The notes beneath the pieces are model-generated. The model was given only the letters and a program-made list of their open reading frames with translations, ran no database searches and was not told where the DNA came from. A stretch of DNA of 55,595 nucleotides from a virus (taxonomy: Duplodnaviria > Caudoviricetes). The number at the start of each line of letters is the position of its first letter. Position 1 is the first letter of the stretch. Where the stretch lies: positions 1 through 55,595 of the IMG/VR virus record IMGVR_UViG_3300003465_000007. One strand, given 5' to 3'. The position numbers were made by a program, and so were the translations under genes. This document shows, in pieces, positions 1 to 55,595 of this stretch.

Positions 1-108
1 CGAGCCGTACGCCCGCACGCTGGCCGAGCCGTACGCCCGCACGCTGGCCGAGCCGTACGCCCGCACGCTGGCCGAGTCGTACGCCTCCACGCTGGCCGAG
101 CCGTACGC
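1..108. repeat. 24-bp tandem repeat (CGAGCCGTACGCCCGCACGCTGGC) encoding ASVRAYGS octapeptides; contig break point
   Basis: About 4.5 units here; 1-52 identical to 55544-55595. Confidence 0.95.
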
Positions 109-465
109 CTTGTAACGGCCGCTCTTGACCTCGTGGTGGCCGCTGGTGAATACCCCGTGCGGCTCCCACTCTTCAACTCGGAGGAGGCGTGCCTCTAGGG
201 CAGCGAGCTTGTTGCTCTCGCGCTGGACCTCACCCCGATATTCCGCGACGTAGAGCGTGCTGCTGTCCACGTGCCACTCAAACGGCTGATCGGTCAAGTG
301 CAGCCCGTTCTCACAGATGGCTAGGGGGCCTGGGATAGTGACCCATTCGCCGGGTGCCCAGTTGCCATCGGCATCCTGCGTGGGGAGCGGCCAGGCGAAA
401 TCAGGACCAGAGTGGTGGCACGACTTGCCGTCCACCAGTACCTTGTAGAGCAAGGTTTCGGTCAT
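1..465 (-). CDS. Junction-spanning phage protein, N-terminal part (MTETLLYKVLVDGKSCH...CENGLH...) followed by octapeptide repeats
   Basis: ATG at 465 overlaps stop of upstream ORF (ATGA); open frame into the repeat; not in ORF track. Confidence 0.85.
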   Translation of the reverse strand, partial: MTETLLYKVLVDGKSCHHSGPDFAWPLPTQDADGNWAPGEWVTIPGPLAICENGLHLTDQPFEWHVDSSTLYVAEYRGEVQRESNKLAALEARLLRVEEWEPHGVFTSGHHEVKSGRYKAYGSASVEAYDSASVRAYGSASVRAYGSASVRAYGS

Positions 466-671
466 CGGGTTAGCTCCCTTGTAATGCACTTCTTCACCCG
501 CTCCCACTCTGCCTCGTTGGCGACCTCCCGCCGGTGCGCCTCGCCGGGAACCAGCACCGACAGGCGATAGCGCCCCGGGCCGTCCCACAGGCGACGGAAC
601 CGCACGGTGTCCGGTAGCTCACGCTCGTGGGCTAGGGCGTCCGAGAGGCTGAATCCAGATTGGCGACTCAT
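462..671 (-). CDS. Hypothetical protein
   Basis: Start/stop overlaps on both sides. Confidence 0.6.
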   Translation of the reverse strand: MSRQSGFSLSDALAHERELPDTVRFRRLWDGPGRYRLSVLVPGEAHRREVANEAEWERVKKCITRELTR

Positions 672-1051
672 CGCTGCTTCACCCGGATCCCGGAGTCGTC
701 CATCAGCCCGAACATTTCATCCAACGTGCCAGTGAGATCGCGGAATTGGGCCATGCCCGCGATCCGATCGGTGGAAAGAAAACGATCCAGGAGCCGCGCG
801 ATGCCGACCAGCGGATCTTGCTCATCGCGCACGGTGGCGATGCGCGCCGCGATCTCTTCGGCCGACTCGGCCACCTCCAGCGCATACTCCCCCGGCGACA
901 GTTCGCCCCGCAGGTACAGCCGCGTGGCCCCGTCCGGCATGCCGAACACCATCTGGATGCTCGCCACCGCCACCAGATCGGCCGCGCGCTGCACACACCA
1001 GTGCCCACCGCTGGTCGAGCACCGATGCACCTCGATGAAGCCCGGGGTCAT
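668..1051 (-). CDS. Hypothetical protein
   Basis: Likely start MTPGFIEVH; ATGA coupling. Confidence 0.65.
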   Translation of the reverse strand: MTPGFIEVHRCSTSGGHWCVQRAADLVAVASIQMVFGMPDGATRLYLRGELSPGEYALEVAESAEEIAARIATVRDEQDPLVGIARLLDRFLSTDRIAGMAQFRDLTGTLDEMFGLMDDSGIRVKQR

Positions 1052-1302
1052 GGCGCCACCCGCCGATTCCGCCGCGGGGCGTAGCGGTGCACCAGCTGAT
1101 GCTCCGGCACCCACGGCAGCCGCGAAACCACGGTCTCCCGGGGATAGGGGGTCAGGCAGCGGCGACAGAACAATCCCCCGTTGAGGGCATCCTGCCGGAT
1201 GACGGGATCGGCGCAGGCGCAATGCCGCACGAAGGGGAGCGGGCGCCGATTCGTTGCGCCACTGTCACGAGGGGGATGGGAGCGGTGCGGTATCATCTTC
1301 AC
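1048..1302 (-). CDS. Small Cys-containing hypothetical protein
   Basis: CxC and CxxC motifs; coupled to downstream gene. Confidence 0.45.
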   Translation of the reverse strand: MKMIPHRSHPPRDSGATNRRPLPFVRHCACADPVIRQDALNGGLFCRRCLTPYPRETVVSRLPWVPEHQLVHRYAPRRNRRVAP

Positions 1303-1359
1303 GAACCTCTTGAACCGCTCGGGTGTGCTTGCCAGCCGTGCCCGAGCGGTTTCGTTTTG

Positions 1360-1596
1360 CTACGGAGTCGCCGGGTCGCCGTTCGTTGGGGTCGCGCGCG
1401 GTTCCTCGATAGCCCCCTCCGCGGTCAAGTGACCCGATCCGATGTTGAGATGCTTGGCGCCGAACTCACCCGCCCACCGGGCGTGGTCCGGACAGAAGTC
1501 GCCGTAGCTGATGCACGGTCCGTCGTCCTGCTGGTAGATCCAGCCCATGCGCTCGGTGGGCGCGACCTCGCACGGCACCACCGCACAGCGCGCCAT
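1360..1596 (-). CDS. Hypothetical protein
   Basis: TGATG coupling with upstream gene. Confidence 0.45.
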   Translation of the reverse strand: MARCAVVPCEVAPTERMGWIYQQDDGPCISYGDFCPDHARWAGEFGAKHLNIGSGHLTAEGAIEEPRATPTNGDPATP

Positions 1597-2120
1597 CAGG
1601 ACAGCACCTCAACGGTCCGGTACTGACGTCCGAATTGGATCGCGGCCGCGCAGCTCGGCATATAGACGTCGATCCGCTGGCCGATCACCGCGCTGACGGT
1701 GTCCTCTGACACGTATTCGCCGGGCAGCCCGTCGATCCGCATGCGCGTCCACTGGGGGATAACTGCGCGGTCCGTGGCCACTACGCCCGGTCGCGTCTGC
1801 GTTCCCGAGCGAGTCAGGCCCGAGATGCAATAGGCGCTGATCTCACCGGTGAAGATCCGCGCTACCCCGACGGAGCGCGACGGAGGGGTCGGATCGATCC
1901 GGTCGCCCTGCACTGAAGCGACCATCACGCCCTCCGGCGCAGGCTCCGTCTCCGACGGGGCGTCATCACCCACCATCGCCGCTTCGGGCTCATCGTCAAG
2001 GGTCACGAGCTGGGGCGTGGGCGTGGGCAGGGTCACGGATGGCTCGGCGGGGTGGCCATCTCCGGCGAACAGGTTGAGGCCGAGCACGATGAGGGCGGAG
2101 GCGTAGATAGGGCGCGTCAT
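1596..2120 (-). CDS. 3D-domain (MltA-like) cell-wall hydrolase with N-terminal signal/anchor
   Basis: SAY..TRSG, VVATD..VIP, EDT, RIDVY motifs; hydrophobic N-terminus. Confidence 0.85.
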   Translation of the reverse strand: MTRPIYASALIVLGLNLFAGDGHPAEPSVTLPTPTPQLVTLDDEPEAAMVGDDAPSETEPAPEGVMVASVQGDRIDPTPPSRSVGVARIFTGEISAYCISGLTRSGTQTRPGVVATDRAVIPQWTRMRIDGLPGEYVSEDTVSAVIGQRIDVYMPSCAAAIQFGRQYRTVEVLS

Positions 2121-2710
2121 GCGGCTATCCCCAGCGCTTCGCGCACTCCAGGCTCGAGCTCGATGGCGCCACTCCGAACCATCTCAACGACCCGTCGCCG
2201 CATGAACGGGGAGGGGCTTGGGTTCGCCTCTTTCAGGAACCACTCCTCATCTGCCATCAGCATCAGCAACGCACTGAGCGCGACGTCCGCGGGCGGCACG
2301 GGAGTCAATCCATCGTCCTGGAGCGGCGGATGGATGCAGAACGACCAATGCGCGAGCCAGCGCTGGCCGTGCTGCCCGACCTCTTCGATGTGCGCGTGCT
2401 GGATCAGCCACACCCGGAAGTGCCGCCCGCCCGGGGTGTCAATCCGGAACGAGCGGGAGTTACGAAGCTGTCGCCGCTGCTCGGGGCTTAGGAATGACCG
2501 CAGCAGACGGAAGGACCGACGCACCACGCTCCGCGTGTCCAGACGGAGCCACTGGCGGCGCCGCCGTTCGTACTCCACCCACATGGTCAGATCGGTCCGG
2601 TCTCGCAGGCTGAGATCGGGCCAGCTCAGCGCGTTCGCGAGGCTCAACTCCCCCGCGTCAATGCGATCGATGAGGAGAAGCCAGCGCACCATGTTTCGCG
2701 GTCGGCTCAT
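2117..2710 (-). CDS. Phage protein with CxHP motif
   Basis: FCIHPP...PADVALSALLML.ADEEWFLKEAN; coupled to neighbours. Confidence 0.7.
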   Translation of the reverse strand: MSRPRNMVRWLLLIDRIDAGELSLANALSWPDLSLRDRTDLTMWVEYERRRRQWLRLDTRSVVRRSFRLLRSFLSPEQRRQLRNSRSFRIDTPGGRHFRVWLIQHAHIEEVGQHGQRWLAHWSFCIHPPLQDDGLTPVPPADVALSALLMLMADEEWFLKEANPSPSPFMRRRVVEMVRSGAIELEPGVREALGIAA

Positions 2711-2711
2711 C

Positions 2712-3023
2712 TCACCCTCCCCGCATCGGCGCCATGGCGACCGTGCGTGCGGGCCGACCCCGCCGCTTGGGCGCTGGCGTCTCGGACGTCTCGGGTTCTT
2801 CGGGGAGTTGGGTGGGATCTTCGATGCGACGGACGCTCAGCGACCCTTTACCCGCCGCCACTTCATCGGCTGGGGTGTCATCGGCCAGGAAGAAGGAATA
2901 CCCAGCTTCCTTGAGCCGCGCGACCTCTTCGCGGATGGCCGCGACTTCCTGGTCGTTGTCCGAGTCCCAGGACAGGGTGAGATGGCCCGAGCGGTTCATG
3001 ACCTCCAGAGTGATGGCACTCAC
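2712..3023 (-). CDS. Small protein ending in di-glycine (APMRGG)
   Basis: GTG start MSAITLEV; C-terminal GG. Confidence 0.75.
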   Translation of the reverse strand: MSAITLEVMNRSGHLTLSWDSDNDQEVAAIREEVARLKEAGYSFFLADDTPADEVAAGKGSLSVRRIEDPTQLPEEPETSETPAPKRRGRPARTVAMAPMRGG

Positions 3024-3235
3024 GCCGTCACCGCCTTCCGCCGTGGCTGGCTGATCTCGTAGCACTGGTAGGTGGCTTCCCACTCCGTGCCGCACGCGCC
3101 GCAGCGGTAGTGATCCACGATCTCCGACGGTGCTTCGCGGCCATCCTCGACGTACTCCCGGTGCTCGATGCCGGTCGGCTCCTCGCGATGGCAGTCCGGG
3201 CAGGTCTTCGGATGCGCAATGCTGTTGATCGTCAC
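3020..3235 (-). CDS. Zinc-ribbon protein
   Basis: CPDC...CGAC; GTGA overlaps. Confidence 0.7.
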   Translation of the reverse strand: MTINSIAHPKTCPDCHREEPTGIEHREYVEDGREAPSEIVDHYRCGACGTEWEATYQCYEISQPRRKAVTA

Positions 3236-3417
3236 GCCGCCTCCCCCTCTTCCAGCTCCGCTTGCCGCCGCGCCTCGGTCGGGTCCACCCCCTGGCAGAT
3301 CAGCTCTTCGGTGCGGTCGTCGATGCGCTGCTGGCGCTCCACCGGGAGTACGTCCGTGCCGGTCACCATCGGTCGATCCAGCCGAGGGCGCGCGAACGAA
3401 ATCACGAGCTTCGGCAT
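3232..3417 (-). CDS. Hypothetical protein
   Basis: Coupled ORF, likely start MPKLVISF. Confidence 0.55.
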   Translation of the reverse strand: MPKLVISFARPRLDRPMVTGTDVLPVERQQRIDDRTEELICQGVDPTEARRQAELEEGEAA

Positions 3418-3659
3418 CAGCGACCAGCCTTCCGTCCGCGGGCCAAACGCGCCCGCGCCAACTGCTCCCGCCACTGCAAATCCGCCAGCCGCCATCGCTC
3501 ACCCTCCGGCAACGCGGGGTCGGTCTGGTCGAAGTAGCGGCGACGCTTGGCCTGTACCGCCGCCCGTCCCTTGGCGCGGTTGTCGTTGGTCTGCGCGGAG
3601 CGCAGGCCGCCGATTTGGCTGATCGCGCGGCGCACCGCGGGACGGAGCTGATCGGCCAT
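3417..3659 (-). CDS. Small basic hypothetical protein
   Basis: TGATG coupling on both sides. Confidence 0.6.
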   Translation of the reverse strand: MADQLRPAVRRAISQIGGLRSAQTNDNRAKGRAAVQAKRRRYFDQTDPALPEGERWRLADLQWREQLARARLARGRKAGR

Positions 3660-3841
3660 CAGCGCATCACCTCGCGGAGCCTGGCGTCCGTCTCGGTGTA
3701 GGTGTTGCCCCACACGGTGGCCACCCCGTTCAGGTAACCAACGTGCTCGCGGGGGAGGAGCGGGTCAATGACCACGCCGGTGAAGTGGGTGCGCTGGTAC
3801 TCCGCGTCCTGGGCTTCGGGGGTGAGGGCAGGGGTGGTCAT
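3659..3841 (-). CDS. Hypothetical protein
   Basis: Coupled ORF. Confidence 0.6.
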   Translation of the reverse strand: MTTPALTPEAQDAEYQRTHFTGVVIDPLLPREHVGYLNGVATVWGNTYTETDARLREVMR

Positions 3842-4062
3842 GAGGCCACCGCCATGGACTCGCCTTGCTCCCAGATGGCCCGCCGGGCTTCGGCCAACTC
3901 AACCATGGTCTGCGGCGGGTTGTTGACTCCGTGCTCAATGAGCGTCCGCACCACGTCGTTTTCGTCCATGCCAGTCCGGTCGGCCCAGCGCTTGATTCCC
4001 TCGGCCACCGGGGCGGATACTCGGACGTCAATGCGTTCGGTAAATCGACCGGCCATCTGCAC
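3838..4062 (-). CDS. Cro-position regulator, ribbon-helix-helix-like
   Basis: RIDVRVS strand plus two helices; first gene after leftward promoter, divergent from repressor. Confidence 0.7.
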   Translation of the reverse strand: MQMAGRFTERIDVRVSAPVAEGIKRWADRTGMDENDVVRTLIEHGVNNPPQTMVELAEARRAIWEQGESMAVAS

Positions 4063-4107
4063 TCCCGCTCAGGGTGTTGATCTTACTCAACCAACGCTGT
4101 TGAAGAC

Positions 4108-4136
4108 ACTATACAGATGAGCAGGATTTTTGTCAA
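4108..4136 (-). promoter_or_regulatory. Leftward lytic sigma70-type promoter amid TCAAC/GTTGA operator-like half-sites
   Basis: TTGACA-17-TATAGT; inverted GTTGA/TCAAC pairs at about 4076-4103. Confidence 0.8.
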
Positions 4137-4291
4137 CAAATTGGTGATTTCTCTGCTAGGATGTGGTTGTCCGAAGTCATCCTAAATCGCAGAGGGGAAT
4201 CATCCGAACGTGTTGAGCTTCCTTGCTACGCTTGCACCCGAGGCGCCTGGTGATCGCTAGCGCGCCTCGCATTCAGGTGTGGGGGTGGCAG

Positions 4292-4732
4292 ATGGCTGAC
4301 CCGCCGTCAGGGTCCCTACGTCCCATCTCGGACGATGAGGCGAATGAGACCCAGCCGAGTGGGGCGCTCGGGGAGTACATTGTTCAGGAGCGGCTCCGTC
4401 GGGATCGGAGTGAGGCCGCGGTGGCCCGCCTGGGGGGGATCGACCGGGGGACGCTACGGAACATCATTTCCGGAAAGCAGCGGCAGCCCCGTTATGAGAC
4501 GTTGCAGGCCATCGCCAAGGGGTTGGCTCACGGCAATAGCAACGCCAGCTATGAAGCAGAGTTGATCTATGCCAACCTCTTGCATGAGGGCGGGTGGCTC
4601 CCCAAGGTGCTCCCTACTTCATTGTTAGAGCAGCTCTCCAGCCAGCAAATCGAGGCACAGGCGCAAGTGCTCTATGAGAAATGGCGAGCGGACATCATCA
4701 ACCGCATCCAGTCCGACAAACCATCCGCATAG
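4292..4732 (+). CDS. CI-like XRE HTH repressor
   Basis: SEAAVARLGGIDRGTLRNIISGKQRQP HTH; divergent from Cro, upstream of integrase. Confidence 0.8.
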   Translation: MADPPSGSLRPISDDEANETQPSGALGEYIVQERLRRDRSEAAVARLGGIDRGTLRNIISGKQRQPRYETLQAIAKGLAHGNSNASYEAELIYANLLHEGGWLPKVLPTSLLEQLSSQQIEAQAQVLYEKWRADIINRIQSDKPSA

Positions 4733-4818
4733 GCCAAATGGCCTATTGACCCAGAGTCAGCCAGCGTTAGACTGGGATCACGCGGCATTACAAACCTGAA
4801 ACAGGGGGCGACCTCAAG

Positions 4819-5073
4819 ATGGCGCATTCGGAAGCTGACGCAGATGATGTTCGCGCGATCTTTCACCACATGATCGAAGAGGGCTGGCGCATGCTTGCCA
4901 TGTATGACGAGTCAAAGCGGAAATGCACCCTAATCCCTGCGCTGGAGCAGGCGCGTGAGCAGCTCCACCTCTCGGATGAAGACCTGGCCGCGGAGTTGGA
5001 CCAGGCGGAATCCAACCTCGTGCGATTCCCGGTGCCGCACGGACGCCAACTCGGACGGAACAGCACGAGCTAA
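4819..5073 (+). CDS. Hypothetical protein in lysogeny module
   Basis: Preceded by TTGACC-16-TAGACT. Confidence 0.55.
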   Translation: MAHSEADADDVRAIFHHMIEEGWRMLAMYDESKRKCTLIPALEQAREQLHLSDEDLAAELDQAESNLVRFPVPHGRQLGRNSTS

Positions 5074-5265
5074 AGAGCGACCAGATTGAGCCCGCTCAAT
5101 CTGGCACGTTAACTATCGCCCATTCAGATGGATAGTCACACGACTGTCTATGCCTAACGGTGGTTCAGACCGTGCCGGATAAGGGAAGGTAAACGCGCCG
5201 AGCAAATCGGGTAATATTGTGCGGTTCAGGCGTCGATCAGAACGTTAACCGGGCAGGAGGGCGAT

Positions 5266-6228
5266 ATGGCTAATGGTGGGTCAGTACGTGAGATGTTAAC
5301 CGTGGTGGAGACGGTCACTCGGGAGGCGGAACCAGATGCGGAGTATCAGGCACTCTTGGCGTCCTTCCTGCGGCACCTGCGAGCGGAGCGCAAGAGTCCG
5401 GCCACGGTGCGGTCGTATCAGGATGCGGTGACCACCCTGGGGGCGTACTTGCTCCGGGAGGGGATGCCGACCAAACCGATAGGCATCACCCGGGAGCATG
5501 TGGAGTGCTTCATCTTAGAGCAGCTCGATCAGCGCTCCGACAGTACCGCGCGCACGCGCTTCGCCGGGTTGCGGGTGTTCTTCAACTGGCTGGTGGACGA
5601 AGGGGAGTTGACCGCCTCCCCCATGGCCCGCATGAAGCCCCCCAAGGTCGCGGAGGACCCGCCGGCGGTGCTCTCCGCGCTGCACATCCAGCGCCTGCTC
5701 AAGGCGTGTGGGGGGCGCAACTTCGAGGACCGGCGGGATTTGGCCATCATTCGCCTGCTGCTTGATACGGGCATGCGGCGGAGCGAGCTGGCCGGACTCC
5801 AGATCGCGGACGTCGACCTCGATGCACAGATTGCCACGGTGCGGGGGAAGGGGGACCGGGTGCGGCTCTGTCCCTTCGGCGCCAAGGCGACCCAAGCGCT
5901 GGACCGCTATCAGCGGGCGCGTGCGGGCCATCGCCATCAGCAGTTGCCGGTCTGGTGGCTCGGCGCGCGCGGGGGACTGACCGGGGCTGGAGTGTATCGA
6001 ATTGTGAAGGTGCGGGGGCGACAGGCCGATCTGCCCCGGTACATCTGGCCCCATCTGTTCCGCCACACCGCGGCCAGCAACTGGCTGGAGCAAGGCGGGC
6101 AAGAGGGCGACCTGATGCGGCTGGCCGGCTGGCGGTCGGTGCAGATGATGCGACGGTACGGCTCTGCCGAGGCGGATCGGCGGGCAATCAAGGCGTTTCG
6201 CGAGCTTTCTCCGGGCGATCGGTTTTAA
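5266..6228 (+). CDS. int: Tyrosine integrase
   Basis: TGMRRSE, GKG, HLFRH, AGW, RY catalytic motifs; AGGAGG RBS. Confidence 0.95.
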   Translation: MANGGSVREMLTVVETVTREAEPDAEYQALLASFLRHLRAERKSPATVRSYQDAVTTLGAYLLREGMPTKPIGITREHVECFILEQLDQRSDSTARTRFAGLRVFFNWLVDEGELTASPMARMKPPKVAEDPPAVLSALHIQRLLKACGGRNFEDRRDLAIIRLLLDTGMRRSELAGLQIADVDLDAQIATVRGKGDRVRLCPFGAKATQALDRYQRARAGHRHQQLPVWWLGARGGLTGAGVYRIVKVRGRQADLPRYIWPHLFRHTAASNWLEQGGQEGDLMRLAGWRSVQMMRRYGSAEADRRAIKAFRELSPGDRF

Positions 6229-6318
6229 GGAAGCAGGCAAGTTTGCCCCCCGAAAAACGCTGAATCTTCCGGTACCTCGCTTAGACTGGTCGCAGGCAGA
6301 TGGTATGGAGGATGATCG

Positions 6319-6987
6319 ATGCGGCTGGCACTGATCCTGGTTACCCTGGCGACCCTGGCCCTGGCGCTCTTCTCCGCGGCCCCCACCCACGCCGATGGCG
6401 ATCTGTGTTACCAGACCGCCGGCCGCTTCGGCTGCACCACGCCCACCGCGACGGCCCAGGCGCGCCCCACCCAGACCCCGACCGCCACCCGCAATCTGGC
6501 GAGCTGCGAGGTCGCGCCGCCCAGTGAGGGTAACTGGCAGTGCATCGGGGGCAAGTGGGTACTGATCCCGCTGGAGACCGCGCGCCAGACCGCGACGCCG
6601 ACCGCGACGCGCAGCAAGTGGATTTGTGAGGTTGCGCCGCCGAATGAGCCGGGCTGGCAATGTCTCGGTGGCCGCTGGGTGTTCGTGCCCAGCCCGACCC
6701 CGAGCCCGACCGCCACCAGCGGGGTGGACTGGGCGCCGTGCTACCAGACCGCGGGTCGGCTTGGCTGCGGCGCACCCACGGTGCAAGTGCAGGCGCGGCC
6801 CACCCAGACGCCCACGCCGACGCGCAATCCGTTTATCTGTGAGGTGAACCCACCGAATGAGGGCGACTGGCGCTGCGTTGACGGTCGGTGGGTGCTGATC
6901 GTGAGCCCGACGCCGACTGCCACGACGGGGCCGGACTGGGCGCTGTGCTACCGGACCGGGAACCGGGCGTACGGGTGTCCACGGTGA
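6319..6987 (+). CDS. Secreted protein with repeated two-Cys modules and Pro/Thr linkers
   Basis: Signal peptide (THA cleavage), 3x CEVxPPxExxWxCxxGxWV, 3x CYxTxxRxGC-like; GGAGG RBS. Confidence 0.85.
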   Translation: MRLALILVTLATLALALFSAAPTHADGDLCYQTAGRFGCTTPTATAQARPTQTPTATRNLASCEVAPPSEGNWQCIGGKWVLIPLETARQTATPTATRSKWICEVAPPNEPGWQCLGGRWVFVPSPTPSPTATSGVDWAPCYQTAGRLGCGAPTVQVQARPTQTPTPTRNPFICEVNPPNEGDWRCVDGRWVLIVSPTPTATTGPDWALCYRTGNRAYGCPR

Positions 6988-7026
6988 AATTGGTCGGGGC
7001 AATTTCACAAATTCGCCCCCAAACCC

Positions 7027-7055
7027 TTGACAATACTATACGTAGTGTATATACT
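7027..7055 (+). promoter_or_regulatory. Strong moron promoter with palindromic spacer
   Basis: TTGACA-17-TATACT; ATAC-TA-TACGTA-GT-GTAT imperfect palindrome. Confidence 0.85.
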
Positions 7056-7084
7056 CTAGTATCAAGAGTGAGGGAGCGACGATC

Positions 7085-7360
7085 GTGGAGACCACCCTGC
7101 CCGCCCTGAGCGGGTCAGACAAGCAAGTTGAGTGGGCGGAGCGGATCCGCGCGGAGAAGATCGCGGAGATCCGCGCGAACGAAGCGCGCCTGGGGGAGTG
7201 GATGGGGCCGCTCCCTGACCAGGAGCGCGGGCTTCCAGTCCTGCTCGCGCAGGCGGACGCGGGGTGGTGGATCAACCACCGCCGCGCGGATGGAGCGCGA
7301 CTGGCGGAGACGGTTGGAAAGCGACAGCGGCTCGGCATGCCGCTGTTCCGGGGCTGGTAA
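7085..7360 (+). CDS. Hypothetical phage protein (LxGSxKQVxWAxxIR motif)
   Basis: RBS, motif I recall from phage accessory proteins. Confidence 0.75.
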   Translation: METTLPALSGSDKQVEWAERIRAEKIAEIRANEARLGEWMGPLPDQERGLPVLLAQADAGWWINHRRADGARLAETVGKRQRLGMPLFRGW

Positions 7361-7770
7361 TGGATCGCTACGAAGAGACTCCCACCACCCGCCGGCTCAC
7401 CCGCCTGGCCCGCCAGCTGGGGGTGATCGAGGCCGACCAGGACGAGGCAGTCTTGATTGACCGCCATCCGGTCTCTGGCCGGCAATATTGGCTGGGCGAA
7501 GGCATCGGACAGAACGCGTCGGATGCCGAGTACCGGATCCGTCAACTCGGGAAGGGCAAGGCGAGCCTCGACCACCTGCGCGAGGTGGCCGCCGAATTGA
7601 CCCCGGCCACGCTCCTGGCCCGCCGCCAGTCGTTGGGCTTGACGCAGGAGCAACTCGCGCAACGCCTGCGCGTCACCACCACCACCGTCGCGCGGTGGGA
7701 GCGGGGTGAGCAGCCCCTGCCGGGGATGCTGAGCCTGGCCCTGGAGCGGCTGGAGTCGCAAGCGGGGTAG
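7360..7770 (+). CDS. Protein with C-terminal XRE HTH; probable autoregulator
   Basis: RQSLGLTQEQLAQRLRVTTTTVARWERG; TAATG coupling. Confidence 0.85.
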   Translation: MDRYEETPTTRRLTRLARQLGVIEADQDEAVLIDRHPVSGRQYWLGEGIGQNASDAEYRIRQLGKGKASLDHLREVAAELTPATLLARRQSLGLTQEQLAQRLRVTTTTVARWERGEQPLPGMLSLALERLESQAG

Positions 7771-8012
7771 CCGGCATGCCCACCCACATAATCACCGACC
7801 AAATAAGGAGGATGTAATAGCACTCAACCGCAATCGCATCGCAGAGGTGATAGAGCACCTCAACCGGAAGGACGACAGCTTCGCGTTGATCGCCGGCAAA
7901 TTCACCGATTTCGACGGCGGGATGTGCGCGGCCGGGGTGATGCTCGCCGCGGTCGGCATTCCGGTCAGCAGCTTTGAGCGTATTGGCCGCTCAAGGCGCG
8001 GCCAACTGACCC

Positions 8013-8048
8013 AAGGCCCGGTGTCGTATTTGACACCGGGCCTTTTCT
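8013..8048 (+). terminator. Intrinsic terminator where plus- and minus-strand modules converge
   Basis: AAGGCCCGGTGTC/GACACCGGGCCTT stem followed by T-rich run. Confidence 0.75.
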
Positions 8049-8119
8049 CTGTCGTTCGACTTTCGCCGCCGGTCGGGGATGCGGGTGATTCACTGGCCCA
8101 GCTCGCCACGATTGGAGGT

Positions 8120-8323
8120 CTACGACGGCAGCGAGGACGGGATCTCCTGACCGAGGTCGGACGGCGGCTGCTCATCGCGCTGAGGTCGCCACTCCGGGGC
8201 AACGTCGGGTAGGCTGAACGACCGCGCGCACATGAAGCAGGTGACCCAGCCCGGATCCTCCCAGTCATCGTGCATGTCCCCGCCGCAGACCGGGCAGGCG
8301 CGGAGATACCACTTCATCGCCAT
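8120..8323 (-). CDS. Small zinc-ribbon protein
   Basis: CPVCGGD...CFMC. Confidence 0.7.
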   Translation of the reverse strand: MAMKWYLRACPVCGGDMHDDWEDPGWVTCFMCARSFSLPDVAPEWRPQRDEQPPSDLGQEIPSSLPS

Positions 8324-8328
8324 GGCGG

Positions 8329-8865
8329 TTACGAGTGGATGCTGACCATGCCCGGGGTGAACGGGCGGGCGGACATCCATCCTTCGCGGTTGCGGTGGGC
8401 GTCGCAGAGCTTTACGACGTCCATCCCTCCATCGACTTCCAGCCCTGCCAGCGTCGGACAGAGACAGGCACTGACCTCGATCGGTTCGTCGGTCTGGCCG
8501 GTCGTGAGGGGAACCATCGCCTCGCACTCAGAGCGACCGTCCACCACGCCGGTGCGGGGCTTGAACGTGACTTCGTGGAGGTGGTCCGATTCCCACTCGT
8601 AGTAGTGGCGCTCGGCTTCCTCGGGCGTGTCGTGGCCAGGGCAGGGATTCGCGCTGTCGACCAGGCCGCGGCCCTCGCAGGTGGTACACACCGGTCGGCC
8701 TGGTCGGCACATGGCCGGCATGCCATCGCAGTCGGGGCAGTTGTCGAAGGGTGAACAGGAGCCGATCGCGTAGACCTGACGGTCGTTCATGCGGGTGTAG
8801 CGCCACTTCCCGGCGTCGGGACGATCCGAGCTCGGGTCGACCTGGCGGGCCTGATCGTAGTTCAT
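8329..8865 (-). CDS. Cys-rich hypothetical protein
   Basis: CPDCDG and CTTCEGRG DnaJ-like Zn motifs. Confidence 0.7.
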   Translation of the reverse strand: MNYDQARQVDPSSDRPDAGKWRYTRMNDRQVYAIGSCSPFDNCPDCDGMPAMCRPGRPVCTTCEGRGLVDSANPCPGHDTPEEAERHYYEWESDHLHEVTFKPRTGVVDGRSECEAMVPLTTGQTDEPIEVSACLCPTLAGLEVDGGMDVVKLCDAHRNREGWMSARPFTPGMVSIHS

Positions 8866-9068
8866 CGTGAGTCTCCATCCGGGAAGCACCGCTCGCACAG
8901 TCGACAGCCGCGCCCCATCAGGCCCGCGAGGCGCTCGCCGTCCGGATCCGCGTCGACGACGTCGAGATGCTCCTCGGAGATGTCATCCGTGTTGCACTCC
9001 TCGAACACGCGCCCATCAATCCGCAGGTGCACAACCTGGGTCGCCTTGTTCACCAGGTATTCGTTCAT
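8862..9068 (-). CDS. Hypothetical protein (His/Cys metal-binding)
   Basis: VHL..ECN..CERC; ATGA overlaps. Confidence 0.65.
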   Translation of the reverse strand: MNEYLVNKATQVVHLRIDGRVFEECNTDDISEEHLDVVDADPDGERLAGLMGRGCRLCERCFPDGDSR

Positions 9069-9535
9069 GGCAGCACCGCCGCGCGCCAGCTCGGCCAGTG
9101 GGGGCCCGGGCAGCTGGTGGAGCTGCGATCCTTGTGCCCCTCCACGGTGAGCGATCGCCCCAGCTGGTGCTGAGCGAAGCGGATCGCGGTGCGGATCCCG
9201 CCGAGCTGCTCGGCCGTCGGGGCCCGATTGCCGCTGTAGCAGATGTGCACGCCCCGCTCGTTGACGCCCGGGCCGTCTGAGCCCCAGGTGCGACGGTCGA
9301 AGTCGTGGCACCAGTAGACCGCGCCGCTCGCCTCCACGAACAGGTGATAGGCGATCGCGGGAAAGTCGAGCTGCGCGTCCGGTCCGGTCTGGAAGCCGGC
9401 CGTCCCGCGCACCGTGGTGCTTGGCGAGCTGGCCGTGTAATGAATGACCGCCAGGTCGACCGGACGCACGTCGCGGAGTGGATACCGCCCGCTAGTGCCG
9501 CTGCGGGTGGGGAGCGCCCCCCGTAGGTCGGTCAC
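9065..9535 (-). CDS. N-acetylmuramoyl-L-alanine amidase (Amidase_2) endolysin
   Basis: VIHYTA, AYH, GHKD..TSCPG zinc motifs. Confidence 0.9.
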   Translation of the reverse strand: MTDLRGALPTRSGTSGRYPLRDVRPVDLAVIHYTASSPSTTVRGTAGFQTGPDAQLDFPAIAYHLFVEASGAVYWCHDFDRRTWGSDGPGVNERGVHICYSGNRAPTAEQLGGIRTAIRFAQHQLGRSLTVEGHKDRSSTSCPGPHWPSWRAAVLP

Positions 9536-9543
9536 CGCGGGCG

Positions 9544-10557
9544 CTACGCTTTTGGGTTGGTCGGCTCGAATACCTGGACGGTGTTGGTCGCCGGCAGGTA
9601 GACGTACCAGCAGCCGCTCTGTCCGAACGCCTCGCTGGTCTGCCCGTCCGGGCGGTAGGTCTCATCGCTCGCGGGCTCATCGCCTCGCTCGGCCATCGCG
9701 TTGGCGATGCCTTCGGCCACGGTGTACTTGCTCATCTCATCTCCTTCGCCATTCGATTCGGTATCCACAGGTCCAGAGGTAACGAAAGGGCGGCGCGCCA
9801 GCTCGCCCGCGTAGGTGAAGTACTCGGCGGTCGGCTGGCCATCGGCGTCGCGCAGGCCTTCGAGGTCGGTCGGCATCCAGGCGAAGTACAGCGCGAAGGC
9901 CACATCGAACGCTTCCAGTACCCGCATGAAGTCGCCGATCTCCGCCGCGGGGCGGGACCACTCCGACATGTACAGCGGTAGGGTGGGGAACTCCGCCGCG
10001 AACAGCTCGAGCTTCGGGCCCAGCTCGTCAGGGCGGGTGTTGTAGAGGTGCAGGTCTATCCCGTCGAGGCGATGGCCAGAGCGACGCACGACGTCGACGT
10101 AGCGGCGCGCGGCCCACGGCTGGCCGCTGACCATGCCCGCCAGGATGACGATGGCGCTGGGCTGCACGTGACGGAGGGGCGTGACCACGGCGCCGAACCA
10201 GGGTCCGAACGTGTGTTCATCCATCGCGTCGCTGGCGTCGCTGGGGTAGGGATTGCCGTCGTCGTCCAGGTTGTAGATCGCATCGGGCTCGTTGCCGATG
10301 ATGTGGTAGTCGGCCGGGCAGCGACGGGCGATGCGCTCGACGACTTCGGCACGGGGTCGCTTGCCCACCGTGGCGAGGGTCCAGACCAGGACGATCTTGA
10401 TTCCTGCGGCGCGCAACCGTTCGGCGTAGGCGTAAAGTTGCTGACTGTCCTTCGCGGTCAGACGCACCACCATGAACCCCGCCGCGAGCAGCTCGGCCGG
10501 ATCTGGGCAGCCCGCGGGGTTCTCGGCATCCAGCACGCAGCCGAAGAGGGTCACCAT
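9544..10557 (-). CDS. GH-A clan glycoside hydrolase-like lysis protein
   Basis: GNEPD acid/base, DGIDLHLY, LYMSEW nucleophile. Confidence 0.75.
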   Translation of the reverse strand: MVTLFGCVLDAENPAGCPDPAELLAAGFMVVRLTAKDSQQLYAYAERLRAAGIKIVLVWTLATVGKRPRAEVVERIARRCPADYHIIGNEPDAIYNLDDDGNPYPSDASDAMDEHTFGPWFGAVVTPLRHVQPSAIVILAGMVSGQPWAARRYVDVVRRSGHRLDGIDLHLYNTRPDELGPKLELFAAEFPTLPLYMSEWSRPAAEIGDFMRVLEAFDVAFALYFAWMPTDLEGLRDADGQPTAEYFTYAGELARRPFVTSGPVDTESNGEGDEMSKYTVAEGIANAMAERGDEPASDETYRPDGQTSEAFGQSGCWYVYLPATNTVQVFEPTNPKA

Positions 10558-10956
10558 GCGAAGTGCACCATGGCGAGCAGTGCGGCGTCCCAGCCGATGG
10601 AGAGACACCAGACCGCGAGGATGAGCGATCTCATGCCGACACCTGCGGCATGGGCCAGTCTGCCCTCAGCCCCTCTCGATACCACCGCCGTGAGCAGCGC
10701 GTGCAGAAGTCGTAGAGGTAGCGGCCGACGTGCCACTGTCCATCCTGCTCGCTCTTCCGATAGCTATGGTGGGGCAACCAGTCGTGACCGTAGCGGCGGC
10801 AATAGTAGCCGTTGACGACTGCACAGATGAGATCCGCCAGCGAGTACGGGAGCCACTTCCAACGCGAGTCGCTGCACCACATCAGGCTGGGCACACCACG
10901 GTCGACCCGACGGCCGATCCCGAAGCCAGGCCCGAGCGGTGATCGCCGGCGGAGCC

Positions 10957-11271
10957 TCATGCAGACACCCACTTCCCGTCGCGGATGAAACCGTGATCAC
11001 CACATCTGAGGCAGAGGATGGACGGGCTCAGGGTGAGGGGGAACCACGATTCGACAGTCCAGCGCTGACTGTCCGGGATCATGGGTGGACATTCGGCGAC
11101 CGCCAGGTAGCCGCCGCTCGAACACTGCTCGCCTGACTTGTGGGACTTGGTGTCTTTTGCAGACGGGTGGTACATGGTGAACGCAACGGCGGCATCGCCC
11201 TCCCACGGGAAGAAATGCAGCGTTCGGCTATCGCCAAGGTCGATGTCTTCGGGCAGCTCGCTGATCTTCAT
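10957..11271 (-). CDS. DUF6527-like protein
   Basis: PLTLSPSILC..CGDHGFIRDGKW. Confidence 0.7.
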   Translation of the reverse strand: MKISELPEDIDLGDSRTLHFFPWEGDAAVAFTMYHPSAKDTKSHKSGEQCSSGGYLAVAECPPMIPDSQRWTVESWFPLTLSPSILCLRCGDHGFIRDGKWVSA

Positions 11272-11365
11272 CCCAACCCCCTTTGAACCCGGCACGTGGG
11301 GCAAAGCCCCAACACCAGCAGTTCGACCGGATAGCGTTGCGTACAGCCCTGGCAGCGCGCGGCGC

Positions 11366-11545
11366 TCATCCGCTCAACCTGCCCCGGCGGAATAGCCAGC
11401 GAAAAAAGCGCATGCGTAGCGACTCTCGCGTCTCTTCAGTGCGAAGCCCGTCGGTGATGTCGAGCTTGAGCCGCAGCAACTCCGCGATCTGGGGATCGGT
11501 GAAGCCGAGATCATGGAGGTCCATGTTCAGGCGGTAGTCAGTCAC
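11366..11545 (-). CDS. 59-aa protein (GFTDPQIAELLRLK...RFFRWLFRRGRLSG)
   Basis: Manually translated, below ORF cutoff; resembles small proteins I recall from Chloroflexota. Confidence 0.6.
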   Translation of the reverse strand: MTDYRLNMDLHDLGFTDPQIAELLRLKLDITDGLRTEETRESLRMRFFRWLFRRGRLSG

Positions 11546-11597
11546 TGGGGTTGGCTCGGAGATGTTTGGTTCGGCTGGCGGCTGATCACCATGGCGC

Positions 11598-11834
11598 TCA
11601 GCCGCGAGGATTGGCTTCGATGGCCGTCAGCTCACCCACGTATTCGGTGCGCGCGCTGCCGATTCCGTGACCGGCGTCGGCGATGCCCTCCGCGGCCTGG
11701 TAGGTGGCACTGGCTCCACCAACGGCGAGCATGAACTCCGGGAAGGACAGCCCCCCGCTGAGCATGCCGGCGATGGCAATGAGCATGGCAACCATCCAGG
11801 TGATGAACTTCCGGCTCTGCAGCTTCTCGATCAC
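11598..11834 (-). CDS. Holin
   Basis: KLQSRKF followed by two TM segments and EGIAD; in lysis cassette. Confidence 0.75.
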   Translation of the reverse strand: MIEKLQSRKFITWMVAMLIAIAGMLSGGLSFPEFMLAVGGASATYQAAEGIADAGHGIGSARTEYVGELTAIEANPRG

Positions 11835-12166
11835 GTGGCACTTCCTTTCGGCCGAATGTCGGCCAGTCCAATTGCGGTCAGCGTTCGGTCGACCTGGTTC
11901 GTCACGAGATCCTTGATCTGCTGGTGCTCGCGAGCGTCCTGGTCGCGGATCTGCACCAGCGTCGCGGTCACCTCGGACAGGGCTGCCACCACGCGGGCCA
12001 TCGCATCGGTGTTCTCTCGATCGCGGGTCTCCATGTGGGTGAGATAGCGATCCTGGAGGCGTTCGTTCTGGGCGTCCTGGCGCTTGATCAACCACACCAT
12101 TAGCCCACTGAAGCTGGTGATGATCAGAATCAGCGCACTGATGATCTGCGTGGTGCTGGATTCCAT
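11831..12166 (-). CDS. Single-TM coiled-coil membrane protein (holin-associated)
   Basis: N-terminal TM; overlaps holin. Confidence 0.7.
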   Translation of the reverse strand: MESSTTQIISALILIITSFSGLMVWLIKRQDAQNERLQDRYLTHMETRDRENTDAMARVVAALSEVTATLVQIRDQDAREHQQIKDLVTNQVDRTLTAIGLADIRPKGSAT

Positions 12167-12208
12167 TCGCGGTTCCCCTCCGCTGGGATGTCAGGTCGCG
12201 GTGGGCAC

Positions 12209-12469
12209 TCAGTTGATGGTTGGCGTCGGGCTGGGCACGAATACCCACTGGCCGTCGATGCACTGCCACTCGGGGCCGGGCGGTGCGACCTCGCAACCCC
12301 ACAGATTCGACGTGGCGGTCGGGATAGCGGTGGGGCGTCTCACTTGTGGCACGACTGGGCAGGCTTCGCAGGAGCGGATCCCGTTCGGTGCGGCGGCCTG
12401 GATAGGCTGGGCAATCGCGATGACGAGCAGCAGGGTGACCATCAGCCAGGCGAGAAAGTAACGGCGCAT
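12209..12469 (-). CDS. Small secreted protein with one CEVAPP..WQC..GQWV module; paralog of 6319-6987
   Basis: Signal peptide, shared module, AAGGAG RBS. Confidence 0.8.
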   Translation of the reverse strand: MRRYFLAWLMVTLLLVIAIAQPIQAAAPNGIRSCEACPVVPQVRRPTAIPTATSNLWGCEVAPPGPEWQCIDGQWVFVPSPTPTIN

Positions 12470-12490
12470 GATTTCGCTCCTTTCGTGGGC

Positions 12491-12573
12491 AACAAAAAAG
12501 GGGCGGCCTCTCAGTACTGAGAGGCCGCCCCGATTCGGTCGAATCCGAGGGCTATGCGATTTCTCCTAGTTTA
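12491..12573 (-). promoter_or_regulatory. Late promoter/attenuator element, copy upstream of lysis cassette
   Basis: TAAACT-N13-T-AGCCCTCGGATTCGACCGAATCGGGGC overlapping a 32-bp palindromic terminator plus T6. Confidence 0.8.
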
Positions 12574-12579
12574 CTCGCC

Positions 12580-13071
12580 TCAAGGGACTTTCAGCATGCG
12601 TTTGCTCCACAGATCCTGGCTGAGAATCTGGGTCACCTGCGCGCCAACGTACACGTACGCCAGCGCGGTGTGTCCCAGGGGCAGGCTGGGCGGACACGGG
12701 ATCCCGCTCGGCGTACCCTGGGTCAGGCGGATCGCGAAGTTGCTATCAACGGTCACCAGGTCGATCCGCGGGTTCGCCAGATCTGGCGTCGGGATGGAGA
12801 GGTTGGCGCCGCCGCCACTGCCGGCCACGCCCAGGATGGTCGCGGTGTACGCGGCCACGAACACGCTCAGGTTGGGCGTGGCCTGAGAACTGACCTGCCC
12901 GCCCAGGTTGATGACGTTCCCGAGGATCACGGACTGGATGATCTCCGAGTCCGTCTCGCACCACCGCGCGAACTCCGGATGCACCGTGTTCTGCGGATCC
13001 GCCACGGTGAAGCCGTCGGAATCAGAGTAGGCGTTGCCCACTCCACCCCCGAGCAGCATGAGCATGGTCAT
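12580..13071 (-). CDS. Minor tail/structural protein
   Basis: Likely start MTMLMLLGGG; PRIDLV motif; end of tail module. Confidence 0.65.
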   Translation of the reverse strand: MTMLMLLGGGVGNAYSDSDGFTVADPQNTVHPEFARWCETDSEIIQSVILGNVINLGGQVSSQATPNLSVFVAAYTATILGVAGSGGGANLSIPTPDLANPRIDLVTVDSNFAIRLTQGTPSGIPCPPSLPLGHTALAYVYVGAQVTQILSQDLWSKRMLKVP

Positions 13072-13655
13072 TTGCGCGCGGCACTCCGTGCGGGAGCCGC
13101 GGCCATCTCCAGCACCTCGGCGCGTTTCGCCTCCAGCGCGCGCTCCTCGATCTCGCGCTCGATTGCCACGGCTTTCGCCTCTGCCCGGTCGGCCAGCTTG
13201 CCGAGCTGCACCTGCTCGTATGGATCCTTGCTCGCATCCCGCTTCGCGACGAACAGCGCCGCTTCCATGCGAGCGGCCTCCAGCTCGGCGGCCCGCGCGA
13301 CCTCCTGGGCGGTTGCTGCCTCGGCGTCCACCTCGGCCTGCAGGCGGTCGGACTCCGCCGGGGGCAGGCAGTCCCAGGCGCTGCGTTCGATCACCCGGGC
13401 CCGTAGGTGCCCCTCGCTGGTCCCAGCCAGGTAGGTCGCGTCCGGGAACTCCGCCGCTCGTGGGTCCAGCCCCAGCTTGGCGCCTCCGTCGAGGTAGCCC
13501 TTCACCAGGTCGGTCAGTATCTGCTCCGCGTCTGCCCGCTTGGCGTACCCCTTCACCTCCCCGTGGGCGTAGGGCCAGCCCTTGTCTGGGATCACCTGCA
13601 CCTGGTAGACGGTCTGTCCCTGCAGCTTCTGGATGTCGTCTCGCTTGCTGGCCAC
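13068..13655 (-). CDS. Tail-module hypothetical protein with coiled C-terminus
   Basis: AGGAGG RBS; position. Confidence 0.7.
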   Translation of the reverse strand: MASKRDDIQKLQGQTVYQVQVIPDKGWPYAHGEVKGYAKRADAEQILTDLVKGYLDGGAKLGLDPRAAEFPDATYLAGTSEGHLRARVIERSAWDCLPPAESDRLQAEVDAEAATAQEVARAAELEAARMEAALFVAKRDASKDPYEQVQLGKLADRAEAKAVAIEREIEERALEAKRAEVLEMAAAPARSAARK

Positions 13656-13664
13656 GTGGTCCTC

Positions 13665-14429
13665 CTATGGCGCGTCGTAATAGGGATATGCGAGCCCCTG
13701 CCCGCGGTTCCACAACTGTTTGATCTCGTCATCGCTCAGCGCCCGCTTCCAGGCGCTCGGCTGCCACATCAAGCCATCGAAGAACCAATCCGCAAGTGCT
13801 GGCCGTGCACCCATCGAGAAGTTGCCGGTGACATCGGCCTGGAGGTCATTCGTGCCGGTGTACTCCACGTCAACCGGGGCCCCGTCCACGAAGAGTCGAA
13901 CTCGCAGATCGGTCGAACTTCGACGGTCAACCCTCCCCGTCACCATCTGCCAGTTGGTGCTGGGCGACCCTCCGGTAGCCTGTACCACGGAGCCGAAGTT
14001 GTAGGAGAACAGGAATCGGAACACCGAGACATCGACATAGAGTTGGATCGTCGGGTTTCCGTACTGCCCGCTGCCCATGATCTGCGCCTGGATTGCCGCC
14101 GTCTCCAACTTGATGAAGCTGTTGAACGTGCAGCTCGTGTTTCGGAAGTCACAGTCACCCGTTGACGCGCGGTAGTGGTACTGGCTATTGCTCAGCTCGT
14201 AATCGACCGATGGGCCATTCCCGGCTGGCGCATTGCCTCCGGCTGGGTTTCCTCCAATTCCGACCGCTCCACTTCCACCCTTCGTCAGAGTGTTCCCACG
14301 GCCGGTGAGGTCGTAGTTCGGGCTACTGGTGCCGTCGAGTGGGGCCATGCAGAACACCAGTCCATCGAGCAAGCTGCTCGGCCTCCGCTGGTACGGTCGC
14401 GCGGGAGCGAGGCCCGCTGGTCGCGACAT
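13665..14429 (-). CDS. LamG/concanavalin-like tail protein
   Basis: WQMVTG, LFVDG, FFDGLM..WKRALSDDEIKQLWN. Confidence 0.8.
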   Translation of the reverse strand: MSRPAGLAPARPYQRRPSSLLDGLVFCMAPLDGTSSPNYDLTGRGNTLTKGGSGAVGIGGNPAGGNAPAGNGPSVDYELSNSQYHYRASTGDCDFRNTSCTFNSFIKLETAAIQAQIMGSGQYGNPTIQLYVDVSVFRFLFSYNFGSVVQATGGSPSTNWQMVTGRVDRRSSTDLRVRLFVDGAPVDVEYTGTNDLQADVTGNFSMGARPALADWFFDGLMWQPSAWKRALSDDEIKQLWNRGQGLAYPYYDAP

Positions 14430-14430
14430 C

Positions 14431-15387
14431 CTAGTCCTGCTGCACGATCAGGATGAGGTCGAAGCGACCGGAGCTCGCCGGGGTGTAGGCGTTGTCGACC
14501 ATCAACGTTCCGAAGAGGCTCGAGGTGCCGCTCGCGCACTTGAAGGGGAAGGGACCGGGCGCAAAGTAGATCTGCGCGGTGGTGCCGAGGGCAAACCGCC
14601 GGGTGAACTCGATCGGCGGCATGGACGTCCGCGCAATCGTGGTGCTGAGCGCGGAGGCGGCGTTGTCGTTGTTGGGGGTGAACGTGGTGTCCGCCAGGAG
14701 CAAGCGGAAGATGCCCGGCGTGGTGGGGTTGCTCTCATCCACCAGGATTGCGCCGAGGATGGTCCCACTGCCCCCGTTCAGTCGGGCCGTGCTGCTGAAG
14801 GTCAGCACGGTGGGGGCGCTGGTGCTGTTGTTGACTGCGTCGCCGGCGGCGTAGGCGTTGGTGTCGGCCGGGCGCGTGAAGTTGGTCCCCACGTTGACCC
14901 CGATCCCGCCCGCGATGACGTGCGTCCGCCCGTACTCGTCGACGTAGAGCCGCGCCAGGTTCCCGGCCGCGACCGCACTGGGGAGGGCCGTCGCCGCGTA
15001 GCCGCCCAGCAGGAGCGGGTTCCCGGCCGCGGCGGCGTTGTGCGCGGCCGGCCCCTGGGCATACAGGCCGCTGGTGGTGCCCCGAGCGCGGTCCCACGTC
15101 GTGCCGTTGAAGTACTCGAGGAACGCCTGGATCTGGGTCAGGGTCGGGTTGGAGGTGCCATCCGCCAGCGCGGCCGCGGCCGGGAGGCCCACCTGCCGCA
15201 CGACCAGGCCGTAGTCCGTGGAGCCCGGCGCCGCGTTGGCGCCCTTGATCGGGCTCTCGGACCCGTCGGTGCCGTCCAGCAGCTTGATGAGCTGCACGAC
15301 CTTGTCGGTGTCGACAGTGTCGATGGCGATCTTGGTGCCGCTGGGCACGCTCGAGAGCGAGGTGGTGGTGACCGATTCGGTGGCCAT
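14431..15387 (-). CDS. Tail fibre/minor tail protein
   Basis: Ala/Gly/Thr-rich; NGTTWDR and RPADTNAYAAGD motifs. Confidence 0.7.
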   Translation of the reverse strand: MATESVTTTSLSSVPSGTKIAIDTVDTDKVVQLIKLLDGTDGSESPIKGANAAPGSTDYGLVVRQVGLPAAAALADGTSNPTLTQIQAFLEYFNGTTWDRARGTTSGLYAQGPAAHNAAAAGNPLLLGGYAATALPSAVAAGNLARLYVDEYGRTHVIAGGIGVNVGTNFTRPADTNAYAAGDAVNNSTSAPTVLTFSSTARLNGGSGTILGAILVDESNPTTPGIFRLLLADTTFTPNNDNAASALSTTIARTSMPPIEFTRRFALGTTAQIYFAPGPFPFKCASGTSSLFGTLMVDNAYTPASSGRFDLILIVQQD

Positions 15388-15627
15388 CTACGCCTCCTCT
15401 CCCGTCGTGGCTGTCGCCGCGGCCGGTTCAGCCGTCGGTTCGACGTAGGGGTCGATCACCGTCATCACGACCAGGCTGTGATTGAGGTAGACGACGTCCG
15501 TGCCCGCCAGCTCGAACGGCATCTGGGTGCCCGCGTCCAGCATGATGCGGCTGTCGGTCACCAGCTCGTGCACGCCGGTCATCCCATTGGGGAGGGTGTA
15601 GTGCACGCTCACTTTCTTCTTGGGCAT
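15388..15627 (-). CDS. Small hypothetical protein
   Basis: AGGAGG RBS, MPKKKVSVHY. Confidence 0.7.
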   Translation of the reverse strand: MPKKKVSVHYTLPNGMTGVHELVTDSRIMLDAGTQMPFELAGTDVVYLNHSLVVMTVIDPYVEPTAEPAAATATTGEEA

Positions 15628-15680
15628 GGGGCCTCCTACTGCTTCAGCCGGATGTACGCGGGGTAGACGTATAATTGGGT

Positions 15681-16526
15681 GTGCCAGAGCAGATTTGCGA
15701 ACACTGCCAGCAGGCCTTTTCGGTGTTCCCATCGCGGGGCGGTCTGCGCCGGTTCTGCAGCGCTGCCTGTAAGTCCGCCGCGAGCAGTACTGAAGTGAAC
15801 TGCCCTCGTTGTGGTGCATCCTTCCGCGTGGGCAACCGTCGCCAAGTGAAGGCGCAATACTGCAGCGCAAGTTGCTACCACGAATCGCATACGGTCACCT
15901 TGTCGTGTGAGCAGTGCAGCCAGCCCTTCACCAGACCGGCGCATCTGCGCGAACAGCGATTCTGCAGCCGCACCTGTCGCGCGACAAACCAGACGCGGGA
16001 CGTTGCCGAACGGTTCTGGGAAAAGGTGAACAAGCACGGGCCCATCCCTCCCCACCGTCCTGAACTCGGGCCTTGCTGGCCATGGACGGCCGCGACGAAT
16101 CAGGGGGGATACGGAGAGTTTCGAGTCGGGGATCGACCACAACTGGCACATCGGTTCTCGTATGAATTGGCGAATGGGCCACTCCCACCGGGACACGACG
16201 CCTGCCATCGTTGCGACAACCCGCCGTGCGTGCGACCCGATCACCTGTTCCCAGGCACCAACGCGGACAACCTGAGAGATATGCACGCGAAGGGCAGAGC
16301 AACCACCAAGCATGCTCGCGGGGATGCCCACCATTTGCGAAAGCATCCAGAACTGGCGAAGCGAGGCGAGCAGAATGGCCATGCGAAGATGACCGCGAAC
16401 GACGTTCTTCGCCTTCGTGACCAGGCAGAGCAGGGAGCGACCATCGCCCAACTGGCCACGCAGTTTCACATCTCGACCGATCAAGTGCGAAACATCATTA
16501 AACGTAAGCAATGGGCGCATATCTAA
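15681..16526 (+). CDS. Intact HNH homing endonuclease (Zn ribbons, HNH, C-terminal HTH), antisense, probably leaderless
   Basis: CHRCDNPPCVRPDHLFPGTNADN; TATAAT 5 nt before GTG. Confidence 0.92.
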   Translation: MPEQICEHCQQAFSVFPSRGGLRRFCSAACKSAASSTEVNCPRCGASFRVGNRRQVKAQYCSASCYHESHTVTLSCEQCSQPFTRPAHLREQRFCSRTCRATNQTRDVAERFWEKVNKHGPIPPHRPELGPCWPWTAATNQGGYGEFRVGDRPQLAHRFSYELANGPLPPGHDACHRCDNPPCVRPDHLFPGTNADNLRDMHAKGRATTKHARGDAHHLRKHPELAKRGEQNGHAKMTANDVLRLRDQAEQGATIAQLATQFHISTDQVRNIIKRKQWAHI

Positions 16527-16531
16527 GCAGA

Positions 16532-17086
16532 TCATTGTTTTAGTCTCAGGTATGCCGGGTAAATATACAGAGTGGTCACCGTGTCGGCGCCATCCGACCC
16601 GACGCGCGTCACGGAGAATCCGACCTCGCAGTTGGCCACCAGGCCCGTGAAGAGCGCGCTGATGTCGACCGCGGTGAGCTGGTTGGCGGTCACCGCGTAG
16701 GTGGCCACCGCCATGCTATCGGTGGTGGCGTTGTCGTCGCTACCGTCTGGGCCCCAGGACGCGGCGAGGGACAGCCGCACGTTCCCGGTCTGGGGACTCT
16801 TGATGAGGAGCTTCGCCTCGACCAGCCCACGGCTCGCCTCGCCCATGAAATCGGCCGGTGTGCGGAAGCCGGCGAAGTAGCCGGTGCCATCGTTGCTCGC
16901 ATCGCCGAGCGAGGCCACTACATGGTTGTTCACCGCGACCAGCGCGGTGCCGGTGCCACTCACCAGCAGGATGGGTGGCCAGATGGGGTCGCGGTTCACC
17001 GCCTCATCGTTGGCGATCAGCTGGTTGTATTCGGTGTCCTGGACCGCGTAGCCGTTGTACCGGGTGATCATGCTGCGGTAGGCCAT
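16532..17086 (-). CDS. Minor tail protein
   Basis: Position; recoded C-terminus next to HNH. Confidence 0.75.
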   Translation of the reverse strand: MAYRSMITRYNGYAVQDTEYNQLIANDEAVNRDPIWPPILLVSGTGTALVAVNNHVVASLGDASNDGTGYFAGFRTPADFMGEASRGLVEAKLLIKSPQTGNVRLSLAASWGPDGSDDNATTDSMAVATYAVTANQLTAVDISALFTGLVANCEVGFSVTRVGSDGADTVTTLYIYPAYLRLKQ

Positions 17087-17099
17087 CAGCGACTCTCCA

Positions 17100-19346
17100 T
17101 TAGTTCAGCACCGTGGTGCTGCCTAGCGCCCCGGTTCCCAAGATCCAGTAGTTGGTCGGGTTCTCGCCCGCAGTCAAGGGCGCACCGTTTTCGGTCAGCG
17201 GCTGCACCGCGCTCAGCACAAAGGTGGTCTGCATCTCCAGGCCGCGATCGGGGGTCATGCGGAAGTCCTGGCCGATGCCCTCGATGTAGCAGGCCATGTT
17301 GCTGATCCCGAGGCGCGTCTTGAGGCGCAGCCCTTCCACGATCACCCGGTCGCTGACCTCCCGACGGAAGCACTGCACGAGCTGCGCGGTGGACATGCGG
17401 CTGTCCATCGGCATCACGAGCACCGGACGATTCAGCCGATGGCGATTCATCAGGAGCTGGCCCGCGCTCTGGGCGTCGCTCGTGCTGCGGTAGAGTTGGC
17501 CCGGGCGGGGATAGGTGCGCTTGCCGCTGCCCACGGTGACCTTCTGCGGATCGACCGCCTGGGCCCGGAAGCCGCGCGCCATGATGCGGGTGAGGTGCGC
17601 GGTGACCGCCGCGTTGTTGGTGACCGTGAACTTCATCTGGTTGCCGGCCTTCTCGACGTTCGAGACGGCCAGATCGCCCGCCACGATGGGGGCGTCAAAC
17701 AGGATGTCGGTCCCGACCACCGGGGTAGTCCACTGGTCCACGAATTGGTTGTTGAGGTTATTGAGTCCAAAGGTGGCCGTAAAGGCGCGTGACGCCCCGG
17801 CCGGGATGAACACGTCGTACTGCACCAAGCGGCCGGACGTCTCGTAGTCCGCCTCGGTGTAGGTCCACAGCACGCCCAGGTTCGTGTCCACCACGAAGGC
17901 CGGCAGGACGTAGTTCACCACGTCGAACACCTCGGTCCGCATGAAGCTGTATCCACTGGGAACCAGGTCCGTGTAGTGCACGTCCAACACGATGTCGTCG
18001 GTAAAGGTTTGCGCCGAGGTAACCGATGCGGGGCGGGTGAGGCGCCGACTGCGCGACTCGAAGACGAGGTCGCCTCGCTTCGACTCCCTGGCCAGACCAA
18101 GCTCGACGTCTTCCTGTAGGTGGATGGCGTCGAGCGCGATCAGGTCCTGCGGACTCCAGACCCCGACGTACACATCCCCGTCGTCGATGTCCCGCGCAGT
18201 GGCCGACCAGCCGGCCGCATCCGCCACCCGCCCCACGTGCCCGCCGGTGGTGATGAGGTCCTCGGCGCGGGTGGGGGCCAGGCTGATCTCCGGCACTGCC
18301 AGTTCCGAGAGCGGACCCAGCGCCTCGAGGTAGGCCTTTGCCTGACCATCCCGTCCGGTCACCGGGCGGAGATCGACCAGGGTCCCGGTCCACAGGTAGT
18401 CCACCACCGGCACCATGCTCCGGAACTGCACCTTGCGGTCGGTGGCCGGGAGATGGTCGAAGTTCACCGAGCGCGCGAAGGGGCTGTATTTGCCCAGGGC
18501 CCGCCCGTCGAAGGCCGCCAGCGAGCCGGACAGGTTCTCGACCGTGGCGCGGAACCAGCCAGCCGCCACCTGCTCGGTGAGGCGGCCGCTCTGACGGCCG
18601 GTGAAGCAACTCACCTCCAGCCCGTCGGTGCTGAGATCCTCACTGACGCCATCGCCGTTGACGTCCGTCTCGTCGAAGTCGCCGTCGTCGTCCCAGTCCA
18701 CCAGGAGGCGCACCACGGCGTCCCCGTTGGGGGTGCTGCTGAAGTCCGGGGTGACGATCTTGGAGGCCGAGCCGACCCGAATCAGCACGTCGCGGTCCGC
18801 CGCGCCGCCTGCGCCCGAGATGACCCAGGCGAGCTGGAGGAACAGGTACTCCGCCTGCAGCCCGAACCGCCCGGGGTTAAAGGTGATGGTGCAGGTCTGA
18901 GGGGAACCGGGGGTGAGGTTGGTCACCGCGGAGCTGACCAGCGGTCCCAGTGTGACCTCGCGGGCCTTGCTCCCGTCGACCTGATCGGATACCCACAGCC
19001 GTGCCCGCAGCGCGCCGTCCTGGTCTCCACCGCTGCTGACCGCGACCACCGGAATGGTGATGGTCCAGGTGCCGGCCGCGAACTGGCCGGTGAACGGACC
19101 GGCCTCCCACGCATCGCCGAGCGTGGGATCGAGCTCAACATCCGTCGGGAGTACCGTGGCCCCGAAGACCGACGAAGCGCGCAGGAAGCCAGCCGCCAGT
19201 AGGGCGTAGGCGGTAGCCGCCGTGGTGCCGACCGTCCATCCGGTGCCGGTGGTCGCGGTGGCTGGCGGCGATCCCCCGTCCTGCAGCGCCATCATGGCCG
19301 AGCCGGCAAAGAGGGAGTTGAGTAAGTACAGCGTCTTCACCGCCAT
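17100..19346 (-). CDS. Large minor tail (distal tail/hub-like) protein
   Basis: Follows tape measure; VDWDDDGDF, YSP motifs. Confidence 0.75.
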   Translation of the reverse strand: MAVKTLYLLNSLFAGSAMMALQDGGSPPATATTGTGWTVGTTAATAYALLAAGFLRASSVFGATVLPTDVELDPTLGDAWEAGPFTGQFAAGTWTITIPVVAVSSGGDQDGALRARLWVSDQVDGSKAREVTLGPLVSSAVTNLTPGSPQTCTITFNPGRFGLQAEYLFLQLAWVISGAGGAADRDVLIRVGSASKIVTPDFSSTPNGDAVVRLLVDWDDDGDFDETDVNGDGVSEDLSTDGLEVSCFTGRQSGRLTEQVAAGWFRATVENLSGSLAAFDGRALGKYSPFARSVNFDHLPATDRKVQFRSMVPVVDYLWTGTLVDLRPVTGRDGQAKAYLEALGPLSELAVPEISLAPTRAEDLITTGGHVGRVADAAGWSATARDIDDGDVYVGVWSPQDLIALDAIHLQEDVELGLARESKRGDLVFESRSRRLTRPASVTSAQTFTDDIVLDVHYTDLVPSGYSFMRTEVFDVVNYVLPAFVVDTNLGVLWTYTEADYETSGRLVQYDVFIPAGASRAFTATFGLNNLNNQFVDQWTTPVVGTDILFDAPIVAGDLAVSNVEKAGNQMKFTVTNNAAVTAHLTRIMARGFRAQAVDPQKVTVGSGKRTYPRPGQLYRSTSDAQSAGQLLMNRHRLNRPVLVMPMDSRMSTAQLVQCFRREVSDRVIVEGLRLKTRLGISNMACYIEGIGQDFRMTPDRGLEMQTTFVLSAVQPLTENGAPLTAGENPTNYWILGTGALGSTTVLN

Positions 19347-22300
19347 GCGCGGGCTCCCCGCGCGGCGAGGTTCATCTGGCCCGCGACCATGCCGTTCTCC
19401 AGATGGTGCTGGTCGATCACGGCCACCATGGGGTTCGCGGCGAGGGCGGCGGCGAGCGCGTGAATGCTGGCGGGGGACAGCTCGAGCGTGGCGCTGTTGC
19501 CGCTAGATAAGCTGCCGCTGGGACCACCGGTGGTAGTGCCTCCGCCGGTGGTCCCACCGCCGCTATTGACGCCGTGCAGCGAGGCTGCCAGACTCACCGC
19601 TTTCTGAAGATCCTCAACCATCCCATCGTAGGTCGAGTCGGCCACATCCTTGATCTGGGGCAGCAGGGTATCACGGATCAACTCCATCCGGCCCTCCAAC
19701 TTGCCGTACTCCAACTTCGCGACCCTTTCCGTCTCGGCCAGCGCCGCGTTGGCGTTCTTCTCGACGTCGGCCGCCCGGTCTAGGATGTCCTGCTGTCGGC
19801 GTAGCAGGTCCTCATTGGTGAACGACTTCTCAAGGTCACGCGCTGAAGCCTTCAGCCGATCAGCGATCCCTTCCAGCGCCCGCCGGTGTTCTTCGGCGGC
19901 GTTCAGGTCCGCGGTCTGGTCGGCCTTCCGCTGGGTACGATCGTCGGTCGCGCGCTGCTGTTGCTTGGCGCGCTGCGCATCTTCCGCTGCCCACCGGTCT
20001 TTGAGCTTCTGCATCTCATCGTCGACTTCGCTGCGGGCCTTCCCCATCCCCTGGCCGAGGTTGGCGTCCTTCCCCGCGGACTCGGCCCGCTTGCGCATCG
20101 ACGCCTGGAGGTCGGCCAGCTCCTTCGCCCGCTTCTCCGTGGTGTCCTCGACGTAGCGGTTGATATCCCGCTCGAGGTCGCGCGTCTCGCGCGTGTCCTG
20201 GACCCGCTGGCGCTCCTGCTGATAGCGGGTGTTCTCCGCGTCGGTCTCGCCCTTCGAGCCTTGCTGCAGCGCGTCCCGCTGGCCCTGTCGCTCCTCATTC
20301 CGCCGGAAGTCAGCCCAGAGCTGATCAACTTCTTGCTCAGCCCGCTGCCTGGCGTTGGTGATCGTCTCTTCGGTCCGCTGGATGGCCACGTTGATGGTCT
20401 CTTCCATCTTCTGTCGGGCGATCTCGAGCGGCAGCTCGAGGTTCAGGTTCTGCAGCATCGACTCGAAAGCGGCCCGCGTCTCAGGCGTCTTGTCCGTGAT
20501 CATGGTGCGGAAGGCGTCCATCAGCTCGCCGGCCAGCTGGCTCGCCCGCTCTGGCGACAGGTCCGGGTTCTGCAGGAGCGTCGCCTGCATGCTTTGGACG
20601 GAGCGGGCCAGGGTGGCAATGTTCTGCTGGCCGCCTTCCTCCCACGCTCGGTTGAGCGCATCCATGATCGAGGCGCCGCCGCTGCCGAAACTGGCGGAGA
20701 GCTGGGCCGCGTCGAAGGCCTTCGCGAAGCTCTCCGGGGTCAGCGCGTTGGCTGCCTTGATGGCTTCCGTGACCGTCCGGATCATCTCCATGGCCGCTGC
20801 TCGCGCGGCCGGGTTGCCCCGCTCGATCAAGGCATCATGGAAGGCGCCGGCCAGCGCGTCCGCGACGTCCTGGAAGTCGGTAATCCCAGCCTCGCGCATC
20901 TTGGTGGTGGCGTCCTGAACCCAGGTCCGCAGCGCGGCACCGGCCGCCCCGCTGTTCTCCCGCATGGCCGTTTCGAGCGCGTTGGCGCCCTTGCCGCCCC
21001 ACTCCCCGAAGATCGCCGCGAAACGGGTCTCTGCGCTGGCCGCCCGCATGAAACCTTCGATCGCGCTCTCCTGCATGGCCTCGCCCGCCGCGAGGCCAGC
21101 GCCCTTCGCACCTGCCACGGCCGGTGCGCGCGTAGCTCCCCCGAATTGGTTCCCGGTGTAGGTGCCGCCCTCCCGCGCCGCGGGGCCGGCCGCGGTGGTC
21201 GCTTCGGCGATCACTTCCGAGACGGTCTCCGGGAACGTATTCGCGCTGTATTCGGCCCAGGCCGCGTTGAAGGCAGCTACGTTGGCCTGGATCTCCGACT
21301 GACGGAGCGTCACCCCACCGGAGGTAACCGTCGGGTCGTAATTGGCGTAGCCGAGCGCACGCTCTTCCTGGCTGACGCGGGTGCCATTGAATTGATCGTC
21401 TACCCAGGTCCCGGCCGCACTCGCGCCAGCGCCAATCCCGCTGGCCATGCCTCTTAGCAGGGCATCCTTGAGCTTGGCCCCGGCCGCGAACATCATGGCC
21501 GCACCCTTGTCCTCCACCCACTGGAGGATGCCGCCCGCGAACTCGGTGAATTTCGTGATGGCCCACGGAAGGGCCTGATCGACAATCCAGTCCACGGTAG
21601 CCGGTAGCCACTGCTCGAGGAACTTTTGGGCGAGCAGCTTGGCCTTTTCTTCCACCCAGGGCCCGAGCACGCCCCAGATCTCTTCGACCTTCTTCCCGAG
21701 CGCTTCCGCCGCGCCGGGTACCCAATCGACGAATGCTTCCGCCCACTGGGCAACCGTCTTGTCGATCGCGTCCAGCGAGTCCTTCAGGTTGCTGGCGCCG
21801 AAGACGCTCCCGAACGCCTCCCCGATCCCGCCCAGCTTCGGCAGCACCTGCGACTCCAGAAAGTCCGCCACCGGGGCCATGCGGGTCAGCAGGTCATCGA
21901 AGCCCCGGGCCATCCCCTGCAGCGCAGCCTGAAACTCGGGGCGGTTGGCCGCGTCGGTCAGGCGCTGCATCTGCTCCGTAGCGCGGTCGAAGAACGGTTC
22001 AATGACGGTGCCCATCGCCTGGTTGAAGGTGTCCCGTAGGGTAGAAGCCAGTCCGCCGAACGTGCGGCTCTGTTTTTCCATCAACCCGTTGAATCGCTCG
22101 TCCATCAGGTTGAGCACGCCGGCGATGGCATCGCCGGAACGGACCGCGCCGCGGCTCACCAGGTCCATCGCCTCGGGCACGGACACCCCGATTTGCTTGG
22201 CGAGACCTTCCCAGGCCGGCACGCCGAGCTCCGTGATCTGCATCAGCTCCTCGGCCGATGCCGTGCCCTTCGCCTGCATCTGGCCGAGCGCCATCACCAC

Positions 22301-22804
22301 GCGGTTGATGCCCTCGTCGCCCTTGCCCAGCCCGGCCATGGCGTCGCCAATGGAACCAAGCATGGGGATGATCTGCTGCGATTGGAAGCCCATCGCCTGC
22401 AGCTTCTGGGAAGCGTCGATCACGCCGGGCAACTCGAATGGGGTCTGTGCAGCGAAGGCCGTCAGGTCCTGCAGGTGCTGCTTCGCCGCGTCCGACGATC
22501 CCATCATGGTCTCGAAGGCGAGCAGGGATTGTTGCTGTAGGTTGTTGAACTTGAATCCCGCGTCGACTGCACCCCGCAGCCGGTCGATGGCGGCTCGCGC
22601 CGCGTCCACCGCCACGATGGCCACCGCGAACCCGGCCGCCTGTTTGGCGACCGAACCGAACGCGTCCCCCAGGCCGCTGAGACTCCGACTGCCTTCGTGC
22701 CCGGCGCGGACCAGCCGCTCGACGCTCTCGCGGGCTTGGTCGGTCGGCTGAGACAGCTTGTTATCCCCGCGTAGGATGGCGAGGATCTCTATGCCATCAC
22801 TCAC
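19337..22804 (-). CDS. Tape measure protein
   Basis: 1155 aa, FAAQTPFE, LGQMQAKG..EEL.Q..E.GVP tape-measure motifs. Confidence 0.95.
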   Translation of the reverse strand: MSDGIEILAILRGDNKLSQPTDQARESVERLVRAGHEGSRSLSGLGDAFGSVAKQAAGFAVAIVAVDAARAAIDRLRGAVDAGFKFNNLQQQSLLAFETMMGSSDAAKQHLQDLTAFAAQTPFELPGVIDASQKLQAMGFQSQQIIPMLGSIGDAMAGLGKGDEGINRVVMALGQMQAKGTASAEELMQITELGVPAWEGLAKQIGVSVPEAMDLVSRGAVRSGDAIAGVLNLMDERFNGLMEKQSRTFGGLASTLRDTFNQAMGTVIEPFFDRATEQMQRLTDAANRPEFQAALQGMARGFDDLLTRMAPVADFLESQVLPKLGGIGEAFGSVFGASNLKDSLDAIDKTVAQWAEAFVDWVPGAAEALGKKVEEIWGVLGPWVEEKAKLLAQKFLEQWLPATVDWIVDQALPWAITKFTEFAGGILQWVEDKGAAMMFAAGAKLKDALLRGMASGIGAGASAAGTWVDDQFNGTRVSQEERALGYANYDPTVTSGGVTLRQSEIQANVAAFNAAWAEYSANTFPETVSEVIAEATTAAGPAAREGGTYTGNQFGGATRAPAVAGAKGAGLAAGEAMQESAIEGFMRAASAETRFAAIFGEWGGKGANALETAMRENSGAAGAALRTWVQDATTKMREAGITDFQDVADALAGAFHDALIERGNPAARAAAMEMIRTVTEAIKAANALTPESFAKAFDAAQLSASFGSGGASIMDALNRAWEEGGQQNIATLARSVQSMQATLLQNPDLSPERASQLAGELMDAFRTMITDKTPETRAAFESMLQNLNLELPLEIARQKMEETINVAIQRTEETITNARQRAEQEVDQLWADFRRNEERQGQRDALQQGSKGETDAENTRYQQERQRVQDTRETRDLERDINRYVEDTTEKRAKELADLQASMRKRAESAGKDANLGQGMGKARSEVDDEMQKLKDRWAAEDAQRAKQQQRATDDRTQRKADQTADLNAAEEHRRALEGIADRLKASARDLEKSFTNEDLLRRQQDILDRAADVEKNANAALAETERVAKLEYGKLEGRMELIRDTLLPQIKDVADSTYDGMVEDLQKAVSLAASLHGVNSGGGTTGGGTTTGGPSGSLSSGNSATLELSPASIHALAAALAANPMVAVIDQHHLENGMVAGQMNLAARGARAWR

Positions 22805-23130
22805 GATGGGGCCGCCTTCGCTGTCGGATCCAATCCTCGAGACTCATGCTCTGGGCCTGTTGGAGCTGCAACAGGACGTGCATGTACTCGGGGTGGTCGA
22901 CAATCGTGCCGTCCCGGTTCGCCTTGGCCGCCTGCTCGGCCGCTCGGGCGTAGAGCACGCGTCGCACCTTGCGCCGATCCTGCCGCTCCGCCACGTCGAT
23001 CGTGCAATGGAAGGCCTCGCAGATCAGGCTGAGCCATTGCTCATCGGTATCGGCGCCTCGTCGGAAAGGCTCGCCGGGGGCTCCGGGGATGCCGATGGTG
23101 GCATTGGCGAGGCGCTGGAGCCATTTTTTT
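22797..23130 (-). CDS. Tail assembly chaperone -1 frameshift extension
   Basis: Slippery G GAA AAA AAT; -1 frame open (KWLQR...ICEAFHC...) to 22797. Confidence 0.75.
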
Positions 23131-23554
23131 CCTCTGCCTCCGTGCGACCCTGGCAGACGCCCAGCAGGTAGAGCTGCTCATCGGTGGAAAGGAAGCGCAC
23201 CGGGTCCGTGGGATCGCGCGGCTGGGGGAGCGGATCGCCGGCCGCGTCGGTCCAGTTCCAGCGAACCAGGTAGCGCTTGATGAGCGCCACGATGTTCCCG
23301 AAGTGGCGCACGTTCCGATCCTCGGAGGGGTCCGCCTTCAGGTCTTCGAAGACCAGGAAGTCCGCCATGGGGTTGGAGCCTTCCACAATCCAGACCGACT
23401 CGCCAAAGTGCGGGCGGTAGGCCTCCTCGCCCACCAGGAGCACGAAGTCATCTGACTTCACCTCGCGCGGGGGCGGTTTCTTGTAGACCGTGGGGACCGG
23501 CGGCGCCGGCTCCTCTTCGCGCGCCTGACGCCGCCGCTCGGCTCGATTGGCCAT
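23024..23554 (-). CDS. Tail assembly chaperone
   Basis: LVRWNWTD..G.PLP; between tube and TMP. Confidence 0.85.
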   Translation of the reverse strand: MANRAERRRQAREEEPAPPVPTVYKKPPPREVKSDDFVLLVGEEAYRPHFGESVWIVEGSNPMADFLVFEDLKADPSEDRNVRHFGNIVALIKRYLVRWNWTDAAGDPLPQPRDPTDPVRFLSTDEQLYLLGVCQGRTEAEEKNGSSASPMPPSASPEPPASLSDEAPIPMSNGSA

Positions 23555-23563
23555 GGGCCCTCC

Positions 23564-24571
23564 TTACGGCAGCGCTGACAGCGCGTTGATGTTGGTGACC
23601 TCGAAGATCTTTCCCCAGGTCGCGTCGTACTTGGACTTCGCCTTGAAGGTGACGATGTCGTTCCCGTTCTGGCTGCTGATGACCGGCTTCTCCACGAACT
23701 CCGCGCAGATGTCGAACTGGAGGGTCTTCACCACGATGCCGGTGATGACCGAGCCGGTCGTGATCACCCGGAAGAATCGCTTGGTGCCCGCGCGCCAGTT
23801 CACGATCTCCGTGTTGGCCGTCACGTTGGCCTGCATGACGACCGTCAGCATCGCCTCGGCATCGCCGTACAGGTACTTGCCGTAGTCCAGACCCGCCCGT
23901 CCGTCGAGGGTAAAGTCCGGGCGCAGCCCTCCCGAGATGTCGAGCGTGGTGCTCAGCACGATCCCAGAGACCTGGGTGCCACCCAGGCCGGCCCCGGCCG
24001 CATCGGCGTAGATCTTGGTGAGGTTCCCCTTCGCGATCTCGCGACCGGTGATCGCGGTGAGCGCTGCAGTGGGCGCCGCGACAGCGACCTTGCCGCCGAA
24101 GAGGTCCGCGGAGAAGGTGGCCGGAGCGTTCAAGGGAATCTGGATCTGCATCTTGGAGCACAGCACGTTCGGGACTTCACGGCCCCACTGGGTCGACCAG
24201 TCGTTGAGGGCGAAGTCCAGTGTGTAGTAGTTCGGGGCGGGGTCGCCCGCCACCGGCGGCAGCCACACCCACGTCTTGTCCGTGCCCGCGCCGGTGGGGG
24301 TGACGCCACCCTTCAGGCACATGGACGCGAAGGTGGGGAACTCCTCATAGGTCAGCTCGCTCTTGTACTGACCGCTGAAGCCGTTGCGGACGTTGACCAA
24401 CTGGCCGCTGACCTGCGCCCGCACGCTCTGCGGGTAGTCCGGCTCGTAAAAGTCGTTCTCTTCGGTGAAGGTCAGCTCACCCGGGTACTTGGCCGTGGCG
24501 GCCACCGCGGTATCAAACGCGGACTGCTTGCCGAGTTGAATGTATCTGGCTCTTTCTACGGCTACACCCAC
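23564..24571 (-). CDS. Major tail tube protein
   Basis: IQLGKQS N-terminus, size, position. Confidence 0.85.
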   Translation of the reverse strand: MGVAVERARYIQLGKQSAFDTAVAATAKYPGELTFTEENDFYEPDYPQSVRAQVSGQLVNVRNGFSGQYKSELTYEEFPTFASMCLKGGVTPTGAGTDKTWVWLPPVAGDPAPNYYTLDFALNDWSTQWGREVPNVLCSKMQIQIPLNAPATFSADLFGGKVAVAAPTAALTAITGREIAKGNLTKIYADAAGAGLGGTQVSGIVLSTTLDISGGLRPDFTLDGRAGLDYGKYLYGDAEAMLTVVMQANVTANTEIVNWRAGTKRFFRVITTGSVITGIVVKTLQFDICAEFVEKPVISSQNGNDIVTFKAKSKYDATWGKIFEVTNINALSALP

Positions 24572-24604
24572 GTTAGCCCCTTTCCAGCGGGTACAATTCC
24601 GCTA

Positions 24605-25243
24605 ATGAACGTTCCGAACTGTACGAACTGCGGTTCACCACGCCGAAAGGCGATCGGTGATCTGTGCGGCTACTGCCGAGCCCGGCAGACCAAACATCCA
24701 AAAGACGCCTGTCCGCAGTGCGGTGAGTTGAAGGGCGTGGAGCAAACGGTCTGTCTGCGCTGCCACGCCCGCGCGCTGGCCGCGGAGCGCTGGGTCGGCC
24801 ATGAGCGGCTTCCGCTCTACGATCAATGCGCCTGTGGCAACCGAAAGAAACGAACGTCGGCTCGCTGCAAGATGTGCGCCGAACCACGTCTGGGCAAGAA
24901 TCGTTGTGCGTGCGGGAATCGAAAGAGCTACACGGCCGAGATGTGCGAAGAGTGCCGCTACGGCCGTCAGCGCAACCACGGATGGACCCGAGACTCGCAT
25001 GGGTACGTCCTGGTCTACGTGCCAGACCATCCCCGAGCCAGCAAGCGCGGCTATGTCCGCCGCTCCCATCTCGTGATGGAAGTCCAGTTGGGGCGCCTGA
25101 TTCGGGACGATGAGGTTGTGCATCACCGCAATGAGACAAAGGACGATGACCGCCCCGAGAATCTGCAGGTGATGACCGATTCTGAACACGCCCGTCATCA
25201 TGCCGCCGAGGGTGGGTATCGACCGCCGCTGCGTCATCGCTGA
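24605..25243 (+). CDS. HNH endonuclease with repeated Zn knuckles, antisense, probably leaderless
   Basis: GYV..HLVME..LGR...EVVHHRNETKDDDRPENL; TACAAT 7 nt before ATG. Confidence 0.9.
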   Translation: MNVPNCTNCGSPRRKAIGDLCGYCRARQTKHPKDACPQCGELKGVEQTVCLRCHARALAAERWVGHERLPLYDQCACGNRKKRTSARCKMCAEPRLGKNRCACGNRKSYTAEMCEECRYGRQRNHGWTRDSHGYVLVYVPDHPRASKRGYVRRSHLVMEVQLGRLIRDDEVVHHRNETKDDDRPENLQVMTDSEHARHHAAEGGYRPPLRHR

Positions 25244-25252
25244 GCCCATTGG

Positions 25253-25519
25253 TTACGCCTCCTGGTCTGACGGCTGGTCCGTCGGTGGTTCAGTCGGTGG
25301 AGGCGCCGCCTCCGGGTCGATCTCCTCGACATTGAGGAGCGGGGTGTACAGGCTGGAGTGGCTGAGTAGGTCCGGGTCGATGCCCAGCTCGGCCAACTCC
25401 TCGAGGCTGACGTCGCGCGCGGGCACGCCCGGCAGCCAGTCGGTCGCGGGGTCCACGCCGCCGTAGCCGAAACCCCAGGGAGTGACCTGCACGGTCGGGG
25501 CATCCTTCTTGCTGGCCAT
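25253..25519 (-). CDS. Small neck-region protein
   Basis: LPGVPARD motif; position. Confidence 0.7.
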   Translation of the reverse strand: MASKKDAPTVQVTPWGFGYGGVDPATDWLPGVPARDVSLEELAELGIDPDLLSHSSLYTPLLNVEEIDPEAAPPPTEPPTDQPSDQEA

Positions 25520-26007
25520 CAGTTCACCTCTTCCAGTTGGACTTCGATGTAGACCTGCGCGTCGGCGGCAAACATGCTCTCCGCGCTCACGTAGATGGGC
25601 GTGTACTGGGCGTACGGCGTTCGCCAGAAGAAGCTGAAGGCGACCGCCTGCTCACCCGTCCGCAGACAATTCACGATGGCCAGCACGTGGCGATACAGCC
25701 GGCGGCGTAGGTTGGAGCGATCCGGATCCTCATCGGCGACGATGATGGTGAGCGCGTGACGGGTGGCAAAGATCGCCGTCTCATTGACGATGTCCGCGCG
25801 CACCGATTCATCGGCCAGCACCATCAGCACCGGCGACTGGAAGCCTTCTTCCAGCTCGGCCGCCTCGTAGCTGGTGGGCGCGGCCAGGGTGATGTTCCGA
25901 CCGTCGCCCGAGTACTGCGTGTTAACGGCCGCGAGGTATGTGGCCAGGTTGGATTCCAGGTAGCCGCGGATCAGGTCGACCGCGCTTTCCGCCAGGCCGA
26001 GCGTCAT
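25519..26007 (-). CDS. Tail terminator-like protein
   Basis: Position and size. Confidence 0.6.
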   Translation of the reverse strand: MTLGLAESAVDLIRGYLESNLATYLAAVNTQYSGDGRNITLAAPTSYEAAELEEGFQSPVLMVLADESVRADIVNETAIFATRHALTIIVADEDPDRSNLRRRLYRHVLAIVNCLRTGEQAVAFSFFWRTPYAQYTPIYVSAESMFAADAQVYIEVQLEEVN

Positions 26008-26495
26008 GTTTCCCGCCCGCTCAGGCCGGCCCGCCGGCTCTCCCGGACGAGGTGGCGCTGGATGATCTTCGCCCAGCGCCGCTGGACGGCGGGATCCTCG
26101 CGGAAGTCGACCAGCTTCCGGGCGGGCATGCGGCCGGTGCCCTGCTGGTGGAAGTGGGCGTACCGCACGTTCACCCCGAGCTGCATGACCAGCGGCTCCA
26201 GGCGCTCGACGTAGCCGCTGCCCCCGGTGGCCGCCGACTGCAGCGCACCGGTGCGCACCAGGAGCGGTCGCCCCGGGTAGTGGCGAGCCTTCCAGGCAGC
26301 GTAGCGCGGATTGAGGGGGGGCCAGCCAGGCCCCTGCGCGGCGAAGGTTGCGGCGGTCACTTGCTTGAAGTCGGCCGAGATCTCGCGAAAGGCGGGCCGA
26401 AGGTCACGCGCGTACTCGCCGAAGCGGCTGAGCCCGGTCATGATCTGCACGTCGCCGTCGAACGCGAACTCGAGGACAAAGGGACTGTTCGCCAT
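26004..26495 (-). CDS. Virion morphogenesis (Mu gpG-like) tail completion protein
   Basis: WPPL, L.RTG.L, GVNVRYAHFHQQG..MPAR. Confidence 0.85.
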   Translation of the reverse strand: MANSPFVLEFAFDGDVQIMTGLSRFGEYARDLRPAFREISADFKQVTAATFAAQGPGWPPLNPRYAAWKARHYPGRPLLVRTGALQSAATGGSGYVERLEPLVMQLGVNVRYAHFHQQGTGRMPARKLVDFREDPAVQRRWAKIIQRHLVRESRRAGLSGRET

Positions 26496-26980
26496 TACCA
26501 GACCTTGCCCATAGTGAAGACGGGTGCCGAGTCGACCGTCTTTCCCCAGTCGTCGGTGGCCGTCTCGGAGCCGATCGACCCCGTATCGACGAAGTAGCTG
26601 CGCGGGGCCTGCGTGATCTCCGCATCGGCCACCCCGACCGGAATGCCAACCCCTTTGCGGAACTCGGCGAGCCGCGCCTGGTACTGCCGCCACAGGGTGT
26701 AGCCCTGGCCGTTCCCGGTCGGGCCGGCCTGATCGGGCCGCCACGCCATGAGGGTGCGCGCCGCGGCGCCCATCGCGTTCAGGCTTTCCAGGTCCGCGAC
26801 GAACCACGCGGGCGAGGAGACGGGTACCGCTACGCCGTTCACCGCCAGGGCAGCGTCAATCTCCCCCGCGCAGTTGTCGAGGTACTCCTGGACCTGCGTG
26901 GTGGTCGGCTTGCTAGTGGAGGTGATCGTGAAGTGCGGGCATTCACCCTGCACGTTCGCGATGGTGGCGTAGGCGGTCAT
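26495..26980 (-). CDS. Head-tail adaptor (Mu gp36-like)
   Basis: AYAT..V, EIDAAL..G..VPV. Confidence 0.75.
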   Translation of the reverse strand: MTAYATIANVQGECPHFTITSTSKPTTTQVQEYLDNCAGEIDAALAVNGVAVPVSSPAWFVADLESLNAMGAAARTLMAWRPDQAGPTGNGQGYTLWRQYQARLAEFRKGVGIPVGVADAEITQAPRSYFVDTGSIGSETATDDWGKTVDSAPVFTMGKVW

Positions 26981-26991
26981 GCGGACCACAT

Positions 26992-27156
26992 CGAGGTGAG
27001 CGGAATGGGCAGGCCAAGCTGACGGACGCTCAGACCATGGAGATCCGAGCGTTGTACGCTTCGGGCACGGCGATGCAGAAGGTCATCGCGGAGCGCTATG
27101 GCATCCATCAATCGACCGTCAGCGACATCATTCGGGGAAAGCGCCATAAGACCTAA
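26992..27156 (+). pseudogene. Remnant C-terminal HTH of an HNH homing endonuclease
   Basis: RGERNGQAKLT...IAERYGIHQSTVSDIIRGKRH; like C-terminus of 15681-16526; no adjacent start. Confidence 0.8.
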
Positions 27157-27174
27157 CCTGCCCACCCGCTCAAA

Positions 27175-28092
27175 TCAATTCGTGATTCTTTGGGCCATCT
27201 GCCACAGGCCATAGCCCGCGCTGCAGCGCATGTCCACGCCGTACGCGAATTTCTTGGTCTTGAAGACCTCCGCGTCCGAAGGGTTGTTCACTGCCGCGAA
27301 TTCCGGCTGCTTCCGCCACTGGAAGAGCAGGGGCTTGATCGGCTGGCGCGTGCACAGCAGGAACCAGTCGTTCAGGTCGGTGAGCAGCGAATCGACCATG
27401 ATGTCCGCCGCGTTCAGCAGCACGTTGGACTGCTGCGTACCGCTGGAGAGGGCGATCATGTTGGTGTGGATGAGCTGCTCGAACACGTCCTCCAGGTCCG
27501 GCGGCACAATCACCAGGTCGGGTCGCAGGTTCATCGGGCGGGCCTTCCCGTCCTTGGTGCGGCGCATGGCCGTCCGGGCAGAGATGAAGTCCGCCCGCAC
27601 TTGGGCCAGCGTGGTGCCGGTCCCGGTGTTGGTGTTGGACTGCGTGCCCGATCCGTCCTCGCTGTGGGAGGCGGAGAAGAAGTTCGCGCCGTCATAGCAG
27701 GCGGTCGAGCCCCCGGCCACCAGCGCGGTCACTGCCAGCTCCGCTGGGTAGCGGGCCGCTTCCTGCCCGAGTTGCTGGATGCGCGGGCGGATCAGGTTGT
27801 ACTTGTCGTCTTCGAGGGTGTCGCGGTCGACCTCGATCGACGCCTCGTAGTGCTTGTTCTTGAGGCTGTAGGTCGACGGCACCAACCCCTGCAGGTTGCG
27901 CTGGTCGATCCACTCGCTCATCTTGGGAACGGTGCCAAGCCAGTTATAGGACTCGGTGTCCGTCTCCGAGGGGACAATCGTGCAGTACCGCTCATAGTCC
28001 ACCGCGCTCGACGCGGCCAGGAAGGCATCCTCCCAGATCACGCGGAAGTTGGTGAACAGACCGGCCAGGAAATCGCTGGTAACGACAGCCAT
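27175..28092 (-). CDS. Major capsid protein (Mu gpT-like)
   Basis: YNWLG..PKMSEW, NKHYE.SI.V.RD..EDD, KPLLFQ.RK, AGYGLWQMA. Confidence 0.95.
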   Translation of the reverse strand: MAVVTSDFLAGLFTNFRVIWEDAFLAASSAVDYERYCTIVPSETDTESYNWLGTVPKMSEWIDQRNLQGLVPSTYSLKNKHYEASIEVDRDTLEDDKYNLIRPRIQQLGQEAARYPAELAVTALVAGGSTACYDGANFFSASHSEDGSGTQSNTNTGTGTTLAQVRADFISARTAMRRTKDGKARPMNLRPDLVIVPPDLEDVFEQLIHTNMIALSSGTQQSNVLLNAADIMVDSLLTDLNDWFLLCTRQPIKPLLFQWRKQPEFAAVNNPSDAEVFKTKKFAYGVDMRCSAGYGLWQMAQRITN

Positions 28093-28227
28093 CGGATGCG
28101 CTCCTTACGAGTGCCCCCGGTAGGTGTCCGCCTACTGCATCTTCAGCGTGAGGGGGATGTTCAATTGCCTTTCGCTTGGGTGAGGGGTGCGCCCGTTGGG
28201 AGGTACCGGGCGCACCCCTCCGGTTCG

Positions 28228-28959
28228 CTACGGGATGACGAAGAAGCTGATCTTCAGCGTCCCGTTCAGGGCCTGCGAGGCGTGGTTGTTCTGGACGAGG
28301 ATCACGACGGACCCGGCCCCCGGCGTCACCCGCGTGACTACCGGCACACCCTGAGTATTGGTGCCGTTGTCCACGCTGGCGAACACGCGGCTGGTGGCCG
28401 CGATCTTGGTGTTGGTCAGGGTCAGCGTGTACTGCGCCGCCGCGGCGGTGGTGAGCGCCTCGGAGGTAATGGTGCCGCTGAGCTGACTGAGCGTCGCCGC
28501 TCCAGCCACCGCGGTCGCCACGCCCGCGCTGGCCTGCTCGGCCTGCGGGCCGGTGGGGCTCGAAACGTAGACCCAAACGGAGGTGGCCGACACATACTCG
28601 CTGATGTAGCCGGCCAGGTTGCCGCCCGCGCCGGGGGCCAGCTGCACGGTCTGGTCGTCGAGGGCGAAGACGGGCTTGCCGACGTCGGTCTGCGCCATGC
28701 CCGCCGCCACCAGCAGGAAGTGGCGATCCGAGAGCACGCGCACGTTCTTGGCACCCGCGCTGCCCGCGCTGTTGTCGACCTTCTCGTCGGCGATGCCGAT
28801 CACCAGTTCGCCCACGGTGTTGCGGGCAGGGCGGGCATAGCCGCCGGACAGGACCACCTGCCCGCCCTTGTAAATGGTGACGCTGGCCTCGACGGGGTAG
28901 CTCTTGATGGTCCCGCTACCCTTGGACTGCGTGTTGCGATCCGCTGAAAGTGCGGTCAT
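28228..28959 (-). CDS. Head decoration/cement protein
   Basis: ALSADRNT, IYKG, GIA.E.VDNSAG, DDQTV. Confidence 0.75.
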   Translation of the reverse strand: MTALSADRNTQSKGSGTIKSYPVEASVTIYKGGQVVLSGGYARPARNTVGELVIGIADEKVDNSAGSAGAKNVRVLSDRHFLLVAAGMAQTDVGKPVFALDDQTVQLAPGAGGNLAGYISEYVSATSVWVYVSSPTGPQAEQASAGVATAVAGAATLSQLSGTITSEALTTAAAAQYTLTLTNTKIAATSRVFASVDNGTNTQGVPVVTRVTPGAGSVVILVQNNHASQALNGTLKISFFVIP

Positions 28960-28997
28960 GGATTACTCCTTGATGCGTGGGATGGGTAGCGTGGGAG

Positions 28998-30371
28998 CTA
29001 CTGCACGCCGGCTGCGGCCAGCCGCCGCTCGGCGAGGCGCTCGGAGAGCGGGCGGGTATCCGCCAGCCGCTCCTCGGGGACGCCCATCTTCTGGCCGATC
29101 GTCCGCGCGGCGTCGCCGATCTCCGGCGCGCCCTCGCTGGACTGGCTGGAGCCGTTCTCGCCGAACTCGACGAGCTTCGGCGAGCTCTCCAGGTAGGCGG
29201 TGAAGGCCTCCTGATTCGAGAGGCACAGGCTGCGCGCCCAGGACCGCATCTTCGGCAGGACCTTGCCGTCCCGGATCGCCTGATCCACCAGGGTGTCCGC
29301 CTGGTGCTCAGCCTCAAGCCGGACGTACTCGGCGTTCTTGGCCTTCTCCGCCACGAGGTCGGCCTTCACCGCCTCGTGGTCTGCGAGCTCGACCTGGGTG
29401 GCCCGCATGCGGATGAGGGCCGTCTTCACGTCCTCATCCTCCTTCAGGCCCAGCAGCGCGCGAATCTCCGCATCGGTCATGGTTTCCGCTCCTTCTTGTG
29501 AGGTGCCCGACGCCCTCGCAGACGTCGGTGGAGCGCCGGCGGGATTCGCCGCGGGCGCAGGTGGAGGGGTAGCGGCAGCGCGCGGGGTGGGATCCGCCGC
29601 GCTGGCCAGGGCAGCCGCGGCTTCGGCTGACTGCCCGGTGGGGACGTACTCGATCTTCACTGGCACCGGGGTGCCGAGCGTGACCATCCCCGCATCGTCA
29701 ATGGAGTAGGGGACCATCCAGAAGTCATCGCCATCCTGGTCCATCACGATCACACGGTCGGCGTACAGATCGCGGATCGACGGCGAGGGGCCGTCCAGGT
29801 TGGCGCCCTGCGGGTAGCAGCAGCACTCGTCATCCCACAGATACGGGTAGCTGTCGCAGAGCGCCCCGAAGACGAGCGAGCGAATGCGGTCGAAGCTGTC
29901 ATCGGAGAGGGTGACGATCGTGACCTCGCGGTTCTGGTCGTCGTGGTAGAGGGCAACGATGTCGTCGAGGCTGCTCACCGCTGGGGCGTCCTCGCCCAGC
30001 CAACTCACCGCCTTCAGCACGGCGGGGTAGACGGTGCCTTCGAACGCGGCGTTAAACCAGATCTCGCAGCTCCGCGAGCGGTAGGCGTTGGCCTTGATGA
30101 GGTCGGCCACCTTGCGCGGCACGTCCGCGAAGTCGGCCAGCAGGGTGCTGCCCTTTCGGTAGAGGTTGGTGACCCAACCCGCGGCGGGCAGGCCATCGGA
30201 GGCGAGGAGCTGCTGCTCATCGTTGTGGCCGAGCTTGCCGGGGACGTTGTAGACCCCGCGCAGGGCGTGGAAGGCGCCCACCATGGCGTCGAGATCGGCG
30301 CCCGTGTACTCGCGACCATTCCAACGCCCAATGCGAATTATTTCCACGCCTGGAATGCCTACTGTTTCCAT
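28998..30371 (-). CDS. Mu I-like prohead protease/scaffold
   Basis: GH, PAAGWV, YRSRS.E, L...PAV; C-terminal scaffold (LVDQAIRDGK). Confidence 0.9.
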   Translation of the reverse strand: METVGIPGVEIIRIGRWNGREYTGADLDAMVGAFHALRGVYNVPGKLGHNDEQQLLASDGLPAAGWVTNLYRKGSTLLADFADVPRKVADLIKANAYRSRSCEIWFNAAFEGTVYPAVLKAVSWLGEDAPAVSSLDDIVALYHDDQNREVTIVTLSDDSFDRIRSLVFGALCDSYPYLWDDECCCYPQGANLDGPSPSIRDLYADRVIVMDQDGDDFWMVPYSIDDAGMVTLGTPVPVKIEYVPTGQSAEAAAALASAADPTPRAAATPPPAPAANPAGAPPTSARASGTSQEGAETMTDAEIRALLGLKEDEDVKTALIRMRATQVELADHEAVKADLVAEKAKNAEYVRLEAEHQADTLVDQAIRDGKVLPKMRSWARSLCLSNQEAFTAYLESSPKLVEFGENGSSQSSEGAPEIGDAARTIGQKMGVPEERLADTRPLSERLAERRLAAAGVQ

Positions 30372-30417
30372 TACTGCGCTCCAGTGTGCACGAGTGGTAA
30401 AATCTGGGCATAGCAAT

Positions 30418-30461
30418 GCCCCCGCGTGGCTGTAACCACCGGGGGCTTGGCACCACGGAGG
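30418..30461 (+). ncRNA. Bulged leader hairpin upstream of HNH fragment
   Basis: GCCCCCG-C-GTGG-CTGTAA-CCAC-CGGGGGC-TTGGCAC; same fold at 38984-39027. Confidence 0.55.
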
Positions 30462-30469
30462 TCGATTCC

Positions 30470-30940
30470 ATGGCGCATCCTCAGTCTACCCCCAGCACTT
30501 TCACCTGTCCTCCGTTCGGGCAAACCCGTCCCATGCCCCCATCGCAGATCAAGAAGCTGCGCTATTGCTCTCTGGAGTGCCGGCGCGCAGCGATGACCTA
30601 CGGAGTCTGTCCTCAGTGCGGGAAGGACTTCGTGTTTCCGCGTGGACGTAAGGCCCGCTACTGCTCCCGGGCGTGCTACACCAGCGCTCGCCAACTGACT
30701 GATGCACAGTTCGTCGCACGCTTCTGGTCGCTGGTCGAGAAGAATGGTCCTGTCTTGCAAGCAGATTTGGGGCCGTGCTGGCTCTTTACGGGGCATCTGG
30801 ACAAAGACGGCTATGGCATTCTTCAGCGCGGACGGAGAGGATCCACAAACTCGGTCACGAAGCGGGCGAATCGATTCTCGTACGAACTCGCGAAGGGGCG
30901 TCTCCGTCCCGGTCAGGGTGGCCGCTTCGTAGTGCACTGA
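30470..30940 (+). pseudogene. Truncated HNH endonuclease lacking the HNH core
   Basis: Zn ribbons, RFWSLVEKNGP..LGPCW..GYG..RFSYELAKG then stop. Confidence 0.8.
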
Positions 30941-30955
30941 GCCCCTCCGTTCGGG

Positions 30956-31042
30956 CACAAAAAAAGGGGCGGTCTCCCCGTGAAGGGAGACCGCCCCGAT
31001 CTGATCTGATCCGAGGGCTATTCGCTTGCCAGGATCATACCA
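30956..31042 (-). promoter_or_regulatory. Late promoter/attenuator element, copy upstream of protease-capsid block
   Basis: TGG-TATGAT-N13-T-AGCCCTCGGATCAGATCAGATCGGGGC overlapping terminator plus T7. Confidence 0.85.
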
Positions 31043-31046
31043 CGCC

Positions 31047-31787
31047 TTAGGCGTTGTCCCGCATCTGCTGCTTGCGAATCTCGATCGTCCGCTGCTCGTC
31101 TTCCTGTTCCCTGGCGAACACCGCATTCGCATCACGTGGACGCTCCGGCAGCCAGCCGCCGGGCTCGGTGCCGTAGGGCACGTTCAGCCGGTAGCCGGTG
31201 GTGCTGGCTGCGTGATGGCGCGCGCGGTCAAGCGAGACCTGCAGGTGGAGCTGCTCTTCGTCCAACGGCGGATCCAGCTTCGTGCCGTCCATCTGGTCGA
31301 TCACCACCGCGGGCACCCACTCACGGTTGCTCCGCAGCCGGTGCCAGACCGGGGTTCCTACCTTGGGCATCGCTCGTGGCATTGCTTCCTCCTCTTCGCT
31401 GAAGTCGGTGGGCTGGTCGCTTGAGGCGTTAGCGCCATCCTCGGTCGGGTCGGCATTGGCGTCCGGGTCATCGCCGTCGCCATCGCCACCATCGTCCTCT
31501 GCAGATGGGTCAGACTCATCGCCCGTGCCACCTGAAGATTCGCCGGTCGGATCAGTGATCGGATCGGACTCTGGCGATGTTTCTGCCTGATCGGTTGCCG
31601 GATTGCTCGACAGGGCCGTTGCCTCTTCCAAGTTGGGGATCTCCGCGGAAGGATCTGTCTGCGTTGCCGTGGGGTCCGTCGTGGGTTCAGTCGTCGGTGG
31701 GGTTGCCGATCCCGTGGGGGTGGGCGCTTCCGCCTTGTCCTTCGGGGTGGGGGTCTTCGTCTTGTCCTTCGCCTGACCTTTCGCCAT
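31047..31787 (-). CDS. Acidic low-complexity protein with C-terminal globular domain
   Basis: GGAG RBS, MAKGQAK; PKVG..V...PAVV motif. Confidence 0.7.
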   Translation of the reverse strand: MAKGQAKDKTKTPTPKDKAEAPTPTGSATPPTTEPTTDPTATQTDPSAEIPNLEEATALSSNPATDQAETSPESDPITDPTGESSGGTGDESDPSAEDDGGDGDGDDPDANADPTEDGANASSDQPTDFSEEEEAMPRAMPKVGTPVWHRLRSNREWVPAVVIDQMDGTKLDPPLDEEQLHLQVSLDRARHHAASTTGYRLNVPYGTEPGGWLPERPRDANAVFAREQEDEQRTIEIRKQQMRDNA

Positions 31788-31801
31788 GGTGTGCGCTCCC
31801 T

Positions 31802-32044
31802 TCAATTGTCCCGTGCGGTGGCCATCGTCTCGTGGAGGCCACGCGCCATCGATTCGACCTTGGTCTGCCAGAGCGGGTCGCCGGAGGCCTCTATGAAGTC
31901 CGCAACCCTGGCCATGCAGCGATGTACTTCGGCGCCATCCTCGGGCGTGTTGGTTTGCAGGGATCGGTCCAGCGCAGCGCGCAGATCGTCGCGAGCCCGC
32001 TGTTCTTCCACCGTATAGTCGGCTGACCACAGACCGTCGTTCAC
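31802..32044 (-). CDS. Hypothetical protein
   Basis: GAGGAG RBS, GTG start. Confidence 0.5.
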   Translation of the reverse strand: MNDGLWSADYTVEEQRARDDLRAALDRSLQTNTPEDGAEVHRCMARVADFIEASGDPLWQTKVESMARGLHETMATARDN

Positions 32045-32141
32045 GGTTGACTCCTCACCGCAGCCTCAATCTCCATCCATTCGATCCACGCATCAGGTCC
32101 ATGGGAACCACCTCGAACGTTTGGGTGTTCATGGCCCCCTC

Positions 32142-34367
32142 CTACTTCAAGAAGTCGTACAGGTACACGCAGCGGCACCGGTCGCCGCCCTCGCAGCCGC
32201 TGTACGGCGGCATGTATCTGTCGTAGTCCGATGAGCCAACCGCGAACTCTCTCCCGTCCAGCGCCGCGCACGGGCTGCAGGTGTTCTGGTCCAGGATGGC
32301 CGAGTACTCGGCCACCTCGGCGCCGAGCTTCTTTGCCCCGTCGCTGCGGCCCGCGGACAGCGCGTCATGGATGAGGGAGGGCGCCACGTTCCGCGCCTGG
32401 CGCTCGAACACACGGGTGAGGGTGTCCATGATCTCGTTTTCGTCGAAGCGGCCGTCATCGGTCTGGCGGTTCATTAGCCGCGCGAACTCCGCCTTGCCCT
32501 GGATGACCAGGATGCCGGAGGTCGACTTCGCCTTATCCTGGAAGAACTTGAGGATGCGTGGCGGCAGGTCTTCGGCGTCGAAGTCGTCGTCAATCGCCAG
32601 GCTGGCGCTGCTCTCCTGCTTCCGCGCTTCCGCCTGCACCTGGCGCTGGCCGTTGCGGTACTGGTCGACCATCGCCTCGAGGATGGCGGTGGTGAGGTCC
32701 GCGCGGTTCGGCACGTCGATTTTGTCCACGTCGACGTGCTTCCCCTTGTCCACGAACTTCGTCTGCGCGACCCGCACCAGCTCCGCGATTTGCTGGCGCT
32801 GCACGGGTGCGACCGCGGCCACGAAGTCCCGCTTGGCCTGCTCAATCCCCGCGTCGATGGCCGCCAGGTCGGTGCGCTGCTCCCGTGGTCGCAGGTCGCG
32901 CCAGAAGAGCCGTGGTGCCCCCTTCGCGGCGAGCTGTGCCTTGGCAGCTTCCCCGCCTTCGCCCGTCTCGCCCTGGGAATCGGCATCCACGGTGGGGCTA
33001 CCGCCTCCCTCTTCGGTCGCCTCCTGGGGCAGGTCGGGCAAGCCAAGCTCCCGCCGCACGAAGTTCTCCGTGTCAGCGTCCGCGGTAAGCCCACCGCTGG
33101 TGAAGAGCTGCGCGATCTGGCCGAGCCATTCTTGGACCTTGCGCTGGTCGAGGTCGGCGACCACCACCATGGGATAGCGGTCGACCTGGAAGTTGAGATC
33201 CACCAGCGCGCGCACCAGGATGCGGTTGTACTCCCGGGCGATCAGCCAGGCGTGCGCCTTCAGCGCCATCAGGAAGAAGCTGGACTGATCGCGCGAGAGC
33301 GCCCAGGATCCGCTACCGCTGTCAAGGTTGAGGAAGCCGGCCAGCACGCTCCGAGCGATCATGCGGTCGTGGTGCTCGATGCTGGGCATGATGTCGCGCG
33401 GCCGTCCGTTCGGGGCCTCCAGGCGGAACTTCCAGCCGTAGGGGGCCAGCACGTAGCTCTTCTCATGGGCGTGCAGACTCATCAGGACCTTGGCCGCGAA
33501 GTCGCGATCGCTCTTCTGCGCGCCCTGGGGCTCCTCGAACACCGGGATGGCCAGCGCGTTCCGCTCCGCCCCGATTGCGTCGATCTTGTAGAAGGTCTCT
33601 TTCATGAACCAATGCTTGTAGGCGGAGCGCAGCAGCGAGATACCCTCGAAGTTGCTGCCCTCCTGGTCGAGCGTCCAGCGCACCAGGCCCGGGGTTGCGG
33701 CGCCCTTCCACGCGGGGATGTCGCGGAACTCGTACGTTCCGCCCTGGCTGATCAGGTTGGGGCCGACGGAGGCGCTCATGCGCGGTGCCTCGGTGCGCTT
33801 CGCCGGCACCCACACGCGCTGCTGGTAGATGTCCAGCTCGCCCTCGGGCGTCGGGTACCAGCGGTAGGTAGCTCGGGCGAGGCGCGGCGCCAGCCGGTCC
33901 AGGCGGATGCGGCGGTCAGCGCCCAGGGCCCAGATCGGCTCGGCGACCGCGTAGCCGTAGCGGTAGCAGCTCAGCGCGTGGGCCAGTCCGATCGGCTGCT
34001 GGCTGCCATCGCTGAAGAGGTTGTCGTGCACGAACTGCGCGATCTCGACGTCCTGCGGATCGTCGCTGGCCGGGTTGGTGGTCCAGGTGGCCGTCATGAG
34101 GGGCAGCTCGCAGACCTTGACCACCGCGCGCACCTGGCCATCGGAGCGGTACATGCGGTCGTACGCCCTGACCGCCTTGTCGCCCACCAGGTCCTGGAGG
34201 TACTCATCCCCGGTCAGGATGCCGTTCAGGAAGATGGTGCCGGTCGCCCCGCGCTCCTCGAAGCGGCCTGGCTCTTCCGCGGCCAGGTGGGCCGCCTGGG
34301 GCATCGGCTCGGGATCGGTGCGACGACGGATGACGAAGGGTCCGATCTGCATCTGCCTCACCCTCAC
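32142..34367 (-). CDS. Portal protein (Mu gp29/DUF935-like) fused to MuF-like minor head domain
   Basis: GYAVAE.IW, SLLRSAYKHW.K, GSWALS; C-terminal D..TC..C..LDG...CRC. Confidence 0.9.
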   Translation of the reverse strand: MRVRQMQIGPFVIRRRTDPEPMPQAAHLAAEEPGRFEERGATGTIFLNGILTGDEYLQDLVGDKAVRAYDRMYRSDGQVRAVVKVCELPLMTATWTTNPASDDPQDVEIAQFVHDNLFSDGSQQPIGLAHALSCYRYGYAVAEPIWALGADRRIRLDRLAPRLARATYRWYPTPEGELDIYQQRVWVPAKRTEAPRMSASVGPNLISQGGTYEFRDIPAWKGAATPGLVRWTLDQEGSNFEGISLLRSAYKHWFMKETFYKIDAIGAERNALAIPVFEEPQGAQKSDRDFAAKVLMSLHAHEKSYVLAPYGWKFRLEAPNGRPRDIMPSIEHHDRMIARSVLAGFLNLDSGSGSWALSRDQSSFFLMALKAHAWLIAREYNRILVRALVDLNFQVDRYPMVVVADLDQRKVQEWLGQIAQLFTSGGLTADADTENFVRRELGLPDLPQEATEEGGGSPTVDADSQGETGEGGEAAKAQLAAKGAPRLFWRDLRPREQRTDLAAIDAGIEQAKRDFVAAVAPVQRQQIAELVRVAQTKFVDKGKHVDVDKIDVPNRADLTTAILEAMVDQYRNGQRQVQAEARKQESSASLAIDDDFDAEDLPPRILKFFQDKAKSTSGILVIQGKAEFARLMNRQTDDGRFDENEIMDTLTRVFERQARNVAPSLIHDALSAGRSDGAKKLGAEVAEYSAILDQNTCSPCAALDGREFAVGSSDYDRYMPPYSGCEGGDRCRCVYLYDFLK

Positions 34368-34645
34368 CGGAACCGGATCTGTCCAAGGTAGCGCTGCCGA
34401 GGCGGCTTGGGAGCCAGCTCCGTCATGGGATCGTTGGCGAGCTTCTCCAACACCAGGGGATGGGCCAGGGACATGTGCGCAACCCGCGCGCAGTGCCAGG
34501 TGTACTCACCACAGACGAGACACTGATCGCGCCCGTGGCCCGCGTTGGCACAGGTGTCGCACAGCCGAGCGCTCAGGTTGGTTCCCTTCACCAGCCGAGG
34601 CCGGACACTCACCACGTATTCGGTACAGCACTCACAGCGTCGCAT
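34364..34645 (-). CDS. Small multi-CxxC zinc finger protein
   Basis: Three CxxC pairs; overlap with portal start. Confidence 0.55.
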   Translation of the reverse strand: MRRCECCTEYVVSVRPRLVKGTNLSARLCDTCANAGHGRDQCLVCGEYTWHCARVAHMSLAHPLVLEKLANDPMTELAPKPPRQRYLGQIRFR

Positions 34646-34800
34646 GGTCTACCCCCGCTCCCATTTCGGTGCAGAGAAGAGGGATCTACGGACACCGCCG
34701 CCTTGACGATGCCCGCCAGCCGTTCGCCGGTGTCAAGGTCTTCGACGTAGCGGTCACTCAGGTCCTCACCGATGTGGATCTTGAGCCGTTGGTGTTTCAT
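34609..34800 (-). CDS. Hypothetical protein
   Basis: TGATG coupling to terminase. Confidence 0.5.
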   Translation of the reverse strand: MKHQRLKIHIGEDLSDRYVEDLDTGERLAGIVKAAVSVDPSSLHRNGSGGRPCDAVSAVPNTW

Positions 34801-36119
34801 CAGAACCTCGGCAGTTGGACGATGGGGGCCGTGAAGCCGCGATCGTAGTCCTGAAAATCGGCGAACGATCCCGCCTGTATGGCGAGGCCCGGGATGACGT
34901 AGCGCAGTCCGTCCAGGCGATGGAATTGCTCTTTGTCCTTGATCTTGTCGGTCACCTCGCCGTCCTCGGTCAGCACGCGGCCGTAGGTTCCCAGCTCGTC
35001 GCGCACGCCGCTGCAGGTGTCGAACACGAAGAGGGAGCGGGCCTTGAAGCGCGCGATCACGCTGTCGATGCCTGATTCCACGTCGGCCACCAGCGGTTCC
35101 TGAACCGGCACGCCGGCCGCGGTCCAGTCCATGCGCTGCTGACTCTCCGACTTGGCGCCGCCGTACCAGGTCTGGAAGTTCGTATCTCGCACGCGCTCCA
35201 GCGCCTCGGCCGCGTGCTCAGCCGTCGTCTTGCCTCCGCTCAACGATTCGTTGTACAGGTAGGCCACGCCCGTCACCGGATCCTCGGCGACCAGGATCCG
35301 GGCGGTGTGCACCGCACCGAAGTCCAGCCCGCCGTACCGTGGCCAGTGGGGCGGGATGTCGAAGGCGTGCACCAGGTGGCCGCCCTGCTCGCGGTAGGTA
35401 TCGCGGAAGTCTTCGTAGATGAGCCCGGCCGGACGACTCATCTGGCCGAGCACGAACATCTCGTACTTCCAGCGGGCGAGGGTGCGCTGCAGCCGCTCGG
35501 CCTCTTCCTTCGGGTAGGCGGGGTTGGCCGTGCTGGGGAAGTTGATGACGTCATAGTCGCGGTCGCCGGCTTGCCAGCGGTCGTACCACTGCTGCTTGAG
35601 CCAGCCGAGGTTGTAGGGGGTGGTGCCCCCAAACACCCGACCGCGATGGAGCGCGAGCCGTCGCTGGATGGCCTCCCAACTCTCGAGGCGGAAGGTGTTC
35701 TGTCCGCACTCATCCAGCCAGGCGGCCTTGGCGGTGGCCGACTCCAACGATTCGGGATGGGTGGCCGATCCGAAGATCACGCGCGTCTTACCGTCGTGGA
35801 AGTAGAAGGTGTGGTCGCCCGCGTGCCAGCCTCCCAGGTGCAGGGTGTGCTCGAAGAGGCGGAGGAACTCGGGCAGCATCTTCAGCTTGAGCAACGGGAA
35901 GGTGGCCGTCACCGCGAGGTAGTCACCGGGTCCGCAGCGCTGGTACTCGCGGTAGAGCCAGTGGGGCCCGAAGCTCGTCTTCCCGCCCTGGCTGCCGGCC
36001 AGAGCCAGCACGAAGCGCCGCTCCGACTGCCACGCACGCGCCTGGCCGGGATGGAGGTTCAGCCGCAGATCGCCATCGGGCGTGATCTCGGTCATGGGAC
36101 GGATCACCGGGGCGGTCAC
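34800..36119 (-). CDS. terL: Terminase large subunit
   Basis: GSQGGKT Walker A, WLDE Walker B, TTP, GLDFG, H.LD.LRY. Confidence 0.95.
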   Translation of the reverse strand: MTAPVIRPMTEITPDGDLRLNLHPGQARAWQSERRFVLALAGSQGGKTSFGPHWLYREYQRCGPGDYLAVTATFPLLKLKMLPEFLRLFEHTLHLGGWHAGDHTFYFHDGKTRVIFGSATHPESLESATAKAAWLDECGQNTFRLESWEAIQRRLALHRGRVFGGTTPYNLGWLKQQWYDRWQAGDRDYDVINFPSTANPAYPKEEAERLQRTLARWKYEMFVLGQMSRPAGLIYEDFRDTYREQGGHLVHAFDIPPHWPRYGGLDFGAVHTARILVAEDPVTGVAYLYNESLSGGKTTAEHAAEALERVRDTNFQTWYGGAKSESQQRMDWTAAGVPVQEPLVADVESGIDSVIARFKARSLFVFDTCSGVRDELGTYGRVLTEDGEVTDKIKDKEQFHRLDGLRYVIPGLAIQAGSFADFQDYDRGFTAPIVQLPRF

Positions 36120-36706
36120 GTGTCGTCCTCAGCTGCGGGTTCGGCTTCGACGTCGGCCGGCAGCACTGCGGTGATGGTCCGGATGGTGATGGGCCGCTCG
36201 GCATCGCCCTGGTGGAGGTGGACATCCTTGCGGGCACCGAGTTCCTTGGCGATGTCATCCAGCAGGCCGCGGAACTGCTCGACCTCCTGATGGTTGAAGC
36301 GGAGGATATCCACCCGTTCGGCGTGCTCTCCGCTACCAATCTGCTTGACATCGGGGAGCCATCGACGATTGTTCTCCCCTTCCTCGGTGAGCTCGGCGAA
36401 GAGCACGTCTGCCAGCCGCTTCATGGACTGGATGCGCTCGTGGATGAGGGCATAGCCACTGTCCATGATCTCGCGGCGGTAGGCTGCTTCTCGCTCTTCG
36501 GCCTCTCTGGCTTCGCGGTCGGCGATCTCGGAGAGACGCGCCTGCCAGCCGTAGGCGACCGACCAGGCTTTGAGGGTTGCGAGCCGTGTGGTTGGGCTCG
36601 CTTTGGGCGCATTCTGGTAGCGCTCCAGCAAGCCCGCCAGGCTGCGCCCTGGTCCCAGAGCGAGATAGTCCGCCCATGCCTGTTGCGCTCGTGGTGTCTC
36701 TCGCAC
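36116..36706 (-). CDS. terS: Terminase small subunit
   Basis: N-terminal Y..LGP.RSL...WS..Y.W..R; overlaps terL. Confidence 0.8.
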   Translation of the reverse strand: MRETPRAQQAWADYLALGPGRSLAGLLERYQNAPKASPTTRLATLKAWSVAYGWQARLSEIADREAREAEEREAAYRREIMDSGYALIHERIQSMKRLADVLFAELTEEGENNRRWLPDVKQIGSGEHAERVDILRFNHQEVEQFRGLLDDIAKELGARKDVHLHQGDAERPITIRTITAVLPADVEAEPAAEDDT

Positions 36707-36721
36707 GCGCTTCTCCGCGCC

Positions 36722-36811
36722 AACAAAAAAGGGGCACGTCTCCCAAAGCTGGGAACGACGTGCCCCGATCGGATCGGACCCGAGGGCTGTTCAGCTAGGG
36801 GAATGGTATCA
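36722..36811 (-). promoter_or_regulatory. Late promoter/attenuator element, copy upstream of terS
   Basis: TGA-TACCAT-N13-C-AGCCCTCGGGTCCGATCCGATCGGGGC overlapping terminator plus T6. Confidence 0.85.
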
Positions 36812-37069
36812 CGCGACGGAGCGGGGGCCTCGCTTGGCGGGGAACCGTCCCTTGTAGCGGTAGCTCGGCGTCACGTTGAAGTCGAGCTCGCCGTCCTTGC
36901 AGTGGATGGTGATCTGGCACTGCTCGGGCTCGTTGATGCGGCGCGCCAGGTCCGGATGCCCCGCGATCATCGCCACCATCGCCGCGGCGCGTTCCTCAAC
37001 CATGACGGGCGACGCCCCGCCCACCTCCTTGACCTGCACCTTGGGTTCGCCAACGCCCCAATCTGACAA
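36809..37069 (-). CDS. 86-aa protein; candidate late regulator/antiterminator
   Basis: GGAGG RBS with TTG; helix, beta hairpin (QITIHCKDGELDF), basic tail; function inferred from position. Confidence 0.7.
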   Translation of the reverse strand: MSDWGVGEPKVQVKEVGGASPVMVEERAAAMVAMIAGHPDLARRINEPEQCQITIHCKDGELDFNVTPSYRYKGRFPAKRGPRSVA

Positions 37070-37232
37070 CTGGCCCTCCCTGTTCGTTACGACTATTACA
37101 AGCCGGTAACGATGGTTACGGGCGCATTCTACGCGATGGCAGGGGCGTGGCAGTCACCCCTCCCGACTGGCGAGACGCTTGGTCTGTCGGACCTCTTTGC
37201 GCCGCACGCCTTCCCGCTCGGCCTGGGCCCGC

Positions 37233-37508
37233 TCAGCGGTGGTTGGGCAACCCGGCCACGCACCAGGCGGCGACTAAGCGGCGGTCGCGCGGCGAGAGCC
37301 GCACCCCACAGACGGCATCGCAGATGCGACGGTACGCGATCACCGTCAGGAGGTAGGACCAGAGGTTGTACGCGGCCTCTGCCTGCAGGTACGGATCGCG
37401 GCTGGTCAGCACGACCTCGGCCACGTCCTCCGCGAGACTCCAGCGCTGGACGATTTCCGGGACGCCGGGGGTCTGCAAAAACCGGGTCGCTTGATCGGTC
37501 AGGGTCAC
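37233..37508 (-). CDS. Hypothetical protein
   Basis: GGAGGAG RBS, GTG start. Confidence 0.55.
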   Translation of the reverse strand: MTLTDQATRFLQTPGVPEIVQRWSLAEDVAEVVLTSRDPYLQAEAAYNLWSYLLTVIAYRRICDAVCGVRLSPRDRRLVAAWCVAGLPNHR

Positions 37509-37711
37509 GCTACTCCTCCGGTATCTGATCTTTCGGCAGTGGCCCGCCGGCGCTTGGCGAGCTGCCGGCAGGCGTTGGAACAGTAGGCCGCCCGCACGTT
37601 GCGGGCGCGGAACGCCGCGCCGCACTGGGCGCAGACGACCGGGTGCGGCTGGTTGGCCGAGGAGAGCGCCGCCAGCTGGCGGCCGAGCGTCGAGCGGTCC
37701 GGGTCAGACAC
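37505..37711 (-). CDS. Small treble-clef (CGNR-like) zinc-finger DNA-binding protein
   Basis: CAQCG..F......YCSNACRQ.A.RRR. Confidence 0.8.
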   Translation of the reverse strand: MSDPDRSTLGRQLAALSSANQPHPVVCAQCGAAFRARNVRAAYCSNACRQLAKRRRATAERSDTGGVA

Positions 37712-37964
37712 CGGGCGACCACGGACGGGGGTACGGCGGGTACGGGTGGGCGCAGTGCTCGCACCAGGCGCGGATGAACTCCTCGGCGGGGCGGCAGTCC
37801 GTGCAGACATCCCCATATGCCTTGCGCGCTGCGCCGCAGCAGCGGCACAGACGCGGCGTGGCGTAGAAGATGCGCATAGCGTCGGCGTCGGCACGGTCCT
37901 GGTTCGCCACGCCGTCCCAGAGCGAAGCGACCTGGCGCGGGAACCGATCGGGGCGATTGCTCAT
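37704..37964 (-). CDS. Cys-rich hypothetical protein
   Basis: AGGAG RBS; three CxxC. Confidence 0.65.
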   Translation of the reverse strand: MSNRPDRFPRQVASLWDGVANQDRADADAMRIFYATPRLCRCCGAARKAYGDVCTDCRPAEEFIRAWCEHCAHPYPPYPRPWSPGV

Positions 37965-37985
37965 GGTTGCTCTCCTCTCACGATT

Positions 37986-38360
37986 TCATTGGTCCCTCGG
38001 CGGCGCGACCTGCGCCAGGCTGGCGCAGCCGATCACCCGGCCCTCGCCGTCCCGGATCAGCTCGTCCGGGAAAAACAGGTCGCGACGGCTGGGCAGCGCC
38101 TGCGCGACCATCTGCGAGACGACCAGCGCCACCGCCGGGCGCTCCTCCGGCAGGTCGATGGCCGCGCCGAGGCGGGTCTCCCAGACCGGCAGCGGCACCC
38201 CGTCCGGCAGGGTGAGGCTGGGCGCCTGCACCCGGCGCACCTCCACCCGCGCGACGGTGCCCTCCGGCGGCAGGTGGCGGCGGCCCCCGTCCCAGATCAG
38301 GTCGATCTGGTGCGGGGTCAGGTTGAGCAGGTCAACGCGACTGGTGGTCAATGGGGCCAT
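37986..38360 (-). CDS. NLTPH-family protein; probable Crn4-like ring nuclease
   Basis: NLTPH, PP.G.VARV, DLP, VVS..VA, R.DL..P, RD.EGRVIGC; family link from recall. Confidence 0.6.
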   Translation of the reverse strand: MAPLTTSRVDLLNLTPHQIDLIWDGGRRHLPPEGTVARVEVRRVQAPSLTLPDGVPLPVWETRLGAAIDLPEERPAVALVVSQMVAQALPSRRDLFFPDELIRDGEGRVIGCASLAQVAPPRDQ

Positions 38361-38593
38361 CAGGACTCCGCCTCGATGCAGGCCAGCAATCCGTCGTAGA
38401 CCGCGCGCTTGACGCGAATCTCCTCCATTCCGAGGCGATCCGCCTCGGAATGGAGGAGATTCGCGTCAAGGGTCTCATCGACAAAGTGCCACACTGCATC
38501 CCCCACCTGGCTGGGGGATGTCTCCGCCAGGAATTGGGCAACCGTCTGGTTGCCCACAAACTGGTGCCATATCTGCGCGGGGGTTTCGGTCAT
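38360..38593 (-). CDS. Small acidic protein, first gene of accessory cassette
   Basis: GAGGAG RBS after consensus promoter. Confidence 0.7.
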   Translation of the reverse strand: MTETPAQIWHQFVGNQTVAQFLAETSPSQVGDAVWHFVDETLDANLLHSEADRLGMEEIRVKRAVYDGLLACIEAES

Positions 38594-38622
38594 CGTCCTC
38601 GCTCCTCACTTGGTGTACCTGG

Positions 38623-38651
38623 ATTATAAACGCTCCGCGCGGTTGTGTCAA
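38623..38651 (-). promoter_or_regulatory. Perfect-consensus sigma70 promoter
   Basis: TTGACA-17-TATAAT. Confidence 0.9.
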
Positions 38652-38974
38652 GGGTTTGGGCAGGGGATTTGCGAGATTGCTCGGAAATTGGGCGCGGTAT
38701 TGGGCGGGGCACGGTTCACCGGCGATCCCGCGCCGGCACGATGGCAGACGTAGAAGCCATCGGGCACCGGGCCGTTGGTCAACTCAAAGGCGACCACGTG
38801 CGCGGAAACGAGTTTCCGATCATGCAGGTAGAACTTGCCGTAGCCGCCGCCGTCGGTGCTCTTCGTCCACGGCCAACAGGGGCCGAGGTCGGGTCGGATG
38901 AGGGGGCCATCCTTGTTGACCTTGGACCAGAAGCGCGCGATGTCGCCCAGGGTATAGCTATACTGCGGTTGCAT
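38648..38974 (-). pseudogene. HNH endonuclease truncated at VCHR
   Basis: RFWSKVNKDGP..LGPCWPWT..GYG..AH...YVCHR then unrelated sequence. Confidence 0.8.
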
Positions 38975-38983
38975 ACGGACCAA

Positions 38984-39027
38984 TCCTCCGTGTGCCACGG
39001 TCGGGGCTGTTACCGCAGCGCCCGACC
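38984..39027 (-). ncRNA. Bulged leader hairpin upstream of HNH fragment
   Basis: GGTCGGG-C-GCTG-CGGTAA-CAGC-CCCGACC-GTGGCAC then GGAGG. Confidence 0.55.
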
Positions 39028-39056
39028 TTTCTGTGTGGCGTATACCACATATTGTA

Positions 39057-39467
39057 TCACTTTGAGTGAACATAGCCGCTCAAGGTGCGTTCACGATGTT
39101 CAGCATTAGTCCACCTGGCGCAGATAAGCCTGATCACAGACCGAAATTCGATTCGTTCCTCTGGACTTAAGCTCATATCGTTCAGCACGTCGGCGCAGGC
39201 CTGCAGGGCGTCGTCCCAGGAGCCGAGCTGGACGACCGACATCGGCGCATAGCCGGCCGCCACCAGCAGCCGATTCCGCTCCGGGATCGAGAGACGCAGC
39301 GCACGCGCGAGCGCCTCGACGATGTGCTGGCGCGGAGGCTCCCGGTCGCCGTGCTCGATGCGGGTCAGGTACGAGGGGTCGACTCCAACCTCATGGGCGA
39401 GGGCGTTGCGGGATCGAACCGCGCGCTCGCGGAATGACCTCAGCATGGTGGGAAAGTCGTCACGCAT
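39057..39467 (-). CDS. XRE HTH transcriptional regulator
   Basis: SRNALAHEVGVDPSYLTRIEHGDREPP. Confidence 0.9.
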   Translation of the reverse strand: MRDDFPTMLRSFRERAVRSRNALAHEVGVDPSYLTRIEHGDREPPRQHIVEALARALRLSIPERNRLLVAAGYAPMSVVQLGSWDDALQACADVLNDMSLSPEERIEFRSVIRLICARWTNAEHRERTLSGYVHSK

Positions 39468-39489
39468 TCGAATCACCTCTCTCGCTTGG

Positions 39490-39870
39490 CTACTTGAGCG
39501 CCTGCCGCGGCACGCCAGTCAGCTCCCATTTGGGTGGGCCGAACGGCGGCGCCGCAGCGCGGACCAACCGCACCGTTCCCTGTTTCTTGAGATCGCCCAG
39601 GCGACACGTCACCGCATGACGCGAAGACACCCTCCCTACCGCCTCCCACAATTGAGCGGAGGTCATCGGCTGGGCTTGAAGCTGCTCGATCAGCAGATCC
39701 GGCAATGGCCGATCGTCGTCGATTCGATCATCCGCCATGGGCACCGGGGGTAGCCCCGCCTGGGTGAGCACCCGCTCCAGCCGCTCCACGAACCGGCCTA
39801 GCATGACCGCCTCCGGGAGACTCCAGCGGTAGGACTGCCACATCCAACGGGCGGTTGATTCCGGCATCAT
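39490..39870 (-). CDS. Winged-helix-like protein
   Basis: PMTS.QL...RL.DL.K.G.V...PKWEL. Confidence 0.55.
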   Translation of the reverse strand: MMPESTARWMWQSYRWSLPEAVMLGRFVERLERVLTQAGLPPVPMADDRIDDDRPLPDLLIEQLQAQPMTSAQLWEAVGRVSSRHAVTCRLGDLKKQGTVRLVRAAAPPFGPPKWELTGVPRQALK

Positions 39871-40223
39871 GACTCACGCTCCACGCTCACCCATTCCACG
39901 ATCGGTTCCAGCGGTGGTCGACCTCGTACGGCTCGCAGACGATTGGTCAGTTGGAACTGCTCTTCCGACTTCTGTTCCAGGTCGTATCCGGTTGGCATGC
40001 CGTGCGTGAGCCACTGGTAGAGTTCCTCCTGGTTGTCTAAGCAGGCATCGACCGCGGCGGTGAGGCGGTCGATCTCACCGAACAAGATCCTCCAGGGAGA
40101 TCCATAGTCCACTTGAATGCGGCTAACCTCGGCACTCAGGTCTGCCCCCAAGAACTCCCCGGAAAGCCACCGCCGAACGATTTCCAGGTCTGCGGCTCCG
40201 ATCCGCCCTGCGCCCTCGCTCAT
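39867..40223 (-). CDS. Hypothetical protein
   Basis: Coupled ORF. Confidence 0.6.
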   Translation of the reverse strand: MSEGAGRIGAADLEIVRRWLSGEFLGADLSAEVSRIQVDYGSPWRILFGEIDRLTAAVDACLDNQEELYQWLTHGMPTGYDLEQKSEEQFQLTNRLRAVRGRPPLEPIVEWVSVERES

Positions 40224-40615
40224 GTCAACTCCTCGATCTCAATCACGGTCATCGTTTTCCCTCGTAAGGTCTGAGCACTTACCTGCAGCTCCAGGCGATC
40301 CGAGTTGTCATCGACCAGGACGCCATACTCCACCAGCTCATCAATCAGCGGCTTCGCCAGTCCGGCCAGGCCGTCCGGGTCACGCCGACGTGCGGTTGGA
40401 TAGTGGAATCGCACCTTCAGCCGCGCCTGAGCGAGTGGTCCGCCTCGCACATACCCGCCGAACTCCTTGCTGAGTGCAGCGCGGAGTATCAGCCGCGCCT
40501 CACTCTGCAACCGCACGATCTCGCTCCAGTGCGCCCGACGGCGTCCGTTCAGGCTGAGCGTTGAGTCCGGCACGTAGTCGTGTAGGTAGATGGTCCAGTG
40601 GCGCGGATCAGCCAT
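40220..40615 (-). CDS. RusA-like Holliday junction resolvase
   Basis: SLN, RRRDPD...K..ID.L...GVLVDDN. Confidence 0.8.
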   Translation of the reverse strand: MADPRHWTIYLHDYVPDSTLSLNGRRRAHWSEIVRLQSEARLILRAALSKEFGGYVRGGPLAQARLKVRFHYPTARRRDPDGLAGLAKPLIDELVEYGVLVDDNSDRLELQVSAQTLRGKTMTVIEIEELT

Positions 40616-41105
40616 AGCGCACCAGCTCCCGTGCGTACGGGACATACAACGGATGGATGGGTGCCCCGTCCCGATTGATGCCGAGACACCGGAGGTCAAG
40701 CCGCTCCAACCCCGCGAAACGCTCCAGGACCTGGCGCGCGCGCTCGCGAGCTGTGCGGTCCGATCCCCAACCCACCAGCACCACGTCCGCAAAGGCGGCC
40801 TCTTCGATCAGATACCCGTCGTTCAGCGGACCCACCGGATCCGGATGCGTGGCCAGCGCCCGGGGATCGGTGGACCGCAGAGCGTACAGATTCGTGACCA
40901 CGAGACTGCCGAAGCCGCCCCGCCGAGCCCGCTCCAGCACCCGCGTGATGGTGGGGTCGTTCTGGATGGCGTCGGCGGTGCTGGGATTGAGGCCGACGAA
41001 GTTGAGTCGCGGCCTAGCCTGATCCCACACCCGGACCAGCGTATAGCGATAGGTTCCGCAGTCCGAGAACAAGGCAGTGGAGGTCAAGCCTTCGAGGGGC
41101 AGCAT
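40608..41105 (-). CDS. DUF1643 family protein
   Basis: YRY.L.R.W, LNPSTAD...DPT, NLYA.R.TDP, HPLY. Confidence 0.9.
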   Translation of the reverse strand: MLPLEGLTSTALFSDCGTYRYTLVRVWDQARPRLNFVGLNPSTADAIQNDPTITRVLERARRGGFGSLVVTNLYALRSTDPRALATHPDPVGPLNDGYLIEEAAFADVVLVGWGSDRTARERARQVLERFAGLERLDLRCLGINRDGAPIHPLYVPYARELVRYG

Positions 41106-41722
41106 CAGGCCAACACCGCCTGTCGGTTGACCTGGTCCAACCAGTCGTACACCTGTGGCAAGTTGCGGTCCGGGCCGAACTTCACGAACGTGCCATCAGC
41201 GCTATCGAACGAACTGACTTGCGTCGCTTGTAGCCGTCGGAGCGAATTGACGCGCCCTCGATGGGTCCATTTGCCCCGAGCCTGTGCCGCGGACACTATG
41301 GCGCTCGCAGACGTGCTCAACTGCCATTCGTCCGGACCGCCGAGGAAGAGACAGTCGAACTCACACCAGGGCATATCGTCAATTGAGACACCGGGCTGGG
41401 CCACCAGCGCCGCCCGGAATCCGAACTGGCGGATGGTGGGCAGTACCGATCTAGAGCGGGTCATCGTCGCGGGCCCGTCGCCGAAAACATCGGGCGCGAC
41501 CACGAACAGACACCGCTCTCGGAAGCGACGCAGGGAGGCAACCCACTCCAGCCAGTCGCCGACGTCGAATCGCTCGCCCTGGGCAAAGCAGCCATTATCA
41601 GCTGCGAAGGGGAGCCACTTGAGGTCGACCAGGTTACCCATGCCTGGTTGCAGCATCACTCCCAAGTCCGGCCGGGGATTCGCGAGCATGGTTTGCGTAA
41701 TGGCCCCGCTCAGGTAGATCAC
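41105..41722 (-). CDS. DpdA/TGT-like 7-deazaguanine DNA transglycosylase
   Basis: ADNGCF, APDV.GD, AQ.G, LFLGG, H.GRVNS.RR, DSADGT; adjacent to VUT transporter. Confidence 0.7.
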   Translation of the reverse strand: MIYLSGAITQTMLANPRPDLGVMLQPGMGNLVDLKWLPFAADNGCFAQGERFDVGDWLEWVASLRRFRERCLFVVAPDVFGDGPATMTRSRSVLPTIRQFGFRAALVAQPGVSIDDMPWCEFDCLFLGGPDEWQLSTSASAIVSAAQARGKWTHRGRVNSLRRLQATQVSSFDSADGTFVKFGPDRNLPQVYDWLDQVNRQAVLA

Positions 41723-42210
41723 GCGAACCGCCTCCGCATCTGCGACCGCCACATCCACAGCAGCGCGACCGCCAGCAGCGTCACCCAGACCTTGCCCACC
41801 ACCTGCCCGGGCAGGAACTCGAGCGAGTCGAAGGCCAGCATTAAGAACAGCGCCGAATCGATCACCAACCCCACCGCATTGGAGGCGAGCACCGCGGCGG
41901 TCCAATTGCGCTCGCGGAGCGGCGTGTATACCGCGAAGTCGGCCAACTCGGAGACGAGGAAGGCGGTCCCGCTGGCCAGGGCGAAGGACGGCGAGACGAA
42001 CGCCGAGAGCGCGGCCCCGATGCCGATAGCCAGCAGCACCATGCGGCGGCCGAGCTGCTCTTGCACCAGGTCGCGCAGGGTGAAGGCAAGGCCCGCGAAG
42101 TAGACGCCCGCGGGTGCCAGGAGCCCGAAACCCACCGGCACCAGCCCGATGGTGGAGATAGCCCAGTTGGCGGCCAGAATGGTGCCGATGTAGCCGGCGA
42201 ATGCGATCAT
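41719..42210 (-). CDS. VUT/YhhQ-family queuosine-precursor transporter
   Basis: AAN, F.LRD.VQ, ALAS..AF.VSE.AD..VY, IDS.LF..AF, GQ..GK; multi-TM. Confidence 0.88.
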   Translation of the reverse strand: MIAFAGYIGTILAANWAISTIGLVPVGFGLLAPAGVYFAGLAFTLRDLVQEQLGRRMVLLAIGIGAALSAFVSPSFALASGTAFLVSELADFAVYTPLRERNWTAAVLASNAVGLVIDSALFLMLAFDSLEFLPGQVVGKVWVTLLAVALLWMWRSQMRRRFA

Positions 42211-42575
42211 GCGTCCTCCAACAGCAGCGCTTGCGCCACGCCCTCGCCGACGATTTGCGTCACGAGCTGGTCACCGCGCAGCTCGTTGCCGTCCCACCCC
42301 TGAGGCCACGCCTCCGCGGCGATCAACTCTTCGATGCGGGCAAGCTCTTCGGGATTGATCAACACGACGGGCGGATGGCCGCCTGCCGTGGCGATGGCCC
42401 CGACCTCGTTCTGGATATCCAGAATGGCGTCCCGCACGTGGCGCTGCCGACGGGTGAGCTTGACCTTGCGCTTCCCACAGTGAGCGCAGTACTCGGGCTT
42501 CTCCACCGACACGCGCGTCTCTTCCTCACACCAGCCACACCAGATCGCGCGGTAGCGCAGGTCTTCATTCAGCAT
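42207..42575 (-). CDS. Zn-ribbon hypothetical protein
   Basis: CGWC...CAHCG. Confidence 0.6.
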   Translation of the reverse strand: MLNEDLRYRAIWCGWCEEETRVSVEKPEYCAHCGKRKVKLTRRQRHVRDAILDIQNEVGAIATAGGHPPVVLINPEELARIEELIAAEAWPQGWDGNELRGDQLVTQIVGEGVAQALLLEDA

Positions 42576-44446
42576 CAGCGGTCCCCCAGAATTGAGGTGA
42601 CCAGCGCTTCCGCGGTGTGACAGGCCACCGCATTGCCGATCTGCTTCGTGACCTCCCCCGCTGTCCCCGTGAACTCATAGACCTGCTCGACGTCGTCGAA
42701 TCCCATCGCGCGCGCGAGCTCCCGGTTGGAGAGCATGCGGAACCGGATGTCCAGCCGATAGGGCGCGCCGTTGATGAGCACGAGCTGCTCGGGCGGAACG
42801 TCGCCGACGGCCGGCTCTGCGAATGGCTCCACGACCGCCATGGTCTGCTTCGTCACCACGGTGGGCAGCGGATCCTCCACTGACCGGGCGCACAGGCCAT
42901 TGCTGCCGGTCTGATCGGTCTGCAGCAGGATCGGCTCCACCAGCGCACCCGCCCCGTGGCTTGTCACCGCGGGGAGTGGATCCTCGAGGGCGTGCACGCG
43001 AGGCGCCTGGCCAGGCGCCTCGCTGAAGTTGGGCACGATGAACGGCTGCACCAGGTAGCCTGCGCCGCGCCCGACGACGGTCGGCACGGGTTGATCGACA
43101 CTGCGCGCGGGTGTCCCGCCCTCGCTGCTGCTGAACCGCGAGAGCACGAACGGCTCCGGGCAGGGCAGACACACCGGCTCGCACAGCCCGAAGCGGTCCT
43201 TGGTGGTCACCGTGGGGAGCGGCTTCTCGACCGAGGTCGGCGAGCTGGTCCCGTAGTACGGCGCAATCATGGGGTTGATCAGGGCGATCGCGCCGCCCGT
43301 GGCAATCGTGGGAATCGGCTCATCGGTCGACCGCGGCGCGGATCCGCTTTGCTGCCCCAGCACGAACGGCTCCGCCACCGGTTCGACCAGGTACATCGCA
43401 GGTACGGTTGTGATGGTCTGGAGCGGCTCGTCAACCCCGCGTGGAAGATTGTTCTCTCGCGCGACCTGGATGAACGGCTCTGCGGTCGGCCCCACCATGA
43501 CCACGCCTCCACCGGGGGCCGTGGTCATGGTGGGGATCGGCTCGGTCACTGGACGCGGCACGTTGTGCTCACGGTTCACGAAGATGAACGGCTGCGGGTC
43601 GCCACTCGACGACTCCCCATCTTCGGGAGGCAAATCGAGCAGGCGGATGTAAAGCGGCGCCAGGGGTCCGCCGAACTTCGCGAGGCCTCGCGCGATGCGG
43701 AGCCGAGTCTTGAGAGAGAGCGGACGCTTGCGGTCCAGGAGCGAGCGTCCTAGGTTGCTCCAGTCGATGATCTCCCGTGCTGCTCGCCAGCGCGGCCGCT
43801 CGCCGAACAGGTCGGAGGATCCGGACGGGGAATGCGACGGCTCCGGCCAGCGAATCGGGGCCCCGTCTTTACGTGCCTGCAAGAAGAACCTGGTCCGCGT
43901 GGTGGCATCGCCGTAGTCGGCTGCGTTCAGCATGCGCCAGTCGACGTCGTACCCCAGCTCGGCGAGGGCCTTGATCCACGCCTGGAAGTACAGCCCCTTC
44001 CGCGCCTTGTCGGTCTTGCCGTCCGCGGTGAGTGGTCCCCAAGTCACGAACTCTGCGACGTTCTCGACCAGGATGCACCTGATATCGAGGGTGGTCGCCC
44101 AGTGCTGGACGTGCCAGGCGCTCATGCGGGACTGATCGTTGACGGGTTTGCCACCTCTCGCGCGGCTAAAGAAAGTGCACTCCGGGGACGCCATCAGCAG
44201 ATCGAGGCTGCCATCGGGCACCAGGTCCTCGGGGCGTGCGGCGTCCAGGTTGACGCAGAAGTGCCGAGCGTGGCGGTGGTTGCGGCTGTGCGTGGCGATC
44301 GCCACGTCCCAATGATTGACCGCGCAAAGGTCGACTTCGCCGCCCATCGCCTCGATCGCACGAATGGCGCCAGTGCTCGAACCGCCAGCTCCGCAGAACA
44401 AATCGCAGATGCGGTAGGTGGTCACGCGGTCCTCCGAAACACCCAC
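42575..44446 (-). CDS. DNA cytosine-5 methyltransferase with repeated xPLPTxT units
   Basis: DLFCGAGG, SPEC, ENV, AADYG..T.R.R, QIGNAV. Confidence 0.95.
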   Translation of the reverse strand: MGVSEDRVTTYRICDLFCGAGGSSTGAIRAIEAMGGEVDLCAVNHWDVAIATHSRNHRHARHFCVNLDAARPEDLVPDGSLDLLMASPECTFFSRARGGKPVNDQSRMSAWHVQHWATTLDIRCILVENVAEFVTWGPLTADGKTDKARKGLYFQAWIKALAELGYDVDWRMLNAADYGDATTRTRFFLQARKDGAPIRWPEPSHSPSGSSDLFGERPRWRAAREIIDWSNLGRSLLDRKRPLSLKTRLRIARGLAKFGGPLAPLYIRLLDLPPEDGESSSGDPQPFIFVNREHNVPRPVTEPIPTMTTAPGGGVVMVGPTAEPFIQVARENNLPRGVDEPLQTITTVPAMYLVEPVAEPFVLGQQSGSAPRSTDEPIPTIATGGAIALINPMIAPYYGTSSPTSVEKPLPTVTTKDRFGLCEPVCLPCPEPFVLSRFSSSEGGTPARSVDQPVPTVVGRGAGYLVQPFIVPNFSEAPGQAPRVHALEDPLPAVTSHGAGALVEPILLQTDQTGSNGLCARSVEDPLPTVVTKQTMAVVEPFAEPAVGDVPPEQLVLINGAPYRLDIRFRMLSNRELARAMGFDDVEQVYEFTGTAGEVTKQIGNAVACHTAEALVTSILGDR

Positions 44447-45060
44447 AAGTAGCTGTGGTTCTTGCGTGCGTGAAGCTGCCGTTTCACCTGCAGGGCGGCC
44501 GCGCTGCGCACCAGCACGAAGAGGTCGACCGCCTGGAAGCCCAGTTGGAGGCCGGCCTCGTACACCTCCAGGTGGGCCCAGCGCTGCCTTCCACTCTCGA
44601 TCTCATCCTGGCACTTGACCCAGAGCAATCCTCCCATCACCAGCACCCGGCGCGCTTCGGCCATTCCATCGCGATAGAGCTGCACGATGTCGTCGTGCGA
44701 CAGGCCCGGAGTCGTTTCCGCATTCCGGTAGCGATCCTCCACCTGCGGATGGCCAGGGTTGTGCATGTAGGGCGGGTCCAGCACCAGGACGTCCAAGGAT
44801 GCGTCGCCGTACGGCAGGCGACGAAAGTCAATCCCATCCATGGCCAGATCCGAGGCGAAAAACTGCATCTCCGACAGATCGACCTTCTGCCAGAACACCC
44901 CGCGACCGTAGGTCACATCGGCGATGCGCATGCCCGGCTTCACGTAGAGCCGCGCAGCCTCCGCGATCAGGTCCGGGTTCGAACCGAGCTGGGCGCTGTA
45001 GACCGGCGCGGTCGCCGGGCAGATGACTTGCGCCTGCCCCCACAGGGCGGTCTGGATCAC
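44422..45060 (-). CDS. Small amino-type DNA methyltransferase
   Basis: DVTYGRG.FW, DFRRLP, LDPPY. Confidence 0.8.
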   Translation of the reverse strand: MIQTALWGQAQVICPATAPVYSAQLGSNPDLIAEAARLYVKPGMRIADVTYGRGVFWQKVDLSEMQFFASDLAMDGIDFRRLPYGDASLDVLVLDPPYMHNPGHPQVEDRYRNAETTPGLSHDDIVQLYRDGMAEARRVLVMGGLLWVKCQDEIESGRQRWAHLEVYEAGLQLGFQAVDLFVLVRSAAALQVKRQLHARKNHSYLWVFRRTA

Positions 45061-47759
45061 GCGCCCTCCCCATCCCACTCGGAACCGGTCTCCAGGAGGT
45101 CGAACAGCGTGGGCATCTGGGCCTTCTGCTCGGCCGCGCGCAGGTAGCTCACCGCGTCGGCGTGGTAGCGCTCCGATAGCTCGATCCCGAGGCCTCGCCG
45201 TCCCAGTTCGAACGCCCGCAGACAGACCGTTCCCAGGCCGCTGAAGGGATCCATCACCAATTCGCCAGGCATGGACATTTGGGTGATCACCCGATCGACG
45301 ATGTCGAACTGGAGGGGGCAGAGATGCATCTCTTTACCCTTACTCCACTGGGAGCCGTTCAGGGTCCGCATGCGGGTGACGTCGGTCCACACGTCGGGAT
45401 GCCAGGAGTGCGGGGGCAGCAGCATGAATCCGGCTGGGAGGCGGCCCTCGTGGTCCAGCTCCTCGCAGATCCGCACGTGCTCCTCGATGTCGTACTCCGC
45501 ACCCGTCGAGCGGGCTCGCCACTCTCGGTAGATCTGCGGGAAGGTCAGCGACTCCAACTCGGACGGGCTCAGCAATCGCTGGCCACTCGATCGCCAGAAG
45601 CCGTGGGCGTCTAACTGCCAGCGGGCTCGGCTGTAGCCCGTGCCTGGAATCGGCTTCCGCCAGTTGGTCCGACTGTCGAAAGGGGCCGGCTCGCCATGGT
45701 CATCGCAGAGCGGCTTTTCCTTGATCACGGGCACGTCGGCATACCCGTTGCTGCGATCGGTGGGCGGCTTGCGGAAGAGCAGCAAGTACTCCGGCATGCC
45801 CACCCCCATGCGCGAGCCGTCCTTGCACTGCTCAGTCCAGCCCAGGCGGTAGGTCTGGTTGTTCTCGCGCACCACGTCGGTCACGATGGTGCGCATCCCC
45901 AGGTAGGCGAAGCCGTGGCGCTGGTAGTGGTAGATCGCATCAGCATGGAGGGGTTGGACCGTCTGAAAGCCGAGCTCAGTCAACCCGCTCGGCACAATCC
46001 GGTCTTTCACGTGGATCACCAGGTTGCGGCCGGGGCGGAGTACTCGGAGCAGATGGGGGGTCAGAAAATCCATTTGCTGCCAGAAGTGGGCTTCGTTATC
46101 CGTCGCTCCGAAATCGTTGTACGAAGGGCTGTACTGATACATCATCGAAAAGGGGATGCTGGTCAGGATCAGGTCCACCGAGTCCTCGGCCATCTGGTGC
46201 GTTTCCAGCACGCAATCGTTGTGGACCAGCGTCCAACCCTCGCCCGCCGCCTCCTGGCGCTCGACTCCGATGCTGCGCGTTAAGGCGCCCGCCATGGCGG
46301 CTTCCGACAGCCCGTACTGGCGGATCAGCGCGGTCATCTGAGCCACTAGCTCGTTGTGCTGGGCCCACTTCCGCTCGAGCTGGCGGCGTACCTCCGCCTC
46401 CGCTTCGGTGTAGATGAGGTCAATGCGGACGGGCTCGGTCTGGCCGAAGCGGTGGATGCGGTGAATGGCCTGGATGAAGTCATTGAATTTGAAACCGATG
46501 CCCAGGAACACCGCCCAGTGACAGTGCCACTGGAAGTTGACTCCGCTCCCCAACATCACGGGCTTGCACGCGATCTCGGCCACCTCGCCCTGTTCGAAGG
46601 CCACGATGGCCCGCTCGCGCTCGTCGAGGTCCTGGCTGCCGTAGACGGTCACCGCGTCCGGGATCGCGTGCTCGATCGCGTGGCGCTCGGACTCCAGGTC
46701 GTGCCAGAGGATGCGGTGGGCATCGGGATCCTCCGCGCGCAGCTCCAGCAGCTTGGCGATCCGGCCGGGCAGGCTCTCCCGCTTCTCCCGTGCCGCGTCC
46801 ACCACGCCCAACGCCGCATTGGCGAAGAGGCGTCCCTGCCCATCCGTGGTACTCCCCGCGTGGGTGTGATCGGTCGGGATCAGGTGCCAGCGGACGTCGA
46901 GCGGGGGCAGCGCGTAACCCTCATCGGAGTACCCCAGGTCGCTCGGCTTCTGGACGAAGAGCGCCCATGAGCTGACCCAGAGCCAGAATTCCTGTTCCTT
47001 GTGGGCGTGCAGGGTGAGCTGATCGGCCTTGGTGGAGTCACGCTTAAAGAACCGCGTCTTCGCCTGCCCCACGTCCATCACATCCAGGAAGGCGGAGTAG
47101 GCGAGCAGCTCGATGAACTCGTTGGGCGAGGGCGTCGCGGTGGCCACGCAGCGATAGGTGCCGGATCCCTCGAAATGCCGCATGAACTCGCGGAAGGTCT
47201 TGGTGCCCCCGAACCCGCGCAGCACTCCGGCCTCATCCAGCGAAAGGACGTCGAACCGGGTGGGGTCGAGCTTGCCCTCCCGAACGCTCTCGTAATTGGT
47301 GAGGTACACGCAGCACTCGATCGACGATGAACCATCCGCGTCGACCAGCGAGGCCTCGTGCGCGAGTACTTCCTCCCAGGTCCTCACGAAGCGGACAGGC
47401 AGGCCCAGCAGGGCGGCGTCCCGCAAGAACTCCTGGCGGACGCCCAGCGGGAGCACGATCAGCCCGCGCGGGAGTCCACTCTTGGCCAGGGTCAGGTGGA
47501 CGAACTCCAACTGCATCAGCGTCTTCCCCAGCCCGAAGGCACCGAAGAGCGCTCGCCGCCCGCCGCGCACCAGCCAGGCGACGATGTCCCGTTGATGCGG
47601 CTTGAGCACGGGGCTCACCTCGCTCGGATCACAGGGGAACCCGGATCCAGTCGCGAGCTGCGCCTTCGCCTGCAGGAAAGCCGAGTACTCGCCCAGGTCG
47701 GATGGCAGGCCGGGCCTAGGAGCATCTGTCTGCCATCCGACCACGACCGAAGCAGCCAT
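45057..47759 (-). CDS. SNF2-like helicase fused to N4/N6 DNA methyltransferase
   Basis: GLGKT, LDE, TATP, QAIHRIHRFGQ; TSIPF, H.CP, DPFSGLGT. Confidence 0.92.
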   Translation of the reverse strand: MAASVVVGWQTDAPRPGLPSDLGEYSAFLQAKAQLATGSGFPCDPSEVSPVLKPHQRDIVAWLVRGGRRALFGAFGLGKTLMQLEFVHLTLAKSGLPRGLIVLPLGVRQEFLRDAALLGLPVRFVRTWEEVLAHEASLVDADGSSSIECCVYLTNYESVREGKLDPTRFDVLSLDEAGVLRGFGGTKTFREFMRHFEGSGTYRCVATATPSPNEFIELLAYSAFLDVMDVGQAKTRFFKRDSTKADQLTLHAHKEQEFWLWVSSWALFVQKPSDLGYSDEGYALPPLDVRWHLIPTDHTHAGSTTDGQGRLFANAALGVVDAAREKRESLPGRIAKLLELRAEDPDAHRILWHDLESERHAIEHAIPDAVTVYGSQDLDERERAIVAFEQGEVAEIACKPVMLGSGVNFQWHCHWAVFLGIGFKFNDFIQAIHRIHRFGQTEPVRIDLIYTEAEAEVRRQLERKWAQHNELVAQMTALIRQYGLSEAAMAGALTRSIGVERQEAAGEGWTLVHNDCVLETHQMAEDSVDLILTSIPFSMMYQYSPSYNDFGATDNEAHFWQQMDFLTPHLLRVLRPGRNLVIHVKDRIVPSGLTELGFQTVQPLHADAIYHYQRHGFAYLGMRTIVTDVVRENNQTYRLGWTEQCKDGSRMGVGMPEYLLLFRKPPTDRSNGYADVPVIKEKPLCDDHGEPAPFDSRTNWRKPIPGTGYSRARWQLDAHGFWRSSGQRLLSPSELESLTFPQIYREWRARSTGAEYDIEEHVRICEELDHEGRLPAGFMLLPPHSWHPDVWTDVTRMRTLNGSQWSKGKEMHLCPLQFDIVDRVITQMSMPGELVMDPFSGLGTVCLRAFELGRRGLGIELSERYHADAVSYLRAAEQKAQMPTLFDLLETGSEWDGEGA

Positions 47760-47762
47760 GCC

Positions 47763-48611
47763 CTACGCCGCCCGCAGCAACACGAAGCCGTCGCCGAGCA
47801 GCTCCTTCGCCGCGGCGACGCGCTCGGCGTAGGCGTCTTCCAGCGATTGCTCCAGGTTGACCAGGCTGAAGCGCAGGGTCAGGAGGGCATTGCCATCGAC
47901 CGATACGCGCACCCGCACCTTCAGGCGGTACCCCTGCAGGTGGCCGGCCAGCAGTGGAATCCCAATCTCGAAATGCGGGGGCAACTCCACCCCCTCCTCG
48001 TTGGTCGGGCGGGTGCGCACGGTCTGATCGCGCGTCCAACTCACCGCCTGAGTGCCGTCGGACCGAATCTCGGTCTCCGCCTTGGCGTTGACGTTGGCCC
48101 GCAGGCTGCGCAGCAAGCTCGCCAGCGCCGCCGCGCCGGGCTCCACGATGTCATCGGCCAGGTCCTCGATCTGCTCAATTGCTTCTTTCTGGCTGCGCGC
48201 CTGGCCGCCCGCGAAGTGCTCCCACGCCAGGAGCTGGCGACTCTTAACGAACGGGTGCAGCGCCTTCCACTGGCAGCGCCCGCCCACTTCTGGATCGGTG
48301 CCGTGGTAATCGAGCGTGGCGGTCAGCCCCCGCTCGCTCCAGGTGAGGAGCGCGGTGGCCGGGTTCCCGTGATGGGTCACGTACTCCGCGAAGGACTCCA
48401 CATCGCCAAATGCTTCGCTCGCCTTGACCGGTGAGCGGTGGGTTTCGGTCACCCAGTCTGGACGCACGAGCACCAGGTCGCGATGGACGTAGAGGCCGCC
48501 GGTGCTGGGGTCGGTATAGGCTGGCTGGATCACCACCGTCGGCGCGGTGCCGGGCATCAGACCGGTGGGGATGGTTCCGGGGGTTGCGAGCTGTTCTGGC
48601 CTGGGTGCCAT
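47763..48611 (-). CDS. DUF2303 (YfdQ-like) protein
   Basis: SF..YV..H, LDYH, IED...I, LP..F.I.IP, R.R. Confidence 0.75.
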   Translation of the reverse strand: MAPRPEQLATPGTIPTGLMPGTAPTVVIQPAYTDPSTGGLYVHRDLVLVRPDWVTETHRSPVKASEAFGDVESFAEYVTHHGNPATALLTWSERGLTATLDYHGTDPEVGGRCQWKALHPFVKSRQLLAWEHFAGGQARSQKEAIEQIEDLADDIVEPGAAALASLLRSLRANVNAKAETEIRSDGTQAVSWTRDQTVRTRPTNEEGVELPPHFEIGIPLLAGHLQGYRLKVRVRVSVDGNALLTLRFSLVNLEQSLEDAYAERVAAAKELLGDGFVLLRAA

Positions 48612-49000
48612 TAGTCCACCTCCTTCAGCGACGGTCGTTCGTCGTCAATGCTCTTGAGCAGCGACTCCACCGGGTCCACCTCGCGGAGTTGCATGGGGAT
48701 TTGCCGCGGGTCGTCGCGGAAGAGCGCGCCGTCGGCGGGATAGAAGCCCACGCTGTGCGTCTTGCCGGTGGGGAGCTGCGGCTTCACCGCGCCGTCCATC
48801 ACGATCAGCGGCTGGTCCCGAAACTGGGTGAGCTTGAAGGTCACCGTCACCCCGCCCGGGTTGCCGTCGGTGGCCAGCACCTCTTGCCCCACCGTCACCA
48901 GCGCGTCGTACAGCTCCGCCAGCAGCTTGCCCTGTCCGCATCGCTCCAGCAGGGTCACCACGTCGATTGCCGGGTTCTGATCGCTCTTCTGATCCGCCAA
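48611..49000 (-). CDS. Partner of DUF2303 (YfdP-like)
   Basis: G.L..EL...V..T...G.VT; L.RDDPRQ. Confidence 0.7.
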   Translation of the reverse strand: MADQKSDQNPAIDVVTLLERCGQGKLLAELYDALVTVGQEVLATDGNPGGVTVTFKLTQFRDQPLIVMDGAVKPQLPTGKTHSVGFYPADGALFRDDPRQIPMQLREVDPVESLLKSIDDERPSLKEVD

Positions 49001-49003
49001 GGG

Positions 49004-50065
49004 TCACGCTCCTTTCGTCTCGGGGTATTGGTCCCAGGTTCGTCCGTCGAGCTGTCGACCGGCCGCGTCGTGATGGGGTCCGCCCCATTGCTTGAACAGG
49101 AAGGGCACGTTCGCGGCAACGCACTGGTCACGAATCGCGCGCACCCACTTCGCCCGCTCCGGAATGGGAGCCCATCCCCGACAGGCTCGGCAGTCATCGC
49201 AATCTGCGCGGCGAGGCGTCGATTCCAATGTCGTCCAGGTTTGGGTACGGTGGTTGACCTGGATCGTGGTTCGGGCAGATCCGCCGCAGTCCCAGTCGCC
49301 CTCCAGGCCGGGTTCTTCGTGGGGGACGTACCGGCAGCGACACGTCGTGACCAGCCGCCGTTCCGATGGACCGCCACTTTCTCCGCCGACAATGACCCAA
49401 TCCAGATGTGCACGGCCGTCGAGGTATTCATCTGGGCCAGCCACGTAACCGGTGAGCGCGTTGAGCCATACGCCCAGGTCTTCGTGGGGTGGCTCGGGCG
49501 CAATGATCGTCAGCCGAGTAGGGTCAATGGCCCCCAACAACGGCTCGAAGCTGCCGAAGTGGACGGCCGCGGGGGTCTCCAGCAGGTGGAGCATTCGGAG
49601 ATTGGCTTGCTCTTGGTTCTCAAACGTGGCCCCTACCCAGACGTTGGGCAGCGGCCAGAACGGAACGCGAAGGACCTTGCTGTTCTCCGCCAGGTTGGTG
49701 AGGAGCTTCCGCATCCGGGAGGGTCGCTTGGTGAGCACCTGGTAGGTGTGCTGGGGGAGTTGGGCCATGACGTTGAAGATTTGCGCGATCCACTCGTCTG
49801 GTACCCACTCTCCAAACAGGTCGGTCATGCTGCAGACGAAGACCTTTCGTGGAGTCTTCCACCGCATCGGCTCACCAAGGGCGCGTTCGTCAAGACGCGG
49901 CGTGTCGGCACCGACCTTGTACTCTGGCCCGCCGAAGCGGACGTTCATCCGCTCGGCGTAGCAGTACTGGCAGCCAGGGCTGACCTTGACGCAGGTGTGT
50001 CGGCCGAGCGTGCCACGGATGGGGTTCCAAGTGGCATCGGTCCATTCGATGTTCGTGTCGCCCAT
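49004..50065 (-). CDS. DUF5131 (phage Gp37/Gp68) radical-SAM-like protein
   Basis: IEWTD.TWNP, C.KVSPGC.YCYA, SMTDLF, LTKRP, WVIVGGESG, FKQWG. Confidence 0.93.
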   Translation of the reverse strand: MGDTNIEWTDATWNPIRGTLGRHTCVKVSPGCQYCYAERMNVRFGGPEYKVGADTPRLDERALGEPMRWKTPRKVFVCSMTDLFGEWVPDEWIAQIFNVMAQLPQHTYQVLTKRPSRMRKLLTNLAENSKVLRVPFWPLPNVWVGATFENQEQANLRMLHLLETPAAVHFGSFEPLLGAIDPTRLTIIAPEPPHEDLGVWLNALTGYVAGPDEYLDGRAHLDWVIVGGESGGPSERRLVTTCRCRYVPHEEPGLEGDWDCGGSARTTIQVNHRTQTWTTLESTPRRADCDDCRACRGWAPIPERAKWVRAIRDQCVAANVPFLFKQWGGPHHDAAGRQLDGRTWDQYPETKGA

Positions 50066-50409
50066 CACGCCCCTCCCGCATCGCGCAGCGCCATCGCTTC
50101 CGCAGCTTGCTGGACGGTGGGAGCGTTGGACTCCTCGCATTCCCGAACGGCCCAGTTCACATACCGCTGGATCAAGGGCCAAACCTCTGGCCGCGAATCC
50201 CGGAAGGGGTCGCACTCGATCTCGTAGGACAGCACCTGGTCGCCATGGCGGAAGAGGATCGCGTAGGGCATTTCGACGTGCACGTAGGGGATCGTGAATG
50301 GCCCATCGTCCACGTCCACCACCCGCGCCTCGCTGAAGTAGCCCTCGGCCTGGATCTCGTACAGGTGCTGATCTACGAGGTGCTGCAGGTCAGATTTGGA
50401 CACTGCCAT
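50065..50409 (-). CDS. Hypothetical protein
   Basis: TGATG coupling both sides. Confidence 0.65.
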   Translation of the reverse strand: MAVSKSDLQHLVDQHLYEIQAEGYFSEARVVDVDDGPFTIPYVHVEMPYAILFRHGDQVLSYEIECDPFRDSRPEVWPLIQRYVNWAVRECEESNAPTVQQAAEAMALRDAGGA

Positions 50410-50660
50410 CAGCCCATCACCTCCGTCCGCCCCATCGCACCCACCGGCTCGAAGTAGCTCCGGAACTCCTGGCGATGGCTGGCCACCCCACGCGCGCCGG
50501 AATCCAGGTACTGGTACCCCACGCCATCCTCCACCACGTTCGTGATCTCCACCGTGGCACCGATCGGGTACCCGGCCAGCGAAGGGCGAGTGAGGCACCA
50601 GTACTGACCCCTGGCGATCACCGGCTGATCGTCCAACCTCGCCACCTCCGTCCCACTCAT
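50409..50660 (-). CDS. Small beta-rich hypothetical protein
   Basis: GGAGG RBS. Confidence 0.6.
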   Translation of the reverse strand: MSGTEVARLDDQPVIARGQYWCLTRPSLAGYPIGATVEITNVVEDGVGYQYLDSGARGVASHRQEFRSYFEPVGAMGRTEVMG

Positions 50661-50836
50661 AAATTCCCTCCGCTCCATTCGCCCGACGGTGAAGGTGAAC
50701 CTGCCACCGTCGGCGCTACCGTCTCTCCCCGTCGGTGGTTCTGCCCGTGAGAACAGACCCCTCCCATCCCCCTTCTTCCTTCTATAGAAAGGGGGTTGTG
50801 GGATAAACCGCGTGACACAAGGGACAGAAGCCCCTC

Positions 50837-52201
50837 CTACGGGCTCAAGGAACCTCCCGTTCGGTCGTCACGGCTGGCACCGGTAGGGGGCAGATCGGTT
50901 GGCAGCTCGGGCTGATGCCCGTTGGCCCAACTTCTGTCACCAAAACCGTCACCTTTTGTCACTTCTGTCACCCCTTCGGTGGGCAGGCGTGTGACGACCG
51001 TGCGGAAGCGTCCGCCGGTCTGGACTTGCTCGATATCGATCTCCCCCCGTTCCTTGAGGGTCGATAGGACCCCTTCCAGATCGCGGCTGGAGAGCTTGAG
51101 CCGACGCAGAAGGAAGCGCTTATCGGTGCCTTCCTCGCTGGTGAGACTGAGCGCCTTCTGGGCCAATCGCTCAAACTTGCTGAACACCAGATGCTGCTCA
51201 AAGGTCGCCTCACTGCGCGCGATCACCCACTCCAGGAGTGCACAGGCCCGCTCACACTGGTCCGGGGTGATGTCAAACCGCCCCTCCTGGTCGTCCCCGT
51301 CCGAGACCGCCAGGAGTGCACACACCTTCGCTGCGGAATGCCCCAGGCGCGAGTACAACCCCTGCAGCTCGGGCGTCTGTTCCACCGCCTGAGTGCGCGT
51401 ATCCCACGCCATGAGCTGCTCGCGGACGACGGCAAAGCTCACTCGCATCGTGCCGTGCCGTCCGAGATGGGCAATCGTGGCCAGCCCTCGGACCAGCGCG
51501 CCCTCTTCCACGTGATCCGGCTCTGCCCAGTACCCACCGGGGGGCTCCGGTTCCTTCTGCTCGCAGGGGAAGAGCAAGAAGCGCGGCAGGAAGCCGCTGC
51601 GCAGGTCCATCTCCGTGATGGACGCCACCAGCCAATCGGTGGTGCTGGCCCCGATGATGGAGAGTGCGGGACGGGCGATCCGCAAGCGCTCGCCCTGGCG
51701 TCCCCCTTCCCCGGTGATATGTCGGCTGTATTCGGGTACGCAGTCGTACAGCTCGGTCAGGCGGTTCTTGAGACCAATGCTGTAATTGGTCTTCATCCGC
51801 TCCAGCAGGCTCGAGAATTCCGCTTCCTTGAGCACCGCGGTGGGGTGCTCGGCCAGATTGCGGATGAACCGCTCCGGGCTGAACTCGTTGTCCATGATGG
51901 TGCCCGGGCAGGCGCGGGAGAGCAGCGAGCACGCCAGGTCCACGCTGGTGCTCTTGCGGTAGCTTCCCGATGGGGCCAGCAGCAGCAGATAGAGGTTGGG
52001 CCAATTCTCCCGACCCCCTCCCCCTTTCCAGGCCACCTGTGAGCCCACCGCCCCCGCCAGGGCGACCAGGCCGGCCCCCACGTGGAACAAGAGGGGTGCG
52101 TCGGTCAGACTGCGAGCGTAGGTCACGTAGCCCCCCAGCCACGTGCTGCGGCGGCCCATGACGAACTCGGCCAGCGCCCGTTCATCCACCACCTGCCCCA
52201 A
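50837..52201 (-). CDS. DUF3987/YfjI-like P-loop replication helicase
   Basis: PNLY.LL.APSGSYRKST, SPE, LYD, SGFLPRFL. Confidence 0.8.
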   Translation of the reverse strand: MGQVVDERALAEFVMGRRSTWLGGYVTYARSLTDAPLLFHVGAGLVALAGAVGSQVAWKGGGGRENWPNLYLLLLAPSGSYRKSTSVDLACSLLSRACPGTIMDNEFSPERFIRNLAEHPTAVLKEAEFSSLLERMKTNYSIGLKNRLTELYDCVPEYSRHITGEGGRQGERLRIARPALSIIGASTTDWLVASITEMDLRSGFLPRFLLFPCEQKEPEPPGGYWAEPDHVEEGALVRGLATIAHLGRHGTMRVSFAVVREQLMAWDTRTQAVEQTPELQGLYSRLGHSAAKVCALLAVSDGDDQEGRFDITPDQCERACALLEWVIARSEATFEQHLVFSKFERLAQKALSLTSEEGTDKRFLLRRLKLSSRDLEGVLSTLKERGEIDIEQVQTGGRFRTVVTRLPTEGVTEVTKGDGFGDRSWANGHQPELPTDLPPTGASRDDRTGGSLSP

Positions 52202-52823
52202 CCGGTACGGATGTCGTGACCAATTGCTCGAGGTGCTGGATCATGGAGAGCGCCTCGTGAGCCATCAGTCGCTCCGGTAAGTCCGAGCCGTCCCGGATCC
52301 CGAGCTGGGCGCGCAAGCGGCGGATGGTGGCCCACTGGTCTGCTGAGGCCAGCGCGCGACGCTCCGAGCGACTCTCATAGCCCATCTCACGGCTGGGCTC
52401 CGGGTACAACTCACCCCATGCCTCCACCAGGCCGATGCAAAAGAAGTCCAGATCCGCGAGCAACTGCTCCCGTCGGTAGCGGGTGCGATGGGTAGGAGTC
52501 AACGCCAGGTGCGCAGCGCTGGCCAGATTGAACCGATCGCGCGGCTGCCCGATGTTGAGCGTGGCCCAGGACAACAGCCGGTTCCCGATGGGGAGCATGG
52601 CCATCACGGTCGCGATGTCCCCGAACCGCCCGCGCTGCAGGTTGCGTGCCTGAAACTCAATGAGGGTGGTGTACCGACCAGGCTCATCCGGGATCAGCCG
52701 CCAGGCGGCGATGGAGCCATCGGGTTGCGGACAGTAGGTCGACCAATCCAGCCGGTGGGTGGTTCCGTCCACCTTCAGCCCGATGGCGTCTTCGTGTTCC
52801 CACATGGAGTACGCCGCGCTCAT
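52182..52823 (-). CDS. Hypothetical replication-module protein
   Basis: Likely start MSAAYSMW. Confidence 0.6.
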   Translation of the reverse strand: MSAAYSMWEHEDAIGLKVDGTTHRLDWSTYCPQPDGSIAAWRLIPDEPGRYTTLIEFQARNLQRGRFGDIATVMAMLPIGNRLLSWATLNIGQPRDRFNLASAAHLALTPTHRTRYRREQLLADLDFFCIGLVEAWGELYPEPSREMGYESRSERRALASADQWATIRRLRAQLGIRDGSDLPERLMAHEALSMIQHLEQLVTTSVPVGAGGG

Positions 52824-53077
52824 GCCAGCAACCCCCGCCCCAACGCGGTCAGCCGATAGCGCAACGGCTCCACCTGCACGAAGGGATGCAGGCGCTTCAC
52901 GTAGCCCCGCTCGCGCGCCCACTCCGCATGCTCCGGCAGCACCTTGATCGGCTCGTCCCGCCCCACCGTCTCAATCCCCCACTGGCTGCCCCAGTTGGCG
53001 AGGCAGGCATCGGCTTCCGAGAGCAGCCGCAAGAGCAGGAGTTGCCCGCTGGTGAGCCGTTCCATAGTGGGCATCAC
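52820..53077 (-). CDS. Small winged-helix-like protein
   Basis: RGYV...YRLTALGR. Confidence 0.55.
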   Translation of the reverse strand: MMPTMERLTSGQLLLLRLLSEADACLANWGSQWGIETVGRDEPIKVLPEHAEWARERGYVKRLHPFVQVEPLRYRLTALGRGLLA

Positions 53078-54585
53078 AACAGACCCGGCTGCTGCGATTC
53101 GTACTGCGCGATCAGGTCTGCGAGCTGGGAACCTTTCTGGACGATCACCTCGGACGACTCGGTGCCCACCAAGGCCAGTCCGTCGAGCTGGAGGCCCAAC
53201 CCTTCCGCCTGCTGGTATTTCGCGTTGTAGGCTTTGATGAGATCGCCCCGCGTGATCCTGGGGGTATCTGCTGGGGGTGGGTCAGCGGGCGGGTCAACCG
53301 CAGTGGATGCTGGCGCGGGCGGTACGTAGTCGTCGATCCCGTCACCCAGCGCCTGGTTCATGAACTCCGTCACGCTGCGACCCTGCAGCTTCGCGTCCAT
53401 CCGCGCCCGGGCCTCCGCCCGCCGCGCAGCCTCGGTCTCTTCCTGGATGACCACCGAGATACGGCTGATGAATTCCTCCGCCTCGCCGTTGGTGAGCGTG
53501 GTCAGGAACTCCGCCAGGCTGTCGTGCTGCCGCTCGCTGTACTCGAACACGAAGTCCGCGCGGGCCTCGTCAGAGTCGAAGCGGGTGCCGCGCACGGTGG
53601 TGAACCACAGCGCCTCGTAGAAGTGCGCGTCACAGGCGCCACCCCGCGCGATCAAATCTACCTCTGCCTCGCTGGGCTCGCGGATCTCCGTGTAGTCGGC
53701 GTAGTCATCCTCGGCCGGCCCCTCCAGCGCGGCGTACTCCAACGTCTCCGCGGTGGGGGCGGGGAGTTGCAGCAGGCGCCCCTCGCGGAGCGCTTCGGTC
53801 AGGCGCGGCGCGAAGGTGCGAGAGCTCAGCGGCTCCGGTGGCCGCATGGTGAACACCCAGCACGGTACGTTGCGACGGCTGCCATCCGGACCCGCCACAT
53901 CGCGGTAGTCCAGGCCGATGTCGAACGGGATCCCGGCGAGCTGCCCATGGGTGAAGGTGCTCACCTGGGCGATGGCCGCCCGCAGGTTGCGCAGGGTGTT
54001 GCGGCTGGTGGAGCGCAACCGGTAGAGCCCCAGCCCATCCGGGAACACCACCCGCGGCCCCTCGGGGGTCCACTCGGCCAGCGCGAAGTAGATGGAGATG
54101 CTGACCTTGCAGCGCCGCTTGATCGCCTCGTAATCGGCGGTGCCCTCGTCGTAGGTCTTGCGTTCCCCCTTCTCGCCAATCGTGGTGAGGGTGAACTCAT
54201 CCCCGTAGGCCAGGAGCCGCGTGCTGCTGTACTCCGTGAAGCGCTGTTGCACGAACGCGGCCGGATCGTGGAACGGGAATGCGATCGTGAGCGCCTTGTT
54301 GTCCCGGGCCGCCAGCGCCAGCTTGAGGTTCGGCGCACGGTTCTTCGGATCGTGCAGGTAGATGGTGCCGTCCCGGCTGACCTGGGGCAGGCGCTGATGC
54401 CCCTCCTTACCCGGTGCACGGTAGCCCGCGCTAATGGTGGCGAGGGCGTCGATACGGGGCTCTTCCTCGGCCACGCCGCCATCGGCGTACACGTCCAGTA
54501 TCTTCAGTTCGGCCGGTGCCCCCGGAAACTCGACGATCTCGCCGGTGGTCTGGTCGACGTCGCGGCGCACGATCTGCTGATTCAT
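53074..54585 (-). CDS. Recombination/replication protein, phiC31 gp3-like (RDF-like) N-terminal domain
   Basis: C, GLYRLRSTSRN, L.GIPF motifs; family from recall. Confidence 0.5.
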   Translation of the reverse strand: MNQQIVRRDVDQTTGEIVEFPGAPAELKILDVYADGGVAEEEPRIDALATISAGYRAPGKEGHQRLPQVSRDGTIYLHDPKNRAPNLKLALAARDNKALTIAFPFHDPAAFVQQRFTEYSSTRLLAYGDEFTLTTIGEKGERKTYDEGTADYEAIKRRCKVSISIYFALAEWTPEGPRVVFPDGLGLYRLRSTSRNTLRNLRAAIAQVSTFTHGQLAGIPFDIGLDYRDVAGPDGSRRNVPCWVFTMRPPEPLSSRTFAPRLTEALREGRLLQLPAPTAETLEYAALEGPAEDDYADYTEIREPSEAEVDLIARGGACDAHFYEALWFTTVRGTRFDSDEARADFVFEYSERQHDSLAEFLTTLTNGEAEEFISRISVVIQEETEAARRAEARARMDAKLQGRSVTEFMNQALGDGIDDYVPPAPASTAVDPPADPPPADTPRITRGDLIKAYNAKYQQAEGLGLQLDGLALVGTESSEVIVQKGSQLADLIAQYESQQPGLL

Positions 54586-54920
54586 TCCTTCACTCCCAAT
54601 TTCTCGAGCAGCGCGCGGATCTCCGAACGCCGCAGTTCGGCATCGTCCAGCACGTCCTGCATGCCCACGTCCAGGATCTCCCCGAACTCACTTCGGAGCC
54701 CGACGTTGTCCATGACTCGACGGATGTCGTCCTGGTACGTGCGGAGGTTGTTTTCGACGTGCCAGAGCATGGCCGTGATCTCCGGCAGCGCCCGAATCGC
54801 CTCCGCCAGCGCGGCATCCCACACAATGGCCGCCATCCCGGATTCATCCATGAAGGTCACGGTGCCGATGGGGCCGTCAGCCATCTCGCGGTAGGTGAGG
54901 CGCGGGCCTTGATCGGTCAC
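54582..54920 (-). CDS. Hypothetical protein
   Basis: Coupled ORF with RBS. Confidence 0.65.
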   Translation of the reverse strand: MTDQGPRLTYREMADGPIGTVTFMDESGMAAIVWDAALAEAIRALPEITAMLWHVENNLRTYQDDIRRVMDNVGLRSEFGEILDVGMQDVLDDAELRRSEIRALLEKLGVKE

Positions 54921-55007
54921 GGTCGCACCTCCGTCAGCACCATGGCCGCGATGCTACACACCGCCCAGATCAGGGTGAGGGCGAGCCGCTCTGAGAAGGG
55001 CACGCCG

Positions 55008-55406
55008 CTAGTAGGGAAGCGCATCGAGCACCTCCTGGGGCACGGTGATCGGCGCGGGGAGGTCGTCGAGGGGCTCGAGCTCGATCGCGGCGTAGAAGTC
55101 GCAGATGACGGTGTATTCGGCCACCTCGAAAGACTCGTCGTACCAGACGAGATAGGGATGCCCCTGAGCACTGAACCACGCCACGTCTTCGCTCAGCATC
55201 GGCTCCGGCTCGACCACCACCCCGATACGCCCGTGCTCCTCTGCCATGTGGCCGACCAGCCCCCGGGCAAACTCGTGGCACTCTGGATGGGAGCGGATCC
55301 GGCACTCACCGTTCAGCACCACGCGCACTCTGTTCCCAATCTGCGGATGCCACGGTTCGATGGGACGGTCGAGCATCTCGGGCGGTGGATTGAGGTAGTC
55401 CACCAT
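55008..55406 (-). CDS. Hypothetical protein
   Basis: TGATG coupling to junction-spanning gene. Confidence 0.65.
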   Translation of the reverse strand: MVDYLNPPPEMLDRPIEPWHPQIGNRVRVVLNGECRIRSHPECHEFARGLVGHMAEEHGRIGVVVEPEPMLSEDVAWFSAQGHPYLVWYDESFEVAEYTVICDFYAAIELEPLDDLPAPITVPQEVLDALPY

Positions 55407-55595
55407 CAGCGCGGCACCTCGTGATCCCCACCGCGCGCCCCGCGCAGCACCAACTTGCGGTTGCGCCGGTCGATATGAGCGGCCATGTGCTCTAGGGCTA
55501 CCGTGGCAGACGGGTTGTGGTAGATCGTGCTGACCACGCTGGCCGAGCCGTACGCCCGCACGCTGGCCGAGCCGTACGCCCGCACGCTGGCCGAG
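55406..55595 (-). CDS. Junction-spanning phage protein, C-terminal part
   Basis: Repeat continues in frame to ...ASVVSTIYHN...EVPR stop at 55406. Confidence 0.85.
   Translation of the reverse strand, partial: SASVRAYGSASVRAYGSASVVSTIYHNPSATVALEHMAAHIDRRNRKLVLRGARGGDHEVPR

Follow-up and report, generated by a model that had tools for sequence, protein, structure and literature searches.

Three minus-strand units of one common layout were found in the late region of a complete 55.6-kb temperate siphovirus of soil type, the whole sequence of which (55,595 nt) was analyzed and is called the window here. In each unit a TAnnnT hexamer is followed after 14 nt by a 27-nt hairpin, which has the sequence GGGGC in common with the strong intrinsic terminator that comes next. 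The units lie about 20 nt ahead of terS, ahead of the protease/major-head block, and ahead of the membrane-protein/amidase block, respectively, and homologous units are present in related phages. In our opinion, the chances are about even that they represent site-by-site RNA antiterminators that need a putative sequence-specific factor. The recurrence of the layout at three sites had been proposed in a first-pass annotation, and every sequence detail was confirmed on re-reading. The elements of the units are:

36803..36808, minus strand: site 1 hexamer TACCAT, preceded by TGA (TG-extended); the stop codon of the ORF 36809-37069 overlaps
36796, minus strand: site 1 conserved A, the seventh base past the hexamer and the predicted +1
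36762..36788, minus strand: site 1 27-nt hairpin (an A, the 5-bp base GCCCU/GGGGC, the CG bulge, the upper stem, and the loop)
36725..36766, minus strand: site 1 intrinsic terminator (stem-loop 36731-36766, -27.3 kcal/mol; T6 36725-36730), the first 5 nt of which are the 3' arm of the hairpin
31034..31039, minus strand: site 2 hexamer TATGAT, preceded by TGG (TG-extended)
30993..31019, minus strand: site 2 27-nt hairpin
30959..30997, minus strand: site 2 intrinsic terminator (stem-loop 30966-30997, -31.3 kcal/mol; T7 30959-30965), GGGGC common with the hairpin
12568..12573, minus strand: site 3 hexamer TAAACT, not preceded by TG
12527..12553, minus strand: site 3 27-nt hairpin
12494..12531, minus strand: site 3 intrinsic terminator (stem-loop 12500-12531, -31.7 kcal/mol; T6 12494-12499), GGGGC common with the hairpin

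A pattern search retrieved three exact copies, and 0.28 matches with up to three mismatches were expected from 100 shuffles. A covariance model recognized only the three sites, with 44.9-46.7 bits, and the next match, the reverse strand of site 2, had 15.9 bits. In 200,000 triples drawn at random from the window sequence, a TAnnnT hexamer at one common offset was never obtained. Therefore, three copies with this exact layout are far beyond chance. The seventh base past the hexamer is an A at all three sites. A start at this base would be about 9 nt from the hairpin, and the predicted promoters and terminators would give RNAs of 68-72 nt. Positions +5 to +8, counted from the predicted start, are in the early transcribed region, where lambdoid Q cassettes have a sigma-dependent pause element; they read GAAT, GCAT, and GAAC, without the A2/T6 signature by which a -10-like element is known. 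No motif common to the regions ahead of the three hexamers was detected, the 13 identical columns in 90 being at chance level (7.3 expected). A purely RNA-level mechanism would not need the exact 14-nt spacing of the hexamers in the window, and this spacing counts against such a mechanism.

The annotation had assigned the three units to the packaging, capsid, and lysis modules, in agreement with the gene content of the blocks, namely terS/TerL/portal, protease/major head, and membrane proteins plus amidase:

36809..37069, minus strand: ORFan of 86 aa, adjoins site 1 upstream; own promoter-like site at 37126-37153
36116..36706, minus strand: terS (small terminase), first gene past site 1; phrog_6299
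34800-36119, minus strand: TerL, after terS; phrog_2
32142-34367, minus strand: portal-MuF, after TerL; phrog_113
27175..30937, minus strand: site 2 gene block, from the 188-aa ORF to the major head protein
GTG start at 30937, minus strand: 188-aa ORF, first gene past site 2
28998-30416, minus strand: head maturation protease, site 2 block
28228-28959, minus strand: virion protein, site 2 block
27175-28092, minus strand: major head protein, site 2 block
8120..12469, minus strand: site 3 gene block, including membrane/coiled-coil ORFs, a 354-aa ORF, and small ORFs to 8120
12209-12469, minus strand: secreted 86-aa protein, first gene past site 3
9065-9535, minus strand: amidase-type endolysin, site 3 block

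At all three sites the first gene of the block has its own Shine-Dalgarno sequence and starts 15-25 nt past the T tract, and therefore transcription of the downstream genes would be by readthrough only. A scan of the 28-kb late region revealed no strong U-tract terminators other than those of the three units. Because the next genes are so close and no other strong terminator is present, the late genes are predicted to depend on the readthrough of exactly three terminators.

The predicted fold of the 27-mer, with the GCCCU/GGGGC base, the CG bulge, a 4-bp upper stem, and a 6-nt loop, was reproduced, and for site 1 alone a slightly better alternative minimum-energy fold exists. The hairpins fold only modestly better than shuffled sequences (z -0.5 to -1.95; -0.7 to -1.95 for the three 27-mers of the window). 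The covariation that had been claimed was partly upheld: the exchange of a C-G for a U-A pair and the A-U to G-U wobble are present, but with three sequences they are not significant, and 156 of 500 shuffles equal the three sites. That the hairpin and the terminator are mutually exclusive follows from base-pair logic, and both conformers were folded. The full leaders of sites 1, 2, and 3 fold to the terminator with -35.3, -37.3, and -37.4 kcal/mol, while leaders that keep the hairpin have -23.5, -29.3, and -30.4 kcal/mol, a difference of 7-12 kcal/mol in favor of the terminator conformer. In prefix folds, the hairpin appears first, before the terminator. Leader folding thus supports both the 5-nt overlap and the terminator as the stable default. 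When leaders are shuffled with their composition kept, pairing with the terminator base is almost as frequent as in the real leaders (combined p about 0.04-0.05; p = 0.24, 0.07, and 0.60 for the window units), and among all 65 strong terminators such pairing was observed for 31 versus 24.6 expected.

Relatives of the phage were found by profile searches with TerL and terS, homologs of which number 3380 and 166, respectively, in public assemblies. The contig G804, with a TerL and a terS that are 63 and 58% identical to those of the window phage, contains nine plus-strand copies of the form [A/C]GCCGU-A[U/C]-CCG-loop-[U/C]GG-GCGGC, which have the shape of the window hairpins and a different sequence. 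Each copy is joined to a terminator that starts with GCGGC, and thus has a 5-nt overlap like that in the window. Among the genes that have such a unit ahead of them are terS, a protease-like gene, and the major head gene, the last of which is flanked by units on both sides. A further contig, L095, contains one copy, so that the family set comprises 13 elements (three from the window, nine from G804, and one from L095). In 12 of the 13 the 3' arm is the basal 5 nt of the minimum-energy terminator stem, and in the remaining one three of five bases pair. The base helix pairs in all 65 cells across the 13 elements, compared to 26-38 of 65 after displacement of the 3' partner by -1 to -3 columns. 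Its fourth pair is G-C in nine elements and C-G in four, which represents one lineage-level swap, and its fifth pair is U·G in 12 elements and G-C in one. Within G804 all 47 cells pair; two pairs vary, by wobble only (G-C/G·U 3:3 and C-G/U·G 5:1), and a double-sided pair change was not found among the G804 copies. The covariation evidence for the family comes from three lineages.

The annotation had named homologs that keep the sequence but not the pairing as the mark of a DNA operator. Instead, the pairing is kept, with wobble-only and compensatory variation, and because the same shape and overlap recur in relatives with this variation, an RNA element is favored over a DNA operator. The wobble tolerance and the conserved U·G would make sense only for an RNA of the unit strand. 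The base helix, the bulge, and the lower stem are constant within a genome and differ between genomes, giving the lineage base/bulge codes GCCCU-CG (window phage), GCCGU-AU (G804), and GCCCG-GG (L095), while the loops (5-8 nt across the family) and the terminator interiors vary. A binding partner that co-evolves with the element would be expected to leave such a pattern. The description of the units as promoter-proximal does not hold for the family, as a TAnnnT within 45 nt is absent from four of the nine G804 copies and is found at spacers of 11 to 38 nt in the other five. Therefore, the conserved unit is hairpin plus terminator and not promoter plus hairpin, and units that lack the hexamer must act on RNA polymerase coming from upstream. 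Two further contigs, L156 and L157, have a similar hairpin 19 nt ahead of a terminator, without overlap. In relatives, terminators are preceded by GAATA more often than expected (12/65 versus 2.6), and an AUAG/GAAUA box is often found ahead of units.

The analysis directly shows the sequences with their folds and overlap, as well as the gene order and the family in relatives; we infer that the element acts as an RNA, that termination is the default, that a trans factor exists, and where transcription starts. Each unit would be an RNA switch directly ahead of a late-gene block. During transcription the 27-nt hairpin would form first, and its 3' arm, GGGGC, is also the first five bases of the much stronger terminator stem downstream. 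By default the terminator would win, and transcription would end about 20 nt ahead of the next gene. Readthrough would require that the small hairpin is held, most likely by a putative sequence-specific trans factor that may recognize the invariant base helix, the U·G closing pair, and the 2-nt bulge; the terminator stem would then be left without its base and no longer abut the U tract. In the window phage, with the -10-like hexamer exactly 14 nt upstream, each unit may start its own leader of about 70 nt. The module conserved across related phages is the hairpin with the terminator, which would act on one terminator at a time.

The closest likeness is to the RAT/CAT system (BglG, SacY, LicT), in which an imperfect hairpin of about 27-29 nt, interrupted by a bulge or an internal loop, overlaps an intrinsic terminator on its 5' side, is less stable than the latter, so that readthrough needs the hairpin to be held, and acts locally, one per terminator. 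The overlap is found here in 3/3 window units and 12/13 family members. However, a six-frame search of the phage genome gave no match to the CAT_RBD domain (PF03123) at E<=1, the genes belong to a phage late operon and not to a sugar operon, and the element is repeated three to nine times per genome. The sequence of the element appears unrelated to the RAT consensus. At terminators controlled by ANTAR proteins (AmiR, NasR, EutV), a small hexaloop hairpin also overlaps the terminator and a protein stabilizes the antiterminator. ANTAR targets have two tandem hexaloop hairpins with conserved loop positions, in contrast to the single bulged hairpin with variable loops found here, and the ANTAR domain (PF03861) had no match at E<=1 in six frames of the phage genome. 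With lambda N/nut (boxB) and HK022 put the units would share that a phage hairpin made just past the promoter lets RNA polymerase pass terminators, and that hairpin and partner are phage-specific. However, for N and put a single site in each operon serves for processive action across kilobases. The boxB hairpin is GNRA-like, measures 15 nt, and is partnered by boxA, and put consists of two stem-loops, whereas here one bulged hairpin with a fixed 5-nt overlap belongs to each terminator. Lambdoid Q and the Q-like AlpA, GafZ, and BrrG resemble the window in that late structural and lysis genes lie behind a promoter-proximal terminator, with a small gene just upstream and, in the window phage, a fixed -10-like element. 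These proteins are reported to bind DNA in or beside the promoter and to be processive from one site (PMC7969949; 10.1101/651190; 10.1101/2024.11.20.624540; PMC11150451). Here, in contrast, the element is transcribed, joined to each terminator, and repeated, and neither the Q families (PF06530, PF03589) nor AlpA (Phage_AlpA, PF05930) were detected in six frames of the phage genome. The annotation had not recognized the motif, and indeed the window gave no Rfam match at gathering thresholds, with nothing below E=2.7 for the three sites and nothing at the unit positions of G804 at E<=1. The exact window motif was not found in IMG/VR, GTDB representative genomes, or JGI metagenomes.

A factor might be dispensable if the terminators were leaky by themselves, with the hairpin competing kinetically, a fixed readthrough setting the dosage of the late blocks, and copy identity resulting from duplication and concerted evolution. 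No factor was found in the searches for the CAT_RBD, ANTAR, Q, and AlpA families or among the small ORFs upstream of site 1, some of which are basic or Cys-rich, and which have neither a family nor a homolog in relatives. The 86-aa ORFan at 36809-37069, which lacks a family match and has a low-confidence structure model (pLDDT 55.8), is a regulator candidate by position only. The early formation of the hairpin in prefix folds, the pairing potential little above that of shuffled leaders, and the presence of G804 units before and after the major head gene, where dosage control is classically found, also fit leakiness. We nevertheless consider it rather unlikely, since the terminator is favored by 7-12 kcal/mol and a 5-bp strand displacement is enough to reach it, since nine serial terminators in G804 would leave little distal transcript unless readthrough is high, and since concerted evolution should homogenize whole units, yet the units have diverged in their loops, spacers, and terminator interiors and are fixed in the base helix, the bulge, and the lower stem. 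Quite improbable is a processive mechanism, in which the hairpin would be an N/nut-like or put-like RNA loading site that makes RNA polymerase terminator-resistant with or without a small basic protein, the overlap being secondary. The hairpin just upstream of each terminator (about 9 nt from the predicted start in the window), its separation from the terminator in L156 and L157, the basic or Cys-rich ORFs, and the AUAG/GAAUA box would agree with it. However, such a mechanism needs one site per operon and not one per terminator (nine in G804), the exact 5-nt overlap is kept in 12/13 elements, and neither a boxA-like element nor the two-hairpin put architecture was seen.

The units could also be genes for small RNAs or sites of RNA processing or stability, giving RNAs of about 70 nt or defined 3' ends unrelated to downstream gating. 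A short RNA is made likewise from the late promoter of lambda, and the predicted RNAs of 68-72 nt would fit. This is very improbable, as the terminator and the following start codon are too close together to leave space for a second promoter, and therefore the downstream genes still need readthrough; moreover, four of nine G804 copies have no nearby -10-like hexamer. We also give little credence to control at the DNA level, with the 27-mer as a duplex site that loads a Q/AlpA/GafZ-like protein onto RNA polymerase at three late promoters. It would account for the hexamer at a fixed 14 nt and the A at the predicted +1 in 3/3 window units, and a small gene adjoins the first unit upstream, as in the Q cassettes described earlier (10.1101/651190). 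AlpA, GafZ, and BrrG are such systems beyond lambdoid phages, with promoter-proximal terminators (PMC7969949; PMC11150451; 10.1101/2024.11.20.624540). However, the DNA sites of these systems lie between -35 and -10 or beside an upstream pause element, while the conserved element of the window is transcribed and overlaps the terminator. In addition, no motif is common to the regions upstream of the hexamers, the hexamer is missing or variably spaced in G804, the variation is wobble-compatible on one strand only, and no Q or AlpA family was seen in six frames of the phage. The site-by-site RNA antiterminator is thus our preferred reading.

In the textbook view, the late genes of a phage are controlled through a single promoter and a single processive factor (Q, N, or an activator, for example Ogr, C, or RinA). 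The three units of the window together with the nine of G804 suggest that late genes may be switched on in a manner not described so far. We tentatively propose, as a possibility with less than an even chance, a new family of phage late-gene switches, in which a bulged hairpin on every terminator of the late operon is read by a co-evolving, phage- or host-encoded, sequence-specific RNA-binding antiterminator of a new protein family, in a code private to each lineage. As the elements are short, repeated, and have natural compensatory variants, this is directly testable. A dedicated binding protein, if it exists, would be outside all known antiterminator families, and the hairpin-protein pairs across lineages would be ready-made orthogonal transcription switches. 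If true, a 30-kb late operon in which every terminator has its own lineage-specific hairpin would represent a different design of late control, one that is local, modular, and RNA-based.

The window phage is a temperate siphovirus. The window spans its entire IMG/VR record of 55,595 bp, which has direct terminal repeats and a G+C content of 65.8%. The late region of 28 kb lies on the minus strand, after a block of small ORFs. The main genes are as follows:

4223-4732, plus strand: XRE-type repressor-like gene
5266-6228, plus strand: integrase
50837-52201, minus strand: primase-like gene, among replication/methylase genes
45057-47759, minus strand: helicase, among replication/methylase genes
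36116-36706, minus strand: terS, late region
34800-36119, minus strand: TerL, late region
32142-34367, minus strand: portal-MuF, late region
28998-30416, minus strand: head protease, late region
27175-28092, minus strand: major head, late region
19337-22804, minus strand: tape measure, late region, with tail genes and then membrane proteins next
9065-9535, minus strand: amidase, late region, after the membrane proteins

The C-terminal part of the portal protein (residues 617-737; gene at 32142-34367, minus strand) is a MuF- or protease-like fusion, and the closest isolate relatives of the portal protein are actinophages with about 30% identity, none above 31%. The named metagenomic homologs of TerL and terS belong to Gemmatimonadales and Chloroflexota bins. 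A 14-bp G+C-rich hairpin that lacks a U tract (28093-28227, minus strand) is located between the genes for a virion protein (28228-28959) and the major head protein, and it may terminate transcription without such a tract or stabilize the mRNA. At 8013-8044, a strong hairpin with a T-rich tail on the plus strand terminates a short gene of that strand, which converges with the end of the late operon.

The first-pass annotation had described a recurring layout on the minus strand, and all of its details are present at the three units, which precede terS (site 1), the protease/major head block (site 2), and the membrane-protein/amidase block (site 3). Each unit consists of a TAnnnT hexamer (TG-extended in two of the three), a non-conserved spacer of exactly 14 nt, a 27-mer, and a strong stem-loop, which opens with the last five bases of the 27-mer and is followed by T6-7; the downstream gene starts 15-25 nt further on and has its own Shine-Dalgarno sequence. 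In pairwise comparisons, the 27-mers differ at 3-5 of 27 positions and the spacers at 7-11 of 14, while 8 of 32 positions differ between the terminators of sites 2 and 3, and these differences include three pairs with full compensation. A pattern search for the 27-mer in the window gave three exact matches, compared to 0.28 expected at up to three mismatches, and a covariance model matched these three copies only. A TAnnnT hexamer at a shared offset was not found in any of 200,000 random triples from the window sequence. A chance origin of the three-unit layout is excluded.

The isolated window hairpin has a folding energy of -10 to -11.7 kcal/mol and is seen in transcript prefixes up to about +15 nt. 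The minimum-energy fold of the leaders is the complete terminator, with -35.3, -37.3, and -37.4 kcal/mol at sites 1, 2, and 3, respectively. When the hairpin is forced, the energies are less favorable (-23.5, -29.3, and -30.4 kcal/mol), and the terminator stem is shortened and lies five bases away from the U tract. The truncated stem and the weaker energy of the hairpin-forced leaders at all three sites bear out the earlier claim that the two folds are mutually exclusive, and they make termination the thermodynamic default. Retention of the small hairpin would thus cut back the terminator stem, which would no longer abut the U tract, and would allow readthrough into the late genes; its release would restore the full stem and stop transcription before the next gene. 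Two cautions concern these folds: the gain in stability of the hairpins over shuffled sequences is modest (z -0.7 to -1.95), and shuffled leaders of equal composition have the terminator base paired nearly as often (p = 0.24, 0.07, and 0.60 for the window units). A scan of the minus-strand late region revealed no strong U-tract terminator besides those of the three units. There is no space for a promoter between the terminator of each unit and the following start codon, and therefore terS, the head genes, and the lysis-side genes depend on passing exactly these terminators.

Homologs of TerL and terS are common (3380 at E<=1e-20, the best with 72% identity, and 166 at E<=1e-10, respectively), and profile-based locus searches yielded 80 IMG/VR loci per protein. 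In many of these relatives the same architecture recurs at the same places, upstream of terS and downstream of the portal region, with a -10 hexamer followed by a short leader (in many cases opening with ...GAAT-A), a structured segment specific to the lineage, a strong terminator, and finally the gene. One of the relatives, contig G804 (51.4 kb, 66.4% G+C, 59% complete according to CheckV), encodes a terS and a TerL that are 58% and 63% identical to those of the window. Its leader before terS aligns with window site 1 and contains a homologous hairpin. Six copies were recovered by pattern search and three further ones by a covariance model with 20.3-21.7 bits:

7772, 9947, 14367, 19569, 21333, 22965, 25420, 26952, 39345, plus strand of G804: hairpin copies (n = 9)

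All nine are followed by a terminator that begins with the hairpin's own 3' arm, GCGGC, and they stand before terS, a protease-like gene, the major head gene, and several genes of no known function. L095, the third contig with the element, contributes a single copy (AGCCCG...CGGGC). A descriptor search gave 17 matches, 11 of which were judged spurious by eye, and the seven weak matches of covariance model R2 outside G804 were all chance matches in coding sequence devoid of a terminator.

The 13 elements of the three contigs share one shape, namely, an unpaired A or C, a base helix of 5 bp, two unpaired bases on the 5' side, an upper stem of 3-5 bp, and a loop of 5-8 nt. The base helix is paired in 65 of 65 base pairs scored across the elements; with the 3' partner shifted by -1 to -3 columns, 26-38 of 65 are paired. 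Pair 4 shows a two-sided change (G-C in the nine G804 copies, C-G in the four copies of the window and L095), and 12 elements have U·G at pair 5, with G-C in the remaining one. The upper-stem pairs 1-3 hold in 12, 11, and 11 of the 13 elements. In G804 alone 47/47 base pairs are formed, with stem variation that is wobble-compatible only (G-C/G·U 3:3; C-G/U·G 5:1). The minimum-energy stem of the terminator has the hairpin's 3' arm as its basal five bases in 12 of the 13 elements; in the remaining one, three of the five bases of the arm are paired. Loops and terminator interiors vary freely, while the base helix, bulge, and lower stem are constant per genome and different between genomes. Within the window, the covariation that had been noted is present as one compensatory pair and one wobble, which do not reach significance; in the family the pairing is suggestive and not a statistical proof, because the independent lineages are few.

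Other relatives contain further leader types. In TerL relatives, leaders starting with AGGGCC lie before a terminator upstream of terS at L075 1-60, L077 7340-7421, and L083 2610-2693, and the first two of these have the common terminator core GGTCGAAAGACC. At L156 537-640 and L157 3303-3406, a hairpin AGCCCUGC...GCAGGGGC, whose ends resemble the window element at start and finish, lies 19 nt before its terminator, does not overlap it, and has TTGACA directly upstream. In the TerL relatives L069-L148, 12 of 65 strong plus-strand terminators have GAATA in the 70 nt before them (2.6 expected); ATAGC and TAGCC are similarly enriched there, and an AUAG-like box precedes many G804 units.

How the units act can be weighed against several known systems. 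RAT/CAT or ANTAR attenuators are closest in action, with a weak hairpin that shares bases with a strong terminator and has a local effect; the unit fits neither class, because its RNA architecture is different and six-frame searches of the window revealed no such protein domain. Factor-dependent local antitermination is the reading that we favor, and we regard it as having an even chance of being correct. Leaky terminators that need no factor are an unlikely explanation. G·U tolerance and the conserved U·G can be understood only at the level of RNA of the element's own strand. Roles of such an RNA other than those considered here are very improbable. The hairpins of N/nut and put are likewise phage RNA elements, but there is one per operon, compared to one per terminator here, and this argues against a purely processive, RNA-loaded mechanism, which we consider rather improbable.

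In position and purpose the window units resemble Q cassettes. The sites of Q, AlpA, GafZ, and BrrG are described as promoter DNA that acts processively (PMC7969949; 10.1101/651190; 10.1101/2024.11.20.624540; PMC11150451). The fixed 14-nt spacing in the window has no explanation from an RNA-only mechanism. The seventh base after the hexamer, the canonical start position, is A at all three sites, and leaders starting there are predicted to be 72, 69, and 68 nt long. A look-up of sequencing runs that contain the window DNA, as a source of expression data, listed none. Since hexamer, exact spacing, and A are real and non-random, the three window units may well have their own promoters, as a feature of the window phage and not of the family. 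In G804 a TAnnnT hexamer lies within 45 nt upstream of only five of the nine copies, with spacers of 11, 22, 26, 29 or 38, and 34 nt. The term "promoter-proximal" may hold for the window and does not describe the family. What is conserved is the combination of hairpin and terminator, which must act on RNA polymerase that arrives from upstream; such a module, lacking a fixed promoter geometry, is evidence against DNA sites of the Q or AlpA type, and a Q-like mechanism at the DNA level is quite improbable. Consensus sigma-70 promoters exist elsewhere in the window genome, e.g., at 38623-38651 (minus strand, 12/12 match). A non-coding stretch of 163 nt (37070-37232, minus strand), located before an 86-aa ORFan, contains a promoter-like CTGCCA-16-TAGAAT and GTAAC/GTTAC inverted repeats, and TAGAAT hexamers also occur before terS in the relatives L072, L073, and L079.

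A factor for the favored local antitermination was sought in the window, and six-frame searches revealed no CAT_RBD, ANTAR, lambda-type or 82-type Q, or AlpA domain. Between the promoter at 38651 and site 1 lie the following ORFs, which have no informative family and no homolog in the 80 TerL loci or G804:

77 aa
124 aa
86 aa, Cys-rich
68 aa, zinc ribbon with basic tail
91 aa
86 aa, ORFan directly upstream of site 1

Among 5.8 billion clusters the ORFan matched only itself, and it has an Atlas score of 0.76 and no match in the PDB; its AlphaFold model (pLDDT 55.8) is too poor for a fold search. The small Cys-rich ORFs of 86 aa and 68 aa (37505-37964, minus strand) overlap at their stop and start codons, and the C-terminal tail of the 68-aa protein is basic; its ORF is nested in an out-of-frame ORF of 129 aa and thus masked in a long-ORF listing, and it has generic zinc-finger similarity only. 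Window and G804 have in common only TerL, terS, a small zinc-ribbon ORF (8120-8330), and an XRE-type regulator (HTH139; 39057-39476, minus strand). The latter shares 79% identity over 72 aa with the first gene of G804 (4-219, truncated at the contig end), which exceeds the values for TerL and terS; it looks like an ordinary DNA-binding regulator and was rejected as a special factor, and a locus search with it found nothing. In a search for 8-mers complementary to the hairpin arms, only chance levels were observed. As G804 is incomplete, the putative factor may come from the host or from a phage gene outside the sampled sequence.

The exact motif had no match beyond chance in the collections searched. 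No Rfam family matches the window. The hairpin pattern alone matched 41 stretches in IMG/VR, all of them chance matches in coding-like sequence lacking a following terminator, and the pattern of hairpin plus terminator had no match there; its five matches in GTDB representative genomes and ten in JGI metagenomes all lacked the upper stem and the context. A 7-kb stretch had no blastn match among GenBank phages, and sites 2 and 3 gave short chance matches only, the best being coding sequence of Ralstonia phage YO168_1 that lacks a terminator. Single-protein locus searches with TerL and portal retrieved only relatives with 28-32% identity and different base composition, in which covariance model R1 (the window 27-mer) found nothing; it also found no match in any of the 80 TerL loci. 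TerL had no match in 401 sampled Actinomycetota genomes and one in 401 sampled Pseudomonadota genomes, and a search among the relatives of that genome returned the same match only.

The first-pass annotation did not recognize the motif as a described late-control element, and searches of the literature brought up no account of a repeated hairpin-terminator unit in a phage late operon. Its interpretation is supported in part; the promoter-proximal position, the host-type promoter, and the phage factor are parts that we infer. The observation itself is confirmed and extended to a small family, in which, as supported by comparative evidence, an RNA antiterminator would overlap each terminator and gate the late-gene blocks.

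Follow-up and report, generated by a model that had tools for sequence, protein, structure and literature searches.

In the window analysed here, i.e. the whole 55,595-nucleotide stretch of DNA from a virus (Caudoviricetes), an HNH_3 homing endonuclease gene has probably been copied, in antisense orientation, into a tail-module gene at its last 13 codons, bringing with it a diverged version of the same codons. The letters of the locus and their codon usage show a host gene that now ends in what appears to be an imported, AT-shifted copy, with the native end left intact but disconnected beyond the insert. The features on which the argument draws are as follows.

15388..15635, minus strand: ribosome-binding site (RBS) GGAGG and the next tail-module gene, 79 aa, with its ATG at 15627
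15636..15677, minus strand: orphaned gene end QLYVYPAYIRLKQ plus TAG, assigned on peptide score and host-typical codons
15636..16535, minus strand: 299-codon open frame in the HNH complement, which may be a relay ORF or may arise by chance as a shadow frame
15670..15675, plus strand: TATAAT hexamer across the junction between orphan and HNH start, from the sequence
15675..16526, plus strand: free-standing HNH_3 endonuclease gene, 283 aa, assigned with Pfam and PHROGs
16532..16573, minus strand: working recoded end of 13 codons (TLYIYPAYLRLKQ) plus TGA
16532..17086, minus strand: host gene, 184 aa, tail module, from its ORF
19337-22804: tape measure gene, assigned with PHROGs
26992..27144, plus strand: possible relic of the HNH C-terminal helix-turn-helix, residues 230-279, from a weak tblastn match (E=0.004)
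27175-28092: major head gene
30485..30916, plus strand: degenerate HNH paralogue, residues 36-174 only (tblastn, 3e-18)
38735..38944, minus strand: degenerate HNH paralogue, residues 109-180 (tblastn, 2e-21)

The host gene lies two genes downstream of the tape measure gene, and closes with the codons ACT CTG TAT ATT TAC CCG GCA TAC CTG AGA CTA AAA CAA TGA. The codon score of this working tail falls in the bottom 0.5% among 10,787 13-codon windows of the genome's genes, 8 of its 13 codons each make up less than 13% of their own synonymous family, and its GC3 is 5/13; a continuous low-GC block runs from the 3' end of the HNH gene into it. On the far side of the HNH gene, 0.9 kb away from the 184-aa gene and in a frame that differs from the gene's, the orphan reads CAA TTA TAC GTC TAC CCC GCG TAC ATC CGG CTG AAG CAG TAG, with ordinary codon usage (32nd percentile; GC3 11/13). 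Its opening two codons, CAA and TTA, are themselves rare (TTA accounts for 0.7% of Leu codons) and fall where the orphan overlaps the start region of the HNH gene, so the native remnant may start at the TAC (Y) that follows them. Downstream of the orphan come GAGGCCCC and then the ATG (15627) of the 79-aa ORF; the GGAGG RBS shares the G of the orphan's TAG, i.e. the native stop-to-start junction has been kept. A preliminary description of this DNA had picked out both the AT-shifted end of the tail gene at 16532-17086 and the orphan in GC-rich codons at 15636-15677 with the next gene's RBS behind it; both are present, the former in rare codons.

We scored the duplication by ungapped BLOSUM62 comparison of the 15-residue gene end with all six frames of the 55.6-kb genome. 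The orphan scored 65 against the working end, the second-best peptide match in the genome being 17, and when all ORF ends (ORFs of at least 50 codons) were compared with the whole genome the pair of working end and orphan ranked first (61, with the next at 52). The two copies have identical residues at 10 of 13 positions (77% aa) and identical nucleotides at 22 of 39 (56%), and the duplicate gene end was not detected by a DNA repeat finder because the copies lie below its identity range. The HNH gene is thus flanked by two gene-end copies that are similar as protein and diverged as DNA, the pattern of endonuclease-linked gene-end replacement. The preliminary description had called the duplicate synonymous, which is right for eight codons that are spelled differently for the same residue but does not extend to the 3 of 13 residues that differ.

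The AlphaFold2 model of the 184-aa protein (pLDDT 89) is a beta-sandwich with weak matches to carbohydrate-binding-module-like folds (TM 0.40-0.45). Since the tail forms the last beta-strand of this confident model (residues 179-183) and the nearest family members terminate in ...ILKQ and ...ILRQ, i.e. end ...LKQ/...LRQ at the same position as the host protein, a truncated host gene would probably be defective. The protein has 188 distant relatives, the best at 42% identity. A locus search with the 184-aa protein and its 318-aa neighbour found no relatives in viral contigs, a word-index protein search matched the 184-aa protein to itself only, and the degenerate pattern Y[IV]YPAY[LI]RLKQ-stop gave 0 matches in viral contigs and 0 in metagenome contigs; the DNA of the region had only two short matches to named phages, both HNH-internal, and for positions 14900-17400 no sequencing run was listed. 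As the collections searched contained neither an HNH-free nor an HNH-bearing relative of the window phage (the nearest protein shares 42% identity), we assigned the polarity of the window locus, with a presumably native orphan and a presumably imported working tail, from codon usage and by analogy with the cases below.

The HNH gene is intact and sits between the two gene-end copies, antisense to the tail operon, and its stop is 5 nt from that of the tail gene. Its GC3 is 0.67, compared with 0.76-0.94 in host genes. The encoded protein has zinc-ribbon repeats, an HNH core and a C-terminal helix-turn-helix; residues 157-201 match Pfam HNH_3 (PF13392) with 37.5 bits (cut-off 24.8; 1.8e-9), further Pfam matches are zf-FCS and HTH_23, and PHROGs endonuclease families match at 2.3e-29 to 3.4e-22. 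The protein has 1506 homologues. We aligned a set of 41 sequences, including the window protein, and a set of 10; in both, H178, C180, C185, H190 and N199 are invariant, and these we take to be the catalytic His/Asn and the zinc-binding Cys/His of the HNH motif. A sequence search of the PDB with the HNH protein returned only a designed helix-turn-helix repeat (E=0.0018), which was uninformative. The gene could start at TTG 15675 or GTG 15681. The TATAAT that had been noted 5 nt ahead of the GTG is there in the sequence, one of two occurrences in the genome against 1.05 expected; a promoter scan found no -35/-10 (sigma-70) pair at it, and a scan of the locus for promoters and terminators gave one terminator-like site, not above shuffles. 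The hexamer may be a -10 box for a leaderless GTG-initiated transcript. The paralogue at 30485..30916 lies antisense between the portal/F-like and protease genes, that at 38735..38944 breaks off inside the catalytic motif, and the possible relic at 26992..27144 lies antisense, at a distance of about 25 nt from the major head gene's stop. Remains of this sort elsewhere in the genome, here two clear degenerate paralogues and a possible relic with weak support, are what the life cycle of a homing gene would lead one to expect.

The same layout recurs beside other HNH genes of this kind. The profile for the locus search was built from the 10-sequence HNH alignment, the 41-sequence alignment being too diverse, and the boundary-duplication test covered 81 loci with homologous HNH genes, drawn from at least 592 viral HNH loci. 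In 4 of the 81 loci the peptide comparison of one flank with the other scored at least 53, compared with 1 of 400 cross-locus null pairs. Of 148 loci elsewhere that hold a homologous HNH gene, we judged three to have a gene-end duplication like that of the window and two to have its mirror image, a duplicated gene start. The three (L052, L063 and L075) share the window's gene-end layout in unrelated host genes; L052, with a score of 46, is under the null's 99th percentile (48) and was accepted on geometry. Identity between working copy and orphan was 56-64% at the nucleotide level across the window and these three loci, and GC3 was lower in the working copy than in the orphan in 4/4 cases (5/13 vs 11/13, 9/13 vs 12/13, 7/22 vs 19/22 and 6/14 vs 10/14), for which a sign test gives only P=0.06. 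The host genes of L075 and L052 had no relatives in viral contigs, and the L052 gene has two protein relatives (73% and 43% identical) whose C-termini differ and do not discriminate between its copies.

This recurrence bears on the explanation that the window holds a one-off mosaic junction, in which illegitimate recombination duplicated the gene end and the HNH gene is a passive passenger. Phage genomes are mosaic, no donor was found in the collections searched, and the activity of the HNH protein is only predicted, all of which would suit such an accident. However, at least three further host genes, all unrelated, show this layout directly beside a homologous HNH gene, there are more duplications at HNH boundaries than the cross-locus null gives, and the GC3 difference has the same polarity in every case, so that we regard a one-off event as unlikely.

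The analogue in Mycobacterium phage SkinnyPete (L063/L087), where the methylase is gp52, the HNH protein gp53 and the orphan lies within the 69-nt gap between gp53 and gp54, allowed alleles without the insert to be compared with the two copies. The preliminary description had proposed this comparison, expecting that empty alleles would not match the AT-rich copy; run on the SkinnyPete methylase/HNH pair, it agreed with that expectation, as for 11 of 12 HNH-free relatives the stranded GC-rich orphan was the nearer copy (51-66 of 72 nt, compared with 43-57 of 72 for the AT-rich working copy). The orphan and Piper2020 gp75 agree at 64/72 nt. In SkinnyPete the displaced copy is therefore the native one, i.e. 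it matches the HNH-free alleles, and the working copy is foreign. The working tail has a GC3 of about 0.33, compared with 0.53-0.81 in the gene-end segment of 12 natural alleles, and resembles a natural allele of another lineage (L094; 57/72 nt, with the last 15 nt the same); the left junction is sharp and comes directly after 26 nt of perfect identity. The HNH gene was present in 2 of the 14 methylase loci examined, and the insert was covered by 6 of 53 matching phage records. Cultured phages of Mycobacterium smegmatis include both bearers of the insert (SkinnyPete, Misha28, TootsiePop, Awesomesauce and DocMcStuffins) and insert-free phages (Piper2020 and others). SkinnyPete, Misha28 and TootsiePop have the whole methylase-HNH-orphan block in common at 99-100% identity, which could reflect module exchange, not homing, as a mosaic junction would have it.

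On the homing model that we favour, the endonuclease gene would have stood, in a donor phage, immediately after a diverged allele of the tail gene. The naive allele would be cut near codons 171-173, and repair would copy the donor gene end and the endonuclease gene, with the left crossover in the conserved ...GADTVT block and the right join at or near the break, without homology. In the invaded allele the left half-site would abut differently spelled codons and the right half-site would abut the endonuclease gene; because no intact target would be left, this allele should be immune, and the diverged gene end would stay linked to the endonuclease gene and move with it. The preliminary proposal that the element repairs its host gene with an end of its own gains support from the native look of the orphan, the position of the tail within the low-GC block of the HNH gene and the SkinnyPete alleles, but the replacement is not strictly synonymous. 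The recoded tract reaches no more than one or two codons beyond the upstream edge of the duplication, and a co-conversion tract this short seems surprising for repair from a diverged donor and would count against the homing model. Judged by base composition, the donor alone does not account for the low GC3 of the working tails either, since these are AT-richer than the HNH gene at the respective locus (binomial P 0.03, 0.0009 and 0.04; L052 0.78) and the SkinnyPete tail lies below the natural alleles.

These compositions would fit a local exact duplication followed by in-place synonymous recoding of the working copy to escape a resident nuclease: the working tails are AT-richer than the HNH genes in 3/4 cases, the GC3 of the SkinnyPete working tail is below that of all 12 natural alleles in the gene-end segment, and escape mutations biased from GC to AT would yield AT-rich tails. 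However, the orphan, which is unconstrained, has stayed near the native alleles (up to 66/72 nt in SkinnyPete) while the working copy is about 40% different, so the change could not have arisen in place since the insertion. The likeness of the SkinnyPete working tail to a natural allele of another lineage (L094, 57/72 nt) also argues against recoding in place, and we consider it very unlikely.

The preliminary description had further called the arrangement free of splicing, and this holds. An Rfam search of positions 14000-18500 on both strands, at E up to 1, found no intron or other family, and an intein would lie in frame, on the host strand and with splicing blocks, whereas the HNH gene runs on the other strand. 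The host gene is closed by a stop of its own, and the orphan's frame is a different one; read from its layout, the arrangement involves no splicing because the HNH gene is antisense and the two copies are in different frames. Some hidden removal of the insert (by a group I/II intron, an intein, ribosomal bypass or a frameshift) that joins the 184-aa gene to the orphan and makes the tail a by-product could appeal to the HNH complement, in which 299 codons stay open up to the end of the orphan, and to the actinophage methylases with read-through 'hidden HNH' insertions in the available part of PMC11855218, but it is scarcely credible when there is no Rfam match at E up to 1, the host gene has an in-frame TGA after a complete, family-typical C-terminus, and the open frame is offset by -1 from that of the gene, upstream extensions of such frames being not coding-like.

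The 299-codon frame has an ATG that overlaps the TGA of the host gene (ATGA), ends with the stop of the orphan and is -1 relative to the host gene. Of 82 homologous HNH genes, 19 have the equivalent frame open; a simple third-position model predicted 4.4 of the 82 and was rejected, and we therefore used an empirical baseline. After de-duplication the complement frame was open in 11/27 antisense-embedded vs 2/21 co-oriented HNH genes (p=0.022), and in a second set the effect of orientation was not significantly replicated (2/4 vs 6/25, p=0.30). It is possible, from these counts, that antisense-embedded HNH genes tend to leave the complementary strand open. ShiLan-like read-through of host genes across the HNH complement was also considered and rejected, as the upstream extensions have shadow-frame composition.

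More tentatively, and with considerable doubt, the HNH homing genes of GC-rich phages might colonise gene ends in a general, splicing-free way that combines a respelled end with a stop-free relay frame. A respelled gene end (or, in the mirrored form, a gene start with its RBS) would restore the host gene and destroy the nuclease target, and an antisense element in an operon would keep the complementary strand stop-free. The relay frame would start at the host stop, take ribosomes over the 0.9-kb insert and end at the orphaned native stop, passing them to the next gene. By carrying ribosomes across the insert, it would avoid polarity on the downstream tail genes, and the orphan would be retained because it preserves the native stop-to-start junction. 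If true, the relay frame would limit in a new way how selfish genes can be accommodated in operons.

If the homing model is correct, free-standing homing endonuclease genes (HEGs) of phages are not restricted to intergenic gaps, introns and inteins, but can enter coding sequence with a replacement end. Such events would leave short unannotated orphans, e.g. that of SkinnyPete, and would yield hybrid genes, swapping the C-termini of structural or receptor-binding-type proteins between phages. Because the stranded copy would record the native allele and probably the cut site, nuclease targets might be read from genome sequence alone. The model is directly testable, since there are cultured Mycobacterium smegmatis phages with and without the insert. 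We found no description in the literature of gene-end replacement by an endonuclease gene in phages.

Integrating elements that bring a substitute 3' end for their target gene are familiar from integration into tRNA genes and from phage 21 and e14 in icd. As in the window, the element supplies a replacement gene end, the insertion is harmless and a partial copy is displaced; those integrators, however, use integrase-mediated site-specific recombination into a host chromosome, whereas the process envisaged here would be nuclease-driven copying between phage genomes. With the free-standing HEGs of T4 (Seg/Mob) and ICP1, the window would share, on the homing model, a nuclease gene linked to a nearby target that is polymorphic in the carrier genome, spread by break repair with co-conversion of flanks, and common degenerate copies. 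To our knowledge, those genes lie between genes and leave no duplicated gene end. Duplication, in the part of the ICP1 HEG paper available to us (PMC10448857), concerns HEG coding sequences and repeats inside the DNA-binding domains of HEGs, not host gene ends. The ShiLan 'hidden HNH', as presented in the accessible part of its report (PMC11855218), is likewise an HNH gene inside coding sequence of actinophages rich in GC, and neither an intron nor an intein is involved. It was proposed to start, leaderless, at a GTG, and TAAC closes its insertion, just as it closes SkinnyPete gp53 at the orphan junction. Unlike in the window, the ShiLan host frame reads through the insertion (same source), whereas the host gene of the window is closed by a seemingly imported end and its native end is abandoned.

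The closest likeness is to the mobile endonuclease ORFs (mORFs) of fungal mitochondria (PMC3630166), which replace gene C-termini in Glomus (atp6, atp9, cox2 and nad3) and in atp6 of Allomyces macrogynus. There too an endonuclease ORF has entered a gene close to its 3' end and has brought along a foreign version of the gene end; the native end is pushed downstream and unused, the copies are alike as protein and unlike as DNA (63.5% nt and 91% aa identity), and the native copy groups with close relatives (PMC3630166). The mORFs of that account are LAGLIDADG or GIY-YIG genes, mitochondrial, oriented with the gene and often fused to it in frame (PMC3630166), whereas in the window the gene is of the HNH_3 kind and belongs to a phage; it lies within a structural operon but on the other strand, and its stop faces that of the host gene at a distance of 5 nt.

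The duplicated gene end lies in a window with direct terminal repeats and 65.8% G+C (a complete 55,595-bp virus record), nearly all of whose genes are carried on the minus strand, with terminase, Mu-like portal, protease and major head genes further along from the following stretch:

19337-22804, minus strand, tape measure gene (PHROGs)
17100-19346, minus strand, 748-aa ORF between the tape measure and the 184-aa gene
16532-17086, minus strand, 184-aa host gene
15675-16526, plus strand, 283-aa HNH_3 ORF, the only plus-strand member of this stretch
15388-15627, minus strand, 79-aa ORF
14431-15387, minus strand, 318-aa ORF

Elsewhere in the genome there are two minus-strand DNA methyltransferase genes, C-5 cytosine (42575-44446; Pfam 9.7e-28) and N6/N4 (45057-47759; 2.6e-14). 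The region 6200-7100 contains diverged direct repeats spaced by ∼105-120 nt within a Pro/Thr-rich plus-strand ORF (6319-6987), which also holds a 67-nt repeat pair 207 nt apart; these repeats gave the second-best ORF-end peptide pair of the genome (6408-6446 and 6741-6779, score 52).

The best such pair, when all ORF ends were compared with the whole genome, was formed by the two copies of the host gene end. The 184-aa gene ends in TLYIYPAYLRLKQ-TGA (the working tail, i.e. its last 13 codons and stop), while an orphan copy on the far side of the HNH gene (15636-15677, minus strand) reads QLYVYPAYIRLKQ-TAG and continues as GAGGCCCC up to the ATG that starts the following gene, exactly as the preliminary description had reported. 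When the last 15 positions of the 184-aa gene were compared with all six frames of the genome the orphan scored 65, and the next best match 17. The contrast between AT-shifted working codons and a GC-rich orphan was also borne out: against a codon table from 35 minus-strand window genes the working tail fell in the lowest 0.5% of 10,787 13-codon windows, with G+C at the third codon position (GC3) in 5/13 codons, whereas the orphan was ordinary (32nd percentile, GC3 11/13). GC3 is 0.89 in the remainder of the 184-aa gene; the shift sets in with the codon ACT, where the 13-codon tail starts, and the low-GC block continues unbroken into the 3′ end of the HNH ORF. The term synonymous duplicate holds in part, as eight codons are synonymous yet different, but only 10 of 13 residues are alike, with 22/39 nucleotides identical. 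Nothing suggests splicing at this locus, in keeping with the original reading: the 184-aa gene has its own stop, the orphan is in a different frame from it, and no Rfam family matched in 14000-18500.

Relatives of the 184-aa protein number 188, all distant (at most 42% identical), and many are C-terminal domains of longer proteins; the nearest two terminate where it does, in ...ILKQ and ...ILRQ. Its AlphaFold2 model (pLDDT 89) is a beta-sandwich in which residues 179-183 form the final strand; fold matches, to structures resembling carbohydrate-binding modules, were weak (TM 0.40-0.45). Judging from the model, a protein lacking its final 13 residues would probably misfold, so a replacement end would be needed.

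The HNH ORF matches Pfam HNH_3 at 37.5 bits (cut-off 24.8), with which PHROGs concurs, and its product, which has zinc-ribbon repeats upstream of the core and a helix-turn-helix downstream, retains the His, Cys and Asn residues that are invariant across the family. A word-index search gave 1506 homologues, the highest identity being about 56%. GC3 of the gene is 0.67, compared with 0.76-0.94 in host genes (crude gene set). As had been described, a TATAAT lies 5 nt upstream of the HNH GTG, where it straddles the junction; no -35 partner was found for it. Translation of the window HNH from a leaderless GTG is possible; such starts have been proposed for hidden HNH genes of mycobacteriophages (PMC11855218). 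The only other TATAAT in the genome is the -10 half of a perfect TTGACA-17-TATAAT at 38651-38623. This sigma-70 consensus promoter (minus strand) sits just downstream of a degenerate HNH paralogue; after it come GAGGAG and the start codon (ATG, 38593) of ORF 38360-38593.

Further HNH-like sequences were found at three places:

30485-30916, truncated HNH paralogue
38735-38944, truncated HNH paralogue
26992-27144, antisense, possible relic of the HNH C-terminal helix-turn-helix (weak, E=0.004)

Together, these similarities look like invasion followed by decay. In the interval 26992-27175, some 25 nt separate the possible relic from the stop codon of the Mu-like major head gene. The final codons of this gene (CAA AGA ... 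AAT TGA) show an AT shift; a search for an orphan copy of its end found none.

We looked for similar arrangements at viral loci that carry a homologue of the HNH gene, taking the best 80 among 592 confirmed loci and comparing both flanks of each for common 12-residue peptides on the same strand. A score of at least 53 was reached by 4 of 81 loci (the window, L075, L005 and L063), compared with 1 of 400 cross-locus null pairs (99th percentile 48, maximum 54). Inspection showed that in L063 and L075 a co-oriented HNH gene is bracketed by two copies of the host gene end. L052, which scored 46, i.e. under the null 99th percentile, was taken in on geometry, as its layout is that of the window: an antisense HNH gene with the working end on its 3′ side and, on its 5′ side, the orphan, which directly precedes the following gene. 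In all four cases of this kind (the window, L052, L063 and L075) GC3 was lower in the working copy than in the orphan, with 56-64% nucleotide identity between copies. L005 and a locus from a second set (68 loci from bacterial and archaeal genome assemblies) are the mirror image, with a gene's RBS and its initial 9-24 codons duplicated around the HNH gene:

L196, 1942-2530, start duplication on an Ilumatobacteraceae MAG contig
L005, 2965-3485, start duplication

In L196 an upstream 25-codon mini-ORF, its TGA overlapping the HNH ATG, is the stranded, GC-rich and native-looking start, and the AT-shifted downstream copy carries on the gene; the polarity of L005 is the reverse. By inspection, boundary duplication was present in 5 of 148 other loci. 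At L185, an antisense HNH gene lies between two minus-strand gene starts (MAKPKRTETQRS... and MATPKRTPTQRA..., 1491-1526 and 2634-2669) that resemble each other over ∼27 residues; the pair may be a further start duplication or paralogues.

Because no relative near enough to serve as an HNH-free (empty) allele of the window locus was present in the collections searched, the polarity there (orphan native, working tail imported) rests on composition; a look for sequencing runs covering the region gave none. The alignment with HNH-free relatives proposed in the preliminary description was run on the analogue L063 (= L087), Mycobacterium phage SkinnyPete, in which the start of gp53 (HNH endonuclease) overlaps the stop of gp52 (DNA methyltransferase) and the orphan lies within the unannotated 69-nt gap between gp53 and gp54 (L170; NC_041882.1 record 36583-36651). 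Awesomesauce, DocMcStuffins, Misha28 and TootsiePop carry the insert at 99-100% identity; in DocMcStuffins the annotation places a second DNA methyltransferase after the HNH gene. Fourteen loci were examined out of 80 of the 185 confirmed methylase relatives, and two carried the insert. Against the 12 HNH-free ends the orphan matched at 51-66 of 72 nt and the working tail at 43-57, the orphan being the closer copy for 11 of the 12, as predicted. A named empty allele, Piper2020 gp75, matches the orphan at 64/72 nt. The exception, L094 (working tail 57, orphan 51), shares its final 15 nt with the working tail and may resemble the donor allele. Relative to L090, the SkinnyPete gene is 82% identical until a sharp junction, preceded by 26 nt of perfect identity, past which there are 28 recoded codons; the orphan begins about 14 nt further in. 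These alignments show that the orphan in the SkinnyPete analogue is the native end.

Opposite the window HNH gene, the complementary strand has an open frame of 299 codons, from an ATG overlapping the host gene TGA to the stop of the orphan, and L052 has the same start-to-orphan pattern. Overall, the complement was open in 19 of 82 homologous HNH genes. We compared orientations across loci L007-L086 and L171-L250, antisense meaning opposed to both neighbours. With a crude gene caller, frames were open in 13/27 antisense-embedded and 3/25 co-oriented HNH_3 genes (p=0.007); after de-duplication, with flanks 100 nt away, the viral set gave 11/27 and 2/21 (p=0.022; HNH GC3 equal), a comparison in which L052 was miscalled co-oriented. 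The second, genome set gave 2/4 and 6/25, which was not significant. Open frames ended at an ATG, or at most 12 nt before one, in 10/17 cases, compared with 8/33 for other antisense frames (p=0.028); closed-frame loci had the same ending in 18/59. These patterns suggest, but do not establish, a translated relay frame avoiding polarity.

Layout, composition and recurrence, together with the native orphan of the analogue, are demonstrated here. In the route that we propose, the nuclease would cut the naive allele near where the orphan starts, and repair would use as template a donor with the HNH gene immediately behind a diverged allele, with the left crossover within a conserved block and the right side joined non-homologously. 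The invaded allele would then be immune, because no intact target would remain. The earlier homing interpretation was right in structure and passed its own test in the homologous SkinnyPete case, the enzymology being putative. In three of the four cases the AT content of the working tail exceeds that of its own HNH gene, an excess not explained by donor composition alone; one possible reason would be long linkage to the nuclease gene combined with GC-to-AT-biased escape changes.

Integration at tRNA genes and icd offers one comparison. A gene-end duplicate is not described in the portions searched of the phage papers, including PMC11855218, PMC3706429, PMC10448857 and PMC2248197, and a text search of PMC9957025 returned nothing on duplication, C-terminal or HNH. 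Fungal endonuclease ORFs (PMC3630166) are a clear precedent for gene-end replacement. Replacement of a gene end linked to an endonuclease gene is already known, and what is new here, and distinguishes the window from that fungal mitochondrial system, is the phage, HNH_3, antisense version.
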